A stretch of 64,000 bases of DNA from a virus (IMGVR_UViG_2690315620_000001:1749-65748); one strand, 5' to 3'; shown: positions 1-64,000, counted from the stretch's first letter. A program made the numbers and translations. The notes: generated from the letters alone by a model not told the origin.

Positions 1-1723
1 TATCGAATAGAGAGCCGCCGCTTGCCTTCGCAGCATCCGTTAAATACTTTTCAGAACGGTTCAGCCCGCTAATCTGCATAAAGTCGATCATTTCGTCGGC
101 AAAGCGGCTAGTACCGTTGCGCCCTAGTGCCGTTATAACTTCCGTAAGGTCCATCGGCGGTATGAAGTCGTCGTCGTTCATATTTAAGTCGATAATTGAT
201 TCCGGAGGCAATGCGTCGCGTATTCCGTCAGCCATACCGCGTTCGCCTTCTTCGACTATCGCGTCAATAACGATGAAACTAATGCCGTGCTTGACGTTGC
301 CTTCGACGACCCAATTCTTAATCGCCGTATCCTTGCCGGCGCCTTGACCGCCGATAAACGTATAGCCTCGGTAGAAATTATCGGGATTATCGACGGGCAT
401 AAGTATCGGTATTTTGTCGTCCTTCACTTCGGCGATGCCTAGCGGAATGCCGTTCGAGTCACGCATAGCTAGCGGTATATCTACTTCGACACGCTTCTTA
501 ACGTTTAAAGCGTCGGCATACTTGCGTTGTAACTCCTTATTCGGCATCATGAGCGCCAACTTCGACATTTCATCGGTGCTTACAAGATTGACGTTCGCAT
601 CAAGGCGCGTGCTTGCGGATAGCTGTAGCGAATTCAATTCGTTAATTACCTTTACTCGACGTCCATTATGCGTTACCTTAAAGCCGCTAAGTTCGTTCGT
701 ATCCGATAAGTCCTGCATGGATAACGTTAGGGATTCCGCCATGCTGTCGCGCGTTAATTGATCGTGTGAGTGCGCCACAACGCGTATGTGCGACTTAAAT
801 ACGGGCAAGTTACCCTTTTCGCGATTCAGCCGAGTTGTGCCGATTTCATCTTCGAGTGAATACGCCTTTTTGATTATCGGCTTCTTTTCGACGGACTTAT
901 CCGATTTAAAGAACGCGTTACTGAATGCATCGAAAATATCCGTTACGAGGTAGTTGACTTCATTAACGAACGCAGCCACTCCGACTTTTAAACCGTTGCC
1001 GATACGCTTACCGCTAATCGCCGCACGTTGCGGGACCTTTCCGTTTGCCGCCTTTTCATACGCCCATTGCGCGTTACGTACCCACTTATTGCGGTTTTCT
1101 ACTTCGTTACGGACGCTTAAACGAGCGACATCACCGTCGAACTGCAATTCGTCTATGACGCTTAGAACGTTGGAAATAGGCGTCTTAACGTCGTTAGAAT
1201 TCGACTGTAAGCTGAATATATCGTGCTTTAAATAGCGTAGCTCCTGTACGACCGTATTTTCCGTCGGCACTTGCAAGTCTGCGATAGACGCTTCGCTGAA
1301 CGTAACGCTCATTTTATTTTCGATTTTACGCTTTAGTTTCTGCGCTTGATACTCCGAAGTCGCTACGTAGAACTCAATCGAGCGCTTCCCGTTAACCTGG
1401 CGGAACAGTACGTCGAACCAGAAATAGTCCTTTTCGCGATACGTGAATTTAAAGCCGTTTCGTTCGCGCCGACTAGCGTTGCTTTCGTACATTTCGTACA
1501 TCTTATGGATAGCGCGCCAAAGCCGTTTCGTATTATTCGTAACGTCGGCGTGTGGTGTGATTCGGAATACTACGATGTTATTGCGTTCATATTCGTAGTA
1601 GGTCGACGGTGTGAATGCCTTCTTTAATTTCGCTATATTGACGTTTAGTTTCGTAGTGTTATCGATTAATGCCGGTAGGTTTTCGTTATATAGGACCGGA
1701 TAATAAGACGTTGTGACCTCCAC
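1..1723 (-). CDS. Large P-loop ATPase, VirB4/VirD4/FtsK-HerA-like (3' end outside window)
   Basis: Not in ORF track. GTG at 1723 after GGGGG RBS; MEVTTSYYPVLYNENLP...; in-frame Walker A GGQGAGKDT at 326-352; frame open at left edge. Confidence 0.75.
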   Translation of the reverse strand, partial: MEVTTSYYPVLYNENLPALIDNTTKLNVNIAKLKKAFTPSTYYEYERNNIVVFRITPHADVTNNTKRLWRAIHKMYEMYESNASRRERNGFKFTYREKDYFWFDVLFRQVNGKRSIEFYVATSEYQAQKLKRKIENKMSVTFSEASIADLQVPTENTVVQELRYLKHDIFSLQSNSNDVKTPISNVLSVIDELQFDGDVARLSVRNEVENRNKWVRNAQWAYEKAANGKVPQRAAISGKRIGNGLKVGVAAFVNEVNYLVTDIFDAFSNAFFKSDKSVEKKPIIKKAYSLEDEIGTTRLNREKGNLPVFKSHIRVVAHSHDQLTRDSMAESLTLSMQDLSDTNELSGFKVTHNGRRVKVINELNSLQLSASTRLDANVNLVSTDEMSKLALMMPNKELQRKYADALNVKKRVEVDIPLAMRDSNGIPLGIAEVKDDKIPILMPVDNPDNFYRGYTFIGGQGAGKDTAIKNWVVEGNVKHGISFIVIDAIVEEGERGMADGIRDALPPESIIDLNMNDDDFIPPMDLTEVITALGRNGTSRFADEMIDFMQISGLNRSEKYLTDAAKASGGSLFD

Positions 1724-1724
1724 G

Positions 1725-2033
1725 TTAATTCGCCCCCAATATGCAAACGGCTAAGATCGTTGCTCCGCTGAAAATACCTAACGGCTTAACTACGCCACGT
1801 CCCGCCATCGAGCTAATAATTACGAAAGCGCCCGCTGCTACTGCACCGTAGCCGATAAGGTCCGGCAATAACGGAACGAACCAATCCCAAATGGCGATAC
1901 CGATTTCTTTTAAGCCACCGCCGATGTTATCCGCAATCTTTTCGCCTAACGGTTTATAGATGTGCTCCTTTTCCGTTTCGATAACCCAACGGTCAAACTT
2001 CCAAATCCAGTGCTCGTTATTTTCCGCTGCCAT
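1725..2033 (-). CDS. Small membrane protein of the ATPase module
   Basis: 102 aa, hydrophobic C-terminal half with 2 TM-like segments; RBS present. Confidence 0.7.
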   Translation of the reverse strand: MAAENNEHWIWKFDRWVIETEKEHIYKPLGEKIADNIGGGLKEIGIAIWDWFVPLLPDLIGYGAVAAGAFVIISSMAGRGVVKPLGIFSGATILAVCILGAN

Positions 2034-2045
2034 TTAACCGCCCCT

Positions 2046-2414
2046 TCATACCGTTTTTAAAAAGTCGCGAATATTAACCGCATTTCTCGCAAGTAAGTAA
2101 CCGCAACATACTCCGATTAGTAATTCGATTGCTTTCGAGCGATGACCGAGCGCCCACGAAGCGCCTGCAAATACGATAACTAAAACGACGGCACTATCGA
2201 ACATTCGCATAAGCGTCGGATAAATATTATCGAAGGAACTAGCCGCCATTGCAACGTTAGGTAGCGTTAAGAGTAACGTCGGAGTTGCAACGCCTACTAG
2301 ACGAGGAATCGTCCACGTTTGTTTATTTTCCGATGGCTGATCGCTACTTCCCGCTAAATTCGGATTTCTGTAATCCGCTTCCAAAAACGCATATTTCGGA
2401 TTTAAAATCGCCAA
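2046..2414 (-). CDS. VirB2/TrbC pilin-like membrane protein
   Basis: Long leader ending in signal-peptidase-like VAMA/AS, then two hydrophobic helices joined by short basic loop (GHRSKA); GGAGG-TTG start. Confidence 0.55.
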   Translation of the reverse strand: MAILNPKYAFLEADYRNPNLAGSSDQPSENKQTWTIPRLVGVATPTLLLTLPNVAMAASSFDNIYPTLMRMFDSAVVLVIVFAGASWALGHRSKAIELLIGVCCGYLLARNAVNIRDFLKTV

Positions 2415-2490
2415 TTTCGTACCTCCACGTATATTTTTTATGCCGCTTGTTAAGACTATCCTTAACTTATAGACGAAAGGACGTGTTCGT

Positions 2491-2556
2491 ATGTTGTTTA
2501 TTATCGGATTAGGTATTGGTGCTACAATCGGGTTATTAGTTAACGCTATCGGATGA
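2491..2556 (+). CDS. Putative 21-aa hydrophobic peptide MLFIIGLGIGATIGLLVNAIG
   Basis: AAAGGA RBS before ATG; single TM-like helix with GxxxG; antisense to surrounding operon. Confidence 0.4.
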   Translation: MLFIIGLGIGATIGLLVNAIG

Positions 2557-2784
2557 TTTACGTTTTAATTCGTCTTTCATGCGGGCCATTCTATCAGATG
2601 CCGTTACTTCCTTCGCTACGGGCGCTTCAGTCGCAACGACTACGCCTTTCTGCTTCATATCGGCGAGTATTAGCTTTTTAACGTAACCGCTAAAGTTGCG
2701 TTTGCTTACGTGTTTGAGGATTTGTTGGTCGGAGCTATTCGTACGGTTAAATGCGACGGGTTTGGAGAATCGATTCTTTTCGAT
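2536..2784 (-). CDS. 82-aa putative ribbon-helix-helix-like regulator, ATC start
   Basis: AAAGGAGG-7nt-ATC GAA AAG; open frame (M)EKNRFSKPVAFNRTNSSDQQILKHVSKRNFSGYVKKLILADMK... to TAA at 2536; missed by ORF track. Confidence 0.6.
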   Translation of the reverse strand: MEKNRFSKPVAFNRTNSSDQQILKHVSKRNFSGYVKKLILADMKQKGVVVATEAPVAKEVTASDRMARMKDELKRKSSDSVN

Positions 2785-2805
2785 GTTAACGCCTCCTTTA
2801 ACAAC

Positions 2806-2834
2806 ATGATATGAGCGCTAATATCGTTTAATGC
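2806..2834 (-). promoter_or_regulatory. Sporulation sigma (sigE-like) promoter candidate
   Basis: GCATTAA-14nt-CATATCAT vs B. subtilis sigE consensus (T/G)HATAxx-14nt-CATACAHT, just upstream of the module RBS. Confidence 0.45.
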
Positions 2835-2951
2835 ACGTCCGCCTAAAATAAATAAAAAATTCCGCCAGGGATTCGCCCCGACGGATTATGTAAAGCTAAT
2901 AGCGCTAGCTGCTATCTAGCTTATGCGGAACATCGACGAAAAGTGCACGTC

Positions 2952-3302
2952 CTACTTCGATAAATATTCGAGCATCAATTCCTCGGAGCGTTTGCGTAAT
3001 TCAGCGCTTGTATACCGCTTACGTTCTTCGTAACCGGCGTGAATAAAAGCGTATTCTGACGACTCTTTCGTTGATTTCTCGATAATTAACTGCATATTAT
3101 GACGCGTTAAATAAATTTCCGTTACTTTCAAGTCGGCGCGAACTCGTTGTAATGCGCCTTCAACCTTCGCTAAATACGGTCGGGACAGCTTAAACGGTAA
3201 CTTGACGATGGATTCTCGGTCGCGCTCAAAAAGCGTAATAAGCAACGGTAGATATATTTTATTTTCGAAATAACGGATATCCTCCGCTGATATTGACGGC
3301 AT
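2952..3302 (-). CDS. YhjD-like conserved Bacillales protein
   Basis: IYLPLLITLFERDR...PFKL.RPY motif; AAAGGAG RBS; extended -10 TGTTATAAT upstream. Confidence 0.55.
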   Translation of the reverse strand: MPSISAEDIRYFENKIYLPLLITLFERDRESIVKLPFKLSRPYLAKVEGALQRVRADLKVTEIYLTRHNMQLIIEKSTKESSEYAFIHAGYEERKRYTSAELRKRSEELMLEYLSK

Positions 3303-3346
3303 TTAGAACACGCTCCTTTACGTTAATTATAACATATCGCAAACAC

Positions 3347-3386
3347 AAAAAAAACGCCCCACTCCGTTATTAGCGAGTAGGGCGTT
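3347..3386 (-). terminator. Intrinsic terminator after endolysin
   Basis: AACGCCC...GGGCGTT stem followed by T-run on minus strand. Confidence 0.75.
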
Positions 3387-3397
3387 AGGCTTGCGTG

Positions 3398-4090
3398 TTA
3401 TTTCGATTTATTTTCGAGCGCTTTCAGTCGTTGTACAAACGGGATCATTGCGTTCCATACGTAGTATTGATTCACGTTGCGGAACGGATTCTTACCGTCG
3501 GTAATGCCGAGTTCCATCGCTTTCTTGCGTACGGCTTCTTGGTCTGCGTTTAGTTGCGGTTCATTCGTCACGCCTGCCACCTCCGTTTTCGGTTTCGTTA
3601 ATTCTGCGAGCCTATCAGCGATTGCCTTGCGAACAGCCGCCGAACGCCCTTCGTCGAGTATTCTATGCGGACAGTTCTTGCCGGACCAATCGCGATGCCA
3701 GCGGACACGATCGATTCCCCATCCGTATTTTTTAAGTAACTGCGCTGTATATTCGATGGCGTTCGCTTCGGCTTGCGCGTATTTGGCGCCACCACTTCGC
3801 GAATAGCAGATTTCAATTCCGATGCTTTTACGGTTGCCATCGCCGTTTCCATCACCGCAATGCCAAGCGTTACGATTAAACGGAATAGCTTCGATTGCTT
3901 CCTTGTCGTCGATAGCTACGTGATAGCTCGTCGATGCCGTATTGCGTTTCATATAGGCGATTTCATTGCGTGCGGTTGCGTCATTTGCCGTGTTGTGAAT
4001 CGTGATATATTGCGGAGTCATAGCATACGGCGATTTTAGCGAATGTAACGTCGATGCCACGTAATCTTTTACGGTTACGTACGCCATCAC
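3398..4090 (-). CDS. Endolysin, N-acetylmuramoyl-L-alanine amidase (Amidase_2, XlyA-like)
   Basis: ITIHNTAN, AWHCGDG, SIGIEIC, HRDWSGKNCP motifs. Confidence 0.93.
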   Translation of the reverse strand: MMAYVTVKDYVASTLHSLKSPYAMTPQYITIHNTANDATARNEIAYMKRNTASTSYHVAIDDKEAIEAIPFNRNAWHCGDGNGDGNRKSIGIEICYSRSGGAKYAQAEANAIEYTAQLLKKYGWGIDRVRWHRDWSGKNCPHRILDEGRSAAVRKAIADRLAELTKPKTEVAGVTNEPQLNADQEAVRKKAMELGITDGKNPFRNVNQYYVWNAMIPFVQRLKALENKSK

Positions 4091-4326
4091 TTCAACCCCT
4101 TGCGTTCTAGTTCCTCCGCTTGCTTGCGTGCCTTGCGCGTCATTGCGTAGGTATTCTTATACACGCCGTAAAGCGCACCACCCAACGCCAAGCCAGCGCC
4201 TAGTAATACGCCGAATGCGTTAATCGAATCTTGCGTAAACCATTCGAAATATACGTTAATCGTTCCGAGAAATAGTAGTGCCGCCGATAGAAATCCGGTC
4301 ACTAAAATTACGATGTCTTTCGTCAT
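4087..4326 (-). CDS. Holin
   Basis: 79 aa, two TM segments, basic C-tail, directly upstream of endolysin. Confidence 0.8.
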   Translation of the reverse strand: MTKDIVILVTGFLSAALLFLGTINVYFEWFTQDSINAFGVLLGAGLALGGALYGVYKNTYAMTRKARKQAEELERKGLK

Positions 4327-4360
4327 TATAACGTCCCCTTTCCGTTTTTATTTGCGTAGC

Positions 4361-4636
4361 TTAACGTAGTAGAATTCCGAGTATAAAGATTACGATTGTT
4401 ACGAGTATAGGCGCCATGATGCCGATAGCCCATCGCTGATTCGCCTTCAATGCGTCTATATCGCGTCTATTTGTGTCCGCCTTCGCTTCGGCTGAGCGTG
4501 CGGTGTCGTCGGTGCGTGCGAGGTCATCGCGTAGCTTCGTGACGTCCGTTTTTAATTCGAGCGCTGCGTCAAGTTTACCTTCGATGCGCGCCATCGTGAG
4601 TTCGAGCGCGTGTATTTCCTTCGAATCTTCGGGCAT
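4361..4636 (-). CDS. XhlA-like lysis accessory protein
   Basis: Coiled coil plus C-terminal TM (NQRWAIG...); position before holin. Confidence 0.7.
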   Translation of the reverse strand: MPEDSKEIHALELTMARIEGKLDAALELKTDVTKLRDDLARTDDTARSAEAKADTNRRDIDALKANQRWAIGIMAPILVTIVIFILGILLR

Positions 4637-4679
4637 GGTCCGAGCCTCCTTCGTGTAGTTTGCGTTATTTTGCGTAAAT

Positions 4680-4718
4680 AAAAAGAACGCCGGTTAGCTA
4701 CGATAGCTTAGGGCGTTC
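4680..4718 (-). terminator. Terminator after tailspike
   Basis: AGAACGCC...GGCGTTCT stem then T-run on minus strand. Confidence 0.65.
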
Positions 4719-4762
4719 TGATATCGTGATTATTCGGTTAGACGGTAAGTCGCAGTTTGATC

Positions 4763-6601
4763 CTACACCGCTTTAACAGCAGTCATATTATCTGTAATAA
4801 CACTCTTAGTAGTCTCTATTTTTTCGGTTACTGCGTTAATCATAAATGCGTTAATATTTTCTGAAATGTTATCTTTAATAATAACATTGGTAAATTTTTC
4901 GCCATTTGTTGCAAAGCCTACACCATAATGCGTATTTGATCCTGTCGCTCCCTTAATTCGGTTTCCTTGTAAACGGAATCCGCTAAACGGTGCAGGAGTA
5001 CCAATAGGAATGCTAGAGGTAAAAGCAATCGCAGATTTGAAGTTTTCAACAGTTCCATAATTGTGTATTTTCGTGTTACTGACTGTTAACATAGGATTGA
5101 AGTTCTCTAGTGCAACCTTCACATCGAATTGGATTCCATGTCCGTTGATTGAGTATATATTGCAATTGTCGAAAGTCCAATCTTGGCAATTAATAGCACT
5201 GATTCCTTGCACAGAATCATGAATCTCGCAATTAGTTAACGATACTCGTTTGGATGTATTGGCAAGGATAGCTGTGTTCATTTTAGATTGAACGTCTACA
5301 CCTTCAAAGAAAAGGTCTGAACTGTTATTTAAATAAAATCCTACACTTTCAGTAGATATGATTTTCGAATTTTTGATATACACCTTACCAGGTAAAGGTC
5401 TTGTTGGCTCATTTGTCTGTGTCGAAATGCCATAATTAGGTACTAGAATTGTAACGTTTTCAATGGAAATTCTACCGAAGTTTTGTGCGTCTGCATCTTT
5501 CCTGTTTATCGCAATCCCTCTTGAACCTGCGATAGTTGATTCTATATGAACATTACTTACTATAAAATCACCGATGACATCTGGAGGTCTTTGAACTCCA
5601 CCTTTTAAATCAAAGTCAATGCCATGTTTTGCACAGTTCAGGAAAGTGCAATTCGAAATAATGATATTTTTTGGTGCGGCTGCTATATTTGTTTCTGTTT
5701 TTATTTTAATTCCGTTATAAAAGCCGTTCGCTATAACGTTTTGAATGGTAATATTTCTACTGGAACCGAGGTCAACACATTCGTCAATATTGATTCCCGT
5801 AGAATCCGATGCCACGATACCATCTACCAAAACTGTGTCAGAATTAAAGAAATCAATAACTTCCGGGACTCTCATGGCGAATGTGTTTTTTATACTGCCG
5901 TTTGTACAAGTCATTAAGCTAATCCCGTACATACAATCGTGCATTTCAGTGTCCGTTATCACGAATTCGTCTACTAAATCTAGTCTTAGACCAGCGTGTC
6001 CGAAGAATCGGACATTTCGCATAGAAAACGATTTGACATGTTCGATTCCAACGCGCGAACCTCCTGTAGTATCAAATGCTATGTTCTCAATAGAAATGTT
6101 TTGAAACTTGTTCCCCACTGTCCCTAATGCTCTAAAACTTAAAGCTCGACCATCCAAGTTATCAGCTGTATTTTTAATGATAGATTTCTGAGGTGATTCC
6201 CCTCTAATTCTTGTCCCGTTTTTCATGTTGATTAATTGTTTAGTTAGAAAAACGCCTTTCGGAAAGTATAAAGTTGTACCACTAATAGCACAAGCATCTA
6301 TCGCTTTTTGAACTGCTACAGAATCATCCGTAATACCATCTCCAACAGCTCCGAAGGTCTTAACGTTGATCCCAGTATCCGCCAACTGCGTCTTAACGGA
6401 ACCGATTTCCTGCGTATATTCTGCCTTTTTTACAGTCTCCGCTAATTCCGTCGTTATCGCTTCCACATTCGCCGCTAAACTATCCGCAGCCCCGCCTAAT
6501 GCGTCTATTTTATCGAAGTTCTCGTTAAACTCCGTCATTTGTACGTAATCTTCCGGTACCCACTTATGCAATCCTAAATTATCGGTCTTTTTGCTACTCA
6601 T
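4763..6601 (-). CDS. Tailspike/receptor-binding protein with pectate-lyase-like beta-helix (putative depolymerase)
   Basis: N-terminal anchor KTDNLGLHKW...NENFDKID; NVKTFGAVGDGITDDS..YFPKG motif; many beta-helix repeats. Confidence 0.85.
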   Translation of the reverse strand: MSSKKTDNLGLHKWVPEDYVQMTEFNENFDKIDALGGAADSLAANVEAITTELAETVKKAEYTQEIGSVKTQLADTGINVKTFGAVGDGITDDSVAVQKAIDACAISGTTLYFPKGVFLTKQLINMKNGTRIRGESPQKSIIKNTADNLDGRALSFRALGTVGNKFQNISIENIAFDTTGGSRVGIEHVKSFSMRNVRFFGHAGLRLDLVDEFVITDTEMHDCMYGISLMTCTNGSIKNTFAMRVPEVIDFFNSDTVLVDGIVASDSTGINIDECVDLGSSRNITIQNVIANGFYNGIKIKTETNIAAAPKNIIISNCTFLNCAKHGIDFDLKGGVQRPPDVIGDFIVSNVHIESTIAGSRGIAINRKDADAQNFGRISIENVTILVPNYGISTQTNEPTRPLPGKVYIKNSKIISTESVGFYLNNSSDLFFEGVDVQSKMNTAILANTSKRVSLTNCEIHDSVQGISAINCQDWTFDNCNIYSINGHGIQFDVKVALENFNPMLTVSNTKIHNYGTVENFKSAIAFTSSIPIGTPAPFSGFRLQGNRIKGATGSNTHYGVGFATNGEKFTNVIIKDNISENINAFMINAVTEKIETTKSVITDNMTAVKAV

Positions 6602-7560
6602 CCGGTAATTCCTCCCTTATTTAAATCGTACGATTCTTCTAGTTGTTCAGCGGTCAAACCCGCTACTTTACGCCACCTTGCGCCACTACCTTCGAATTCA
6701 CGCCACGGCTTCTCCGCGACATCCGCCATTTTGAATACGGAAATATCCGCCCATTGCTGCCGGATCATATCGAGTTCATGCCACGGTAAAAAAGAGAACG
6801 AAAAGTCCGTCCCTATATGCGCCGGCATAACGTCCTCTACGGAGCGCTCGATGTCCTCGAAGTTTTTCGGAACTCCGCGTCTACTCGTAATTTTTATTTT
6901 CATCGCCATTTCGTCCGGAACTTCCTCGATGGTTGCTCCGTAAAATGAATCGACTATTTCGTTTATCAGTTCACGCGTAACCGTTCCTACTCCGCGTAAT
7001 TTAGCGTTAATAAAATGTCGCCGAGAATCCGTCGAGCGCGCCGCCTTTTGCTCGATGTCCGTAAGCGATTCCCATCGGTTTAATCCTTTTGTCGCGGTAT
7101 TTACGTAGAATTGGTCGAGTAGTTCGTTCAATTTCGCTTGTACGCGTGTGACTTCGTTAGCTTCCGTTTCAACCATTCGCATTACGTCCGCTAAATCTTC
7201 GTAGTATTTCGGCATGTAGTCTTTCATCGTTTGCCTTACATCGCGGTCATACGTATAAGTTTCGAGTAAGCCCTCCGACAACAACGCACCGCTAACCGTT
7301 TTGTATTTATGCACAGATGGTACCGCGACAGCCGACTTCGAATTAACCGATGTTTTAACGTATTTTATAATCCGTGTGTTAACCTTCGGAAAAGTCGCAC
7401 TACCCATCGAAGCTGCCGCCGACTTCACGATTAACACGATTCGCCCCGCCACGTCTGCCTTAGCGCTAAACGCCCCCGCAGACTCTGATAACCGTACAAT
7501 TTTTCCGTCAAAAGAACCGCTACCTACGAGGCCTAGCGGTTCAATCGTTATTTCAGCCAT
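6598..7560 (-). CDS. Baseplate protein, XkdU/YmfQ-like, with N-terminal extension
   Basis: MPKYY...DQFYVNTATKGLNRWE...KLRGVG...PAH motifs. Confidence 0.8.
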   Translation of the reverse strand: MAEITIEPLGLVGSGSFDGKIVRLSESAGAFSAKADVAGRIVLIVKSAAASMGSATFPKVNTRIIKYVKTSVNSKSAVAVPSVHKYKTVSGALLSEGLLETYTYDRDVRQTMKDYMPKYYEDLADVMRMVETEANEVTRVQAKLNELLDQFYVNTATKGLNRWESLTDIEQKAARSTDSRRHFINAKLRGVGTVTRELINEIVDSFYGATIEEVPDEMAMKIKITSRRGVPKNFEDIERSVEDVMPAHIGTDFSFSFLPWHELDMIRQQWADISVFKMADVAEKPWREFEGSGARWRKVAGLTAEQLEESYDLNKGGITG

Positions 7561-7578
7561 CGTTTACGCCTTCTTTCG

Positions 7579-7965
7579 TTAAGCAAGCGTAATACTTACA
7601 TCGCCCGCCGCTATTTTTAATTGGTCCGCTGATGCGATCGTTTTCGTATTCGTTAATGCACCGTGGTAAAGTAGGTTGCCCTCCGTTGCTGCGTCTAAGA
7701 TGCCGATGTGCGTTACGGTTCCCCATGACGCCGATGCAATCGGAAATAGTACGTCCGCTGAACTAACCGCTACACCGTTTGCCGGTGCGTTAAAGGTAAT
7801 CGTTTGCCTTACGTAAGCACCTCCGCTTACTTCCGTACCTGTTTTAGCATCCGTTGGGTCTGCCGTGTATAACGCTAGATAAACCGTTGCCGGCGCTACC
7901 CACGCTTGCCCTCGTAAAGTTGCGTTTAATAACGCGTTTTCTAAGTAATCGCTCATTGCTGCCAT
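7579..7965 (-). CDS. Small tail fibre/baseplate structural protein
   Basis: MSDYLENALLN...YLALYTADP...EVSGGAYVRQ motif; position in baseplate cluster. Confidence 0.7.
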   Translation of the reverse strand: MAAMSDYLENALLNATLRGQAWVAPATVYLALYTADPTDAKTGTEVSGGAYVRQTITFNAPANGVAVSSADVLFPIASASWGTVTHIGILDAATEGNLLYHGALTNTKTIASADQLKIAAGDVSITLA

Positions 7966-7978
7966 ATCGTAATTCCTC

Positions 7979-9034
7979 CTAATTTATAGTTATCGCGCCA
8001 ACTACCGGTACTTCGTCGTTGCCGAGTATGATGTTCGCCGTAAGTCCGTTAATCCGTAAGTCCGAATAGTCGATTACGCCGTCCGAATCTAATATCGCGT
8101 TACCAATCGCTGTATAACGCACCGTGTCGCCTACGAACGCAATCGACTTAAAGTAATCCGTCACAATAGCGTTAATTGACGTTCGTACAGCGTTCATATC
8201 TGCGCCTTCTCGTATCGTAAGCGTTGCCGTTATATCAATCGATACTTCTGTTACGCCGACCACGGTTACGTCCGCAAGTACGGGGCGTTGCGTATCGATG
8301 TGCGCCTTTACTTGGTCTAGCGTCATAGCGGAAGGACTCCGTTTCTCCGAATTAATTACAACGACTTTCACCGTTCCTACGCCTTGCCATATCGGATAAC
8401 AGCGCGCATCTGAAATACCCGCGATTTCCTTCGCCCATTGTTCGTAGTGGTATTTATTACCGCTTGTTGCCGGACGGCTAACCTTTTCGTGGTAACGCGC
8501 GTATAATTCTTCGTCCGATTCCCCGTTAATTCCGCCGCTAAATACCTTCTCGTTTGTAACCGTAACTGCCCCGCTAAGGTCGCCTAAAACGTCTGTTATT
8601 GCTCCGATTGCGACATTGCCGGAAACCCCGCCTACTTCCGCTTCTACCGGTACATCGATTGATTCGCTAATAAGCGTCTTTTCCTCCGTCGTGACGAAGT
8701 ATATAGGCGCGCTATCGCTATCCGTTGACAGTAGCGTCCCTAGCGGAATGATTTCCCCTACTGCGCCAGTTATCGTAACTAGCCCGCTAGCCTTGACCGC
8801 TGTTTTCCGTGTCATGCCCTGCTCGGCTACGCGTCGTTCGAGTAGTTCGCCCGTAGACGTTTCGGCGAATCCGAGGTTCAATACGTTGTCCATCTGCGTA
8901 TAGGCTTGCGACAATTCGATAGCCATCGGACTAAATAAGTCCCATAGTACGGAGCCTTGTCGCTTGTCGAACGTATCTGGAAACCGACTAAGTAGACGGT
9001 CGAGTATCGTTTCGTACGTTTCGTTTTCGTACAT
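7979..9034 (-). CDS. Baseplate J/gp47 protein (XkdT-like)
   Basis: DKRQGS, ESDEEL..R, SGNKYHYEQWA, G.GTVKV motifs. Confidence 0.92.
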   Translation of the reverse strand: MYENETYETILDRLLSRFPDTFDKRQGSVLWDLFSPMAIELSQAYTQMDNVLNLGFAETSTGELLERRVAEQGMTRKTAVKASGLVTITGAVGEIIPLGTLLSTDSDSAPIYFVTTEEKTLISESIDVPVEAEVGGVSGNVAIGAITDVLGDLSGAVTVTNEKVFSGGINGESDEELYARYHEKVSRPATSGNKYHYEQWAKEIAGISDARCYPIWQGVGTVKVVVINSEKRSPSAMTLDQVKAHIDTQRPVLADVTVVGVTEVSIDITATLTIREGADMNAVRTSINAIVTDYFKSIAFVGDTVRYTAIGNAILDSDGVIDYSDLRINGLTANIILGNDEVPVVGAITIN

Positions 9035-9447
9035 TAAATAGTCACCTCGCTCTCCATACGCTCTCCATTCGTAAGCGAAACGTCGAATTTAATTAGCACC
9101 GTATCGCCGCTGTGACTGACGTTGAAATTCGTAACGTCTGCGATGCGGTCGTCGTAAATAAGCGCCTCTCGTATTACACGCGGTATTTCTTCGTCTAAGA
9201 GCTCGCGTGTTACGTCTGCGCCGATTAAATCCTCGATTTCACTTCCGTATTGATCGTCGTAAATTAAAAAGCGACTCCGCGCAGTCCTTATCGCCTTAAC
9301 GATGAACTGCCGAATCGCTTCTTTTCCGTCTACTATTCCGCCTAGCCCGCTCGCCGTTAATTGGTACGTGAGAGACGGCTGTATTTCCATTTCCGTTTCT
9401 AATACGTCGTTTTCGATTTCTTCGAGTGTTTCCGGTATAATCGCCAT
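9034..9447 (-). CDS. Baseplate protein XkdS-like (DUF2634)
   Basis: EAIRQ..K...T.R.RFLIY...YGSE...EALIYDDRI motif. Confidence 0.85.
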   Translation of the reverse strand: MAIIPETLEEIENDVLETEMEIQPSLTYQLTASGLGGIVDGKEAIRQFIVKAIRTARSRFLIYDDQYGSEIEDLIGADVTRELLDEEIPRVIREALIYDDRIADVTNFNVSHSGDTVLIKFDVSLTNGERMESEVTI

Positions 9448-9813
9448 TTATCGCACCACCTTATCGATTACGTGGTATAGTTGTCCGTCGTTTGTTTCGA
9501 GTACAAATACTTCGTCGTCTACCGCAACATAGCCGTCCTTAAACGTAATTTGCATATCAACGCCACTGAATGCGCCTGTCACACCGTTAAATGTAGCCGT
9601 CCCTTTAACGTCAGCTTTGCGCTCATGCGGTAATATCGATTGCATTATGACTAGCGAATCCATTTCGATGTCGTCTGCGTCGCCTTCGATTCTAATAGCG
9701 AAGGGGCTAACGGACGTAACCTTTGCGATGTGCGTACGCATTTCTACGTTGTGGCCGTACTTACCGATTAAATTAACAAGCCGTGCGCCTGCGTTTCCTT
9801 CTTCGCGTCCTAT
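9448..9813 (-). CDS. Baseplate spike XkdR-like (DUF2577), probable ATA start
   Basis: Track start at 9741 has no RBS; GGAGGGG-6nt-ATA at 9813 is in frame and adds (M)GREEGNAGARLVNLIGKYGHNVE. Confidence 0.7.
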   Translation of the reverse strand: MGREEGNAGARLVNLIGKYGHNVEMRTHIAKVTSVSPFAIRIEGDADDIEMDSLVIMQSILPHERKADVKGTATFNGVTGAFSGVDMQITFKDGYVAVDDEVFVLETNDGQLYHVIDKVVR

Positions 9814-9828
9814 CGTAATCCCCTCCGT

Positions 9829-10914
9829 CTATTTTTTCGTAGTAGCTTTCGCATCTTTATCGTCTTTGTCCGTTTTCTTCGCGTCTTTTTTCGCTTTCTT
9901 TTTCTTCGGCTTCTGCGGCTTTTCAATTCCGAGTTCTTCGTCGCTTATTTCGATTTTAGGTAAATCGAGTGACGCGCTAATTTCGAGTTTCATTTCGTGC
10001 TTGCCGTCGCTGAACGTGTGGGAATCGCTTGTGACGTAGTAACCGCCGGCAAGCCCCGTCATAGGCTCGCGTACATAAACGCCACAACCCGTAACTACGT
10101 CGATGATACCGATTGCAGAAACGGACGCTTGATCGTTTAGAACGTTAAGCTCTTTTAATAACGATTCGGCGCGTTGTTTAACCTGTGAAGTCGTCGCCTT
10201 TTCGTCCATTTCTTCGTAATGTTGCATGATTCCGTAAAGTTTCTGCGATGCAACGGATTTCGCCGTATGAGTAAGTTTGTTATCTTTACCGCCGACTACT
10301 TGAACTTGCGTTTTCGTGTCCTCCATCGAAATCGAATAGCTTGCGCTCGTTAAGTTCGAGCCTGCTGCGAGTATCCACGGAGTTACGTTATTCTTGTGTT
10401 GCATTAGCGTTAATTTGCCGTCTACATTACCGAAGAAGAATCTCTTTTTCGTCTGCTTATACGTAAGGTACATCGCTTTCTGCATCATGTCGTACAACGA
10501 ATGATTACGAAGAATCAACTTTGGAATAACGTAACCTGTATCCTCGATATTGCCGACAGGTATGCCGAAGTCCTTCGCTAGCTGTTTAACGATTTCAGAC
10601 GCCTTCTTATTCTTAAACTGCCGAGTAGCTTTCGATTTTAATGTATAGTAGTTTCGGTCGTAGCACGTTACGGTCATATTGCCGCTTTCATTAATATCCG
10701 TATCAAATACGCTTCCTACGAATATCCGCTTATTATTGATGAAATACTGAATCGCTTCGCCGTTACTCACTGCGAAAGCTTTATAGCGCCCGTCTATCGT
10801 ATTTTTAAATTGCAACGTTAGCGTTCGGTTAGGCTTTTCGCTATGTCCCGACCAGGTAGCCGAAGTAAGAAAGTCCGCGATGTCGATGTCGCGGATTAAG
10901 AGTCGCGTACTCAC
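9829..10914 (-). CDS. Baseplate hub XkdQ-like
   Basis: Size, position, KASEI...FGIPVG.IEDTGYVIP motif. Confidence 0.85.
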   Translation of the reverse strand: MSTRLLIRDIDIADFLTSATWSGHSEKPNRTLTLQFKNTIDGRYKAFAVSNGEAIQYFINNKRIFVGSVFDTDINESGNMTVTCYDRNYYTLKSKATRQFKNKKASEIVKQLAKDFGIPVGNIEDTGYVIPKLILRNHSLYDMMQKAMYLTYKQTKKRFFFGNVDGKLTLMQHKNNVTPWILAAGSNLTSASYSISMEDTKTQVQVVGGKDNKLTHTAKSVASQKLYGIMQHYEEMDEKATTSQVKQRAESLLKELNVLNDQASVSAIGIIDVVTGCGVYVREPMTGLAGGYYVTSDSHTFSDGKHEMKLEISASLDLPKIEISDEELGIEKPQKPKKKKAKKDAKKTDKDDKDAKATTKK

Positions 10915-11567
10915 GGCAGCACCAACTTTTGACCGGGCTTAATTACGTTCGGATTCTTGCCGATTGTCGCTTTATTAGCTTCGTAGATTTTCTTAAAATC
11001 AGCGCCATTTCCGTAAGTCCGTTTAGCAATCGCCCATAATGTGTCGCCCTTCTTAACCGTGTGTGATTTCGGTGCTTTTTTATCTTGCGTTGGTCTAGAT
11101 GCCCCTGCCGCCTTTACTACGTTTGCTTTCTTTTCGACTTTCCTTACGGATGGCTCGCGATATTCTACTGCCGTTAAACTGTAAAAAATATCGCCAACGT
11201 GACCGGCACGCTCCGGTTGTATTTCGAATGATTCGATAAGAACTGGAATACTTACGTTTGTTCCCGTGATTAATAAGCGGATGCTTTTACGAGTATCGCG
11301 CCACGTTTCGAGTTGTAACACCCAACTGCGTGCGTTCATAAAGTCGCTGTATTCGCAATAAGCGGGATTATAGTCGCGAGGAAAGAACGATTCGAACGAT
11401 ACCGTTTTTAATCCACGTTCGCCGGGTATCGTAACTTCGCCGAGACTTGCTACGTTTACCTTCGATACTCCATACGGTGAAGTTACGGTGAACTCCGAAG
11501 GATTAACGGGTAATCGGAGGTATAATCCTTCGCGATCTTTGAGCCAAAACTGAATCGGATTTGTCAT
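10911..11567 (-). CDS. LysM tail protein XkdP-like
   Basis: LPVNP, SFFP motifs; C-terminal LysM HTVKKGDTLWAIAK. Confidence 0.9.
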   Translation of the reverse strand: MTNPIQFWLKDREGLYLRLPVNPSEFTVTSPYGVSKVNVASLGEVTIPGERGLKTVSFESFFPRDYNPAYCEYSDFMNARSWVLQLETWRDTRKSIRLLITGTNVSIPVLIESFEIQPERAGHVGDIFYSLTAVEYREPSVRKVEKKANVVKAAGASRPTQDKKAPKSHTVKKGDTLWAIAKRTYGNGADFKKIYEANKATIGKNPNVIKPGQKLVLP

Positions 11568-13903
11568 ACCATCTGATACCCCTCTCGTTCGATTAATCTC
11601 GCTATTTCCATCGCAACTGCTTCAATGTCCGACTCTTGGCGCACATGGAACGTGTTACCCGATATCGAAATATCTCCGCGACCGCCTTCGGAATTACCAC
11701 CGCCGGTAGGCGCCATTGCTCCGCCATAAGAAACGCCGCTCATTACGCGGTCATAGTCGTCCGCTTCAAAACGATTTAACACACGCTCGCCTTGATGCAG
11801 TCTAGCTACGTAATTATCGTAAGGCACGCGCTCTAGTCCGTTATAATGTCCAGGTAATAAGTTACCAGCGAATTCCACCGCCTTACCGCCAACTTTCGAG
11901 AACCAATCCGGCACTTTTACGCCTTTTAGCAAGTCCGCAAATGTACGGACGTAGCCCGCCGCTGTGCTGATGTAGCCTCCGATAGTTTCGAAAACTCCGC
12001 CGACTTTACTTAGCACTGGCATTACTTTGTCTAGTACAACGAGAAGCCCCGACGTCCAATAATCGACGAACGGTTTTAAAATCGTATCCCATAACCACTT
12101 AATGATTACTCCTAAAACTTCGAAAGCCGCGCCAAGTAGCGAAATTACCGGTCCCATTACTTTCCAAAGATTCGCCGCTAATGTCGTTACGATTAAAAGT
12201 GCAGGCGCAATAATATTGTTAAACGCCATTACAGCGATGTCACCTACGATTTTTAATGCGTTGCCAAGTAGCGAAAGCATCGGACCAACTAGCGACCAAA
12301 GCGCTGTTAATGCGCTCATGACGATTGATTTCACGTTCTCAAAAACTCCGCCGAGCATAATCACGGTCGGCTGTAACTCCGTCCATTTAGCCGATAGATA
12401 CGCCATGAAATCGGAAGCCGCCGCCTTTACTGCGTTTATAAAGTTGAAAATACCCGCTATTGTTTCGTTGGAAAATCCGAGTTTCGCGAGCATAACCGAT
12501 CCGTCCGTCTGGCTTCCTGTAGCTATCGTAAATAACGCCTTCACCGTATCGACTACGCGTGAAATCGCATTGCGGAATTGTTCGCTACCTTTATACGCTG
12601 CCATGAAGCCTATTCCGATTGCCGTGATTCCTAGCGCAATTAATCCGATTGGTCCTGTGATAAATGCGATTACTGCGCTAATGCCCGTGAAAATTCCCGC
12701 TAGTGCGCCGATGCCGAATAGTGCCGTAGCGAGTACGCCTAACCCTGCCGCGACGGGCGTCAATATTGGCGATATTTTCGACCAATTATCGATGATATAA
12801 TTAACGGCCTTCTCCGAAGCTGCCCCGAATTTCTCGATTTGTTCGAGAATCGGATTGAAGTCAATTTCCGATACAAACCTCGCTATTGCTACGACAGGTT
12901 CTTCGAGTGCGTCTCCTATTCGGATTGCGAGCGATTCAAATGTACCGCCCATTTCTTCGAAGGCTCCGCCGATTCCAGACATCATCTTAGCGGCGGTTTC
13001 TGCTGCGGCTCCGTCCGATTCAACGAGCGCCTTAGTAAATTCGTCTAGCTTATCGGGTCCCGCGTCTAGTAACGATAGGAACGCCGAAACTCCTTCGGTC
13101 CCTACTAGGTCTTTCAGTACGCCTACTTTTCCGCTAGCTGTCATGCCTTCGAGACTAGCGCCGAGGTCTCGCATCATTTCCGATAATGACTTCGTACTAC
13201 CATTCGCGTTATTTGCGCTGAATCCGATTTTATCCATTAACTTCGACTGTTTTTTAAGTGGTGATGCTAATGCCATTAATCCGCTTCGTAGCGCTGTACC
13301 GGCCGTCGAACCGTCAATACCTGCGTTGGTGATAAGTCCTACCGCTGCTGCCGTTTCTTCAAGCGAAATGCCTAATGCGGCTGCCGGTGCCCCTGCGTAT
13401 TTGAACGCGTAACTAAGGTCCATTATGCCCGCTGCGGATACGTTCGCTGCCATTGCCAGTACGTCCGCAACATGCGTAGATTCCGCCGCTTCGAGCGACC
13501 ATATATTAAGAGCCGACGATACTGTGTCCGCTGCTAATGCTAAATCTTCTGCGGATGCTTCGGACGCTGCGATAATACCGGGCATGGCTGCGATAACTTG
13601 ATTAGCGTCGAATCCATTTGCGGCTAAATCCGCCATTGCGTCCGCAACTTCCGTCGCTCCTTTTGACGTATCAGCGCCTAGCTGAATTGCCGACTCTCGC
13701 ATAGCGTCTAATTCCGAAGCACTTGCGCCGGCAATTGCGCCAGCTTTTCGTAAAGCATCGTCAAACGACGTGAATTCCTTTATTGCGTACGCTGCGCCCG
13801 CTGTGATTGCTGCGAAACTTGCCGCTGAGCCTACGGTTAGCTTGTTAAGTGATGCGGTCATTTGATCGTCGAGCATGAGTCGTGCGACTAAATCGATTGC
13901 CAT
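11564..13903 (-). CDS. Tape measure protein
   Basis: Ala/Gly-rich helical 779 aa; GSTAGTALRS core; C-terminal GLERVPYDNYVARLHQGERVL. Confidence 0.93.
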   Translation of the reverse strand: MAIDLVARLMLDDQMTASLNKLTVGSAASFAAITAGAAYAIKEFTSFDDALRKAGAIAGASASELDAMRESAIQLGADTSKGATEVADAMADLAANGFDANQVIAAMPGIIAASEASAEDLALAADTVSSALNIWSLEAAESTHVADVLAMAANVSAAGIMDLSYAFKYAGAPAAALGISLEETAAAVGLITNAGIDGSTAGTALRSGLMALASPLKKQSKLMDKIGFSANNANGSTKSLSEMMRDLGASLEGMTASGKVGVLKDLVGTEGVSAFLSLLDAGPDKLDEFTKALVESDGAAAETAAKMMSGIGGAFEEMGGTFESLAIRIGDALEEPVVAIARFVSEIDFNPILEQIEKFGAASEKAVNYIIDNWSKISPILTPVAAGLGVLATALFGIGALAGIFTGISAVIAFITGPIGLIALGITAIGIGFMAAYKGSEQFRNAISRVVDTVKALFTIATGSQTDGSVMLAKLGFSNETIAGIFNFINAVKAAASDFMAYLSAKWTELQPTVIMLGGVFENVKSIVMSALTALWSLVGPMLSLLGNALKIVGDIAVMAFNNIIAPALLIVTTLAANLWKVMGPVISLLGAAFEVLGVIIKWLWDTILKPFVDYWTSGLLVVLDKVMPVLSKVGGVFETIGGYISTAAGYVRTFADLLKGVKVPDWFSKVGGKAVEFAGNLLPGHYNGLERVPYDNYVARLHQGERVLNRFEADDYDRVMSGVSYGGAMAPTGGGNSEGGRGDISISGNTFHVRQESDIEAVAMEIARLIEREGYQMV

Positions 13904-13906
13904 TTC

Positions 13907-14092
13907 CTATTTTCCTCCCCTCTTCCGTTTTTTCTCCGCTTCGACTTCTTCGTCGATAACGAGTAATTCCGACGCATACATGAACGCCTTATGACGTTCT
14001 TCTTTCGCGTAGAATTCGTCGGGTGCTATGTGATGCCGTTGGAATATGCGGTGGATTAGCGCTGCCTCTCCGCCCGCCTTGATTAGTTTTTT
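13907..14092 (-). CDS. -1 frameshift extension of tail assembly chaperone (gpGT-like)
   Basis: Slippery A AAA AAC at 14092-14086 before TAA; -1 frame reads KLIKAGGEAALIHRIFQRHHIAPDEFY...KRGGK to TAG at 13907. Confidence 0.85.
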   Translation of the reverse strand, partial: KKLIKAGGEAALIHRIFQRHHIAPDEFYAKEERHKAFMYASELLVIDEEVEAEKKRKRGGK

Positions 14093-14478
14093 GCCGCTTC
14101 AATCTCCGTCGCATCGCCTAATCCACTGACGTTAAGTACGACTTTCGTAACTGCTGCGATTTCTCCCGCTAGTAGCGCTTTTTGAATACAATCGGCTCCG
14201 TCACGCGCTCCGTAATGTTTTAGTAATGCCGCGTCGCTAAAGTTCGGCTCGATAATTGCTGCCGCTAACATAAGTCCGCTTAATTGCGATTGGTCGACGC
14301 GCTCCGTTTTATTGCCGTTCTTTCCGTCGTAAACGGTAGCTTCTGCGCTAAGTTTTTTTACGTGGTCGCCTGTTAGTGCGCGTACTTTGAATTCCGTATT
14401 CAGTCGTGGCATTTCGATTGTTTCTTCAATTTCCGTTGTTGCGCCTAGTAGCGCTTCTAATGCGTTCATTTTCGCCAT
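14083..14478 (-). CDS. Tail assembly chaperone XkdN-like
   Basis: PNFSD..L...YG...LLAGEI motif, ends AKN; between tube and tape measure. Confidence 0.88.
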   Translation of the reverse strand: MAKMNALEALLGATTEIEETIEMPRLNTEFKVRALTGDHVKKLSAEATVYDGKNGNKTERVDQSQLSGLMLAAAIIEPNFSDAALLKHYGARDGADCIQKALLAGEIAAVTKVVLNVSGLGDATEIEAAKN

Positions 14479-14559
14479 TTATAAAAACCTCCGTTGAGTT
14501 AGTTTTCGAATTAAAAAGACGACGCCATTACGACGCCGCCCTCCGTTCTTATTGCGTTA

Positions 14560-14985
14560 TTAGATGTACTCGTAACCTTCGTAAACGAACGGTAATTCTT
14601 CCTCGACTAGCGAGCCGTGTTCGAAGTTGATTACGGGAATTTGCGTAAACTGTACGCCTTTCAATACAACCCACTCCGCCGCTACGTCCGTATTTTCCGG
14701 ATCGTCTAAGTGAATGTGGATTTCCGTTACAAATGCGCCTTTGCGGTCGTCCATAATCTGACCGATAAGTTTCGCAAATTCGTTGTTCATTTTGTAGCTG
14801 TTAATCGTTCCGCTTGCGCTTACTGACATCGCTTTATGTCCGACCATGCGCGTACCCGAACGTTTAATATCTTCGTAGCTTACTTCCACCGACGCTTCAA
14901 TTCCGAAAGCGTTCGTTAGCCAAACGCCGTCGTGATAAATCTTTCCGTATGAACCGGAAATAGCTTTCGTAGAATCCATTGCCAT
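14560..14985 (-). CDS. Tail tube protein XkdM-like
   Basis: ISGSYGK, LDDPE, EEELPF motifs. Confidence 0.9.
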   Translation of the reverse strand: MAMDSTKAISGSYGKIYHDGVWLTNAFGIEASVEVSYEDIKRSGTRMVGHKAMSVSASGTINSYKMNNEFAKLIGQIMDDRKGAFVTEIHIHLDDPENTDVAAEWVVLKGVQFTQIPVINFEHGSLVEEELPFVYEGYEYI

Positions 14986-15019
14986 TTATGCGTCACTCCT
15001 TCGTTATATTTGCGTCTTT

Positions 15020-16090
15020 TTAGACGTTGATTGTTAAGAAAATACGTTCCATGCTGTCGACTTCTACGTAGCTAATCGCTAGGAATACGCTATCGCCAAC
15101 ACTTGGTCGTAGCGCGTCCAATTCGACTTTTGGCGCCATCAGTACGTTGTTAGTTTCTAACGTTTGTAAATACGCTTTGATTGCGCTGATTAATGCGACT
15201 TGTCCAGCCGGGTTGTTGTCGACTTTACCGATGTAGCGATTCTTCGCTGTTTCCGGAATATCCGTCGCAACTGCTTGACGCGCGCGCATGATGCGGATTT
15301 TACCGCGTTTAGACGTATCACTATCCGTTGTTACGCCCTGCTCGACTTTAATCGTTTTGCCATCGTTCACTAGTACCAAAGAGCCGCTAGTTAACGCCGT
15401 TACAATTTCGCTATTTTTCAAACGCTTGTTAACGTCTGCAAGTGGTAAATCTGCGTACGTAATCGACTTGTTAATCGGTGTGCCTGCGATAAGTCCTGCG
15501 ATGTACGTTGCGTAAACTGCTGACTCGATTTCGTCGCCTGCGCCTGTAATTCCGCCGACGATTAAGTTAACGATGTACTTGTCTTTTAAGCGTACTGAAC
15601 GCGCATTACCTACTGTCGGGTCTGCATCCTCTTCCGAAGTTCCGCCGAGTACCCATGCGAAGTGCTTACCTTCTTCGCGGTTGCGTTCAACCCACGCCTT
15701 AGTAGCGTCTTGCTCGTCCGGTGATACATTTTGCGGATATACAAATACGTTAAACGGACGCGCTTCGTATTGATCGCGAATATCTACGTACTGTAATGTC
15801 GCTTCTAGCTCCGGTACTGCGTAAACTAAAACCTCCGCCGCGCCGCCTTGTAATACGTTTAATACTGGCTTTGCGTTAACTGAGCCGAATAGTTCGACTG
15901 CATCCGCTTCACCTTCGATTGTGTAAAATTCGCCTGACTTCGCCGCACCGCCCGTATAATTAAATAACGGTAACGCTACAACTCCGCGTGGACCGCCCGT
16001 AATTGCCGCTAATGCCGCCTCTACGAAATTCAGATATAAACCGGGTCTGACCGGTAATGATATCGGGTCCCATTGTCCTCCGTTTGCCAT
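15020..16090 (-). CDS. Tail sheath protein XkdK-like
   Basis: RPGLYLNF, RGVVALP, YIGKVDN, DSMERIF motifs; start MANGG after GGAGG. Confidence 0.92.
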   Translation of the reverse strand: MANGGQWDPISLPVRPGLYLNFVEAALAAITGGPRGVVALPLFNYTGGAAKSGEFYTIEGEADAVELFGSVNAKPVLNVLQGGAAEVLVYAVPELEATLQYVDIRDQYEARPFNVFVYPQNVSPDEQDATKAWVERNREEGKHFAWVLGGTSEEDADPTVGNARSVRLKDKYIVNLIVGGITGAGDEIESAVYATYIAGLIAGTPINKSITYADLPLADVNKRLKNSEIVTALTSGSLVLVNDGKTIKVEQGVTTDSDTSKRGKIRIMRARQAVATDIPETAKNRYIGKVDNNPAGQVALISAIKAYLQTLETNNVLMAPKVELDALRPSVGDSVFLAISYVEVDSMERIFLTINV

Positions 16091-16671
16091 TAAATACCGC
16101 CTCCATTTTTTTCTTTTGCTACTTTCTCTAGTGCCGTTCGAAACTCGTTCCATGACGTACCGTTTACCTCTGCGTTCGAAACAGGATTAACTTCCACGTC
16201 CTCCCACATCGCTTGACCAGGTTCGGTATAAATCCGATGTTCGATGATTTGCATTTTCGGTACTGGCGCAAAGTAGCGCGCTTCCCTTACTTGCGCTTGT
16301 AGTACGCCGACTACCGCAAATACGCCGTCCGTATCCGTCTTGAACGGTTGCGAAATCGAAAAAGACCCTAGCGACATATAGCCGGTAGCGTCTTTAATCG
16401 GTATCTTTATTTGCTGATTTATTGCGCGCTGTAATAACGTTGCTCTCTGAATACATGCGATTTCTGTTGCCGCGAAATAAACGACTTGGTACTCGCGATC
16501 GATACGGAAATGGTACGCCGTTTCACTTTCGCTACTGTCGCCGAGATAGCGGATAGATAACTCATTCGCCGTATATTTAGGCGGTAAATGTTGCCGCCAT
16601 ACACGCGCAAATGTAGCGGTAGTACCGAGATATGTCGCGAGCGTTTCGATTTCCTGCGTTATATCCGCCAT
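16090..16671 (-). CDS. Tail completion/terminator protein
   Basis: Position between gp10-like and sheath genes. Confidence 0.6.
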   Translation of the reverse strand: MADITQEIETLATYLGTTATFARVWRQHLPPKYTANELSIRYLGDSSESETAYHFRIDREYQVVYFAATEIACIQRATLLQRAINQQIKIPIKDATGYMSLGSFSISQPFKTDTDGVFAVVGVLQAQVREARYFAPVPKMQIIEHRIYTEPGQAMWEDVEVNPVSNAEVNGTSWNEFRTALEKVAKEKNGGGI

Positions 16672-16672
16672 A

Positions 16673-17083
16673 CTACCACCCCTCGCTGCGTAACGCTTTT
16701 TCTACTTCTTCTTCGAGCCATTGCGCCCAATCTCCGATACGTGACTCCGCGGATTTATCGAGGAACTTCTTTTCGGTACCTGGCGTCAAAAGACTCTTAC
16801 CGCCTGCGTCCATTTCGTGAATATAGTAACCGTAGTTAAAACGCCCACCTTGCGTAGCGTTAGCGCGTATCTCGATATATCCGTTTGCGCCAGGCTCGAA
16901 TACCTCCGACTGTAGCTGACGACGTAGGTTACTCGAATCTAGCGGAGCAATATCGCGTGACTCTCGTACCCAATCGCGTTTAATATCGCCTAGCGCCACC
17001 GCCGCACCTTTATTGACCGCCTTCGGTGACTGCCGTAATGCTCGGTCAAGTCGCGTACGGTCAATATGGAATTCTTGCGCCAT
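16673..17083 (-). CDS. HK97 gp10-like neck/tail component
   Basis: APLDSSNLRR, YGYYIHE, KFL motifs. Confidence 0.8.
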   Translation of the reverse strand: MAQEFHIDRTRLDRALRQSPKAVNKGAAVALGDIKRDWVRESRDIAPLDSSNLRRQLQSEVFEPGANGYIEIRANATQGGRFNYGYYIHEMDAGGKSLLTPGTEKKFLDKSAESRIGDWAQWLEEEVEKALRSEGW

Positions 17084-17400
17084 TACAGATGCACCTCCGT
17101 TAATCCGGGCTTGCCGTCAATCATTCGGATAGGTGCGATAAGTTCCGGTGTACGTTCGACTGCCACGCCTAATTCGTTTGTGTAATTAATTACGTCGTCG
17201 TACGCAATATTCGGCAACTTATCGAAAATTAGTGACACGTTGCTTACGACCTCTTTTCCGAGACTATTGACGATAACTTTAACGGTTTCATCTGCGCGAC
17301 ATTTGAGTATAATCGTTTCGCCGGGTGTTCCGTTACCCCAATCGTCCATAGTGCCGGGCTTCGTAATCGTAGCCGTCTGTTTTAGCGGTATTAACGCCAT
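17083..17400 (-). CDS. Head closure/head-tail joining protein
   Basis: Start MALIPLKQ (TAATG coupling); DDWG, G.EVVS motifs; position. Confidence 0.65.
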   Translation of the reverse strand: MALIPLKQTATITKPGTMDDWGNGTPGETIILKCRADETVKVIVNSLGKEVVSNVSLIFDKLPNIAYDDVINYTNELGVAVERTPELIAPIRMIDGKPGLTEVHL

Positions 17401-17786
17401 TACAACGTCACCCACTTTATCGAGCGTCCTGCCGATAGATTGACGCCGTTTTCCGCGCCGATTAATTCGATTGCGTCCGCCGGTATAAATGCGTCGAGTT
17501 CCTTCTTCGCCCAATCCTTAAACGTAAACGCGATACCTTTTACGCTGAACGACGCTACGCCTTGTTGCGCCAATTTATTCGTATCGTTAAATGCGCCTGC
17601 TAGCGTCGCCGCGAAAAGGTAGTTCGCTTCGTCCGGTATTGTAAGCCCCGGAAATTTCCGTTTGAGTGTGCGGTCAGAAACGTTTAGTAGCGCTGTTTTA
17701 CGTTCTACGTCACCGTCGATAAAGTCCTCGTTGTCAAGCGTATTTAAACGGATATAAGCCGTTGCTGCTTCGATGTCCCGCGTCAT
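17400..17786 (-). CDS. Head-tail adaptor protein
   Basis: A.AY...QGV.SFSV.G pattern; position after capsid. Confidence 0.65.
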   Translation of the reverse strand: MTRDIEAATAYIRLNTLDNEDFIDGDVERKTALLNVSDRTLKRKFPGLTIPDEANYLFAATLAGAFNDTNKLAQQGVASFSVKGIAFTFKDWAKKELDAFIPADAIELIGAENGVNLSAGRSIKWVTL

Positions 17787-17800
17787 AAGTTACGCCTCCT

Positions 17801-18010
17801 TTATTTTGCGGAGGGCTTACGTGCGGGCGCTTTCGATGCCGGCTTTGCCTCCGTTTGTTTCGGTTCGTCTTGTTTGATTGCGTCGGAAACGCGCTCTAGT
17901 ACCGCGATTTCTTCTGCGTCGGTTGTTTCGTAAACGCCGTTCGAGAACGCCTTGTGTTCGCCATTAACGTAGAAGCCTAGCGATTTATATTTCGATATAT
18001 ACTTTGCCAT
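17801..18010 (-). CDS. Small head-associated protein
   Basis: 69 aa with F.NG.YETTD..EI motif directly after capsid. Confidence 0.6.
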   Translation of the reverse strand: MAKYISKYKSLGFYVNGEHKAFSNGVYETTDAEEIAVLERVSDAIKQDEPKQTEAKPASKAPARKPSAK

Positions 18011-18026
18011 CGTCTACCTCCTAACT

Positions 18027-18055
18027 AAAACGACGCAAACCGTTAAGTCTGCGTC
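18027..18055 (-). terminator. Terminator/attenuator after major capsid gene
   Basis: GACGCA...TGCGTC stem then GTTTT on minus strand. Confidence 0.55.
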
Positions 18056-18068
18056 ATAATAGCGTTAA

Positions 18069-19157
18069 TTATTTCAAGCCTTTGATGCGAGCGTGTGCTT
18101 TCTCTTGTTTGAACTCAAGTAAGAATTCGCCCACGATTTGACCTTCTACGTAGTCACCTTTAGCGCCTAAGTATTGGTGCGTGAAGTCACGGCCTTTAAG
18201 TGGTTTGATTTCCGTACGGTTAGCGTCGACAACAAATACTTCGTCAGCCGCTACGTTGTTATTAAGAACGATTTCCGCTGCGCCGAAGTCAGATAAGAAG
18301 TGGTCAACTACTTGGCCGCGTCCGTTATCTTGGCGTTCAAGTGTGATTTTGTCAGCGCCTAATTTCGAGATTGCACGTTTTTGTTTCGCGCCTACTACGA
18401 TTTTGTAGTTACCGCCAGTAGCGAATCCGCCAGCTTCGTAGATAGCTTGGAACGCGTCTGTCAACATATCTTCCGTTAAGTCTCCGCCTGCTGCGTTTTT
18501 AACGTTTGTTTGAATGAAGTTACGGATACCGCCAGTCTGACGCACTTTACCGTCACCTGATTCGTATTTAACTCCGTTGATTACCGCTTTTTCAAGTTGT
18601 AACGCTAGCTCTAATAATTTCTTTTGTTTTTCGTATTCGTATAGATCGTCGATACCGTGTTCAGACGTTGCTGCTGCCGTACCAGAAATCGAAATAGACT
18701 CGTCGAAGATTTGCGTTAAGTTAGATACGCGTTTACGTGATTTGAAACGAGCTTTACGAGCGTCTGCACCTTCTACGCCTTCTACGAATTGGAATTCGAC
18801 TTTAGCTGCGTTACCTACTGCTGCTGCCGTAGTTCCTGCATATCCGCGAGTAACCGTTAAGTCGTTAGCGTTTACTACTGTAACAAGCATTAATTCTTCG
18901 CCGACTTTAATAACGTGTTTAGCTTGGAAAATTGAACCGTCTGCTACTTTAATAGTAGTTGCATCAATTAGCGCCGTTGCAGTCGTAGTTGTTTCGTCTG
19001 CGTACATTTCGTCCTCGAACCATTGGTGCTCAACTTGTGATACTGATTCGCCGAAACCTACAAGCGATATCATTGGTGTTTGATGCGGATTAAGTAGTAA
19101 TAGTTCGTCTGTTACCGATTCTTTCTTGCCTACGATTTGGTTTTGTAAAATTGTCAT
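18069..19157 (-). CDS. Major capsid protein (DUF5309/SU10-like)
   Basis: HQWFED, NLTQIF...SGT, Q..K...LEKAVING motifs; highly biased codon usage. Confidence 0.9.
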   Translation of the reverse strand: MTILQNQIVGKKESVTDELLLLNPHQTPMISLVGFGESVSQVEHQWFEDEMYADETTTTATALIDATTIKVADGSIFQAKHVIKVGEELMLVTVVNANDLTVTRGYAGTTAAAVGNAAKVEFQFVEGVEGADARKARFKSRKRVSNLTQIFDESISISGTAAATSEHGIDDLYEYEKQKKLLELALQLEKAVINGVKYESGDGKVRQTGGIRNFIQTNVKNAAGGDLTEDMLTDAFQAIYEAGGFATGGNYKIVVGAKQKRAISKLGADKITLERQDNGRGQVVDHFLSDFGAAEIVLNNNVAADEVFVVDANRTEIKPLKGRDFTHQYLGAKGDYVEGQIVGEFLLEFKQEKAHARIKGLK

Positions 19158-19235
19158 TTAATATTCCTCCGTTGTATGTGTTTTTTGGGTATTCAAAAAG
19201 CCGCCGACATTTCGTCCGCGACCGTATTACTTCGT

Positions 19236-19940
19236 TTATTTTCCGAGTTGCTTCTTCAATTTTGCGTAAGCAACGCGATGTTCTTGGCGTCCCGTCTTGC
19301 GTGCTAATTCGGCTGCGTCCGATAATAATTGGTCAGCCGTTTTGTCCGCTACGTCGGTGTTTCCGTTTGTCGCCTGTCCGATAGGCTGCTGCGCCTTCTT
19401 GCCGACTAGAAACGGTTTATTGTCAACTAGCGCTTTTACAACGTCATCCATTCCGACTACTTTACCGTCCTCGTCGATTGTCACGGCCGATAAATCCGCG
19501 AGTGCGATAGCGTCGTCTAAATAAGCGACATTGGCGCCAGTAGCGACCTTGTTAAATTCGTTGCGTATCTTTTCGGATTCCGCTTGCTTACGAATGGCTT
19601 CGAGTTGGGCCGTTAGTTCGTTCTTTTCTTCCTCGAATTTCTTCGCTAATGCTTCCGCGCGTTCTTTCTCCGATAATTCCGCAAGTCTTTTTTCTTCGAG
19701 TAGTGCTTCGTATTCGCTAGCCTTCGTTTTCAATTCGTCGAAGCCTTCGTATTTTTTACGTTCTCGCTCTAAGCGCTTCTTTAACGCTTCTTCGAATTCG
19801 GCTTGCGTCAGTAATTTTTCCGTTGGTGGTTCCGTAGGCTCTTGCGGTTCTACTGGCGCAACTGGTTCCGTCGGCTCTGCCGGTGGTTCCTCCGAAAAAT
19901 ACTGTAGGTTAAGCGTTAGTAAATCGTTAAGATTCGTCAT
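19236..19940 (-). CDS. Capsid scaffolding protein
   Basis: LNLQYFS N-terminal motif, Pro/Glu linker, coiled coil; upstream of capsid. Confidence 0.88.
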   Translation of the reverse strand: MTNLNDLLTLNLQYFSEEPPAEPTEPVAPVEPQEPTEPPTEKLLTQAEFEEALKKRLERERKKYEGFDELKTKASEYEALLEEKRLAELSEKERAEALAKKFEEEKNELTAQLEAIRKQAESEKIRNEFNKVATGANVAYLDDAIALADLSAVTIDEDGKVVGMDDVVKALVDNKPFLVGKKAQQPIGQATNGNTDVADKTADQLLSDAAELARKTGRQEHRVAYAKLKKQLGK

Positions 19941-20025
19941 AATGTATTACCTCCGTGTTGGCGCCGTCGCGCATATTTTGTTACGCCGTTGCAGTTTAGC
20001 GACTTATACGTTCGGTCGTGTTGAG

Positions 20026-20886
20026 TTAATTACCGTTAATTCTTCGTATATCCGCCGATGTCCTAGAAGGGTCGCGAAGTGGCGATACTACGTGCTTACA
20101 ATTCGGATGGAATATTTCTCGGCGAGGTAACTCGTCAATATACGGATAATCGCCAGGTGCTTCCGCGATTAGCTTGACGATCTTACCCTCGTAACCTCGA
20201 CACGCATCCGTAGCGCCATGTGTACTAATAACGCCGTAATAAGCGCCTTCGTCGATAGCTTCGTTAATAGACGCTTCACGCTGCGCCTGCATTAACTTCG
20301 TACGAGCGAGCATTTCCGTATAATGCGATACTTTCCAGCGCCTACCCGACGCGTCGATAATGGCTTCGTTCGCTTCTGCCCCGAGTTGCTTCCGTAATTC
20401 CTTACTTAGCGCCGACTTAATCGACCGTACGCCGTTAATGCCCGAGGCTGTCTGCGCTCGAATAACTTCTGCCGATGCTTTGCGAATAATAACGCGTGTG
20501 CGTCGCTCAATATTCTGCGTAACTGCGAGTAAATCCGCTTGCGTGTCCGCGATCATGGCTGCGGCTAGTCGACGATTCACTCCGTTAAACTGCGCTATCT
20601 TTAACGCATCTTCGAAGGTCTCCGCTAGATGTAGCGACATAATAGTACGGGCGATGCCGTCGTTAAACGCTTTGTCCGTCGTTAACGCTGCCCATTCGTC
20701 GCCGTACTGCGCCATATCGGAAAGTATTCGGCTGATATTACGCTCGGTAGCGATGATTTGCGCGCGTTCGAAATCCGATAGAAAAAGCGTATCGAGTTCG
20801 CTTCTTACGTCTCTAAGTGCGCGCTCATACGCTTTGGTTAGCTTATTAATATCGTAGTCATACGTTGGTTGCGGAATGTCCGGCAT
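20026..20886 (-). CDS. Minor capsid/head morphogenesis protein
   Basis: D.SGRRW....Y.EM..RT and HPNCKH motifs. Confidence 0.85.
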   Translation of the reverse strand: MPDIPQPTYDYDINKLTKAYERALRDVRSELDTLFLSDFERAQIIATERNISRILSDMAQYGDEWAALTTDKAFNDGIARTIMSLHLAETFEDALKIAQFNGVNRRLAAAMIADTQADLLAVTQNIERRTRVIIRKASAEVIRAQTASGINGVRSIKSALSKELRKQLGAEANEAIIDASGRRWKVSHYTEMLARTKLMQAQREASINEAIDEGAYYGVISTHGATDACRGYEGKIVKLIAEAPGDYPYIDELPRREIFHPNCKHVVSPLRDPSRTSADIRRINGN

Positions 20887-21803
20887 TAGTTATCACCGCC
20901 TTGCGTCGCGATCGTGTTATCTGAAATGAATTCCGCTAGTTGTTCGGCGTTCGTATTACGCTTACCGTACTGCTTGTGAAAATCTACGTGACACATCTTA
21001 CAAAGCGTGATACCGTTATCTACGTCCGTCCTACATTCGGGATTATCCGCGAAGTTAAGTATGTGATGCGCGTTTATCTCCGCACCTCTTACGTTACAAC
21101 ATTGGCAAGTGTAGTCGTCGCGTTCGAAAACGCCTTCCCTGAACGGCTTATATGCCCGTTGTTGTCTTTTTTGTTCTCGTTCTTCGTCGGTGATGTTCGG
21201 GTCCCTAAGTGCTTCGCTGATCTTATCACTACGACATTGCCGACAGTCCTTACCTTTAAAAAAATTATTTAGATTCGTATGTCCCTGTGTACCACATTTA
21301 CAAATGTAAGGCATAGGCAGAATTGAATTTAAAAAAGAGTCCGCTAGTAACACTTTTCCTTGTTCCTCGAAAAGTTCCCTAACGTCCTCTAATGTGTACT
21401 TACGTTTAGCATCGCCTATTTTTTTGTACCCGCATTGCTTACATGATATTCCAGAGTATTTAGCGGCGCCTAATACTATCTCCGACTGGCTTCCGCACCT
21501 ACATATATATTTTAATTTATCTCCGAATGCGTAAGAAGTTGAAAGTAATTTGCAACCGGATTCAGTAAATATCTGTTCTATTTCTTCGATAGGAGTTGTC
21601 TTGGTTTTAGAAGCCTTCTTACGCCCACAAGACGCACAACTCTTTCCGCGTTTAGCGTTATTCACTGACATAGTACTTTCATTTCCGCAAGTGCAAATGT
21701 AACGCATCGGTACGTCCTTGCTTGTGTACTCTTTTTCTAGTAGTACGAAACCGCGTGCCTCGAAAACCGCTAGGACCTGTTCCATCGTTAGTTTTGCGGG
21801 CAT
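20886..21803 (-). CDS. Free-standing HNH endonuclease with three Zn-ribbon repeats
   Basis: 3x YICxCG...CxxC; VFERDDYTCQCC...HHI...NGITLC..CH. Confidence 0.88.
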   Translation of the reverse strand: MPAKLTMEQVLAVFEARGFVLLEKEYTSKDVPMRYICTCGNESTMSVNNAKRGKSCASCGRKKASKTKTTPIEEIEQIFTESGCKLLSTSYAFGDKLKYICRCGSQSEIVLGAAKYSGISCKQCGYKKIGDAKRKYTLEDVRELFEEQGKVLLADSFLNSILPMPYICKCGTQGHTNLNNFFKGKDCRQCRSDKISEALRDPNITDEEREQKRQQRAYKPFREGVFERDDYTCQCCNVRGAEINAHHILNFADNPECRTDVDNGITLCKMCHVDFHKQYGKRNTNAEQLAEFISDNTIATQGGDN

Positions 21804-21807
21804 ATTA

Positions 21808-23388
21808 TCACTCTCCTACTTCGTTAAAAATACTAGCGTCGACTGTTCCGACTTCTCTTTCAGCGTCGCTTCCAATGCGACTTATAATTTCCCTCGCTTG
21901 AATATCATCTACGCTGTCCATTCGTTTTACCGCTGTAGCGACGTCTATCGTGGCTTTTCCGCCGGTTCTAATCTGCATTATTTCGGCTTGTTCTTTTAGA
22001 TTTTCGGGAAGTCCTGATCTCCATGTAATAATCGGGTACGCCGCTTCGAATTTTTTATCTCCGTGTGCTATATCGAGTAATTGACAGTTGTATAATGCGT
22101 CGCGAATTGCTAGGTTATAGTGCGTCTTAATTCGATTAGTTTTCGAAAGGATCGGCATGAAGCGCGCCTTAATCGCAGCTCCATCTGTATGGGAAGTACC
22201 AGTACCCCCTGCGTTCGCATCCCCGAGTACTGTACCGAATAACCACTGTGGCGTCTCCGCAATTTGAAAAGCCATACCGATTAATGTCTCTAACTCTTTA
22301 AATGCTCCTTCTAGTTTACCGTCCCAAGTCATATAACCTGGGATGGCGTCGTCTTTAGTTATCGGAATGTATGCGCCCGATATTCTGACGTTGCCTCTTT
22401 CTCCTAATTCCGGTCCGTATGTCGGAGGGTCCGAGTGTTTGTAAAGCACCAGATCAATTTGGGCGAGTCTATCGTTAATTGCGATTAATATCGATTCTAT
22501 CGCCTCTAACGTCCCCTTACCTTCCCATGCGTCGTCTACCGATTTATACGGTATATGGTGAACAAGTAACGTCGGCACACCCGTTTCTATAACGTCGACT
22601 TCACGTCCAGTAGCGACTTTTTCTTCGATAGTAAACGTCTGTAACGGATAACCGTATGAGCTATCGACACTACCTTCCGTCGCGGATAGACGATAGCGCT
22701 CGTACATGATGTAACCGGGTAAATGACGCTCTACGTTTAAGAACGGAATGTCCGCTTTTACGCCGACTACCCATTCGACTGATGCGATATTTACCGCCTT
22801 GAACGCCTTGACGTTACCTCGCGCTGTTTCCGGGAATACGCAAGATGCCGAAATATGCTCGATAATAGGCTCCATTACTGCGTCGTCCGGTACGCCCATT
22901 CCTAGTTCCGCTAATGCAGAATAATCTTGACGGTAATCATAGCGCACCTTAATCCACGCATCGCCTCGGTAGCCGTTTGATAACGTCGACTCATGTATCA
23001 ACTTAACTAAATCGTTTTCTTCGACGTAGCTATTAATTGCTACTTGTTGTGGTGTATCATCTGCTAATCCACTGTCGAATATCGGTGGTTCGCCTACGAG
23101 TAAATCCGCTGCTTTAGTTACGAGGATATCTGCGAAATTAGCTGCGATATATAGCTTTTCTAATTGCGCTGCGTGCGGAGTATCCCGAAGTATAGCGGTA
23201 GCACGTTCGTAAATTTCTAATGCTTTTCCGTCATATAACGTTTTCATGCGTTTATATTTAGAAAGTCGTTCCCGTGAGTTTTCTGGTGGAAATACCGCGC
23301 CGACCTTTATTATTTTGTCGGTGTACACGACCGACCCACTCTCGCTTAGTTCGTCGTCCGATTTACGACCGATTTTGAATATGGCGAT
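21808..23388 (-). CDS. Portal protein (SPP1 gp6-like), probable ATC/ATA start
   Basis: Follows terL; AAAGGAGG at 23404-23397 precedes in-frame ATA(23391)/ATC(23388), 20 codons upstream of track GTG at 23328. Confidence 0.88.
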   Translation of the reverse strand: MAIFKIGRKSDDELSESGSVVYTDKIIKVGAVFPPENSRERLSKYKRMKTLYDGKALEIYERATAILRDTPHAAQLEKLYIAANFADILVTKAADLLVGEPPIFDSGLADDTPQQVAINSYVEENDLVKLIHESTLSNGYRGDAWIKVRYDYRQDYSALAELGMGVPDDAVMEPIIEHISASCVFPETARGNVKAFKAVNIASVEWVVGVKADIPFLNVERHLPGYIMYERYRLSATEGSVDSSYGYPLQTFTIEEKVATGREVDVIETGVPTLLVHHIPYKSVDDAWEGKGTLEAIESILIAINDRLAQIDLVLYKHSDPPTYGPELGERGNVRISGAYIPITKDDAIPGYMTWDGKLEGAFKELETLIGMAFQIAETPQWLFGTVLGDANAGGTGTSHTDGAAIKARFMPILSKTNRIKTHYNLAIRDALYNCQLLDIAHGDKKFEAAYPIITWRSGLPENLKEQAEIMQIRTGGKATIDVATAVKRMDSVDDIQAREIISRIGSDAEREVGTVDASIFNEVGE

Positions 23389-23437
23389 TATGTCCGCCTC
23401 CTTTGCGTTTACTTTGCGTCAAAAAGACGCCTCTCTT

Positions 23438-23470
23438 AGTAATATCGTTTTAAGTCTCTGTGTCGCGGAG
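23438..23470 (-). promoter_or_regulatory. Phage-sigma promoter copy (before portal)
   Basis: CTCCGC-N14-AAACGATATTACT. Confidence 0.7.
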
Positions 23471-23486
23471 AACCATTTCCGAAAAT

Positions 23487-25202
23487 TTATAGCCACGAAG
23501 GTTTATTTTGTACTTCGATCTTACGGAGTGATTGCGCTAATTGGAAACACATGCTCAAAGAATCCGGTCCGTCGTCGTGTCGAGCGTTTGGATATAACTC
23601 TAGCTGTTCGATAAGCAATCGATGTTTTTTGCTGAAGCGTATCTTACCGTTTTGGATATCCGGTAAAAGGGCTTCGATACGTAACGTTTTTCTAACGCGC
23701 TGTTTAACTTCTTTGACTCGCGTTGTTCCCGGATACCCGTGACGATGTAACTCTTCTTTTACTTTGTGCGCGAACCACTCTTGTGCCATCTGCGCCTCAA
23801 CCGCGATTCCTGCGTATTGATACTGTAGCGCCTTCTGAACAACGGTATTCAGCAAAATATCGGGATGCACACGCTCTATAAACGTATCGACGATGTAGCA
23901 AACACCGGTTTCTCTATTCCTGGCAAGCGTTACAATCGCCGAGTAATCGCCTTTTTCCTTACCCATCGCGAAATCCACCGCGGCATAGTAGTCGATTTTC
24001 ATGCCTTCGAGGTCCGATTCGTAGAAATATGCGAATTCCTCTGGCTTGAATATTTGCGAATCCGGATCGGTAGGATTTCCGAGATACTCTTGGTTAAATG
24101 CTCGTCCGCCCATTGTTTCGCGCTTCTCCATAAAATATTTATACGAATACATCTGTGGCCATAACGTTTTCGTACCTTTTAACATTTCGTCTTTATTAGC
24201 TTCGTAGAATTCCTCTGACTTCGTTAATGCGTCGGGGCTATCGCTATTGTATATCTCGCGCCAAACGTCCCATAAGTCCTCGCGTTCCGTCCATTCGAGA
24301 ATTGCGGGGAACTTGCGACTTATAAAATCCTTACGTTGCGTTATAACGTGATTAAGAAGCGAATCCGGTCCTAAAATTGTCCCCATATAGATACACATAC
24401 CGCCGAATCCTAGTGCCTCCATCATTTCGGAACGAAACCACTGCAGGTTTTTTGACCGTAACTCCGGCGTATTCGTATTAGCGTTACTCTCTAAATCATC
24501 GAGCAAAAAAAGTCCAACACGTTCGGTTAAATGGCGGAGTCCACGCATCTGCGTCCCCATACCCTTCGCTTCTACCTTCGTACCGGTTGTCGTTATAAAT
24601 TCGAGTTTATTGTCGACCTCATTTGCGGAAGCCTTCGGGTGTAAAAGTTCACCGAAGTCGCTACGAAGCTTTTCGTTAAACTTGAGATTCTGCGATGTAA
24701 ACTTAACGAAGTCGCCCGCTACGTCCGTCGTTTCGGACACCTCTACGATGTATTTCTGCTTACGGAATACTACCTGGTGACATAAAAAAGCGTTACTAAG
24801 ATACGCGGTTTTCGCATGGCGTCGTCCTACCGACCATGCTACGTTAGTTTGAGTATTGCCCTTCGCTACGTCGTCCAATAGCCCACATAGTACACGGTGG
24901 AACTCCGCAGCATCCTCGTACGATTGACCTTCCGGTATTAAATTGACCTCGTTAAGCGGATTTTTACCGTCGGAAAAATATTCGTATGTGAAAAATAGTA
25001 AATCGTCCTCACACCGATGTATTCGTTCTAGCCGACGTAATTCCGCCAGCCTATCTCGGTAATCTACGCCTAATCCTGCGTTGAATATATCGTCGATTGA
25101 ACCGTCAAATTTCGTTTCAATTGCGTTAATGTATTCCGCATATGTTTCGATCAGCTCAGCGCGCTTATTACGCTCTAGCCACTTGCCGCTTACCCACGCC
25201 AT
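23487..25202 (-). CDS. terL: Terminase large subunit
   Basis: Walker A-like GRRHAKT, LLDDLE, QEY, AVDFA...DYSA, HDDGPD nuclease motif. Confidence 0.93.
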   Translation of the reverse strand: MAWVSGKWLERNKRAELIETYAEYINAIETKFDGSIDDIFNAGLGVDYRDRLAELRRLERIHRCEDDLLFFTYEYFSDGKNPLNEVNLIPEGQSYEDAAEFHRVLCGLLDDVAKGNTQTNVAWSVGRRHAKTAYLSNAFLCHQVVFRKQKYIVEVSETTDVAGDFVKFTSQNLKFNEKLRSDFGELLHPKASANEVDNKLEFITTTGTKVEAKGMGTQMRGLRHLTERVGLFLLDDLESNANTNTPELRSKNLQWFRSEMMEALGFGGMCIYMGTILGPDSLLNHVITQRKDFISRKFPAILEWTEREDLWDVWREIYNSDSPDALTKSEEFYEANKDEMLKGTKTLWPQMYSYKYFMEKRETMGGRAFNQEYLGNPTDPDSQIFKPEEFAYFYESDLEGMKIDYYAAVDFAMGKEKGDYSAIVTLARNRETGVCYIVDTFIERVHPDILLNTVVQKALQYQYAGIAVEAQMAQEWFAHKVKEELHRHGYPGTTRVKEVKQRVRKTLRIEALLPDIQNGKIRFSKKHRLLIEQLELYPNARHDDGPDSLSMCFQLAQSLRKIEVQNKPSWL

Positions 25203-25386
25203 CCACAACGCCTCCTTTTCGATATGTATTGCGCCACATGGACGCTTTATTACGCTAAAGTCAAAGTGATTTTTTGTGCCGGCTTATGTTCGGCCACCTG
25301 GTAACGGGTTTTGCCGGTACGCCTTTGGGGGATTCGAATTGTTTCCGTTTCATACGCAATTCACACCGTATATTTATGCGCTTCTA

Positions 25387-25414
25387 GCTTTGGATAATCT
25401 TTATTATGTAAACT
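25387..25414 (+). other. dif-like Xer recombination site
   Basis: GCTTTGGATAA-TCTTTA-TTATGTAAACT: 11-6-11 layout; right arm equals B. subtilis dif XerD/RipX arm. Confidence 0.7.
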
Positions 25415-25746
25415 CGATTGTTCTTCAACCGTTGTCACTACGCCATTCATCCGCTATACGCAACTTAACGTTATACATTAATTATGCAGCGGTCGTTGGG
25501 CGTAGTAATTCCGCATACTTACGATAAGTAACCGGCATACCCTACGCCCCACCTCCTGCATACGATTTGCATACGCTATTTCCAAAGCGTTTGACCCCTA
25601 CGTCCGCAAGGCGCCTCTGCCCGGTGCTACCCGCCCTACCTACGTACTCACCCCGCCTATATAGCGCCTACCCATGACGGCATATGTCGCCCACCCTATC
25701 GGAGTTCCTTCTATTATATGCGCCGTTATAAAGTACGTCCGACACG

Positions 25747-26115
25747 CTACCCTTTTCGTAGGCTCTCGATCTCCGCTTTAATAGCGTCAATATCCGTACC
25801 CTTGTCCGTAGTAGTAACGTCTATCTTCTCTGATAACATGCCGTGTGCTTGCAGTAGCGTGCGTAGCATTGCCGCGTTACCACTTTCGATAATATGTCCG
25901 CTTACAGACGCCATTACTTCCGGTAAGCTATCGAGTGTGTTTGCGACTATCTGACGTTTCAATGCGTCGTTAAAGTCGTCACGCTTACGCCATTCGTATA
26001 ATGTATCGCGGTTAACTCCGATTTGTGCCGCTATTTGTGCGTAGGTAAGTCCGGCTCTTTTAGGTTGCGCTAATATCGTTACTGCAGCGATTTGTTGTTC
26101 GTTAAGTTTCGCCAT
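25747..26115 (-). CDS. terS: Terminase small subunit (N-terminal HTH, phBC6A51-like)
   Basis: LNEQQIAA...TYAQIA..IGV.R.TLYEW HTH; upstream of terL. Confidence 0.8.
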   Translation of the reverse strand: MAKLNEQQIAAVTILAQPKRAGLTYAQIAAQIGVNRDTLYEWRKRDDFNDALKRQIVANTLDSLPEVMASVSGHIIESGNAAMLRTLLQAHGMLSEKIDVTTTDKGTDIDAIKAEIESLRKG

Positions 26116-26147
26116 GTGTCCGATTCACCTCCGTTTAATTATTCCGC

Positions 26148-26336
26148 TTACCATCCGACCATTTCGACGATGAAATATAGCGGGTTAGTCGTTTCTAAAT
26201 CGTTATCCCTTGCGTATTGTTTCGCTTCATCTAGCGTCTTGAACGTATAGTATCCGCCTGTATCGTCCTTTACTACGTCCCATACTCCGTAACTTTCGTT
26301 AGTAACGAGTGCTGTCCGTGGTAATACGATGTACAT
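26148..26336 (-). CDS. Hypothetical protein
   Basis: 62 aa, GGAGG RBS. Confidence 0.6.
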   Translation of the reverse strand: MYIVLPRTALVTNESYGVWDVVKDDTGGYYTFKTLDEAKQYARDNDLETTNPLYFIVEMVGW

Positions 26337-26659
26337 ATAAAAACCTCCGTTTATATATCGTAGGAATGTCCGCCGGTATTATATAAGACCACGTTACATT
26401 CCCCGTTTAATGTCCTCGCCTGTCGTTCCGACTAAAAACATAGTCTCGGCTAACGCCCTCGACAGATGTTACTATAATCGTATATCCCTTTATCGATAAA
26501 GAACTTCGATACAATAGTGGTGCGACGAGCCGTCTTTTCAGGCGAAGGCGCCATTACTTAATATCCTCCGTACTTATACGTTATCTATAAGAGAAGAGGT
26601 TATCGGCGCCTAAAAGTGTCTTGACGCCTACTCTCCGTAAGCTTAACCGCCATTTCTAC

Positions 26660-26709
26660 GATTGCAGTTTTTGACCCAAATTCGACGTTAGATTGCAGTT
26701 TTTGACCCA
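26660..26709. repeat. Two 19-bp direct repeats GATTGCAGTTTTTGACCCA
   Basis: Exact copies at 26660-26678 and 26691-26709, 31-bp period. Confidence 0.9.
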
Positions 26710-26712
26710 CGC

Positions 26713-27591
26713 TTAATAAGGCAAGTCCGCTAATTTCACGTTTGCCTGTTCGGAATAGCTTTCGCCCATTACAAATAACGTACGTAACGCTTCTGCATAC
26801 GGTGTATATTCGTCACGTTTGCGATACATAATGTCGGGATTAATAACGTATAGCTCCGTTTCGAAGAACAGCATCGTCGTCATAAATCCGTATTTACGTA
26901 ATTCCCTCGTATAGCGATCGACGAACTTACGGTCGACTCCGATTAGGTTAGCTAATTGTATGTGCGACATATAGCGTAGTTTCGTCTGGTCCGTTTCCTC
27001 CGGATTATCGCATAGGCAACAATATTCGAAGTTAAAATACGGAATCATCTTATATAGAAGTCCCGCGGCTTGTATCGTTAAATTAGCGATGTCTGTCCGC
27101 GTCTTAATCTGATACACTTTCGTATAATACGTCTTGCGTACGTGCTTTCCGATGGAATGGTAATACTCGTTAATTCCGTATACAACGTAACGACCTTCGC
27201 GCTCCGTAAATAACACGCCATGCGAAACTAAATCCGCTAGTATTTCGTCTGTAGCTCGCTTACCTTTACCGATTGCCTTCGCAATAGCTGTCGATGTCAT
27301 ACGACTGCCGTTACTGTACAACTGACCCCCGCTATTCATCTTCAAATACGGAATCAGCTTCATTAGCGCACCTAGTTCGATGACCTTTAGCGTTTCGCTT
27401 AGTAGCTTCGCCGTATCGTGATAGCAATTGACGTAGTAGCGAGTCGGACCACTTTCGCGCAATTCCTTACGTCGTTTAGCTTCGCGCCAGTCCTCTAACG
27501 TTTCATTCGTTTGTATCGATACTTCATCGGCATATCCGTATACAATGTCGCGACCATTCTCGTCTGTGTACCGTTCGATAGCGTTACTCAT
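26713..27591 (-). CDS. Tandem winged-helix DNA-binding protein (RepL/replication-maintenance-like)
   Basis: Two internal repeats G.L.K.IPY...IA..IG...L...G....Y.IN; start MSNAIE. Confidence 0.6.
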   Translation of the reverse strand: MSNAIERYTDENGRDIVYGYADEVSIQTNETLEDWREAKRRKELRESGPTRYYVNCYHDTAKLLSETLKVIELGALMKLIPYLKMNSGGQLYSNGSRMTSTAIAKAIGKGKRATDEILADLVSHGVLFTEREGRYVVYGINEYYHSIGKHVRKTYYTKVYQIKTRTDIANLTIQAAGLLYKMIPYFNFEYCCLCDNPEETDQTKLRYMSHIQLANLIGVDRKFVDRYTRELRKYGFMTTMLFFETELYVINPDIMYRKRDEYTPYAEALRTLFVMGESYSEQANVKLADLPY

Positions 27592-27874
27592 TCTCCGCAT
27601 ACCCCTTCCAGTCAAACGAGGCGATAGCTTCCGTCATTTGCGCTATTAATTCGTCATACTCGATTCTACCAGTTACGTAATCATCGATAATATCTAAGGA
27701 CATATCGCTAGTCGGCGCGCCCAATAAATCCGACAATAAGTACGTTAAGCTGTCCATTTCCGTAAAATACTCGTAAAGTTCCGTCCCCATTAAGTTGTTC
27801 ATAGCGTCAATCTTTCCGCATAATCCTCGCGTTATCTCCGCAACTGTTTTAGTTAATTCGGCTTTGCTAATCAT
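27584..27874 (-). CDS. Hypothetical acidic protein
   Basis: ORF coupled to neighbours. Confidence 0.55.
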   Translation of the reverse strand: MISKAELTKTVAEITRGLCGKIDAMNNLMGTELYEYFTEMDSLTYLLSDLLGAPTSDMSLDIIDDYVTGRIEYDELIAQMTEAIASFDWKGYAENE

Positions 27875-28032
27875 TGCGAATCACCGTCATTCACACGATC
27901 AATCTGCGCTTCTAACTCTCGCAATACGCGCGATGTCTCCTTCGCTTCACGTTGTAGCGCCTTTAACCCCTTGATTGCCGATTCTACGTTTACCTCTACA
28001 TCTACCGTAATTTCGCGATTATTTCTCGCCAT
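27871..28032 (-). CDS. Hypothetical 53-aa protein
   Basis: AAGGGG RBS; MARNNREITVDVEVNVESAIKGLKALQREAK; ATGA overlap; below track cutoff. Confidence 0.6.
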   Translation of the reverse strand: MARNNREITVDVEVNVESAIKGLKALQREAKETSRVLRELEAQIDRVNDGDSQ

Positions 28033-28106
28033 ATTATCGTCCCCTTGTCGTAGTTTCGTCGTTTAATGTCCGCCGACAATATAAAAAGACGCCCTTTAAG
28101 GACGCC

Positions 28107-28853
28107 CTAACCGATATCCCTTAACGCCAATGCTTCGTCAATTCTGCGTTTTGCAATCGCTACGTATTCCGGTTCGCGTTCAATGCCGATAAAGTTTCGG
28201 TTAGTATTAATCGCTGCGATTGCGGTAGTGCCGGAACCTAAACAGTTATCCAGTACGGTATCGCCTTCGTTTGTATAAGTGCGGATTAAATACTCAAATA
28301 ATTCCGTAGGCTTTTGTGTCGGATGTAAGCCACGCTCTACTGTATTGAAGAAGATAGCACTTTTAGGGTATCGTTTTCCGTCGGTATTCACGTAGCGAGC
28401 ACCCTTTTGATTCCCGTAGTTACTCGATGTTACCTTTTGAGTTCCCTTGTCGTACGGCTCACCCTCTGTAAATTGCGGATTGTATAACGGTGGCTTTTTA
28501 TAGAATACAAGTATGTTTTCGTGATTCTTCATAGGCATCTTTTTAGCGTTAAGATGTCCAGTCCCCTTTTGCTTTACCCAAACCCACTCGTATTTTAAAA
28601 GTTTCAGATTACTGACTCCCAAAACCTTATCGAATGGTGTCTGTGCCGTTAATACGATCGCGCCGTTATCTTTTATAATGCGTTCATATTCCGCCCATAA
28701 CTCGTCCAATGGTATAATACTGTCCCACTTATTTCGGGTCGTTCCATACGGTAAATCGCACAAAACCATATCAACACTTCCATCATCTATGCGTTTCATT
28801 AGCGTTAGACAATCGCCCTCATGTACTTCATTAATCGCTAGTGTATTCGTCAT
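28107..28853 (-). CDS. DNA amino-methyltransferase (N6-A/N4-C, beta class)
   Basis: GDCL, DLPY motif IV, HPTQKP, VLDNCLGSGTT motif I. Confidence 0.92.
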   Translation of the reverse strand: MTNTLAINEVHEGDCLTLMKRIDDGSVDMVLCDLPYGTTRNKWDSIIPLDELWAEYERIIKDNGAIVLTAQTPFDKVLGVSNLKLLKYEWVWVKQKGTGHLNAKKMPMKNHENILVFYKKPPLYNPQFTEGEPYDKGTQKVTSSNYGNQKGARYVNTDGKRYPKSAIFFNTVERGLHPTQKPTELFEYLIRTYTNEGDTVLDNCLGSGTTAIAAINTNRNFIGIEREPEYVAIAKRRIDEALALRDIG

Positions 28854-28986
28854 TTCTCCATCGCTCCCATTTTCGTTTTCCCTATAATAAACAATCGCGT
28901 AGAAGGCGTTAGGGATTCGCTTTTCATTTCCGGTAGCTAACCGTCAACTATCTACGCAATATAAAAGACGTCCAGTTACGGTCGCC

Positions 28987-29103
28987 TTATTTACTATCTT
29001 CTTCTAATGATTTAATTGCCAAATCCAGAGCCTCTCTAAGCAGCGTATAATTCTCAGGTGGGTAATTTGATTTAATTACTTCAATCGCTTCTTTATTCGT
29101 CAT
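28987..29103 (-). CDS. Small 38-aa phage protein
   Basis: GGAGGG RBS, MTNKEAIEVIKSNYPPENY; AT-rich. Confidence 0.55.
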   Translation of the reverse strand: MTNKEAIEVIKSNYPPENYTLLREALDLAIKSLEEDSK

Positions 29104-29296
29104 TTCGCTATCCCTCCGCATCCTAAAATACGAAAGGGTCGGACGGAGCACACCCGCCTCATGCGTCACCCTTGCGTTTGTTTATGTATTACTAGCGAGC
29201 CTTACCGCTATTCACACGGAGTTTGCTCGCTTGTCATTGCGTTTATTGCCCTTCATATACTAGGATAGAAACTCCGCTATAATATGGTTACCTGCG

Positions 29297-29860
29297 TCAT
29301 AAATCGCTCATTTTATACGTAATTACCGGCTGCCTGCGCGTAAATTCGTCGTATTTCTGCTTGCGTTCTTTATTGCGTGAGTGAACGTTAGCGTCGCGCA
29401 AGGCATCTTCGTAGGCACTCCTTTTACGGCGCTTCGGCACGGAGTAATCACGCCCGTCCATTCCGATATTCATTGCGGCAGTGTATGGTGCCTCGCCTTT
29501 CTGCGTTAAACCCTTCGCCTCATGCGCGCCCTCGCGTCGTCTAGCGAGCTGTATATCGGACAGGAACGGATATTCAGTGGACGTCGCTTTATTCGATGCC
29601 GTGTCCGTTAATTCTTCGTATAGCGCTAGGTTCGTAAGCTGATCGAGTAGATGCGCATCTAACGGCGGTGTTTTCGGCTCGTAACCGCCCTCTAGCGCTC
29701 TAAGGCGTGCAGGCTCGTGATATTCCGAATGTGCTAGGGCATAGGCGTCACCTACGCACTTTATCCACGTTAGTCGCTCCGTACGGTCAAGCCCTCGCTT
29801 TGTAGCCGTTCTTATTGCGTTAATTTCGCGTCTTAATGTGTCCGTATATGCTTCCGTCAT
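29297..29860 (-). CDS. Conserved-looking hypothetical protein coupled to sigma-R4 gene
   Basis: 187 aa; L.EELTD....K....EYPFLS..Q..RR motif; ATGA overlap. Confidence 0.65.
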   Translation of the reverse strand: MTEAYTDTLRREINAIRTATKRGLDRTERLTWIKCVGDAYALAHSEYHEPARLRALEGGYEPKTPPLDAHLLDQLTNLALYEELTDTASNKATSTEYPFLSDIQLARRREGAHEAKGLTQKGEAPYTAAMNIGMDGRDYSVPKRRKRSAYEDALRDANVHSRNKERKQKYDEFTRRQPVITYKMSDL

Positions 29861-30189
29861 GTTGTAGCCTCCGTTTCATTTTCGTATGTTAATTCTCCGC
29901 TAAGCCACGCCCAGCTTTCGTAAACTGCGTCAATGTTAACGACTGCTGCGTCAATATGCGTGCTTACGACGTCCTGTCCGACGCCCATATGTGCGCCCGC
30001 GACCTTCTGCGTTAAATCCTCTACGTACACTAGCCGCAAAGCCTCCGCTTGCCTGTCCGTTAGATTAGCGCGCTTAACGGCGTCTGCAAAGTCGACTAGC
30101 GTGTCGCTGGCGTTCGTGTCTCCGACGTAGCGGCGCTCGGATAATGCGTGTAGATTGCGTAGTATTGCCTTCGCTTGGCTTGCGCTCAT
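29857..30189 (-). CDS. Sigma70 region-4-like HTH transcription factor
   Basis: LTDRQAEALRLVYVEDLTQKVAGAHMGVGQDVVS. Confidence 0.8.
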   Translation of the reverse strand: MSASQAKAILRNLHALSERRYVGDTNASDTLVDFADAVKRANLTDRQAEALRLVYVEDLTQKVAGAHMGVGQDVVSTHIDAAVVNIDAVYESWAWLSGELTYENETEATT

Positions 30190-30218
30190 TATTTATCGCT
30201 CCCTTACGTTTAATTTCG

Positions 30219-30247
30219 TTGCATCTTGCGCATACTTGCGTTATAAT
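30219..30247 (+). promoter_or_regulatory. sigA-type promoter
   Basis: TTGCAT-17nt-TATAAT upstream of the rightward gene. Confidence 0.7.
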
Positions 30248-30281
30248 TACGTTAATTAACTAACATCGGAGGCTCACCGCT

Positions 30282-30650
30282 ATGCCTAAATCAACCGCAC
30301 TCTTAGACGGATTCTCATTCGTACCATCGGACGGCCTGCCCGTCGTCACACTCGATAAACAGAAACGCTTTTACCTTAACGCTGGGCTACGTAGCTTTAT
30401 CGGAGTGGAGGCGTATAACCGCATTGCCATCGCATATGATCCCGTTAATAATGCGCTAGCCATCGTAAAGCCAGAGGCGGGCATCGCTGCAGCGGACGGC
30501 TCTTATTACACCGTAGACAAGCGTCATTACATAAGTGCGCGCCGTTTTTTACAGCGATATCCGATTGACCTCGCCGATGCTCCGATATTCTTCGAGTATG
30601 CGACGGCTAGCGAAGATGGGACTACGTTTATTTTCCGTTTAAAAGCGTGA
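30282..30650 (+). CDS. Hypothetical protein, possible AbrB-like fold
   Basis: GGAGG RBS; VTLDKQKRFYL...R...G pattern; own promoter. Confidence 0.65.
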   Translation: MPKSTALLDGFSFVPSDGLPVVTLDKQKRFYLNAGLRSFIGVEAYNRIAIAYDPVNNALAIVKPEAGIAAADGSYYTVDKRHYISARRFLQRYPIDLADAPIFFEYATASEDGTTFIFRLKA

Positions 30651-32517
30651 GTAGACGTTCACCTATCGCTTGGATTACGTTTACTGTAACGGCGTTGCCC
30701 GCTTGTTTATAGCGTTGTGAATCGGACAAGCCTGCGTCGACTACCGTTTGATGCTGTTCATCCGTAAAGCCTTGTAGACGCCAACACTCGAGAGGCGTTA
30801 GCTTGCGTATGCGGTAACGAGGTGCATCGGCTACTTTTATGCCTTCGCCTTTATTCGTCGTTAATGTAGGCGCTAATCCTGCGTCAATATCGAATACTTG
30901 ACCGTTCATTCCTCTACCGCTAGGATTCGTATTGCCTAGGACACTAATCGCTACGCCGTGTTTATCTTGCGCCGTTAATGTGGATGATTCTTCGTCGTTA
31001 TCCTTGAATCTGCGACCGTTTTGGCGCTTTTCTAAACGATCAGGAGTTAACACCGGACGGACTTCTTCCGCCTCTAGTACCGCATTTTGCGTTTGGTTAC
31101 GGTTAAGTCCGCGCCAGTCACTCGCAGATAGACACACTGCTACGTCCTGTTCATCACCTATTCCATCTTTCCTGTTGTACTTGACTGGCGTTTGCTCGAC
31201 GACGCCCTGATTTATATTCGACGCTTCGAGTGTATTAGCGATTTGCTTACCTACACGACCTCTGCGCGTATTGCTATCGGGAAATTGGAAGTTTACGGCA
31301 TCGCCTACGGCTGCCATTGCGTAGCCTTGCTTCGTTGCTTCACGGATTGGTAAGCCTTGTTCTTCCGCTATCTTCGGTTCTCGATGTCCTCCGCCCATTG
31401 TCGTAAGAGTAGGCGAAATGTGGTCAGCGTCATATACACGCTTGATTGCGTCGTGCCCTTTTAAGTCGATGTGTCCGACCATGCGAGGTTCTTTATATTC
31501 GCGAGCGGTAATGGTTGGAGCTACACCTTGATACATACGCGCTTTTCCTTCGTGTCCGATTTGGGAAACGTCGAATACCGTAGGCTCGTCTTGTCCGCGA
31601 TCTTCTAACTGTGCTACAAGTGCAGCCGTTTTTTCTTCCGATAAATAATACTTCTCGTCCACCGACGCTTCTAATACGTCACGTAATCTCGTAGTCACTT
31701 CCGTTTGCTCCGGCCAGTCGAAGTTGAACGTTTTTGTATCGGCGTATCCGCTGATTCGACGTTTCCCCTTCGCAACTACGTTTGTCCCTTCGATAATCCA
31801 TTCGCTAGGCTCTACGATATCGTCACGCAATGCTACGATAAATATTCGCTCTCTATTCTGCGGTACGCCGAAGTATTTCGAATTCAATACGTTGAAATCT
31901 ACGTGGTATCCGATGTCATTTAACGTGCTTACGATTACGTCTAGCGTTTTACCTCCGTCGTGACCTACGAGTCCTTTTACGTTTTCTAGCAGAATAGCAC
32001 GAGGTTGCTTCGTCTTAGCAAGGCGTGCTACTTCGAAAAACAAAGTTCCGCGAGTATCATCGAAGCCTAATCGTTTGCCAGCGACACTGAACGCTTGACA
32101 CGGAAAACCGCCGACTAATACGTCATGATCCGGTACATCTTCCGCAGCGATTGCCGTAATATCGCCCGCAGTAGGCTCGCCGTATAACGCTGCGTACGAC
32201 TGATTGGCGAATTTATCAATCTCGGAAGCTAGTACGCAATTACCGCCTAAACGGTTGAGAGCCGTTTCGAATCCTCCGATACCGCTGAATAATGATACGT
32301 AGTTGAACGGTTTACCCTCGTAAGATACTTCGTTTGTTTGCGACATTTTGCGTTCCCCTTTCGTTTTTGATTCGTTTACATTTACCGCGATAAGTCCTCC
32401 AGGTCGTTTACCGCCTTGATTTCCGCAAGCTATTGCCGGCATTATTCCGAAGGTATCGTGAACTCGGTTTTGATATTTATCGTTCGTTATGAATCCTAGT
32501 TTTATTATTTCGGACAC
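30628..32517 (-). CDS. Multispecific DNA cytosine-5 methyltransferase
   Basis: LFSGIGG, GGFPCQAFS, ENV, QNRERIF, QAGNAV motifs; long variable region of repeated TRD-like units; second RBS/ATG at 32346. Confidence 0.93.
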   Translation of the reverse strand: MSEIIKLGFITNDKYQNRVHDTFGIMPAIACGNQGGKRPGGLIAVNVNESKTKGERKMSQTNEVSYEGKPFNYVSLFSGIGGFETALNRLGGNCVLASEIDKFANQSYAALYGEPTAGDITAIAAEDVPDHDVLVGGFPCQAFSVAGKRLGFDDTRGTLFFEVARLAKTKQPRAILLENVKGLVGHDGGKTLDVIVSTLNDIGYHVDFNVLNSKYFGVPQNRERIFIVALRDDIVEPSEWIIEGTNVVAKGKRRISGYADTKTFNFDWPEQTEVTTRLRDVLEASVDEKYYLSEEKTAALVAQLEDRGQDEPTVFDVSQIGHEGKARMYQGVAPTITAREYKEPRMVGHIDLKGHDAIKRVYDADHISPTLTTMGGGHREPKIAEEQGLPIREATKQGYAMAAVGDAVNFQFPDSNTRRGRVGKQIANTLEASNINQGVVEQTPVKYNRKDGIGDEQDVAVCLSASDWRGLNRNQTQNAVLEAEEVRPVLTPDRLEKRQNGRRFKDNDEESSTLTAQDKHGVAISVLGNTNPSGRGMNGQVFDIDAGLAPTLTTNKGEGIKVADAPRYRIRKLTPLECWRLQGFTDEQHQTVVDAGLSDSQRYKQAGNAVTVNVIQAIGERLLTLLNGK

Positions 32518-33074
32518 TCAATCGCCCCTTTCGCCGTAATCTCCGCCATAAAACGCTCAGCTTCCGCAATTAAATCGTCGTAACTTCCGTCATTAGTCAA
32601 CGTATAATCTACCTCGAACCCATCGATATATTGCTCGGTCGGATGCGTTAAGTCCTCGTAGGTAAACACGTCACCACGCGCCTGTGCACGCGCTATACGG
32701 ACGTCATCGCTCGCAGTTACACGGACAATCGTAAAACCATTCGCACGTCCCCACGCTATTTCGTCGGGCTGCCTTCCGTCGGATATGACGATGCCTTCCG
32801 TAGAACGCCTTTCTGCGTATAGCTGAACGAATTGCTCGGCGTGTCGTATCCAAACGTTGCTATCGATTTCGCGGCATAGCTGACCGAATTGCTGATAGAC
32901 TGCGCGAGGCTTTCCGCTAGTAAAGAAGTCCTCCGCGAATATCTTCTGCGCGTAATATTTCAGCGATGTACCGAAGCTGACTTCTTCAAAGCCGTAGTTT
33001 AGGCGGAGGTGCTGCGCCATAGTCGACTTACCGCTGCGCATTTTACCGACGATCATTATCTTCGGAATCGTCAT
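32505..33074 (-). CDS. Deoxynucleoside monophosphate kinase
   Basis: GKMRSGKST P-loop, Q.FG...R, SDGRQPDE, H.TE. Confidence 0.8.
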   Translation of the reverse strand: MTIPKIMIVGKMRSGKSTMAQHLRLNYGFEEVSFGTSLKYYAQKIFAEDFFTSGKPRAVYQQFGQLCREIDSNVWIRHAEQFVQLYAERRSTEGIVISDGRQPDEIAWGRANGFTIVRVTASDDVRIARAQARGDVFTYEDLTHPTEQYIDGFEVDYTLTNDGSYDDLIAEAERFMAEITAKGAIECPK

Positions 33075-33529
33075 CGACTCACCGCCTGCTCTGCGAGCGA
33101 ACGGTAAAGCTCGTTAATCTCATACGCTTGCTCTTTTAGCGTCTGTTCAACTTCGTAAAGTCTGCGTGAGATATTCGCTAGTAATTCGATGACTGTCGGC
33201 GATGCTTCTACGGGCGTGCCTTCGTCCGCTACTTCGTAAGTTGCCGGTGCTTGTTCGCCGTATGTCGTCTGTAGTGCGTCGTGTGTTTCCGTTACAAGTT
33301 CGAATCTATCGAAATACAATCCGGATATAAACGACTTGTTATGCACGTCATTATCGTCATCTACGAAAGACACCTCGTCCCTTTCTACGCTGTATACTTC
33401 GTATACTTTTCCGACAGTTACGCTATAATTGAAATCTCCGCCAATATATCTAACCTTATCGCCAACTTTCGGCATCTCTTTTAACGTCATCCTCAATCGC
33501 TCCCTCTCCGTAATATCAGTCCACCCCAC
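33071..33529 (-). CDS. Hypothetical protein (KVGDKV small beta-domain plus coiled coil)
   Basis: ORF track; coupled overlaps. Confidence 0.6.
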   Translation of the reverse strand: MGWTDITERERLRMTLKEMPKVGDKVRYIGGDFNYSVTVGKVYEVYSVERDEVSFVDDDNDVHNKSFISGLYFDRFELVTETHDALQTTYGEQAPATYEVADEGTPVEASPTVIELLANISRRLYEVEQTLKEQAYEINELYRSLAEQAVSR

Positions 33530-34115
33530 GGCGAACTATTTCGATTCCTACCGTTTGCCTTCCGAATTCCCACGCCTCTGATTCGGTTGCTACTAATACG
33601 TCGATGCGGAAGCCCTTAATATCTCCGCCAGTATCGCTCGCAATCGCCTTAAACGTCGTGCCGTCGCCTAACGTCACCCTAACGATGCTGCCGAGCGGAA
33701 ATTGCCGAGGGTCGACCGCAATTACGCGATAGCTCTCGTAGTAAATCGTATGGCGAACATCTACGCCTGTTTTCGTTATGCCGGTGCAGCCCGAATCGCA
33801 AAGCGCGACGTACGCCGTTGCTTCGTATGCTATCGTTTCTCTGCGTGGGCTAGCCGATCGTGACGGCTGTTGCGGAGCTTGCTTCGGCGTTTCTTTCACC
33901 GCAACTTGTTCCGCCTTAATTTCGTTAGCCTTCCGTTTGTCTAATGCCGCCGCTAGTGACGCTTGCCTGGCGTGCACGTTATGCGTTAGCTCTGCGTCAT
34001 CTAGCGCTGGATAGTACGTGAATTCTGGCGTAGGTGCCATCGTTGTGTGGCCGTTAATGAATAACGCGATTGCTACGAATAGCGCGTATAGTGCCGTTAA
34101 ATACCTTTTTCGGAT
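33516..34115 (-). CDS. Secreted/anchored 3D-domain cell-wall protein, probable ATC start
   Basis: EATAY, IAVDP, DTGG.IKG..IDV 3D motifs; AAAGGTG-7nt-ATC gives signal peptide (M)RKRYLTALYALFVAIALF. Confidence 0.85.
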   Translation of the reverse strand: MRKRYLTALYALFVAIALFINGHTTMAPTPEFTYYPALDDAELTHNVHARQASLAAALDKRKANEIKAEQVAVKETPKQAPQQPSRSASPRRETIAYEATAYVALCDSGCTGITKTGVDVRHTIYYESYRVIAVDPRQFPLGSIVRVTLGDGTTFKAIASDTGGDIKGFRIDVLVATESEAWEFGRQTVGIEIVRRGVD

Positions 34116-34717
34116 GGAATCGCACCTTTCTTCTTGGAGGGGCTTTTCCTCCACAAGTGCGCGTGTTCGGTTAATTCACTCTCAACAACACACCTGCCAT
34201 TGTATTTAAATGGGATGTCGCTAAGTAGCCCCTTATTTTGCCTTCTACGTATCGTTGAATGCGGGACGCCTAGTATCTCCGCGGCTTGTTGTGCCGTCAC
34301 TAATCCTAATTCGGAAATAACTCGCAACTCCACTTCTTTATTTTCTCGGTATATTTTATTGGCCTGTACTATTAATTCCGGATGATGAACTCGCATATGT
34401 TCAGCTCTTGTTGTTATTTCCAAATTATCAATAGAGTTATTTGTGTTATCCCCATCGATGTGGTGCACGATTTCTTTCTTAGATAAACATCTACCTATGT
34501 GCTTGGCCATAATATATCTGTGCAAAAGTATATAATTACTTTTCTCTACCATTTCAAAATACTTTGGATCTATTAATTCTTTATGGATATACGAGTACCC
34601 GTCGGACTGCATCGTACGTCCGCCTTTCCATTGAGAGTGCTCATGGCCATACTTGACGTACTTTTCTACTGATTCATTTTCTTTAGTCAGTCCTTTATTC
34701 CACGCCAATAGAATCAC
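34097..34717 (-). CDS. Free-standing HNH endonuclease with C-terminal HTH
   Basis: WKGGR, HRYIM, VHHIDGD..NN..DNL; likely TTG start at 34708; AT-rich. Confidence 0.88.
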   Translation of the reverse strand: MILLAWNKGLTKENESVEKYVKYGHEHSQWKGGRTMQSDGYSYIHKELIDPKYFEMVEKSNYILLHRYIMAKHIGRCLSKKEIVHHIDGDNTNNSIDNLEITTRAEHMRVHHPELIVQANKIYRENKEVELRVISELGLVTAQQAAEILGVPHSTIRRRQNKGLLSDIPFKYNGRCVVESELTEHAHLWRKSPSKKKGAIPSEKGI

Positions 34718-35526
34718 TCCTTATCGAATAGAGAGTCCGTCCAAGGTTCGACGGCTACAACCGCTTTCCTAATATCCTCGCTTAATCCAGCTATTTCCGC
34801 CTGCGCCCCGTTACCCGCTTTACGCTTACCGTAGAAGTCGAGGATGGCACGAAGGTTAGCGGAAATGACACCGTTACACGATGTAGCTTGCGGTAGGACT
34901 GCGCGAGCATCTTCGGCGGGTATTCCGTATGAACGGAGATTATCGTACATTTCTTGAATCTGACGCATACAGTCTGCGAAATAATCATCGACAGAACTAC
35001 GTGACTCCACTACTTCGCCGTAAACATCTTCCTTAATAAAGGCGTCCGCGCTACTTTTCTTTACGCTATCAGGCACAACGTAGTCAAATCCGCCCGACTT
35101 ATCGCCGCTACCGAACCTCACATAGCGCTGTGACTGTATGCTGAACGACCAACCTACGCGATGCCTCGTTATTTGTGCTAATAGTGCGCGGGAAATGCCT
35201 TCTACTGCGAAGTTGTACGATAAATGCTCTAGCGTCGAGGTATGTCCGCTTGATACGATCATTCGGATTAGACGGTCGGCGTCCGTTCCGCCTTTGCCAT
35301 CGCTAGCCTTCGTTTTGAAATAACGTTTGCCCTCGTTTGCTACGATTTCCGACGGCTTGCCTGGCGAATAGCACGTTCGGATTGCGGTTAGTGCTAACGC
35401 CTGCCCGTCCGTAATAGTCGGTTCTTCATGCGTATGGGAATCGATAATGCCCTCGATTGTTTCGCGGAAGTCCTCCGCCAGTTGCGTATGTGAAATGAGC
35501 GTTACCTTGCGTTGTATTTGCGTCAT
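34714..35526 (-). CDS. thyX: Flavin-dependent thymidylate synthase
   Basis: GHTSTLEH, ISRA...Q..RHR, SQRY, EDAR.VLP, AQ.EI. Confidence 0.95.
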   Translation of the reverse strand: MTQIQRKVTLISHTQLAEDFRETIEGIIDSHTHEEPTITDGQALALTAIRTCYSPGKPSEIVANEGKRYFKTKASDGKGGTDADRLIRMIVSSGHTSTLEHLSYNFAVEGISRALLAQITRHRVGWSFSIQSQRYVRFGSGDKSGGFDYVVPDSVKKSSADAFIKEDVYGEVVESRSSVDDYFADCMRQIQEMYDNLRSYGIPAEDARAVLPQATSCNGVISANLRAILDFYGKRKAGNGAQAEIAGLSEDIRKAVVAVEPWTDSLFDKE

Positions 35527-35765
35527 TTAGATTCCTCCGTTTCTATTTTAAGCAGTCCGAGTTGAAGCAGTTTTAAAAGTGTCCACGTTACGCCTTCTTG
35601 AAACCCGACCGCTTCCTCGATAAAGCACCGGTGTGAATCGCTGTTAATCGAATACTGCCGCGCTCTCGACGACATATCCTCGCTAATTTGCTCGAAGTTC
35701 ATCGATGCCCGCCCTCCTAATTCGTAATTAAATCGATGATAAATGCGATAAGCAGTCCGTACCAA
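35523..35765 (-). CDS. Hypothetical protein
   Basis: Likely start MNFEQ after AGGAGG. Confidence 0.5.
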   Translation of the reverse strand: MVRTAYRIYHRFNYELGGRASMNFEQISEDMSSRARQYSINSDSHRCFIEEAVGFQEGVTWTLLKLLQLGLLKIETEESK

Positions 35766-35923
35766 AATATCGCCGTGCCGCTTAGTTGCCCGTTAATGCA
35801 AACGTTGATTCCTTCGATCATGCGCGGTGCTGAATCCGTGACGTTTATCGCTAGTACTGCGATTAGGTAGAGTATCGTCAATTTGCGTCCTCCTTTAGTA
35901 TCCTTGCGAATTCGGCCCGTCAT
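35717..35923 (-). CDS. Small membrane protein
   Basis: Likely internal TTG start after AAAGGAGG; hydrophobic. Confidence 0.5.
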   Translation of the reverse strand: MTGRIRKDTKGGRKLTILYLIAVLAINVTDSAPRMIEGINVCINGQLSGTAIFWYGLLIAFIIDLITN

Positions 35924-36092
35924 CCGCTAAAGCTATGCAGATTATTGCGATTAAAGCATAAAGCGAAATTGTAGCGAACGGTCTTTCTAAAACGAAATTA
36001 ACAACTCCGCCAAAACCTCCGGACATTCCTAGTACCGCAAGAGTCCCGAATATCACTGACAGTGTGCCTCCGTAAATTAACCTCGATTTCAT
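35895..36092 (-). CDS. Small membrane protein
   Basis: Two hydrophobic segments; ATGA overlap with dut. Confidence 0.55.
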   Translation of the reverse strand: MKSRLIYGGTLSVIFGTLAVLGMSGGFGGVVNFVLERPFATISLYALIAIICIALADDGPNSQGY

Positions 36093-36667
36093 ACGCTTAC
36101 CCCGCTACTGCCAAAGCCGTTATTTCCTCGCTCTGACTCGCCCAATTCCGTAATTTCAACGGCTTCTATCGTAGGCAGCTTCGTGATTACTAACTGCGCG
36201 ATGCGGTCATTCTTGCGGATTTGGTACGAGCCTTCACTTACGAAGCCGGCAACTACCGCTGTTTCTCCGCTTAACTCTGTAGCGATGTAGTCCGTTTCTT
36301 CGGTTACAGGCGCTATATTATCGACTATGACGCCAATCTCCGAAGTGTATCCGTTATCTATCGTCCCAATAGCGACACGAAGTTTTGTTCGCGATGTAAT
36401 TCCGCTACGTGGGCGCACAACCGCTTCGTAGCCCGGCGGCAACTGTACGGCGATGCCCGTTTTAACTACGACAGTAGCGCCAGGCTCTACGATAATATCC
36501 TCCGATGCCACCAGATCGTAGCCGCTATCGTTAGCGTGTGCTTTCGTCGGTAATACTGCATCGTCGGACAAGCGCTTGAATCCTACGACTGGCTTTGCGG
36601 TGGGTAGCGTCGTAGTTGGCTCCGGATTAAAGAAGCGCTCGATTTCGTTTAAGTTACGTGTAGTCAT
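36089..36667 (-). CDS. dut: Trimeric dUTPase
   Basis: SGYDL, PRSG, GTIDNGY, RIAQL, RGNNGFGSSG motifs. Confidence 0.95.
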   Translation of the reverse strand: MTTRNLNEIERFFNPEPTTTLPTAKPVVGFKRLSDDAVLPTKAHANDSGYDLVASEDIIVEPGATVVVKTGIAVQLPPGYEAVVRPRSGITSRTKLRVAIGTIDNGYTSEIGVIVDNIAPVTEETDYIATELSGETAVVAGFVSEGSYQIRKNDRIAQLVITKLPTIEAVEITELGESERGNNGFGSSGVSV

Positions 36668-36912
36668 TCCGATTCCTCCGTTTCAATTTCATCGCCTTCG
36701 TAGTACTCTTCTTCCGTCGCATGAACGAATCCAATCGCATGTGTCGTTTGTTGCCCGTCCAGTAGCGGATTAACTGATAGCTGAATATCGATGTCACCGT
36801 CGCCTATTTCGTCGAAGAAGGCGCGTAGCTTAGCGCCCATGCCTTCGAGTTCGTCCGCGTTGTTGACGTTAATGCCTACGGTGTAACTGCGTGCGTTTAT
36901 GAGTGCCGCCAT
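36664..36912 (-). CDS. Hypothetical acidic protein
   Basis: AGGAGG RBS directly after phage promoter. Confidence 0.65.
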   Translation of the reverse strand: MAALINARSYTVGINVNNADELEGMGAKLRAFFDEIGDGDIDIQLSVNPLLDGQQTTHAIGFVHATEEEYYEGDEIETEESE

Positions 36913-36929
36913 TTATAACGCCTCCTATT

Positions 36930-36961
36930 AGTAATATCGTTTGGGACGGGCTAGTGCGGAG
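36930..36961 (-). promoter_or_regulatory. Phage-sigma promoter copy
   Basis: CTCCGC-N13-AAACGATATTACT. Confidence 0.8.
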
Positions 36962-36964
36962 TTT

Positions 36965-37468
36965 TCAAGGTAATTTCGCGGCATGGCGAGCAATATCGCT
37001 TAGTAGATTAAGTCGCGCATATTCTCCAAAGTGCTTAACGGCGGCATCATTATACGCCATTGCAGCTTCTTCCACGTCGTCGAAAACTCCTAGATGTAGC
37101 TTGCGGTAGTCAACCGTTATTTGTGCGGTCCAGCGACCGTTTTTGTAGACTGCAACGCCTTTGTATCCGGATTTGTTGGTATTGTATAGCTTGGTATTTC
37201 TAGCGTTTTCAGAATCGGTTACTATACGAAGGTTTTCTTTTCTGTTATCCCATGGACAGCCGTTAATGTGATCGACAATTTCGCCCGGATTAGCCTGCAG
37301 TATAATCCGGTGCATCTTTTCAGTAGTCTTTACTCCGTCAGGTGTTCTCGCGTATCTAATTGCGTACCCGTTAGAATCGTCGGACCACTTCGTTACTGAT
37401 AAAGCGTTATAATCTTCGTCATCCACTAGGCATTGTTTGCCGCTAGACAAAGTTATATGTTTTACCAA
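36965..37468 (-). CDS. HNH-AP2 homing endonuclease
   Basis: VDDED, MHR, VDHING...DNRKENLR, SGYKGV, W.AQI, LG.F...EAA.AYN. Confidence 0.9.
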   Translation of the reverse strand: MVKHITLSSGKQCLVDDEDYNALSVTKWSDDSNGYAIRYARTPDGVKTTEKMHRIILQANPGEIVDHINGCPWDNRKENLRIVTDSENARNTKLYNTNKSGYKGVAVYKNGRWTAQITVDYRKLHLGVFDDVEEAAMAYNDAAVKHFGEYARLNLLSDIARHAAKLP

Positions 37469-38115
37469 TTCAGATCATCTGCCTTCGTGCTGAGCCTACC
37501 GCGGAAGTTGACGTTTAATTCGCATACGTGAACCCACGATTCGTCCTTTAAATGATCGATATACGGTTGGAAGCCTGACTTCGTAGGATTCGGTAAATCG
37601 TTCTGACCAGTATGTCCTTCGATAATCACCGTACAACTATCGTGAATTCTCGTCAGAATCTTCTTTAACTCGCCTTTCGTGAAGTTTTGCGATTCCGCTA
37701 TGATTACCGTAGAATCCTTGATGTTAGTACCGCGAGCGAAGATATGGCTCTTCGGATATACCCACGCCGTACCGCGTTTCATCGCTTCCATATTACCGGC
37801 GTCGAATATCGCCTTTTGCGGATTCTCGCCGATTTCAAGTAGCGCATCGATTAGCGGTTGTTGGTACTCCGCCTCTTTCTCTTGCTGCGTTCCTGGACGG
37901 AATCCCATCTTACCTTCCGATACTGGCGAGAATATATAAACGAGGGGCTTTCCGATAACTGCGGCGCAAGCTACGGCTAACGTAGTTTTTCCGCTGCCTG
38001 CTCGCGCATTGACGATCGTTACTTGGTTCTCGAATATAGAATCGACGTACTCACGTTGTTCCTTCGTTAACTTCGGCTCAAATCCAAATAGCATATTATC
38101 GGATGGTATCGGCAT
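37462..38115 (-). CDS. phoH: PhoH-family ATPase
   Basis: ARAGSGKT, G.RPG, F.RG, ESQN, LTRI, G..GQ.D. Confidence 0.9.
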   Translation of the reverse strand: MPIPSDNMLFGFEPKLTKEQREYVDSIFENQVTIVNARAGSGKTTLAVACAAVIGKPLVYIFSPVSEGKMGFRPGTQQEKEAEYQQPLIDALLEIGENPQKAIFDAGNMEAMKRGTAWVYPKSHIFARGTNIKDSTVIIAESQNFTKGELKKILTRIHDSCTVIIEGHTGQNDLPNPTKSGFQPYIDHLKDESWVHVCELNVNFRGRLSTKADDLNW

Positions 38116-38265
38116 TTAATCGTCCTCCCTTTCGTCTGGTTCGTACGGAAAAGCGTTGTCATCTACGACTAAATTACGGCTCCACGCAAGCGCCGTTTGT
38201 GGCGCCGTGTCGCGTGGATAGCCCGTTAACCTTGCGTGTGTTATATCGGGATGTTCGATATCCAT
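38116..38265 (-). CDS. Small 49-aa protein (YqaI-like EHP.I....TGYP)
   Basis: GGAGG RBS; MDIEHPDITHARLTGYP; below track cutoff. Confidence 0.55.
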   Translation of the reverse strand: MDIEHPDITHARLTGYPRDTAPQTALAWSRNLVVDDNAFPYEPDEREDD

Positions 38266-38269
38266 AGCG

Positions 38270-38533
38270 CTACACCTCCGTTTTACTTACCCGTACTTGT
38301 ATCCGTGGATTATGCGGTAGCGTTACCTCTAGCGACGAAATCTGGGCGAAACGCTCTAGGCGCTCCCCTTCGATTTCTACTTCGCTAAAGAACATTTCAA
38401 ATGGACGTATCCACTCGTTTTCAATCGCCCCGTATTCGCGATAATATACTAATGCTTCGCCAGTTTCCGTATGTTTCGGATAGCCTAGCACCTCGTATAT
38501 TCCGCCTTTATAGTGCCGGTAAAGTTGCGTCAT
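38270..38533 (-). CDS. DUF1653-family protein
   Basis: YRHYKG..Y.V...HTETGE.LV.Y...W.RP.EMF. Confidence 0.85.
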   Translation of the reverse strand: MTQLYRHYKGGIYEVLGYPKHTETGEALVYYREYGAIENEWIRPFEMFFSEVEIEGERLERFAQISSLEVTLPHNPRIQVRVSKTEV

Positions 38534-38545
38534 CGTACGCCCTCC

Positions 38546-39025
38546 TTAGATTTCGTTAATATGCGCGAATTCTCCGTGGTACAATACCGCCGCATCGTTG
38601 TAGGCTAACGCAGCTTCCTCGATAGTATGGAAACGTCCGAGGAACTTACGTTTTTTATTGAATCCTATTTCAGCCTTCCATTTACTCCGCGATTTATCGA
38701 AAACTACTCCTTTGTAACCGCTGCTGTTATTGCTTTGCTTCCCTCGATTCATTAAGTTAGCGCTATTAGAGCATACTCGGAGATTGTTTTTACGATTGTC
38801 TAGCTTATCGCCGTTAATATGATCGATGTGTGTCTTTCTGTCCGTTTCTTGAAGTATAAATCGATGCATCCTCGGTGCCGATGTTTTCTTACCGTCTGAC
38901 CAAATGTTAGTACGGGCGTAACCCGCGTCATCGATATGCCAATGAATCGCGGATACTCTCTCGTAATCTTCTGCGTCAATCTTCGCTACATTTCCGTTAG
39001 CTAATTCGATAGTCATCCCTACCAA
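38546..39025 (-). CDS. HNH-AP2 homing endonuclease
   Basis: IDAED, MHR, IDHINGDKLDNRKNNLR, SGYKGV, LGRF...EAA.AYN. Confidence 0.9.
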   Translation of the reverse strand: MVGMTIELANGNVAKIDAEDYERVSAIHWHIDDAGYARTNIWSDGKKTSAPRMHRFILQETDRKTHIDHINGDKLDNRKNNLRVCSNSANLMNRGKQSNNSSGYKGVVFDKSRSKWKAEIGFNKKRKFLGRFHTIEEAALAYNDAAVLYHGEFAHINEI

Positions 39026-39037
39026 GATTCCGCCTCC

Positions 39038-41356
39038 CTATTTAAGCGGACAAGAGTTTCCGATACATTCCGTTGAGTAATCCGTCGTATCTTCATCCTC
39101 CGCTTTAATATCACCGCTAATTAATTCCCACGGCTTCGCTGTAAGTTTCGCTACCATTGCGTTATACTTCGCTTCGTCAATCGATTCGTAAGGCATTTGC
39201 GGGTAAGTGTCCGTAGCGTACGGTAATAACGATGTCGATTTAATTACGCCTTTGTATCGATTAAGCAAGTCGGCGATTTCATCGATAACCGCATCTTCTT
39301 CTCGCTTATCTACGGACATTTGCGGATTGCCGAATTTATCGAGTAGCACCGTTCCGTCCTCGAAAAACGTTTGCTTTGGCTGTGCTTTGCGGAATGATAA
39401 CGTAGCACTCACCGCATTATCGCTCCAGTACATAGCTAATAACGCTTGGAACGCAGCCTGTTCACGTAAAGGTACGTCGCCTGCCGATTGGAAATCCGAA
39501 TGTTCTGCCGTAGGAGCTTTCGTTGGGAACTCGACAACGACCGTATTGTAGTCGTATTTACGCGAGCCGTCTTCGTTGAAACCTACGACTGCCGGTTCGA
39601 TATAGTAACCGCAATCCATTAATATCGGAATTAACGGCGCGTTCGCTGCCATACGTACTCGGCGAATCATATATGCGGACCAATGATAGTGCATACCTGG
39701 CGATGATCCCATTAATAGCGATACCGTTCCGCTTGGTTTCACAGTCGTTACTTTAATGGACGGATTAGCTTCGAGTTGCTCGGCTTGTTCGATATTCGTC
39801 GATTTAACTTCGCCGTACAATTCATCCAACGCTTGGCAAACTTCGTCGTTAAAGATCGCGTTGCCTTCCGCGTCAAATCCTACGATTGCTTTCTTACCGA
39901 ACTTAAGCAGAACCCAATCGGTAATCCCTGTGATTCCGACGCCTAATCTGCGGTGTCTACTTACTACGTCGCGTGTCGCTTCCCACTCGTAATGTCTGAA
40001 AGTAATGCGGTATGCGTATCGGGTAGCTAAGTAAGCAGCTTCGCTATATAACGTTGCGCTTTCGATTCCTTTATCGATTAACTGCTGAATTCGCGGTAAA
40101 TTAATTTCGAATAGGTTACATGGCGATGCGTTTGGTAACGTTATTTCTCCGCAGGGGTTAAAAACTTCAACTTCGCCGTCAATATCCTTTTGGAATCCGT
40201 CGATAATACGTCCATAGTTGCGGCTTAACTCGGTCGAAACGTATCCAGGTTCACCGTTGTAATAGATGTTCACGGCTAGATTACGTAATGTATCTCGGTC
40301 GGTATCAACGCCGATGTCTACGCTGTTATTCGAAGCCCAACGCCATTGTGACGCTTCTAAATTCTGCGGTAACGAGTAATTCTTCGATTCTACGAATTCG
40401 TTATCGTCTTGATCGCCTATTAGTATTAACGCAGTTCTTCGTACATTTCCGGCAACTACACACGTTCCGATTAGCTGAACAACGTCGCCCCATTCCGTAG
40501 GCGTTACGTAATCGTCAACGCGTCTATTTAGTATCGTATTAACTCGATTTAACATTTCGACTAAAGGTGCTGGGCCGCTTGCCGTTCCTCCGAATCCTAC
40601 GATAGCCGTACCGCGTGGTCGTATATTGCTAATATCTACGACTAATTCGGTAACGCCTTCGTAATGTGCATCGATAACTCGTCCTAGTGCTTCCGCCCAT
40701 CCTTCGCGTGAATCCGGTACAATGAACGGAAATACTTTCGTAGGAATGTCGTCTTTTACTCCGACGGATTTTAGTTCGCTTTCATAATCCGCATGGTTGT
40801 TATCGCATATGATCGTTATATTTAATTCGTTCGCAACCTTCGGAATTTGTTCGACATACTTGCGTTGTACGTTAATTCCTACGCCGCCGCCTTTCATTGC
40901 CTGGTCGAACGTAAATACTGGCGCAAAACTTACGCGAGGTTCTTCGTCGCTTGTGTACGATTGTGGTCGCATAGATACGCCCCAACAGTTATTCTCCGCA
41001 TCTCCAACGCGCTCGGCGTATTCCGTTCCGGACATCCATAAGCCACGTCCCGGAGGAGTCATTACGAGATTGAATACGAGGTGGTAGAAACGTTCCATCT
41101 CCTCGTTGAGTGCCACCATAGCTTCCGCTGAATACTTGCCGATTTCACGAAGGCGCTTCGCTTCAATTTCGAAGTTTCCTTCGGTAATTCGTTGCACCGT
41201 TTCGTCCCATCGCTCGAGCGTGCCGTCGGCTTTCTTCCGGGCATAAGTACGTAGGTAGACGATATAGCCAAGACCTCCGAATCCCCATTTCGGTTGCTTA
41301 TTGCGATACTGCGTTAAGAATTCCTCGTTTAATTTGATCTTCGTAGTTTGCGTCAC
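39038..41356 (-). CDS. nrdJ: Class II (adenosylcobalamin) ribonucleotide reductase, monomeric type
   Basis: RTYAR, PPGRGLW, NNC, VVAGNVRRTA, NPCGEI, VKPSGTVS, C-terminal CxxxxCP; no nrdF/nrdB partner. Confidence 0.9.
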   Translation of the reverse strand: MTQTTKIKLNEEFLTQYRNKQPKWGFGGLGYIVYLRTYARKKADGTLERWDETVQRITEGNFEIEAKRLREIGKYSAEAMVALNEEMERFYHLVFNLVMTPPGRGLWMSGTEYAERVGDAENNCWGVSMRPQSYTSDEEPRVSFAPVFTFDQAMKGGGVGINVQRKYVEQIPKVANELNITIICDNNHADYESELKSVGVKDDIPTKVFPFIVPDSREGWAEALGRVIDAHYEGVTELVVDISNIRPRGTAIVGFGGTASGPAPLVEMLNRVNTILNRRVDDYVTPTEWGDVVQLIGTCVVAGNVRRTALILIGDQDDNEFVESKNYSLPQNLEASQWRWASNNSVDIGVDTDRDTLRNLAVNIYYNGEPGYVSTELSRNYGRIIDGFQKDIDGEVEVFNPCGEITLPNASPCNLFEINLPRIQQLIDKGIESATLYSEAAYLATRYAYRITFRHYEWEATRDVVSRHRRLGVGITGITDWVLLKFGKKAIVGFDAEGNAIFNDEVCQALDELYGEVKSTNIEQAEQLEANPSIKVTTVKPSGTVSLLMGSSPGMHYHWSAYMIRRVRMAANAPLIPILMDCGYYIEPAVVGFNEDGSRKYDYNTVVVEFPTKAPTAEHSDFQSAGDVPLREQAAFQALLAMYWSDNAVSATLSFRKAQPKQTFFEDGTVLLDKFGNPQMSVDKREEDAVIDEIADLLNRYKGVIKSTSLLPYATDTYPQMPYESIDEAKYNAMVAKLTAKPWELISGDIKAEDEDTTDYSTECIGNSCPLK

Positions 41357-41542
41357 TCAATCGTCCCCTTTAAGTTTATTAGCGTCTTGTATCTCCGCTT
41401 CAATATTCGCAATCGCCGTTTCATTTGCAGCTATCTCGCGCTCAATCTCCGCCACATGCCGTTGCGCACGTTTCAAGTCGTAGGCTAGTTCGCCGCGCCG
41501 TTCTTTCACCGCCGTTAAGAACTGATGCAAGTCGTAACTCAT
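41357..41542 (-). CDS. Small coiled-coil protein
   Basis: ORF track; coupled. Confidence 0.55.
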   Translation of the reverse strand: MSYDLHQFLTAVKERRGELAYDLKRAQRHVAEIEREIAANETAIANIEAEIQDANKLKGDD

Positions 41543-41679
41543 GCGAATAGGTTCCCGACTAGCCTAACGACTGTGTGCGTATGAACGGCGGCGAATCCGA
41601 TAAACGTGATAGCGGAAACGCCAATGGCGAGCGCGGCGACGGTGGCCTTTGCGTAATACTTAATTTCGTGCATATTGCG

Positions 41680-42003
41680 TCACTCCTTCGTTAATGTTAC
41701 GATTTTACCGTCCGTTGAAACTATTTCGTAGCCTGCGTCTATGACGGCATTATAGTCGGTGACAACCGCTTTGTATGTCGTAGTTGGGCCAACCATTATT
41801 CCGCCAGTAGCCGCTAATGCCATCAGTAACGATATCGCTCCGGCAAGTAACGTCATAATCACGTCGGACAACCTGAAACCTTTTTCGAATATCGTCATAA
41901 CTCCACCGATGAACGCTACTAAAAACGCTATTGACATCGCTATTACGATGGTTAAGAGGAATATGTGCCCAAACCAATCGGTACTCTGCGATAATATCTC
42001 CAT
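41680..42003 (-). CDS. Membrane protein
   Basis: Two TM segments; AAGGAGG RBS. Confidence 0.6.
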   Translation of the reverse strand: MEILSQSTDWFGHIFLLTIVIAMSIAFLVAFIGGVMTIFEKGFRLSDVIMTLLAGAISLLMALAATGGIMVGPTTTYKAVVTDYNAVIDAGYEIVSTDGKIVTLTKE

Positions 42004-42275
42004 TACTTCGCCGCCTCCTTCGTTTTGCTGGACGACTTAGCCGTCGTAAAGAACGTTCCGATTACCGCTGCAATTGCCGTCAGCCTTGCGAAGTCTCCGT
42101 GTACGAAGCGTTCCGTACCGAATATTACGTTAAGGCTGTCCGTTGCGTAATTGCCCGTCGTTAGTTCGATAATGAAGCCGACTAGGAATCCGACGAATAA
42201 GGCGATTAACGGCGATATGAAAAGTATCATTGCGAATAATACGATACCGCCTACGACTGCTGCCGCTGTTTTCAT
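42003..42275 (-). CDS. Membrane protein
   Basis: Hydrophobic; GGAGG RBS. Confidence 0.6.
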   Translation of the reverse strand: MKTAAAVVGGIVLFAMILFISPLIALFVGFLVGFIIELTTGNYATDSLNVIFGTERFVHGDFARLTAIAAVIGTFFTTAKSSSKTKEAAK

Positions 42276-42438
42276 TGCGCCACCTCCGCTATAGTTACGT
42301 ATTTATTATTGAAGCGCTCATTACCGACGCCGTGGAATTCAGCGTAAGTTACCGGAGCATTTCCGTTATACTGTGGCGAGAATACTTCGTTATTATCGCG
42401 TGCTATCTGTCTACGTTGCTTACGTGTTAATTTCGTCA

Positions 42439-42948
42439 TTATCCGATCATCCCTTTCGATTGTAGGTACGCTATTGCGATGGCCACCGCGTCACTTTCGT
42501 CGTCCGTTTTAAACGTAAAGTCGTCCGGCAGTTTGAGCCGCTCTCTAACGCCCGCTTCTACCTCGTCCTTATCTGCGGTTCCCTTGCCTGTCGCCGCCTT
42601 CTTAACGGCACTTGGCGTAAATTCGTTGCTTGCGTCGATTGCGTAGCCGTAGCGACCTAACGCGGAGTCAACCGCAGCCCAGGCGCCGAATACGAGTTGC
42701 GTCGCACGTTTACTCCGCCCTTTCGTAAAATGTTCGCGACATACTACATCGAATGGTCCGTATTCGTGAATCGTCTGAACGGTCTTTGCTTCGATATAGG
42801 CGTAGCGCTGACTGTCCGGTGTGGCACTATCCGTTTTAACGCTATCGACGTGTACCAGGACGATCTTCTTCTGACCGCCCTTTAGCGCCTTTACGTCGAG
42901 CACTGCGAAGCCTGGTGAAGCCGATATGTCGAGCGCTAGTATGCGCAT
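42439..42948 (-). CDS. RuvC-like Holliday junction resolvase
   Basis: Start MRILALDIS; E, PSAVKK..TG.G.A.K, DDESDAVA. Confidence 0.88.
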   Translation of the reverse strand: MRILALDISASPGFAVLDVKALKGGQKKIVLVHVDSVKTDSATPDSQRYAYIEAKTVQTIHEYGPFDVVCREHFTKGRSKRATQLVFGAWAAVDSALGRYGYAIDASNEFTPSAVKKAATGKGTADKDEVEAGVRERLKLPDDFTFKTDDESDAVAIAIAYLQSKGMIG

Positions 42949-43820
42949 TAGTATTTCGCCTCGGTATCGTCGGTAATGTACGGATTTACACACGGATAGC
43001 CGTAACGTTCGCCTGCATCTTTGTGTATGAAGCAAACGTACCCTTTGCGCTCATCGAACCCGTGAACCTTATCGGCGGTCACTTTAGTAACATTGCGATA
43101 TACAATTCGATTCCCTGCGTTTGTAACCGATTCAACCGTTTGTCCGACTATGAACTCCGTAGGCTTCAAGGCATTTTCGAACTCGCTAACGTCTAAGCCT
43201 AGCGCACGTCCTAGCGCAATAGCCTTGCCGATATCTGCGTTGAATACGTCGTCGGGCGCACATTTGGCGATGGCTTTAAGACGTAGTTTGCCTCCGTATA
43301 AAGCGTGACCTAGCGCTACTACAGTACGCTTCTTTGCGTTAACGTGGAATGTCATTACGTTGGAATGCTGACGGTACTGAGCGTTACCTTCGCCGTGTAT
43401 AACTATCACACTTTTCGCGTTAACTACGCACTCCGCTACAAACTTCTTCGCTCGCTCAATTACGGCTTTACGTTGTTGGTTCGGCGTAGGCTTAAACTTC
43501 GCAAGCGTTTCGAATCCCCTCGACATTGCGCTCATTTTATGCGGAACTTTTGCACCGGTTAACACTTGGACTTCCGCCTCTAACGCAGCCACTTTCGATT
43601 CTAGCTCCGTGATGCGTGCTGACTTGGACGGCTTTTCAGCGACTAATTCTAACGTGTTACCGAATTTCCAGTACAAGCTACCGTTATCAACTTTTACTCG
43701 GTATGGTGCGTTTGAAGTACCGTCATCCTCCACAATTACGCCTACTCTTCCTACTAAATGCGAGTATAAATCACGAACGATTCGCACCTTATCGCCTACC
43801 TTATATTGCTTCGCCATCAT
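42948..43820 (-). CDS. Modular hypothetical protein
   Basis: YKVGDKVRI domain, coiled coil, AKC.P.D.FN..IGKAIAL.RA domain. Confidence 0.65.
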   Translation of the reverse strand: MMAKQYKVGDKVRIVRDLYSHLVGRVGVIVEDDGTSNAPYRVKVDNGSLYWKFGNTLELVAEKPSKSARITELESKVAALEAEVQVLTGAKVPHKMSAMSRGFETLAKFKPTPNQQRKAVIERAKKFVAECVVNAKSVIVIHGEGNAQYRQHSNVMTFHVNAKKRTVVALGHALYGGKLRLKAIAKCAPDDVFNADIGKAIALGRALGLDVSEFENALKPTEFIVGQTVESVTNAGNRIVYRNVTKVTADKVHGFDERKGYVCFIHKDAGERYGYPCVNPYITDDTEAKY

Positions 43821-44809
43821 TGACCGCCTCCGTTTCTAGTTTTCGTAATAAACTCGTAAGCACCGCTATAATCACGCTTTACTCTGTCCGGTAAGCTCGA
43901 CTTCCAGACTGCGCTAACTTGCGTCTTGATTGCGTTAAACTCATCGTCCGTTAGCGATAATGCACACGCTGTCTTGAAGTTGTTAAACGTGAAGTTATCG
44001 AGATCCATCGGCGGTGGCGTTGACTCACGAACTGCTTTCGTTATATATGCAGGCTTATCGAATAGCTCCGCTTTCATTTCCGGCGTAATCTGCTGACAGA
44101 ACGCTCGAATGTCCGGCGTCTTAGCGTATTGCTCGTCCGTCATGTGCCACGCCTGTTTCGCAGCATTAACGTAAAGTACTACGTAATAATCGCAATCGAA
44201 CATGTGCGCATAAGCCACCGTTTGCATAGCGTGTTTAGGCTCCGCTTCACGCATCGAATAATGTGACGTCTTGGCCGGCGTACCTTGCTTCGACTTGACT
44301 TCGAGTCCTACGCGTATTTCAGCGCCATCGTCCGTTGTATACGTCATAATACCGTCCGGCGCTCCGAACAGATAGAACGTTTCACCGTTGTGCTCGACGA
44401 GTTTATTCGTCTTGGCGAAGTCCTCGAACATCGGACGACCTTGCGTATCGCGTTCGAATTTGAAGCGTGGCTTGTTACCGGTAAGACGCTCGTAATTGCG
44501 TTCGATGAACAGTAAATCGCGTTGGATAATATCGCCAATCTTTGTGCCTATCGCCTGCCAGCGCCCTTGATGCGGTTGCTTGCGGAAGCCGTCTTTTTTA
44601 GCGCCTTTCGCCTTTACGTATAACGAACGCGGACAGTCGCCGAGTGATGACGGTGAAAAGTACGGCTTCTTCGGATATACATTCGGCGGATTAGCGTACC
44701 ATCCGTGAATCTGTGCGTCTAGTGCGTTGTCGTACGTTTCTGGTAGCGAGTAATGATCGTCCAGTAGCGCGATTAAATCGCCTTCTATTTGCGTTGATAA
44801 ATTCGTCAA
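43817..44809 (-). CDS. PD-(D/E)XK Cas4-like exonuclease
   Basis: FSPSS...CPR, G..DG, LEVKS, Q...Y. Confidence 0.8.
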   Translation of the reverse strand: MTNLSTQIEGDLIALLDDHYSLPETYDNALDAQIHGWYANPPNVYPKKPYFSPSSLGDCPRSLYVKAKGAKKDGFRKQPHQGRWQAIGTKIGDIIQRDLLFIERNYERLTGNKPRFKFERDTQGRPMFEDFAKTNKLVEHNGETFYLFGAPDGIMTYTTDDGAEIRVGLEVKSKQGTPAKTSHYSMREAEPKHAMQTVAYAHMFDCDYYVVLYVNAAKQAWHMTDEQYAKTPDIRAFCQQITPEMKAELFDKPAYITKAVRESTPPPMDLDNFTFNNFKTACALSLTDDEFNAIKTQVSAVWKSSLPDRVKRDYSGAYEFITKTRNGGGQ

Positions 44810-44810
44810 A

Positions 44811-45149
44811 TTATCGCCCCTCTTTCGCTACATATTGAATTACCGTTACTTCCTTCGGTTCAACTTCGCCGAATGACCACTGGCTGTCCTGTCCTTCTTG
44901 CGTTTCAGACGCAGGCACTTCGCGGAATAATTCGAAGTAAGCCGTTTCATCGCCTTCTACTACTTCGAATATCTTCGTTTCGTAGTTCGACCAACGGCCG
45001 CCTTCTTCGAAAATCGTATCGACGACTTTTGACGTGTAGCCCTCCGGCTTATATGCGTCTAGGATATCGTCAATTTCGAAGTATTCATCGTTAGTGTCCT
45101 CGCCTTCTGCACCGTGTAGTTTGCGTAGTTCCTCAATAATTTTCGTCAT
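44811..45149 (-). CDS. Acidic hypothetical protein
   Basis: AAGGAGG RBS, start MTKIIEE. Confidence 0.65.
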   Translation of the reverse strand: MTKIIEELRKLHGAEGEDTNDEYFEIDDILDAYKPEGYTSKVVDTIFEEGGRWSNYETKIFEVVEGDETAYFELFREVPASETQEGQDSQWSFGEVEPKEVTVIQYVAKEGR

Positions 45150-45150
45150 A

Positions 45151-45441
45151 TCAGCGTACCTCCTTCGCATATTCAACCGCTTCTAGTATTTCTTCTGCGC
45201 TTACCATGCCGCTAAGCCTTGCGACTTCTACGCCGTTGCGTTCGTATATCATTACGGGCACTCCGGTAATTCCGTACTGGGCGATAAGCTCCGGCTCCTG
45301 CGTAATGTCATGCTCCGATACTACTGCGTTGGCTTGCGTTAGTTGGTCGCCGATGTCCGCCATTGCGTAGCTTAGTACGGCACATGGTCGGCACCCAGGC
45401 TTCGATAGCTTGCGAATGGTGATTTCGATTGGCTTCGTCAT
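45151..45441 (-). CDS. Thioredoxin-like protein
   Basis: CRPC, YGITGVP, RLSG. Confidence 0.88.
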   Translation of the reverse strand: MTKPIEITIRKLSKPGCRPCAVLSYAMADIGDQLTQANAVVSEHDITQEPELIAQYGITGVPVMIYERNGVEVARLSGMVSAEEILEAVEYAKEVR

Positions 45442-45740
45442 TACTTAACCGCCTTCCATACCGTTGTAATTACCTCGACCTGTTCGACTTCCGTTAACTC
45501 GCAATCGTTCATATACGCTTCATAACCATAATCTTCGTAGCCCCATCGAGCATCCGAGCGTGTAATTCGGAAATGTTTTCCGTCAGATTTTCGTTTGTAG
45601 ATAACGGTGAAATCTCGTCCGTCATCGTCCATATCTTCCTCTTGCTCAACGTTTACGTACGTCTCACCTTCGAATTCAAACTCGTTTTCCCACGGGATGT
45701 TCTCTTTTACGATTTCGTGCGTTAAAATAATTTTCGTCAT
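45441..45740 (-). CDS. Acidic hypothetical protein
   Basis: First gene after phage promoter; AGGAGG RBS. Confidence 0.65.
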   Translation of the reverse strand: MTKIILTHEIVKENIPWENEFEFEGETYVNVEQEEDMDDDGRDFTVIYKRKSDGKHFRITRSDARWGYEDYGYEAYMNDCELTEVEQVEVITTVWKAVK

Positions 45741-45758
45741 ATGAACGCCTCCTATAAT

Positions 45759-45791
45759 AGTATTATCGTTTGTGAACGGTGTGGTGCGGAG
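45759..45791 (-). promoter_or_regulatory. Phage-sigma promoter copy
   Basis: CTCCGC-N14-AAACGATAATACT. Confidence 0.8.
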
Positions 45792-45803
45792 TACTGCGTG
45801 AGC

Positions 45804-48581
45804 TTATTGTGCGAAATATTCTTCCGGCGAGTATTCCTCCATCCAACACGGCTCAATTACGGTGTCGCATTCAAGCGGTAAAACTAAGTGGAACGTATCC
45901 GTCATGATGTTCGTATATAAATCGGTTGCTTCTTTCGTAAGCTGATTGTCAGGTATAGCGCACTTCAATTCGTCATGCAGTGTTAGGGCGAACTCCCAAC
46001 CGCGAGTTACAGTACATTCGTAGTAGCTCCGTATCATACACAGTTGCAATATGTTAGCGCCGGAACCTTGTATCGTATGGTTGAACGCAGCACGCTCGCA
46101 ACCGCCAGTGAATCGCATTAAGTCCCAGAATTCCGAGCGCTCTTTCCACGGAATCTTATTCGACTTCTTACCGAGTTCGGGATCGTTCTTGTCGGTGATT
46201 CCGCATTTACGCATTAGAACGCATAGTCGTTTATACTTCTCGACATAACCGGGGAATCTGCGCTTTTGCTTAAATATCGTCGCAGTCCATCCGTACCTAC
46301 GGAGGTGAGCGAATGTTTCTTCGACCATTCCACCGAAGCCAGGCAACACCTCGTCAAACTTATCGTAAGCATAATACGCCTGTTCCTCGGTTACTCCGTG
46401 CGGAATTACGCCTTTGTAGAACATATCTTTCGCCTGCCCATAACCACGCGCCAAGAACGCTTGCTTCATCGCTTTACGGAAATCCGGTACTTGTTGTGGC
46501 GTTCCTTTAACGGATTTATAATAGGACTCCGTGCAATGCTCCGCAGGAACTTCGAATAATATCGCAGCAAACTCAACGTAAGGATCGAGTCCTTTGCGGT
46601 ACATATCAGCGAATATTTCATCGCCAAACTCTGTCGCCATTCGATGTGCCTGTATACGTGGCTCTATCGATGATAAATCCGAACCTAAGAACGTGTGGTC
46701 TTTTGGAGGCTTGAACGCCATTCGGACGCGCTTACCTTCTTCCGTTCTTGCGGGTATATTCTGAACGTTCGTGCCTTTTCTGACATTCTTTTCAGCGTCG
46801 ACTAATAGGCGCATTTGCGATAGGAAATTATCGTCGTTAATGTCGTTGTGATATAGCGAGTTACTTTTTCCGGTATATCCTTTCGAACTGTAGCGTCCTG
46901 TAGATACCGTTTGTAATTGCGTGTGCAGGCGTCCATCTACATCGATAGCTTGCGGAATCTTTTTAATGAACGTACCTAATAGCGTTGATAATTTCGAGAA
47001 TTCTGCGAGCGGTTTAAGCGACGGTTCCGTTTTAAAATAAAGACCTAACACGTCTTTATTCGTTAAACGCTCTCGTTTCTTATCGAATTGCTTCGTCTTG
47101 TCCTCGATCTTTAGTACGTCGTAAATGAGATACGAAATATGCGCGTCAGAATCTAAGTTGAACTCCGTTATGAAATCCGGTGCATTTTGCGGAATTGCTG
47201 GTGCCAATGGTTCCGTCTTATACTTACGGATGCGCTCCTTTAGCTGCTGATACTTCTTCGTCGCAGGATTAGCGGTCTTTAGTTCTTCCTCACAATGTCT
47301 CAACATTTCGTTTTGTTTATCGATTTGTTTCTGACGGTTAGCGCACCACTCGTCGATTTTGTCGCCCTTAATGTGCATCGACATTTCGTAAAGGAAGTCG
47401 TCGTCAATTCCGTATGATGCGTGCAAGTCGTCAATTGCCTGTTGTAGCTTCGGCTCGAATTCGTTTTCCAGGCGCTTCATTTCATCTAAGTCGATTACGA
47501 ATCCTGTGCGTTCTATAGTCGTATTAACTTCGTAGAGGTATTGGCGGATTTCGAAATACGGATAATATAAGTCGTCCGTACGCAACATCATATCGATTTG
47601 CCACTTCGTAAATAGCCAACCTTTTTCAACGTCTTTTATAGCGTATATCCCTACGACTTCCGGCGAGTAAATCATCGGCGATCCTTTTCCGAATAAATCC
47701 TCGAAAGTGAAATCGTCCATATGGTCCGCGCCGATGTACTTCTTGTATTTCGATACTAACGGCTTCAATCCGTTTGATTCCTCGTGCTCGTTCATTAACT
47801 GCGCTGCGTCCATCGAATCGTATCGGAAGCCTTTCGGTGCAAGACCGTCGTTTAAGAACATCGCATAGTCAAACGTTGTATTATGAAAGGCTTTCGCATG
47901 GCTTGCGTCCTCGATAAATGCCTTTACGATGTCTAGCGCCTTCGAGCGTGTGCATTGTTCATCTTCCGTTAAATGTCCGTAAGCTACGTAATAGCCTTCG
48001 TTCAGTAGTGGTAGCCAAAACGAATAACCTCCGCTTAAATCGATTCGCGTATCTGTACCGCTTGTTTCCGTATCCCATTCCGTGAAGGACGTTACTAGCG
48101 GTATTTCTACGCCACTTTCGAGCAACCTACGTCGGATAATCGTATCGTTGAATAGTCCGAATACTTTACGGAACCATTCGTCGTCTTGCTGTAAGCGGAC
48201 TTCTTCGTTAAGGCGCTCGATCATCGCTTGTAAATCGGAATCCTTCGTAATAACGTTATAATTCGTCGGCTTCGTTTCTAGCGTTTCTTTCATGCGCTGC
48301 TCACGTAATTGTTCGTGTTCCTCCGCCAATATGCGACGTCCCATCTGCAACGCTTCGGCTTTCGTAAACTTGCCGTCTTTGATGCGTCCTGCCTTACCGG
48401 CTTTAAACGCTCGATACGCTGCGTCGAATTCCATACGTTCTTTATCGGTGAACTTCGATTGTGAAACGCGAATCCAAGCGTCCTCCAACGTTTCCGTCGC
48501 GGCGGACTTCCTTACGGCTGCGGCTTGGAGGGCGTCCGTTGCCCCCGTCTGCTTTGCCGCTATATTCAGCGTTAATTTCAA
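45804..48581 (-). CDS. DNA polymerase family A with 3'-5' exonuclease
   Basis: DTETSG, HN..FD, YA.KD exo motifs; TGRYSS, QNIP, DLSSIEPR, R...K......YG, N..IQGS, LHDE. Confidence 0.95.
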   Translation of the reverse strand: MKLTLNIAAKQTGATDALQAAAVRKSAATETLEDAWIRVSQSKFTDKERMEFDAAYRAFKAGKAGRIKDGKFTKAEALQMGRRILAEEHEQLREQRMKETLETKPTNYNVITKDSDLQAMIERLNEEVRLQQDDEWFRKVFGLFNDTIIRRRLLESGVEIPLVTSFTEWDTETSGTDTRIDLSGGYSFWLPLLNEGYYVAYGHLTEDEQCTRSKALDIVKAFIEDASHAKAFHNTTFDYAMFLNDGLAPKGFRYDSMDAAQLMNEHEESNGLKPLVSKYKKYIGADHMDDFTFEDLFGKGSPMIYSPEVVGIYAIKDVEKGWLFTKWQIDMMLRTDDLYYPYFEIRQYLYEVNTTIERTGFVIDLDEMKRLENEFEPKLQQAIDDLHASYGIDDDFLYEMSMHIKGDKIDEWCANRQKQIDKQNEMLRHCEEELKTANPATKKYQQLKERIRKYKTEPLAPAIPQNAPDFITEFNLDSDAHISYLIYDVLKIEDKTKQFDKKRERLTNKDVLGLYFKTEPSLKPLAEFSKLSTLLGTFIKKIPQAIDVDGRLHTQLQTVSTGRYSSKGYTGKSNSLYHNDINDDNFLSQMRLLVDAEKNVRKGTNVQNIPARTEEGKRVRMAFKPPKDHTFLGSDLSSIEPRIQAHRMATEFGDEIFADMYRKGLDPYVEFAAILFEVPAEHCTESYYKSVKGTPQQVPDFRKAMKQAFLARGYGQAKDMFYKGVIPHGVTEEQAYYAYDKFDEVLPGFGGMVEETFAHLRRYGWTATIFKQKRRFPGYVEKYKRLCVLMRKCGITDKNDPELGKKSNKIPWKERSEFWDLMRFTGGCERAAFNHTIQGSGANILQLCMIRSYYECTVTRGWEFALTLHDELKCAIPDNQLTKEATDLYTNIMTDTFHLVLPLECDTVIEPCWMEEYSPEEYFAQ

Positions 48582-48609
48582 TTCCGAGCCCTCCTTCGCT
48601 TTGCCTGCG

Positions 48610-49440
48610 TTATTTTCGGTCGAGTCGTGATTCGGCGAAAGTTACCGGTTCAACCTGGTCGTAACCGACCCAACAACTTCTTTTATGAGTAACGTTAAAT
48701 GATCCGCTAGAATCATACGATGTAATTTCTCCGACTTCACCTACGATTAAGTTCGCAATACGAGGATTTAGCACGCGCACAATATCGCCCTTGCGGTACT
48801 CATTCGGCTTGCGTCCTGCTTTCGTGAATACTGCGTCTTTAGCGGCTTGTTTAGCGAGTGACTCCGCTTTAGCCTTCGCTTCTGCGACTTCTTCGTCGGT
48901 AGCTTTACGAAGTTGCTCGTATTTGACTACGTATGTCCTTTCGCCAAGCGTGTTAACTCTCGCATGTGATGGCGCATAAGTTACGGAAGTACCTTCGTAT
49001 ACCCCTAACTTACCGTCTAAATCTACGCCAAATTTCGAGTTACCTCTGATGATAACGGATTCTCCGACTTTCAACGGCTCAACTTTCGGTGCGTATACGA
49101 GTACCGTATCGGTTGTGCGGCGCAATTGCGGTCGGTATAAATCGAATAATTCTCCGTCACGGTCCGCAATTTGAACGCCTTCCTCGACTTCGTACGTTCG
49201 TCCGACGCTGAATAGTTCGCCATCAGTATCGCAGAGAATAACGACGTCACCCGCTTGCGCCTTGCGTTCAACTAGCGTGTAAGTAGCGCCGTTGTGCGTA
49301 ATTTCTTTCGCAGGCTCGTCCGGGACTTCTTCCGGTACTTCTCCGCCGAACTTCTGCGTAATTGCGAATAATTCCTCCGTAGTTCCCTCGAAGATCGTGC
49401 CGTCTACTAATGTAAGTTTCGCCAATAATAACGCCTCCAT
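48610..49440 (-). CDS. Modular hypothetical protein
   Basis: RKA.AGD, LKVGE, Y.KGDIVRV small domains; likely TTG start a few codons in. Confidence 0.65.
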   Translation of the reverse strand: MEALLLAKLTLVDGTIFEGTTEELFAITQKFGGEVPEEVPDEPAKEITHNGATYTLVERKAQAGDVVILCDTDGELFSVGRTYEVEEGVQIADRDGELFDLYRPQLRRTTDTVLVYAPKVEPLKVGESVIIRGNSKFGVDLDGKLGVYEGTSVTYAPSHARVNTLGERTYVVKYEQLRKATDEEVAEAKAKAESLAKQAAKDAVFTKAGRKPNEYRKGDIVRVLNPRIANLIVGEVGEITSYDSSGSFNVTHKRSCWVGYDQVEPVTFAESRLDRK

Positions 49441-49446
49441 TTTCGT

Positions 49447-49833
49447 TTATAGTGTCGTAGGTAATTCCGTCCATTTCTCCGCTACTTCGTCGACCCGCGC
49501 CCAGTACTCGGATATGCACCGGTTTTCTACGAGGTATACGACGTTATTGGTTACGCCGATAAATACGTCGCAGTCGTACTTGTCGTAGACTTCTCCGCTG
49601 TTCTTCTTGCCTTTAAGGACGTAGTAATCGACGCCATCTTTCGTGCGCTGAATCAACGTCTTTACCTGACATCTGCAGATACGGTTGTCGCCTCGTTTGG
49701 TTACCGCGATATCGAACGCCGCCGGAACGATAGATTCCAGCACCGTCCACCCATTCGCAAGTAACGCTGTCTGCGCCAACAGTTCGCTATGGCGACCGAT
49801 GCTCGCTGTTGTAAGCGCCTGTGCGACTACCAT
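49447..49833 (-). CDS. PD-(D/E)XK endonuclease (group-I-intron-associated type), free-standing
   Basis: G..SE...L...GW.V, FD, QVKT, Y...DCD.F.GV. Confidence 0.7.
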   Translation of the reverse strand: MVVAQALTTASIGRHSELLAQTALLANGWTVLESIVPAAFDIAVTKRGDNRICRCQVKTLIQRTKDGVDYYVLKGKKNSGEVYDKYDCDVFIGVTNNVVYLVENRCISEYWARVDEVAEKWTELPTTL

Positions 49834-50657
49834 TAAAACGGCAAGCTTTCGGAGTCTACGTCGATTGGTCCGCTAGATGCTGCGAACGGGTCTGCGTTAG
49901 GAGCTGCGTTTGTTAGCCCGATTAAGCTAACGTCGAAGCCTGCTTGCGTCAGTAGCTTAATTTGCTCCGCTTCGTCCGCTTCGAATAGCAATCCGTCGAA
50001 CAGCGACATATCGAATTCAGCGGGCGCCTTCTCGAAATTAGCGCGTTGTGCGTCCGTTAAATCTTCGTCCATATCCATAACAGGCGATAGGCTTACCGTT
50101 GTTGTTGTTCCGCTACCTTGCTTCGATAGTTCGAACGCAAACTTTCCGAGGCGCTTTTCGTTCTTCACGATAACGGCATGAATCGCCTGTGCCTGCGCTT
50201 TAGATACGTCGACAATGATCGGCTCGCCCGTTGTTAAGTCGTAGAAGCCCATTGCAAAGCGCTGTTTAGCGCGATACTTGGACGCTTCTTGTCCGTGGTG
50301 GTCGCTGAAATCCGCCGATAAATCCTTGTGATATTTCCAAGCGCGATCCCAAACTGTATAGTCCGCTACTGGATAGCCGGCTTTCGATTTCTGCGATGGC
50401 TCTTTTGCTACGAAGCTATTAACCTGCTTGAAGATTCCGTATGAATAGAACGATATTAAATTCGCCGTACCGAGTACTTTAACGTAGAACGTGCTGCCGG
50501 ATTTAAAGCTTTGGAACTCCGCGTTATTTCCACCGTCGTTTGTTGCGTTCAAAGCGTCTAGTGCGTCCAAACCTGCTGCGTATTTACTCAATAAAATCGC
50601 TCCCTTTTCGAATGTTTTTCGAACGCTGGACTTTCCAACGCCCGCTACTACGTACAA
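49833..50657 (-). CDS. Single-stranded DNA-binding protein
   Basis: Acidic C-tail DPF...IDVDSESLPF; G.GTTT.V motif; two in-frame TTG starts (50657, 50591). Confidence 0.75.
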   Translation of the reverse strand: MYVVAGVGKSSVRKTFEKGAILLSKYAAGLDALDALNATNDGGNNAEFQSFKSGSTFYVKVLGTANLISFYSYGIFKQVNSFVAKEPSQKSKAGYPVADYTVWDRAWKYHKDLSADFSDHHGQEASKYRAKQRFAMGFYDLTTGEPIIVDVSKAQAQAIHAVIVKNEKRLGKFAFELSKQGSGTTTTVSLSPVMDMDEDLTDAQRANFEKAPAEFDMSLFDGLLFEADEAEQIKLLTQAGFDVSLIGLTNAAPNADPFAASSGPIDVDSESLPF

Positions 50658-50746
50658 CGCTAACCTCCTTCCCCACGATATTACGTCGCAGGATTGCAGT
50701 CGGGTTTCGGTTGTGACGCAGTAGCCGACGTTGATGCCGGCTTTAT

Positions 50747-51304
50747 TTATATAGTAAGAAAAGCGTCAGCCTCTCGTTTCGTACGCTCATATTCCGCTCG
50801 CAATTCGTCAAGCGCCTTACCAATCTCGTCGAACATGCCTAGCGCTACGTCAATATTCGTTTGAATCGACGCTTGTGTTTTCGGGTTCTTAGCGCGCACT
50901 TTGTTTAGCGTTAACTGCGCTATTTCGATTTGTACGAGCGCTTGTCGTTCGGATAGCGTACGGAATTCTCGCACAAATTGACGTTGCGCTTTCGTTAGTT
51001 CGCGTTTGATTGTAGCGCGAGCTTTCGAGATTATGGCGTTAGTTGCGGAGAATTTAACCTTCGCTTTAACACCGTCGCCATGCTTCGGTAAAATCGTTAC
51101 GATAACGTCGTCTTTAGGGTCGAGTACGATCATCGCGTCGATACCGCTGTTTTTATACACTTTGCGCTTACTAGGCGTTTGGGTCGTTACGTAAAGCGCC
51201 GTTTCCATTAGCTGGTTAAACCATGCCTTCGCGTCCTCTTCCGCAACTCCGAATCTGATACGCGCTTGCTCAACGGCGTGAACCGTAGGATTGTACGTTT
51301 TCAT
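50747..51304 (-). CDS. Hypothetical protein (T.HA.E...RF N-domain plus coiled coil)
   Basis: ORF track; ATGA overlap. Confidence 0.65.
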   Translation of the reverse strand: MKTYNPTVHAVEQARIRFGVAEEDAKAWFNQLMETALYVTTQTPSKRKVYKNSGIDAMIVLDPKDDVIVTILPKHGDGVKAKVKFSATNAIISKARATIKRELTKAQRQFVREFRTLSERQALVQIEIAQLTLNKVRAKNPKTQASIQTNIDVALGMFDEIGKALDELRAEYERTKREADAFLTI

Positions 51305-51474
51305 CCAAGTCGCACCACCTTTACCATGCGATAGTAGTCCGCCTCGTCGCCGTCTGCGTCTAAAGTACCGTTGTAGTCGTAGTCCGCTTGGTAGCGTCCG
51401 TGTAAAGTTGGTAAATATTGCGTGTTTAAATCCGGCGAATCCGGGTTATAATAGTTAGTGTAGTAGTTAGGCAT
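51301..51474 (-). CDS. 57-aa Tyr/Asp-rich protein
   Basis: GGAGG RBS; MPNYYTNYYNPDSP...; below track cutoff. Confidence 0.6.
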   Translation of the reverse strand: MPNYYTNYYNPDSPDLNTQYLPTLHGRYQADYDYNGTLDADGDEADYYRMVKVVRLG

Positions 51475-51582
51475 TGCGTTAACCTCCGTTTAAGTTTCGT
51501 TTTATTTTTAAGGAAAGTGGAACGTTTCCGGTAAACTTGCGTATACTATAGTAGACAAGTGAAGTATCCTCACAATAATATA

Positions 51583-51611
51583 TTGAATAAAGATTCATCA
51601 TGCGTTATAAT
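51583..51611 (+). promoter_or_regulatory. sigA-type promoter antisense to phage sigma gene
   Basis: TTGAAT-17nt-TATAAT. Confidence 0.6.
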
Positions 51612-51656
51612 AACTTTTGAAGGCATAATTAAATAAGCCTACGTAATACGAATTTA

Positions 51657-52277
51657 TTAACCGACATGCACTGTTGGTGCCGTGAAATAGTCGTAATAAC
51701 TTCCATAGATTGATTCATCATAATGTTTAGATAAATTACGAATTCGCGATTTTACAGTTTTGTCGGTAGTGCCGATTTGCTTGGCGGCTTTTCGGTACGA
51801 ATCAGTTTCGATGAATGCTGACGCTGATGTGAGAGTTAGTTCGTTAGCATTCGATAGTAAGAACGTGACTAGTTGGCGCTGGTCGCGTTTTTTTATTCCC
51901 TTAATCTCGTCATCTTCTGTCGTTGGCGCGACTTCGATGATTTCGTACACTTCGTTTAGAATTCCGTCGTCATCCTCGTACATTACTTCGGTGGTTCGGT
52001 TATCGCGTAGTGTTCTTTTTCTGGCTAAATCGATGCAGCCGAATTTTATGGCGCTGTATACTGCGTTTTTGAATTTTCCTTGACCATCGAACTTAGTAGC
52101 GATGTCGAGTAACTTTTCGTTTATCATCGATTCGACGTCCAGTTCGTCTAACTTGTACCTCCGAGAGAAAGTGCTTACTATTCCGAATCCCCCTTCGTAG
52201 ATATATTCGTAGATTTCGCAAAATGCTTTTTCGCATTTCGTTGTTTGATACCGTAGTACTATTTCGTTGATTGGCAT
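51657..52277 (-). CDS. Phage sigma70-family (ECF-like) sigma factor
   Basis: Region 2 (AF.EIY...D.ES...KFD..GKF..AI...CID..RK) and region 4 HTH (SYRKAAKQIG...TVKSRI). Confidence 0.8.
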   Translation of the reverse strand: MPINEIVLRYQTTKCEKAFCEIYEYIYEGGFGIVSTFSRRYKLDELDVESMINEKLLDIATKFDGQGKFKNAVYSAIKFGCIDLARKRTLRDNRTTEVMYEDDDGILNEVYEIIEVAPTTEDDEIKGIKKRDQRQLVTFLLSNANELTLTSASAFIETDSYRKAAKQIGTTDKTVKSRIRNLSKHYDESIYGSYYDYFTAPTVHVG

Positions 52278-52298
52278 GTTTTGTATTCCTCCTATAAT

Positions 52299-52330
52299 AG
52301 TATTATCGTTTCTAATTTCAAAGTGCGGAG
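52299..52330 (-). promoter_or_regulatory. Phage-sigma promoter copy upstream of the sigma gene
   Basis: CTCCGC-N13-AAACGATAATACT. Confidence 0.8.
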
Positions 52331-52452
52331 TAGATATTGAAAAGTTTTTAAAAATTGTTTATTTACTTACTCCTTAGATAATAATATAATTAAAGTGGTT
52401 GAGAAAGTCAACCCTTTTTTATAACTTTTGTCACAGGGAGAGAATTAGGTCT

Positions 52453-52662
52453 ATGGTATCGTATGAAAAACTACGGAGTTTACTAGAATCTCGCGGAATT
52501 TCCTTCCGTACTTTACGAAAAGAAGTCGGCATTACATCGAACGTTGCGGCCAATTTAAACAACGATCGTCCCGTATCTATCGAACGTTTAGCGGAAATTT
52601 GCCTGTATTTAGACGTCCCTATCGAAGCTGTCGTCGAAGTACTACCGAAGGAAAGCGATTGA
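52453..52662 (+). CDS. Cro/C1-type HTH regulator (repressor candidate)
   Basis: MVSYEKL..L..RGI...L...VSIE.L..IC.YLDVPIE.VVE; divergent from sigma gene. Confidence 0.85.
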   Translation: MVSYEKLRSLLESRGISFRTLRKEVGITSNVAANLNNDRPVSIERLAEICLYLDVPIEAVVEVLPKESD

Positions 52663-52687
52663 GGCGCCGTAATTGGCGTCTTTTTTA
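52662..52687 (+). terminator. Intrinsic terminator
   Basis: AGGCGCC-GTAATT-GGCGTCT then T-run. Confidence 0.75.
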
Positions 52688-52730
52688 TTTCTTCGATAAA
52701 TGGTAAAATATTCTGCGGAGGTGTGCGACT

Positions 52731-52940
52731 ATAGACGTTATGTTGCGTTGTAACTTGCGCGACCGTCGCTTAGATCGCGGACTTACGCAGTATGAGCTAG
52801 AAGTACTATCGGGCGTTTCTCGTCATACGATTTCTGCTTACGAGAACGGCAGCTCGAAATTACAGGTTAAGACTGCGGTAAAGTTTGCGATTGCCCTCAA
52901 CTGTACGCTTGACGAATTATTCGAATATAAGCGTATATGA
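52731..52940 (+). CDS. XRE-family HTH regulator, possible ATA start
   Basis: LTQ.EL...GVSR.TIS.YENG; GGAGG is 9 nt from in-frame ATA(52731) but 18 nt from ATG(52740). Confidence 0.8.
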   Translation: MDVMLRCNLRDRRLDRGLTQYELEVLSGVSRHTISAYENGSSKLQVKTAVKFAIALNCTLDELFEYKRI

Positions 52941-52979
52941 CTACGGTCGCGGACGGGCTTTTATCGCCGTCCGTGGGAA

Positions 52980-53046
52980 TGTTAAGGAATTCCTTAACAG
53001 AACATATGTTACCGCTAATATTACCATGATTACCAGATGTTGTCGA
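52980..53046 (-). promoter_or_regulatory. sigA-type promoter with LexA-like box and 20-bp palindrome
   Basis: TCGACA-17nt-TAATAT (with TG); GAACATATGTTA at 53000-53011; TGTTAAGGAATTCCTTAACA at 52980-52999. Confidence 0.55.
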
Positions 53047-53071
53047 TAAGTTTCGCCATATTCCGACTCTT

Positions 53072-54055
53072 TTATTTTCGCATGTATGTCGGACTAGTTA
53101 ACCCTACGGAGATAGTGTTTTCCTTCGTTACAGACGCCGCAAGACTTCGCAATGCCTCCGGCCCATTTGCCGTCAAAATAGCGTTCGCATCCTTCATCGG
53201 TATTGCCCCGTAATTTACCGTGTACAAGCGTTCGCCGCGTAAGAGAATCGCCACTTGTTCGTTGAAGCGTCGTCCTGCTTTGTCGTTATCGCCCGCTGCA
53301 ATAATCGCGTCATACGGCAAGCATCGAATTATATCCGCTTGCTTCCGATTGAACGCTACACCACCGACCGCCACTGCGTTAAAGCCCGCCGTTTGCCACG
53401 ATAGCGCATCGATTTCCGCTTCACATACGTAAAGGTCCCCGCCAGTAACAACGTTTGCGCCGTACACTAGCTGACGTATCGGATGCGCTCCTTTTTCGTA
53501 GAAGAACGTCTTACCTCGCGTCGCACGGTACTTTACGTTGGCAAGGCGGCCATCCGGTAAATACCACGGAATCGCAACGAAGCCTTTGTGCCGGGTCTTG
53601 CCTACGCCTGCTCGCGCTTGGACTTCCGGACTAATGCCGCGCTTCGTTAAATACGGCGACGTTAGCTGCTCGATTAATGCGCAGTCGAGTGGTCGGAAAG
53701 GCTTACGCTGCTTTAGCGGTGGGACGATTAGCTTTTGACGCTCCGTTGCTTCGCCTATGCCGTAAGACTCAACGAGGTAATCTTCCGTTTCTTCGTACGT
53801 TTCGTTGCGTAGGAAAGCGAGTAGCTTCGTAAAATTGCCGGAAGCCCAGTCGGAATCGTAAGCGCCTGAATCTCCGAAACAGCCGGCGTATTCACCGTCG
53901 TAATTAACGAAGAACGATGGCGTTTTATCATAACGGAAGGGCGATGCTGCGATTAGCTTATCGGCGTTGGGCTTAACGGACAACCATTCGAAAGCGTCGA
54001 GTTCGTTGCGGATGTCTACGTTTAGCGGTTGTCCGCGAACGGTAATTATCGGCAT
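53072..54055 (-). CDS. DNA primase (TOPRIM)
   Basis: SPFR.D..PSF, YL..RGI, KYR, EAEIDALS, D.DKAG, KDAN; start MPII. Confidence 0.9.
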   Translation of the reverse strand: MPIITVRGQPLNVDIRNELDAFEWLSVKPNADKLIAASPFRYDKTPSFFVNYDGEYAGCFGDSGAYDSDWASGNFTKLLAFLRNETYEETEDYLVESYGIGEATERQKLIVPPLKQRKPFRPLDCALIEQLTSPYLTKRGISPEVQARAGVGKTRHKGFVAIPWYLPDGRLANVKYRATRGKTFFYEKGAHPIRQLVYGANVVTGGDLYVCEAEIDALSWQTAGFNAVAVGGVAFNRKQADIIRCLPYDAIIAAGDNDKAGRRFNEQVAILLRGERLYTVNYGAIPMKDANAILTANGPEALRSLAASVTKENTISVGLTSPTYMRK

Positions 54056-54120
54056 GAGTGTGTCCTCCTTATTAACTATAATCTTGGAAATATAGTGGCG
54101 CAAGGAATAGCACTCGTCGA

Positions 54121-55464
54121 TTAAAAATTAAATTCTGTAATCGCATTTGCGCCTGTCTCCGCTTCCTTCACTACGCCATACTGCGGCATATAAAGTATCT
54201 CCGACGTATTCCCTTCGCCACCGTCGCGCCCTTTAAATACGCCGACTAGCGCTCGCCCTTGCTTATACGCTGAGTCTACGCCGATTAATAGCGAGGCATC
54301 TTCGAGTAGGCTTTTCGTTTTCTTGACGTCCTTCCTATTCGGTAACTCTAGTTCGCGCTCGCCTTCGTCATCCTCGGTAGGTGTCGTTTCCTCCGCTTGG
54401 GTAATAGCGATAGCAACTACGGACTTTCGCCCGGCAAGCCTACGTAATAACATCGAAGTATTAGCTGCGTCACCGCCCGCCGTTTTGGACGTATTCGCTT
54501 CGTAGTCCAGGAAGTAAAACGGATCGATTACGACATAATCCGCTTTCGTCATCGTAATATCCGCTTCTAGCGCTCGTAGCGTTCTATTCCCAAAGTCCTC
54601 GTCATCAACGGCACGAACCGTAATATTACCCGGTATAATTTCGTTTAGTTGTCCGACGAATGTTCGGAAAGCGCCTTCGAATTCATCGTTCAATTGTCCG
54701 AGCCTTACGTCGCGGCTATCGAAGCCCGCCGACATATCTACGCCGTTTAGGTGGGCCGTTGTAATACCGGATTCTCCCGACAAGCTAACGTAGATACGTA
54801 CGAGGACTTCGTACCATCCCATTTCCATCGCCCATATCAGAACGTTCGCGCCTTGTGATGCGGCGTATATGGCGTCCTCTAGCGCAATGACCGATTTACC
54901 TCGTCCCGACTTACCGAATATCGTATATAAGTTACCGCTGACGTATTCCCCGATTGCGCTAAACTTGCTACGCCATATGCGGAATGACTCGCCGGCTTTC
55001 CTACGTTCGTACTCCGATAGAAACTTCGCTGTGTCGTTTTTTAAATCCGTCCCCACTTTTTCTCGAACGTCTGTTCTCAGTTTAATCGCTTCTAACCGTT
55101 CTGTCAACGTGTCGAGGAACGTCGGCATGTCATCGCGGTTACTTTCGAAAAGCCTCGCCAGTTCACCGTTGTTAACGAATTCCGAGAACTGCGCGTCCGC
55201 CGAATCGTTCATTAATTTTCGCGTTAGAAAGCCGTACGATTCTCCGACTTGTGGCGTATAGAAAAAGCCGGGACATTCTTCGGTAACGGACGCATAGCTT
55301 GGCGCTTGGCCTCGGTTAGTCGTGGCGTAGTCACGTATGAACCGGTAGGCTTTGCGTTCTGCATCCGTATTGAAATGCGCTTCGGTGACGTTATGGCGAT
55401 CGAGTGCGGAAATATCGTTGTTATCAATAATCTTCGATAATAGTAATATACCGTAGTTACTCAA
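54121..55464 (-). CDS. DnaB-like replicative helicase
   Basis: GKSGRGKS Walker A, .MEM, VIDP, ITQA, KGRDG. Confidence 0.9.
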   Translation of the reverse strand: MSNYGILLLSKIIDNNDISALDRHNVTEAHFNTDAERKAYRFIRDYATTNRGQAPSYASVTEECPGFFYTPQVGESYGFLTRKLMNDSADAQFSEFVNNGELARLFESNRDDMPTFLDTLTERLEAIKLRTDVREKVGTDLKNDTAKFLSEYERRKAGESFRIWRSKFSAIGEYVSGNLYTIFGKSGRGKSVIALEDAIYAASQGANVLIWAMEMGWYEVLVRIYVSLSGESGITTAHLNGVDMSAGFDSRDVRLGQLNDEFEGAFRTFVGQLNEIIPGNITVRAVDDEDFGNRTLRALEADITMTKADYVVIDPFYFLDYEANTSKTAGGDAANTSMLLRRLAGRKSVVAIAITQAEETTPTEDDEGERELELPNRKDVKKTKSLLEDASLLIGVDSAYKQGRALVGVFKGRDGGEGNTSEILYMPQYGVVKEAETGANAITEFNF

Positions 55465-55572
55465 TTAACGTTTCCTCCTTTTTCGATGTAATTTCGGAAA
55501 ACCGCGTCGTTGCTGTATCGGACGCGTATTCGGCGATTCCGTTGTCTACCGTATACGGGTACTTTTACGCCA

Positions 55573-55728
55573 CTACTTACCCGACAAGTCGTAATACCAA
55601 TCGGCTTCCTTATCGAGTTGCTCGTCGGTTAATTCGTTAAAGTCGCCGTGGTCGATCCCGAGATCACCCGCGATCATTACGCAGAAGTTAATCCAGTACG
55701 CGCGTTCTTCTTCGGTAAACTTCGTCAT
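55573..55728 (-). CDS. 51-aa acidic protein
   Basis: AAGGGG RBS; MTKFTEEER...LTDEQLDKE; ATGA coupling. Confidence 0.55.
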   Translation of the reverse strand: MTKFTEEERAYWINFCVMIAGDLGIDHGDFNELTDEQLDKEADWYYDLSGK

Positions 55729-55892
55729 CTAAACGTATCCCCCTTATACTTCCGTTTGAATTTCCAAGCCGATATATCCCCCGACCATACCTTCTTAACT
55801 TTTCCGCATTTAACACATCCGAATGTATAAGGTAAAGTGTCTACCGTTTTCCATCCGTGGTTACAGCGGATTTGTTTTAGTAAGAATTTCAT
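55725..55892 (-). CDS. 55-aa CxH/CxxC zinc-ribbon protein
   Basis: KQIRCNHGW...CVKCGK; ATGA coupling both ends. Confidence 0.55.
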   Translation of the reverse strand: MKFLLKQIRCNHGWKTVDTLPYTFGCVKCGKVKKVWSGDISAWKFKRKYKGDTFR

Positions 55893-56386
55893 CGTCCGCT
55901 CACCGCCTTCAACTTCTCGCTAACTTCCGCAATGCGCTCCGTATATTCCTCGTCCTTACCACCGAAGAATTCGTTTAATAGCGTCAAGTCGTTCAACTCG
56001 TCGAGTAGTTCGTCCACTTGCGCCTGTTTCTGCTGACGACTTTTCGGCTTTGGCTTCGGCGTCACTGGCGCTACGTTTTCAGCACTATCGACATTAACCG
56101 TGAATGATAGTCCGCTAAGTAGCGATGGTGTTACGGGGTGATCGTAGTTGGCGATGAATACTTCGGCGTGTGTTGCGCCACAAACGAACTTCACTTCGTC
56201 ATGCGCACCGATTGTATATTCGCCAGTATTTACGCAAGATACGTCGTACCAAATGTCCTCTTCCGTACCGTCCTCGTCGACCATGAATTCGTGTGTATAA
56301 GCGTCCACTCGGAATAGTCTGCGTCCATAACCGTTAATCGTTACGATGTCACCGATATTTGCAATGGGTTTTAATTTTGGATTCAT
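55889..56386 (-). CDS. Hypothetical protein (IGDIV domain plus IDEAL-like C-terminus)
   Basis: GGAGG RBS; VDELLDELND...F..DEEY. Confidence 0.6.
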   Translation of the reverse strand: MNPKLKPIANIGDIVTINGYGRRLFRVDAYTHEFMVDEDGTEEDIWYDVSCVNTGEYTIGAHDEVKFVCGATHAEVFIANYDHPVTPSLLSGLSFTVNVDSAENVAPVTPKPKPKSRQQKQAQVDELLDELNDLTLLNEFFGGKDEEYTERIAEVSEKLKAVSGR

Positions 56387-56406
56387 GCGTTAGCCCTCCG
56401 TTTCTT

Positions 56407-56601
56407 TTAGTAAAATCCGAATAATTTAAACGCTATTGCTTCGGCTAGGAGATACGTGAAGCCCCCGCCGAATACCGTAATGTGCGCTCGTACTGCGTCG
56501 CTTTTAATAGTTAGCGCTCGGTCGATATAATAGAACGTAATTAGCGTAAGTGCCGGTATGCCTACGATTATTATTGCGATTTGTGTTAGCGCGGTGAGCA
56601 T
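56407..56601 (-). CDS. Small membrane protein
   Basis: Two TM segments; GGAGG RBS. Confidence 0.6.
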   Translation of the reverse strand: MLTALTQIAIIIVGIPALTLITFYYIDRALTIKSDAVRAHITVFGGGFTYLLAEAIAFKLFGFY

Positions 56602-56603
56602 CG

Positions 56604-57053
56604 TTACGCCTCCGTTTCATTTAAGAGATTCGCGTTTTCGTATATGTTCCCGACGACTTCATAGTTGTTTAACCAGTCGATAGGCATGTGTATTTCTTCA
56701 TGTTTACCACTTATAGTTTTCGTGGTTTTATAATCAAATGAACAACCAGTAACCCCTACTACACCTATTTGCGAAAAACCCTCTTCGCGGTCATAATCAA
56801 TTATTCCTCCGCCGCTGTCTCGGTATGGCACGTATTCGTCCTCATGCCATACTTTTAAAATATCTCCCTCATAAATCTCTACACCGTTCTTGTCGGTGAG
56901 TCCTGCGTACTGCATTACTTCAACATCTTCGTCAACTGGACCGTGATATTTCGGCGTATTAACCGCATCGAGCTCGCCGTCAATCCAAGAAAGTCCCCAT
57001 ACTTGCCTTAATCGTTCGCCATCCCACGCTCTAAACTTAATCTCTCTCATCAT
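56604..57053 (-). CDS. YopX-family protein
   Basis: MREIKFRAW, MQYAGL.DKNG.EIYEGDIL, EVVGNIYEN. Confidence 0.92.
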   Translation of the reverse strand: MMREIKFRAWDGERLRQVWGLSWIDGELDAVNTPKYHGPVDEDVEVMQYAGLTDKNGVEIYEGDILKVWHEDEYVPYRDSGGGIIDYDREEGFSQIGVVGVTGCSFDYKTTKTISGKHEEIHMPIDWLNNYEVVGNIYENANLLNETEA

Positions 57054-57784
57054 CGTTTCCCCCTTTTCGATTCACCTACGAAGTGTAATACCGCGCATTG
57101 GTCGCGCATCCTATCGGCAAGCCTCGCATCGAACACGGTCGCCATTTCGGCAATCGGCAGATTCGACGTATAGAGCGTAGGCTTGCCGTTTGTAGTTCTA
57201 GCGTTAATGATCGCGTGTACAATCGATTTAAACGATTCACTTGCGGACCTAATACCTACGTCATCCATTACGAGGAAGCTGACGTCCATTGCCTTGCGCA
57301 TTTCGGCCGTTACCTTCGCCAAGCCTGCTTCGTCATGCGTCATGGTAGCGAGGTTGTAATCCGTTTGCAGCTTATTGACGTCGAGAAATAGCGCCGGCCG
57401 TTGCTCCGCCTGTTGTCCGCGTTTGAGCGAGCCGAGGTAATGAGCGACGATATATTCTGATATTAAACTCGCCGCAGTCGTGGTTTTCCCCGTGCCTGGC
57501 GATTCGCTCCAAAGATATAGCGATTTAATCCGCTGTCCATCTGCGTCAAACTGGCGTTCAAACGTCGCTACATAATCCGCTAATAGCCCGTAGATGTCCG
57601 CCTGTTCCTTGCGCGCTGGCGACGTTGCTAGCGTGATGTTCCGATATTCCGACGGCACTTTCGCAGCGCCTATGCGGCCGCCCTTTGAATTTAAACCGGT
57701 TAAAGCGATTCTGTGCGCGCAGGTCATTAGGCACGTTTTGCAGCCTCCGCGCTTATGTGCGTCTAGTAAGCAATTTCGCGTCAT
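57050..57784 (-). CDS. DnaC/IstB-like ATPase (helicase loader)
   Basis: SPGTGKTT, VMDDVG, YTSN, RL.DRM, F.GESKR. Confidence 0.88.
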   Translation of the reverse strand: MTRNCLLDAHKRGGCKTCLMTCAHRIALTGLNSKGGRIGAAKVPSEYRNITLATSPARKEQADIYGLLADYVATFERQFDADGQRIKSLYLWSESPGTGKTTTAASLISEYIVAHYLGSLKRGQQAEQRPALFLDVNKLQTDYNLATMTHDEAGLAKVTAEMRKAMDVSFLVMDDVGIRSASESFKSIVHAIINARTTNGKPTLYTSNLPIAEMATVFDARLADRMRDQCAVLHFVGESKRGKR

Positions 57785-58053
57785 TAAAGTGCCTCCTTTA
57801 TCCGTACAGACGGTATTAAAACTTCGGCATTCCATCGCAATTCCATTTCCGTCGTTAGTTCACGGTGCCAACGTGTAAGTCGGTTAGGTCGGACGCCTCT
57901 GTGATGTAATCCGCAAATCGTTTGCCCTACGAATACTGCGTAAGTCTTACGATGGTCATTCGGCTTGGCGACCGTTAAATTAATGAAGTCCGCTTCTTCC
58001 TTCGTATCTACTACGATTAACTCGAAAACCATTCCGCCACCTCCTAAAGCCAA
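57784..58053 (-). CDS. Hypothetical protein
   Basis: Likely start MVFEL after GGAGG. Confidence 0.5.
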   Translation of the reverse strand: MALGGGGMVFELIVVDTKEEADFINLTVAKPNDHRKTYAVFVGQTICGLHHRGVRPNRLTRWHRELTTEMELRWNAEVLIPSVRIKEAL

Positions 58054-58436
58054 TCGGCTAATTTATCGATATTGTCGTTATCCGACGTAGCGACCGCTCT
58101 GTCTACGTCTGCCTTGCGTTGTGACTCCGCTTGTAACCGCTGTAAGTGCCGCGTCATATACGTAACCATAAACCCATACGATAGCCCCGGATATTGCGCG
58201 GACGGCTTGTACTCGTCGAAGCAAGCGTCGATGAACGCCTTGACAAGCGCCTTATCGTATTGCCCTTCACGCTTCGCTGTGCCGATGTAACGTCCTAACA
58301 TGCCGGCTTCTGCGTTAAAGCCTCGGAAAGGTACGTAATCTACGCCGTAACGACGCTTGTGTTCGTCGACTAAGTAATTGCGGAAGTGGGCGGTGTTCCA
58401 CTTTTCCGTAGGTAATTCCGTGTAGTGCTTCGTCAT
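58044..58436 (-). CDS. Putative loader partner/replisome organiser
   Basis: WN..HF..YL motif, C-terminal DWL; upstream of DnaC-like gene. Confidence 0.5.
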   Translation of the reverse strand: MTKHYTELPTEKWNTAHFRNYLVDEHKRRYGVDYVPFRGFNAEAGMLGRYIGTAKREGQYDKALVKAFIDACFDEYKPSAQYPGLSYGFMVTYMTRHLQRLQAESQRKADVDRAVATSDNDNIDKLADWL

Positions 58437-58831
58437 TTAATCGCCTCCGTTGCAATATCGACGCATTTATCATATGCCTCTTCGGTAGTACGTAAAGGCG
58501 CAGGGTCGATTAACCATCCGTCAGAATTTGCGATAGTTTCCAACGCTTTACGAAATTTATCGCTCTTACGCTGAAATTCGAAATGAGACGTCATCCATTC
58601 ATTTCTATTCGTGTTAAGCGCTTTATTTCTCTCTCGTAATCTCTCAACCTCCGCCAGCAGCTTCGGAATATCTTCGACCGCATGACTTAGGAATTGAACA
58701 CCGACGTCGTTTATACGCCGTTCCCATACTAAGTGGTATTCGTCGATTAGCGTTGATTCGACGTTAATTCTCTTACCTTCCTCCGCTCGTTTGCGGATTG
58801 CTTCGATTTCTTCCGTTGTTAATCGTGTCAT
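58433..58831 (-). CDS. Hypothetical protein (Ead/Ea22-like IPKLLAEVERL)
   Basis: LT.EE..AIR.R...F..HA..DIP.LLAEVERL. Confidence 0.6.
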   Translation of the reverse strand: MTRLTTEEIEAIRKRAEEGKRINVESTLIDEYHLVWERRINDVGVQFLSHAVEDIPKLLAEVERLRERNKALNTNRNEWMTSHFEFQRKSDKFRKALETIANSDGWLIDPAPLRTTEEAYDKCVDIATEAIK

Positions 58832-58848
58832 TTTCCGATTCCCCCTCG

Positions 58849-59463
58849 TTAATTAAACGTTATTTTCGTTACTCCCGGCACTAGCGCCAATATCGCTTCA
58901 ATCGCGCGCTGGCTCGCTTGTTCCGACTGCTTCCGTACCTCGCCGTCCGCTTCGATTTCCTTACGTACGGATGCGCTCGCCTTTGCGTATAACAACTGGC
59001 GGTCGACTTCCGTGAAGTCCTTGCGTAAAGCCCCGACTTGCTTATCGATGACGATCGCGTCGTAAGGCAACTCCAGCGCAATTAATTCGATGTCCGGCGT
59101 ATTAATGATGATTTCGTTATTAGCCGTGATGACTACGTTAGCCGCCGTAATGTCTGCGATGTTAAAGCCGGTTTTAAACGTACCGTGTAGCGTCATGTCG
59201 AACGTCTTGTCGCCGAACCACTTGGCGTCGGTATAGCGGAATTCCTTTTCGACTACGCCTTCGAGTCCGACGATTTGTAAGTTCTCAGTAAGCGCCGTGA
59301 TGACCGTTTGCTTATCGATTATATGCGTTGTCGGTACGCTTAGTTGCTCCGCCTCTTTTTCGATAGACGACGCCTTGTTACCGCTCATGCAGGCCGTTAG
59401 CGTGACGACTGCGGTTATGACGACGAGGGCAAACGTTGCTAGCTTGCGTAGGTTTAGCGACAT
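58849..59463 (-). CDS. DUF4230-like lipoprotein
   Basis: Lipobox LTAC; G.K......G.FK.GF. Confidence 0.7.
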   Translation of the reverse strand: MSLNLRKLATFALVVITAVVTLTACMSGNKASSIEKEAEQLSVPTTHIIDKQTVITALTENLQIVGLEGVVEKEFRYTDAKWFGDKTFDMTLHGTFKTGFNIADITAANVVITANNEIIINTPDIELIALELPYDAIVIDKQVGALRKDFTEVDRQLLYAKASASVRKEIEADGEVRKQSEQASQRAIEAILALVPGVTKITFN

Positions 59464-59840
59464 TAGGCGTTGACCCCTTCGATTTTGATTCCGAGTATGT
59501 CGAGCGTTTCACGGATACCTTCCATTGCGCCTTCCGCTCGGATAATCGTAGGCGTTGTCATTCCGAGATTTGCTGGTAGCATTCGTATATCTTCGTAGTA
59601 CTCGCGCACCTTGTCCTTCGGCGACTTTTCGACTTCGTATCCGCTGACTAGCGCTTGCATGAGTTTGTCCTCCGACTTATTAGCGCTCGCCCATTCGTAG
59701 AGTGTGTACGTCGTAGCCGTATGAGGTTGCGTATGATTGACCGCACACATAAGTATTTCGGCGTTGGTAAATTCGAGCGTGCGTAATTCCTCGATTGCTT
59801 CGATCACTTCCGATGGTAGCGTTACTTTTGCGTTTGACAT
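59463..59840 (-). CDS. DUF1642-like protein
   Basis: KV.LP..V.EAIE, AL..GYEVEK. Confidence 0.65.
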   Translation of the reverse strand: MSNAKVTLPSEVIEAIEELRTLEFTNAEILMCAVNHTQPHTATTYTLYEWASANKSEDKLMQALVSGYEVEKSPKDKVREYYEDIRMLPANLGMTTPTIIRAEGAMEGIRETLDILGIKIEGVNA

Positions 59841-60154
59841 TCGTTATTCCTCCGTTTCATATTCGTGTATTTATCGTGCCTGTGAGCCTCCGTTTGTATT
59901 CCGTGAGTATTTCTTTAGGTGCGATGGTAGAACGCCTGTAATCGTCGATTATGACGGTTAAAACGCGTACTACGTCGTTTGATGCCGGCGCCACCCGTAC
60001 GCCTATTCTTTTGAACTTAAGTTCCTTCGATTATATATAGTAGGTATTTATCGTAGGCACTTAATATTAGCGTTATAATCTTTTATAAAAACATCTGCGA
60101 CTGAACGATAGTGAAGGAGCAATTACTTGAACTTTATTTTACTCTCGCAATTAC

Positions 60155-60258
60155 TAAGTCTAGTTAAATGAGTATAGTTAAGTAAGTCTAGTTAGTCTTC
60201 AATTGGTGAAGTACCCTCCCTCAAGTATTGAAGTACTCTACTGCCTATATTGAAGTAG
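60155..60258. repeat. Iteron-like repeats / putative replication origin
   Basis: TGAAGTA at 60207, 60229, 60251 (22-bp period); TAAGTCTAGTTA at 60155 and 60183; AT-rich flank. Confidence 0.65.
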
Positions 60259-60595
60259 GTAAGGTAAAACTATCCGGCGGAACTAATAGCGTGTATTCAT
60301 TCGATAGGTGCGAAATACCGCGTCGTCTTCGCGTTATTTTAACGAGTTCCAATTCTTCCAAACGCTTCAACGCTGCTCTAACTGTATTCTCCGAACAACA
60401 TGCTTTCTTTGCGAGTGTCTGAACGCTAGGATGCGATTTCATAGACGTATTATCTGCGTACATACATAAGATTGCGTAAACTAGTTTCTGCGATGCTTTA
60501 TCGAGGTGTACTTCGTCGTTTATTACGCTTTTAGTTACGCGGGTGAAGCGTTGATCCTGAAAATCTAGCACGTTCAACTTCGTATCCTGCGTCAT
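60245..60595 (-). CDS. Short winged-helix replication initiator-like protein
   Basis: KLVY..L..YAD....PS..TLA....SE.TV..ALK.LEE...SN.Y.L; start MTQDTK. Confidence 0.75.
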   Translation of the reverse strand: MTQDTKLNVLDFQDQRFTRVTKSVINDEVHLDKASQKLVYAILCMYADNTSMKSHPSVQTLAKKACCSENTVRAALKRLEELELVKITRRRRGISHLSNEYTLLVPPDSFTLPTSI

Positions 60596-60696
60596 TTCTC
60601 CGACTCTCCTTTTGGCGACCGAATCGTCCATACGAATAATCCCGAACCAATCAGCGCCATATAAAGTAGAAATAATACCGTTCCGTATTCCGTCAT
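60592..60696 (-). CDS. 34-aa single-TM peptide
   Basis: AAGGAGG RBS; MTEYGTVLFLLYMALIGSGLFVWTIRSPKGESEK; ATGA coupling to initiator. Confidence 0.6.
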   Translation of the reverse strand: MTEYGTVLFLLYMALIGSGLFVWTIRSPKGESEK

Positions 60697-60713
60697 GTTA
60701 TCGCCTCCTTACT

Positions 60714-60745
60714 TCTAATATCGAAATGGAATCGCAAGTGCGGAG
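60714..60745 (-). promoter_or_regulatory. Phage-sigma promoter copy (variant)
   Basis: CTCCGC-N13-TTTCGATATTAGA. Confidence 0.7.
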
Positions 60746-60826
60746 TATTTTCGCAAATTAATTTCGGAAACTTCCGCATAACGCAAAAAACGCCCCACGC
60801 TGATTAGGCGCAGGGCATCGTTATTT

Positions 60827-61399
60827 CTATCGTTTTATATCGTAGCCTCCGAATACTTTCTCTTCCGCTACGATATCGTTATTAGTCGCTGATCGAATGT
60901 CTACAAGCGCAGTATCGTCAAGCACCGTCTTTATCGCCGTACTTACCGTAGTAGCAAACGATTCTTTTTCGCTTTCCGAACTAACCGCCCATGTCGTTTC
61001 ATCGACGAATACATTCGCTTTATAGTAACTGCCGTACTCAACAGTAACGTCCGTAATAATGCCGTCCGAATTCTCGATAAGCAACTGCTTGAACGTTTCG
61101 AATTCGGCTAACGTCTTATCTACCGCAGCTTGCTCCGTTTCTTTGCGTAGCTTTTCCGCTTCTGCATCCGCCTTTTCCTTCGCCGCTTCCGCCTCGGCTT
61201 TCTTCGCTTTCTTCGCTTCTTTCTCGGCCGCCTTCGCCGTAGCTTCCGTACTATCCGCCTTCTCTACGTATACTACTGGCGCTGCCTCTTCCGGTGGCGG
61301 TAATAAAGCGCCCATTGTTGCGCTAAATGCGGTGAATATTAAAAATGCGGCTGTCCATATCGTCCAACGTTTATACCACGGTTTTTTATCCGTTTTCAT
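60827..61399 (-). CDS. Membrane-anchored exported protein (moron-like)
   Basis: KKPWYKRW.IW plus TM, Ala/Glu/Lys linker; TTGACA upstream; terminator at about 60785-60815. Confidence 0.75.
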   Translation of the reverse strand: MKTDKKPWYKRWTIWTAAFLIFTAFSATMGALLPPPEEAAPVVYVEKADSTEATAKAAEKEAKKAKKAEAEAAKEKADAEAEKLRKETEQAAVDKTLAEFETFKQLLIENSDGIITDVTVEYGSYYKANVFVDETTWAVSSESEKESFATTVSTAIKTVLDDTALVDIRSATNNDIVAEEKVFGGYDIKR

Positions 61400-61547
61400 A
61401 CGTACACTCCTCGTTATTGTTTCGTTATCTAATTCCGTTACTTATCATATAATATGCCGGATTATTCCGAATATGTCAACGAGGACAAAGTAAAAACGAC
61501 CTAACCCGTATGTTCTACGTAGTTAGGTCGTATATTAAGTGCGTATT

Positions 61548-61862
61548 TTATTCTTCGTGTAGGCGCCATAACTCTTCGTCATACCAATCCGAAAATGTAT
61601 CGCCTTTATCGTCAAAGTCTTTCTGATCCCCGCTAGATAGCGCCATTGGGAGAATGCCACTAAGTTGTAAGTCATCGTAAGTAATACCGGAGACACCACG
61701 ACTTTCCGCACTCACCCGGTTAGTATCAGCCCAAATTTCATCGGTCATGTTAGCAAATTTATTGCCTTTTCCACGAATGACACGGCAAATATCGTCAGTA
61801 TCTACCCTGCTCTTATTCTTAAAACTACCGCTAAACTTTGCTAGTTTGTCCTTTTCTGTCAT
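61548..61862 (-). CDS. Hypothetical protein
   Basis: AAGGAGG RBS; ATGA overlap with HNH. Confidence 0.6.
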   Translation of the reverse strand: MTEKDKLAKFSGSFKNKSRVDTDDICRVIRGKGNKFANMTDEIWADTNRVSAESRGVSGITYDDLQLSGILPMALSSGDQKDFDDKGDTFSDWYDEELWRLHEE

Positions 61863-62683
61863 GCTGATTCCTCCTTCTCAGTTTTAATTACGTCAATACT
61901 GCGTGGATTGTCAAAACACCAATCTACGTATTTGCGGTACTCTTGCGTCGACATTGCGTTAAGTTGCGCAAGATATTCTATTAGTTCGTCAAACTTGCGT
62001 TGTTCAAGTCCGAAGCGTTCCTTGTTGGCCTCGAACCATTCGAATATGTGTTGCGCACCTTTTGAAACGTTTAAGTCAGCACGTAAAGGGTAACAGTTTT
62101 CGGGAATAGACCCTCCATGCCCAACCGCAAGTGGAATTGCGTGGTCCATATGTGTGTCGGCTTCCCCGGTTAATGCACAGACATTTGCGAAGCGCTCCTT
62201 TATCTCTATTTGATGCCTTAGTGTTAAACCTGCGGGAAGTGTGCTTTTGAGCGCTCGCCTTCTACTACTGTATAGCGACACTTTCTCGGGGTTATTCTTC
62301 GTCCAACGGTTATTACTTATTCTTGCTTTCTCTGGATTTTTTCTTCTCCAAAGATTTACATATTCCTTCATCTTCTCCGGGTTTTCGTTATACCTTCGCT
62401 TGTCCATTTCTCTAAGCTTCTCCGGGTTTTCAATCCGTTTTTTTCTGACTTGTGTCGCGTGACAATCTAGGCAATTCGATCGGATACCTCCCTTGCCGTC
62501 CTTACCAAACTTCCTGTGCAATTTCAACACCCCACACAGATTACACTCCCTTGCGATTAAGCTATCACCATTCCAATATAAGCACGAACCCTTTTGGCCT
62601 TTTCTTTCCTCATAGCCCATTGCCAGTAACTCGTCCCGTGTTACGATCCCCTCGTTTTTTATCCCGTTTAATTCCTCACCCAT
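61859..62683 (-). CDS. HNH endonuclease with CxxC and NPEK repeats
   Basis: C..C...F.K...C..C, 4x NPEK, CALTG...HMDH.IP...N..P....N.SK. Confidence 0.85.
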   Translation of the reverse strand: MGEELNGIKNEGIVTRDELLAMGYEERKGQKGSCLYWNGDSLIARECNLCGVLKLHRKFGKDGKGGIRSNCLDCHATQVRKKRIENPEKLREMDKRRYNENPEKMKEYVNLWRRKNPEKARISNNRWTKNNPEKVSLYSSRRRALKSTLPAGLTLRHQIEIKERFANVCALTGEADTHMDHAIPLAVGHGGSIPENCYPLRADLNVSKGAQHIFEWFEANKERFGLEQRKFDELIEYLAQLNAMSTQEYRKYVDWCFDNPRSIDVIKTEKEESA

Positions 62684-62787
62684 AAAACGTCACCCCTTCG
62701 CTTTATTTGCGTTTCTTTTAATTAATACCGATTTCTCTATTAATCGTGGCACCTTATTGCGCCTCGCTATTTGTAATCTCTTATACT

Positions 62788-62818
62788 AGTAATATCGTTT
62801 GAGACTGCTCTGTGCGGA
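62788..62818 (-). promoter_or_regulatory. Phage-sigma promoter copy
   Basis: TCCGC-N13-AAACGATATTACT. Confidence 0.75.
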
Positions 62819-62998
62819 TGGTTTTCGTGAACTAATTTTAGAGGACGCAAAAAAGCCCCATACAATTAAGTACAGGACTTTATACATTGCTTATTTAATT
62901 AAGGCTATATAATCGTGCGTATAAGCCGTTTCACCCTAAACCCAAACTAAATACTCCCGATATACATTAAGACGGCTAGAAACGAGCAAAACGGACGC

Positions 62999-64000
62999 TT
63001 AACGATACTTGCGTAGCTTGTCTGCGACTTCTTCCGGACTTAAATGTAAATAGCGTGTTGTTACGGCAAAATCGCTATGGCCGAGTGCTTTCGATACTAG
63101 CGCAAGGTCGCCACCACTCCGATTATAGATGTCCTTCGCGAATCCTCGACGCAATGCGTGCGGCGACATATTCGCTAATCCGTATTTACGTTTGTAGAAA
63201 TTAATCCGCTTGCCGATGTTATTCGATGTAAACGACGTTGCTATCCGCGTTCCTGTTCTCGTTACAAATACGAAGTCGTTACGCTCGCCGTGTATTTTTC
63301 GGACCTTCGCATTCTGCGCTATCAGTGTGCTTAATAGCGTTTTAAGGCGTTCGTCGAACGGTAGTACGATGGATTCGCGGTTCTTAACGATAGCACCTTC
63401 GAGTCGTAGCGTCTGCGTATTTATATCGACGTGGCGTTCTTCCAATACCGATACTGATCCGAGGCGTAATCCCGTTTGATACATCAGCAGAATCGCCGTT
63501 GCATCGCGTAACTGCACGAAATCCGATAAGTCGAGCAATCGCAATAGCGCAAATACGTCAGCTTCTGCCGCCCCTTCTTTAACGGGCGCATCGACTTTAA
63601 TCGTTATCTGACGCCAGAATCGTGCGCCTAGCCATCCGTTATCCGCGCAACGCTCTAAGAACGCCTTTAGGCATTTAAGACGCGTCAGCTTCGTTTGTGC
63701 GCTCACTTGCATCGACGCCAGCCATTCGTAGACGCCTTCCGCTGACGCCTCGTCTAATCGCTCTATCTGCGTTACTTCGATGAAATGCTTAACGTGTAAT
63801 TCGTAGTCGCTAATCGTGCGCGGACGTAAACCGCCCGTCTGCATCTGCGTAATAACGATTTCAAGCGCTCGCGTCACCGATAAGCTGACCGATACCGCTT
63901 CCGTTTTAGACGCCTTCTTCGCTTTAGTGGGCGCCACTGAACCGAATAAATCCGTTAAATCTTTGTCGACGGCTAATTCCGTCTTTTTCTTCGTAGCCAT
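62999..64000 (-). CDS. int: Tyrosine recombinase/integrase
   Basis: TGLR, K, PHALRR, LGH, TTRY catalytic residues. Confidence 0.93.
   Translation of the reverse strand: MATKKKTELAVDKDLTDLFGSVAPTKAKKASKTEAVSVSLSVTRALEIVITQMQTGGLRPRTISDYELHVKHFIEVTQIERLDEASAEGVYEWLASMQVSAQTKLTRLKCLKAFLERCADNGWLGARFWRQITIKVDAPVKEGAAEADVFALLRLLDLSDFVQLRDATAILLMYQTGLRLGSVSVLEERHVDINTQTLRLEGAIVKNRESIVLPFDERLKTLLSTLIAQNAKVRKIHGERNDFVFVTRTGTRIATSFTSNNIGKRINFYKRKYGLANMSPHALRRGFAKDIYNRSGGDLALVSKALGHSDFAVTTRYLHLSPEEVADKLRKYR

Follow-up and report, generated by a model that had tools for sequence, protein, structure and literature searches.

Candidate ATC and ATA start codons behind strong Shine-Dalgarno sites in five genes of a myovirus-like prophage

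Genes and Candidate Start Sites

The DNA analyzed here, called the window throughout, is a stretch of 64,000 nucleotides whose source is a myovirus-like prophage (~64 kb, 46.8% GC, ~94 genes) in a Bacillota host (37% GC) belonging to the same family as Lysinibacillus. Five of the ~94 prophage genes are without a usable ATG, GTG, or TTG. The proposed start is ATC for the portal gene, a gene of PHROG 17574, and the gene for a protein with a 3D domain, and it is ATA for the genes of an XkdR-like baseplate protein and a small XRE regulator. The features are listed below, with duplex energies for pairing of each Shine-Dalgarno (SD) sequence with the 16S tail.

2536..2784, minus strand: PHROG 17574 gene, 82 codons, proposed start ATC 2784-2782
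2792..2799, minus strand: SD AAAGGAGG of the PHROG-17574 gene, 7 nt before ATC 2784, duplex -12.0 kcal/mol
2861..2885, minus strand: terminator-like hairpin upstream of the PHROG-17574 gene
9448..9813, minus strand: XkdR-like DUF2577 baseplate gene, 121 codons, proposed start ATA 9813-9811
9822..9826, minus strand: SD GGAGG of the XkdR-like gene, 8 nt before ATA 9813, duplex -12.9 kcal/mol
21808..23388, minus strand: portal gene, 526 codons, proposed start ATC 23388-23386
23397..23404, minus strand: SD AAAGGAGG of the portal gene, 8 nt before ATC 23388, duplex -12.9 kcal/mol
33516..34115, minus strand: secreted 3D-domain protein gene, 199 codons, proposed start ATC 34115-34113
34125..34131, minus strand: SD AGAAAGG of the 3D gene, aligned spacing 6 to ATC 34115, duplex -10.7 kcal/mol
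34097-34708: HNH gene upstream of the 3D gene, its end overlapped by the first 19 nt of the 3D gene
52661..52682, plus strand: terminator-like hairpin separating the ATA-started XRE gene from the first XRE gene (52399-52662)
52717..52723, plus strand: SD GGAGGTG of the small XRE gene, 7 nt before ATA 52731, duplex -15.3 kcal/mol
52731..52940, plus strand: small XRE/Cro-type HTH gene, 69 codons, proposed start ATA 52731-52733

An earlier note on this DNA had singled out these five codons, and all of them are in place with a strong SD 6-9 nt upstream. The five reading frames are intact and open at full length. In domain and profile searches, the portal protein matches SPP1_portal and phrog_533, the XkdR-like protein matches DUF2577 and phrog_579, a 3D domain was detected in the 3D protein, and HTH_3 covers residues 9-63 of the small XRE protein. 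The label "RHH-like" that the note had given to the gene at 2536..2784 found no support in Pfam; the gene belongs to PHROG 17574, of unknown function. The statement that no canonical in-frame start exists at the conserved N-terminus is fully true of the PHROG-17574, XkdR-like, and portal genes. In the 3D and XRE genes canonical codons exist, but they are SD-less (3D) or lie 18 and 21 nt from the SD (XRE). Read support is available for the region 22000-35000, where an independent assembly with a depth of 284 has identical bases and confirms the ATC of both the portal gene and the 3D gene. Among sequencing runs, the sequence was located in a single DNA run and in no listed RNA run.

Termination-reinitiation coupling was considered and rejected for these genes, as the starts do not abut upstream stops. 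The portal start lies ~98 nt past the terL stop, the XkdR-like start lies 15 nt past the stop of the upstream gene, and the 3D gene alone overlaps its upstream neighbor (19 nt). The PHROG-17574 and XRE genes are each preceded by a terminator-like hairpin; the hairpin at 2861..2885 indicates that the PHROG-17574 gene begins a new transcription unit.

SD Strength and Chance

The SD duplexes of the five ATC/ATA genes range from -10.7 to -15.3 kcal/mol, and the mean for the 89 canonical genes of the window is -11.5 kcal/mol; the XRE duplex is stronger than those of 94% of these canonical genes. A survey of GGAGG yielded 35 sites adjoining the 5′ end of ORFs of at least 80 codons. No canonical in-frame start was found at four of the 35; one of these, at 60708, is accounted for by an out-of-frame ATG. 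The remaining three sites all have an ATH codon at 7-8 nt, and the XRE site brings the count to four of four. ATH accounts for 6.6% of the codons of 15 long genes, and at this frequency the probability of finding ATH at all four sites is ~3e-4. No further convincing case emerged when the window was searched for ATH codons preceded by SD runs of at least 6 nt. The like-for-like enrichment over the host is modest, with 3/28 GGAGG-led ORFs in the window and 17/913 in the host (P=0.019).

Comparison with Relatives

Comparison with relatives backs the proposal of the earlier note that the ATC and ATA codons are real starts for all five genes, and in the alignments the start falls on the homologous codon, give or take a few codons. 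On this comparative evidence, the backing is strongest for the portal and XkdR-like genes and weakest for the XRE gene. These alignments also bear on the alternative that the ATH codons are not starts, in which case translation would begin at GTG 23328 (portal), ATG 9741 (XkdR-like), ATG 2658 (PHROG 17574), GTG 34154 (3D), and ATG 52740 or TTG 52743 (XRE), and the upstream frame would go untranslated. Gene callers do pick these canonical codons, as in the public XRE call P0001, which is 66 aa long and runs from ATG 52740. Three of the rival codons are essentially SD-less, with duplexes of -1.7 (ATG 9741), -0.8 (ATG 2658), and -0.8 kcal/mol (GTG 34154), and conserved protein sequence is encoded upstream of the canonical codons in the portal, XkdR-like, and PHROG-17574 genes, as described below. 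We regard a canonical start for these genes as very improbable.

The portal frame has a stop 10 codons upstream of ATC 23388, and its next canonical codon is GTG 23328. The earlier note had offered either ATC 23388 or ATA 23391 as the start; the ATC, 8 nt from the SD, is retained, whereas the ATA is merely 5 nt away and was dropped. The N-terminus I-A-I-F-K-I-G-R-K-S-D-D-E-L-S-E-S-G-S-V aligns residue by residue with M-A-F-L-G-I-G-R-K-S-D-A-E-M-S-E-S-G-S-V of the relative L055, and therefore the 20 codons preceding GTG 23328 are conserved coding sequence. For GTG 23328, a bulged SD pairing was computed at -13.7 kcal/mol, a point in favor of canonical initiation, and this codon could act as a second portal start. 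Across 19 distinct portal sequences, the start is ATC in four, GTG in three, TTG in three, and ATG in nine, always at the homologous position. Of the 10 closest portals (at least 69% identity), only 3 have ATG, vs 67 of the 89 canonical genes of the window. ATC is also present in L057, L063, and L004, and its distribution requires at least three changes on the tree (17 rows), with spacer sequences around the recurrent ATC that have fully diverged between lineages. Two phage genomes with direct terminal repeats and an estimated completeness of 100%, G202 and G205, have ATC portals, as does the GenBank phage record KY038360.1. The SD AAAGGAGG precedes all four ATC portals and 5 of the 15 other portals (P=0.03), and the duplex energy of ATC portals is not stronger than that of the other portals (mean -14.1 vs -14.4, P=0.40).

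In the XkdR-like gene, a stop lies 5 codons upstream of ATA 9813 and the first ATG is ATG 9741, upstream of which the conserved motif E-G-x-[GA]-[AG]-x-R-L is encoded. Relative G201 retains the ATA, G203 has ATG at exactly the ATA position, and G205 and G202 have ATG or GTG 1-3 codons away. The DNA of the first 16 codons is identical in the window and G201, so the ATA common to both may reflect one recent exchange and not independent conservation.

The frame of the PHROG-17574 gene is free of ATG, GTG, and TTG from a stop 11 codons upstream of ATC 2784 to codon 43, and in the alignment with the phrog_17574 profile, residue 2 of the gene product is matched to profile position 1. A start at ATG 2658 would cut 42 of the 82 residues, including the first half of the profile. 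In each of the 43 viral relatives, a canonical start lies no more than one or two codons from this position; in the closest of them, L015 (78% identical), the site reads AAAGGAGG..ATG AGC GAA AAG AAC CGT TTT. In the 3D gene, the in-frame GTG 34154 lies 13 codons upstream of ATC 34115. All seven 3D relatives have a canonical start directly before a signal peptide-like basic, hydrophobic N-terminal stretch: ATG at the exact ATC position in G205, ATG one codon later in G201 and L072, GTG in G202 and G204, ATG in G203, and TTG in L075.

For the XRE gene, ATG 52740 and TTG 52743 lie +9 and +12 nt from the proposed start and 18 and 21 nt, respectively, from GGAGG. In the G201 homologue (67% identical), ATC follows an identical SD and spacer. 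CAA stands in place of ATG 52740 there, which argues against initiation at that codon, and the sole canonical codon that this homologue shares with the window is the TTG, 21 nt from GGAGG. The homologous start codon in this comparison comes from one relative alone (G201); a second homologue, P0002 (59%), has an N-terminus of matching length. The XRE protein could start at ATG 52740 or TTG 52743 with its HTH domain unharmed.

The same comparisons bear on a second alternative, in which ATG, GTG, or TTG codons drifted to ATH and strong SDs sustain enough translation, or the gene is dying. Weak starts would then be near-neutral leftovers, and some genes, especially PHROG-17574 and 3D, would be early pseudogenes. 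Prophages undergo decay. Consistent with drift, an ATC start is found in none of the 43 PHROG-17574 relatives and none of the seven 3D relatives, and start codons turn over quickly in the portal clade. Several observations speak against it. The five frames are undamaged, and random start loss is expected to leave ATH at the SD-defined position only ~7-13% of the time per gene. The portal ATC, moreover, persists or recurs in at least three lineages despite the diverged spacers and is found in complete terminal-repeat genomes and a GenBank phage record. We consider tolerated drift or decay unlikely, although the PHROG-17574 and 3D genes, whose ATC is peculiar to this prophage, may have lost a canonical start recently and be turning into pseudogenes. 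From the codons, their SDs, and the alignments, we infer that initiation occurs at the five ATC/ATA codons.

Host Starts and the Role of IF3

The earlier note had also raised the possibility of a translational regulon that opens when IF3 fidelity drops, possibly through a phage factor. In such a scheme, translation of the ATH genes would rise as IF3 discrimination falls, whether with growth state, in late infection, or through a phage factor. IF3 is known to discriminate against AUH starts, infC is autoregulated via such a codon, and the host infC starts with ATT. A rise in use under some conditions has a precedent in Staphylococcus aureus, where, in the available text of PMC13009471, rich medium raises the output of the ccpN AUA start from ~10% to ~30% of that of AUG. 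The ~40 ORFs of the window without known function also leave room for a phage factor. The gene contexts argue against a shared switch, as the five genes sit in separate transcription units and life-cycle phases: the lysogeny-side XRE gene (opposite strand), a nucleotide-metabolism block, the late head and baseplate genes, and a post-lysis cargo unit. No tRNA gene was found in the window, and no translation-factor-like domain was found among the 90 PHROG-scanned and 52 Pfam-scanned window proteins. The host itself uses ATC, ATT, ATA, and CTG in ordinary chromosomal genes without the phage. Its genome holds 20 GGAGG-led ATH/CTG start candidates, 17 of them outside the window. Two of the candidates are verified by comparison: at C32:169238, the ATC is retained in G207 and replaced by ATG in G191, and the ATT of C31:396076 is ATG in a paralogue. 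The host infC start is ordinary, ATT being the usual codon. A conditional regulon is thus improbable, and the proposal of an IF3-dependent switch finds no support here.

Proposed Mechanism

Taken together, the host ATH starts, the ordinary infC, and the lack of a phage tRNA or factor point to ordinary near-cognate initiation serving as a fixed per-gene attenuator, which is probably the correct reading of the five starts. A strong or extended SD helix would position the ATH codon, 6-9 nt downstream, in the P site of the 30S subunit, and the initiator tRNA would pair with the first two bases of this codon. Because of this two-base pairing, the protein would start with Met, but initiation would reach only a fraction of the rate seen with ATG. 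The effect would be a set turn-down, gene by gene, of proteins needed in few copies. A virion needs ~12 copies of the portal protein and a few of the baseplate center, and a regulator (XRE) and a wall-active secreted protein (3D) would also suit low output. The earlier note's idea of a dimmer for low-copy proteins fits this gene set as well as the attenuation measured for ATA and ATT starts in the available text of PMC13009471 and PMC13068326; that output is lower here is argued by analogy. On the same analogy, each of the five ATC/ATA starts would be expected to give less protein, and this low output may have been selected rather than merely tolerated.

Relation to Known Systems

In Escherichia coli, AUU serves in autoregulation of infC, the gene for IF3, and is also the start of pcnB. 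The ATH codon is the sole start in both genes and its use is limited by IF3, and the host infC here has ATT. Unlike the phage genes, infC forms a feedback loop on the factor itself.

A parallel in host and architecture is S. aureus, for which the available text of PMC13009471 describes conserved AUA/AUU starts behind extended SDs in infC, cvfC1, ccpN, and citZ. Their output is ~10% of AUG output, read there as translational attenuation, and the non-canonical ccpN start is common to S. aureus and Bacillus subtilis. The likenesses to the prophage are a Bacillales host, an ATH codon that follows a long SD at a rigid, optimal spacing, and conservation of this codon in relatives; ccpN also encodes an HTH repressor, and the XRE gene likewise encodes an HTH protein. 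In contrast to the four chromosomal genes per genome described in that text, the ~94-gene prophage has five, and these are phage structural and regulatory genes known from sequence alone. Three of the starts here are ATC, whereas AUC is not mentioned in the text of PMC13009471.

In Listeria monocytogenes, the available text of PMC13068326 describes weakening of the rsbW start from ATG to ATA or ATT, with output in the order ATG > ATA > ATT. It also gives confirmed starts at ATC for rnhC and ATT for infC, and fixed non-canonical starts in 6 of 2265 core genes. Listeria also belongs to the Bacillota, and start codons toggle between clades in both cases, there setting stoichiometry. The five of ~94 genes found here differ from the 6 of 2265 core genes (Fisher P=3e-5), although this comparison is rough because the organisms differ, and the analysis in that text covers no phage genes. 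Another structural-assembly protein of a Bacillota organism is ebpA of Enterococcus faecalis, where, according to the available text of PMC4447247, a rare ATT start attenuates the pilus tip protein and the annotated downstream ATG is wrong; there it is a single chromosomal gene with ATT, and here the codons are ATC and ATA.

Conclusions

The prophage is likely to represent a dense new case of an already known means of limiting protein output, in which genes for portal, baseplate, regulatory, and secreted proteins would each have their translation turned down at the start codon. Gene finders overlook such starts.

Prophage layout and host

The window (G000:C31:405305-469304, G000 being the host genome assembly of 4.39 Mb in 41 contigs) is a myovirus-like prophage encoded nearly entirely on the (-) strand, as mapped by a PHROG scan of 90 and a Pfam scan of 52 translated ORFs. 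The GC content is 46.8% for the prophage versus 37.0% for the host genome. The host family is one that also includes Lysinibacillus, as judged by G138, a bacterial genome listed under the same family, whose portal region is identical to a Lysinibacillus capsici contig. From the integrase end, the map reads as follows.

62999-64000: integrase
53-62 kb: replication genes
52399-52940, (+): XRE gene pair, beside divergent promoter-like sites
Below the XRE pair: DNA polymerase, ribonucleotide reductase, thymidylate synthase, dUTPase, methyltransferases and several HNH genes
Next block: small and large terminase, portal (21808-23388), scaffold, major head protein, sheath and tape measure
After the structural block: PBSX-like baseplate genes, including the DUF2577 (XkdR-like) gene
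After the baseplate genes: fibres, holins and amidase
2-2784: small cargo unit at the low-coordinate end

Besides a DNA polymerase and nucleotide-metabolism enzymes of its own, the prophage encodes two sigma-like proteins, as well as two large DNA methyltransferases and four or more HNH endonucleases. Divergent promoter-like sites (10/12 matches each) lie at 52362-52411, between the leftward early genes and the (+) XRE pair. The switch between lysis and lysogeny probably lies here, and the two XRE genes have a terminator-like hairpin (52661-52682) between them.

Five ATC and ATA codons behind Shine-Dalgarno sites

All five ATC/ATA codons that had been described as starts from the sequence alone are present exactly as claimed.

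Candidate ATH (ATA, ATC or ATT) starts, with Shine-Dalgarno (SD) site, distance, SD duplex energy, and distances to the in-frame stop upstream and the next canonical codon downstream
PHROG 17574 gene, (-): ATC 2784; AAAGGAGG, 7 nt; -12.0 kcal/mol; stop 11 codons up; canonical codon 42 codons down
XkdR-like gene, (-): ATA 9813; GGAGG, 8 nt; -12.9 kcal/mol; stop 5 codons up; canonical codon 24 codons down
Portal gene, (-): ATC 23388; AAAGGAGG, 8 nt; -12.9 kcal/mol; stop 10 codons up; canonical codon 20 codons down
3D protein gene, (-): ATC 34115; AGAAAGG, aligned spacing 6; -10.7 kcal/mol; stop 20 codons up; canonical codon 25 codons down (a GTG also lies in frame 13 codons upstream of the ATC)
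XRE gene, (+): ATA 52731; GGAGGTG, 7 nt; -15.3 kcal/mol; stop 8 codons up; canonical codon 3 codons down

These energies fall within or above the range of the 89 canonical genes of the window (mean -11.5 kcal/mol). The rival canonical codons ATG 2658, ATG 9741, GTG 34154 and TTG 52743 reach only -0.8 to -1.7 kcal/mol and ATG 52740 of the XRE gene -7.3 kcal/mol; GTG 23328 of the portal gene is the sole rival with a computed, bulged SD pairing, at -13.7 kcal/mol. GGAGG precedes most genes of the prophage, and it occurs at the 5′ end of ORFs of at least 80 codons 35 times in the window, with ATG, GTG or TTG at 3-13 nt in 25 of these. Four of the 35 have no canonical in-frame start, one of them an artefact of another frame (60708). 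The remaining three all have an ATH codon at 7-8 nt, and adding the XRE site makes this four of four; ATH accounts for 6.6% of codons, so the chance of such an outcome is about 3e-4. A wider scan of the window for ATH codons behind an SD run of at least 6 nt, lacking an upstream SD-led canonical start, gave no further candidate, and the list of five is therefore complete.

A frameshift was considered for GGAGG 60708 and ruled out, as its ATG opens a membrane sORF of 34 codons. This unannotated ORF (60592-60696, (-)) encodes the hydrophobic peptide MTEYGTVLFLLYMALIGSGLFVW... with GGAGG 7 nt ahead, and its stop overlaps the replication-initiator ATG (60595) as ATGA.

Read support, a check that the earlier note had called for, came from the sole public run with this sequence, a DNA run available as Logan contigs from which this assembly was probably made; no RNA run is listed for the sequence. 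One contig spans 22000-35000 at word depth 284 with 0 differences. Consensus error in this assembly is therefore ruled out for ATC 23388 and ATC 34115.

The portal gene

Alignment of starts across relatives, also proposed in the earlier note, revealed exchange between ATH and canonical codons at or near the homologous position in the portal, XkdR-like, 3D and PHROG 17574 genes, and between ATA and ATC in the XRE gene. Megablast of window positions 21000-26000 against the phage collection gave no match. Of 200 genomes sampled from the host's family, two gave portal protein matches; further matches were found at three loci in genome contigs and at six loci in metagenome contigs, two of the latter being new and usable. 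The resulting set holds 19 distinct genes with 5′ flanks from GenBank phages, IMG/VR, genome contigs and metagenome contigs. Duplicate loci were left out (L056, same as L055; L060 and L112, same as L059; L111, same as L062; L006 and L008, same as L063; L009, same as L064), as were the fragments L068, L069 and L114, which lack a 5′ end, and L116 (23% identity).

At the homologous N-terminal codon these 19 genes have ATG in nine, ATC in four, GTG in three and TTG in three, the start of L061 being ambiguous (GTG, or ATG three codons on). The ATC portals are those of the window, L057, L063 (the L. capsici prophage, record NZ_PXXX01000022.1) and L004 (phage record KY038360.1), the last with an in-frame TAA two codons ahead of the ATC. 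Spacers between SD and ATC are wholly different among the four; the ATC itself is kept. The window N-terminus, I-A-I-F-K-I-G-R-K-S-D-D-E-L-S-E-S-G-S-V, matches M-A-F-L-G-I-G-R-K-S-D-A-E-M-S-E-S-G-S-V of the relative L055 position by position. Conservation therefore marks the 20 codons ahead of GTG 23328 as coding, and of the two adjacent codons put forward earlier it is ATC 23388 that is homologous to the start, not ATA 23391. We have high confidence in ATC 23388 as the portal start on the strength of these alignments.

On a maximum-likelihood portal tree of 17 rows, ATC requires at least three changes. A clade of eight (support 100/99) contains three ATC, three GTG, one TTG and one ATG; with two later-found close relatives, both ATG, the ten closest portals use ATG three times, compared with 67 of the 89 canonical genes in the window. 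Two phage genomes with ATC portals (G202 and G205) have direct terminal repeats and 100% estimated completeness, which argues against ATC as a sign of decay. The idea that stronger SDs compensate for ATC in portals was unsupported by duplex energy (P=0.40).

The XkdR-like, 3D, PHROG 17574 and XRE genes

In the XkdR-like gene, the conserved E-G-x-[GA]-[AG]-x-R-L motif of relatives maps to residues 5-12 of the window protein, ahead of the first ATG. The DUF2577 and phrog_579 alignments begin only at residue 22-25, leaving 14-18 N-terminal profile positions unmatched. Among related phage genomes, the codon at the ATA position itself is ATG in G203, G202 has GTG one codon on, G205 has ATG ATG two and three codons on, and G201 (73% identical) keeps both the ATA and the SD. 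From this comparison, ATA 9813 is very probably the start. Over window positions 9766-9828, which take in the SD region and first 16 codons, the DNA matches that of G201 (locus L054) without a difference, compared with 73% protein identity overall. This suggests a mosaic junction, and the common ATA may have come with a single recombination block.

For the 3D protein, where the earlier note saw a clean signal peptide restored by ATC 34115, seven relatives have a canonical start just ahead of a basic, then hydrophobic stretch. The codon is ATG exactly at the ATC position in G205, ATG one codon on in G201 and locus L072, ATG in G203, GTG in G202 and G204, and TTG six codons on in L075. An apparent ATT start in L075 was rejected; it lies inside the end of the upstream gene, and the gene begins at the TTG. 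GTG 34154 in the window has no SD and would prepend 13 mostly acidic residues to the signal-like segment. ATC 34115 is thus the likely start, going by these relatives.

The PHROG 17574 gene follows a terminator-like hairpin. It had been labeled RHH-like, a label that Pfam does not back, with neither an RHH nor any other significant match. Position 1 of the phrog_17574 profile aligns to residue 2 of the ATC-started protein, and a start at ATG 2658 would cost 42 of 82 residues. The N-terminal codon is canonical in all 43 IMG/VR loci, not all of them distinct (by our reading ATG 40, TTG 2, GTG 1), and among these loci the ATC is unique to the window prophage. The closest relative, L015 (78%), reads AAAGGAGG-10 nt-ATG AGC GAA AAG AAC CGT TTT, and the window reads AAAGGAGG-7 nt-ATC GAA AAG AAT CGA TTC. 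ATC 2784 probably starts this gene, judged by profile and relatives. Between the hairpin and the SD lies a conserved noncoding element (2805-2836, (-); ...GCATTAAA(C/T)GATATTAGCGCTCATATC(A/G)T...) that recurs ahead of the homologous gene in L011-L017, in no fewer than six phage loci whose sequences have diverged elsewhere. It could be an operator or a promoter for a phage sigma-like protein (29857-30189, 51657-52277).

The ATC codons of the PHROG 17574 and 3D genes are both unique to the window prophage, and for these two starts neutral tolerance or early decay is a real rival explanation.

The XRE case is the weakest of the five because the HTH_3 domain is intact from either start. Its sole close relative is 67% identical, lies in G201 and shares the -10-like TAAAAT, SD and spacer, with ATC in place of ATA and CAA in place of ATG 52740; a TTG common to both lies 21 nt from GGAGG. 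The protein search returned the window's own call (P0001) and one 59% homologue (P0002), whose N-terminus exceeds that of the ATA-started form by one residue; nothing could be learned from three distant viral XRE loci. We favor ATA 52731 as the start with some reserve. The public call is the 66-aa form from ATG 52740, three residues short if ATA is the start.

Probable ATH starts in the host

The same census of GGAGG at ORF 5′ ends was run on the whole host genome, accepting ATH or CTG at 5-11 nt. Canonical starts follow 921 of 1055 sites (codons counted: ATG 732, TTG 139, GTG 95), and 42 sites have none; 20 of the 42 have ATH or CTG at 5-11 nt, 17 of these outside the window. Most look like real genes (e.g., a lipoprotein, an MFS transporter and a hydrolase) and are probably cut short by gene callers. 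The ATC at C32:169238 is kept in one congener (G207, 87% identity) and is ATG in another (G191, 78%), and the adjacent paralogue has ATG where C31:396076 has ATT; these are the two of the 17 that a congener or paralogue supports. Other ATC, ATT, ATA or CTG candidates behind GGAGG include C26:1348, C18:53339 and C21:174208. Host infC (G000:C31 ~521.3 kb, L097) has ATT behind GGAGGTG, the usual autoregulatory arrangement. The tRNA genes are ordinary, with 68 found in the host genome and none in the window. Therefore, the host machinery accepts ATH behind a strong SD without the phage.

Compared like for like, GGAGG-led ATH or CTG candidates make up 3/28 in the window versus 17/913 in the rest of the genome (P=0.019). 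A rough comparison with a different species, Listeria, sets 5/~94 in the window against 6/2265 noncanonical starts in core genes (P=3e-5; PMC13068326).

Mechanism and implications

The best-supported account is ordinary SD-anchored near-cognate initiation, in which the initiator tRNA would start at ATH and give low constitutive output. Precedent exists in Staphylococcus aureus, where retapamulin profiling placed AUA/AUU starts at infC, cvfC1, ccpN and citZ, each preceded by an extended SD, and reporter output was ~10% of that from AUG, reaching 30% in rich medium for ccpN (PMC13009471). Listeria reporters rank ATG > ATA > ATT, and the ATC start of rnhC was confirmed experimentally (PMC13068326). 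The starts tallied in the SPP1 re-annotation are 72 AUG, 3 UUG and 5 GUG, with no AUH among them (PMC6316719). Low copy number is plausible for the products of the five genes; the structural genes of the window with high-copy products (major head protein, scaffold, sheath and tube) all have ATG behind GGAGG or AAGGAG. Coupling of reinitiation to upstream termination is a misfit for four of the five genes. A regulon governed by IF3 or a phage factor, raised in the earlier note, has nothing for it beyond general knowledge, and the five genes sit in different transcription units and life-cycle phases.

We give little credence to a broader reading, in which weak starts are a selected, re-evolving dial for protein stoichiometry within Bacillota phage morphogenesis modules, with portals cycling through ATC, GTG, TTG and ATG and ATC repeatedly fixed behind full AAAGGAGG. 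Were it true, AUH starts would be many times commoner in phages as a class than in hosts. The boldest version would make the AUH set IF3-sensitive as well, with output rising once the late burst of phage mRNA dilutes free IF3, and low-copy proteins would be timed without a dedicated regulator.

SD-anchored ATH initiation is itself already known. What is new here is that ~5% of one prophage's genes use ATC/ATA, that three of these starts are ATC, for which documentation is scarcer than for AUU or AUA, and that the portal start appears to be ATC in at least three lineages, toggling among GTG, TTG and ATG elsewhere. A literature search of main texts turned up no account of portal genes with AUH starts, nor of phages being enriched in such starts. 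Standard gene callers truncate such proteins or misplace their starts, as in the public XRE call, and canonical-only calling would drop the conserved 20-residue portal N-terminus, the 3D signal peptide and half of the PHROG 17574 protein. The recurrence of ATC among portal lineages, together with the low share of ATG in the closest portals, suggests that initiation sets how much portal is made relative to capsid protein. These results hint that AUH starts are enriched in phages of low-GC Gram-positive bacteria, and the pattern may be general.
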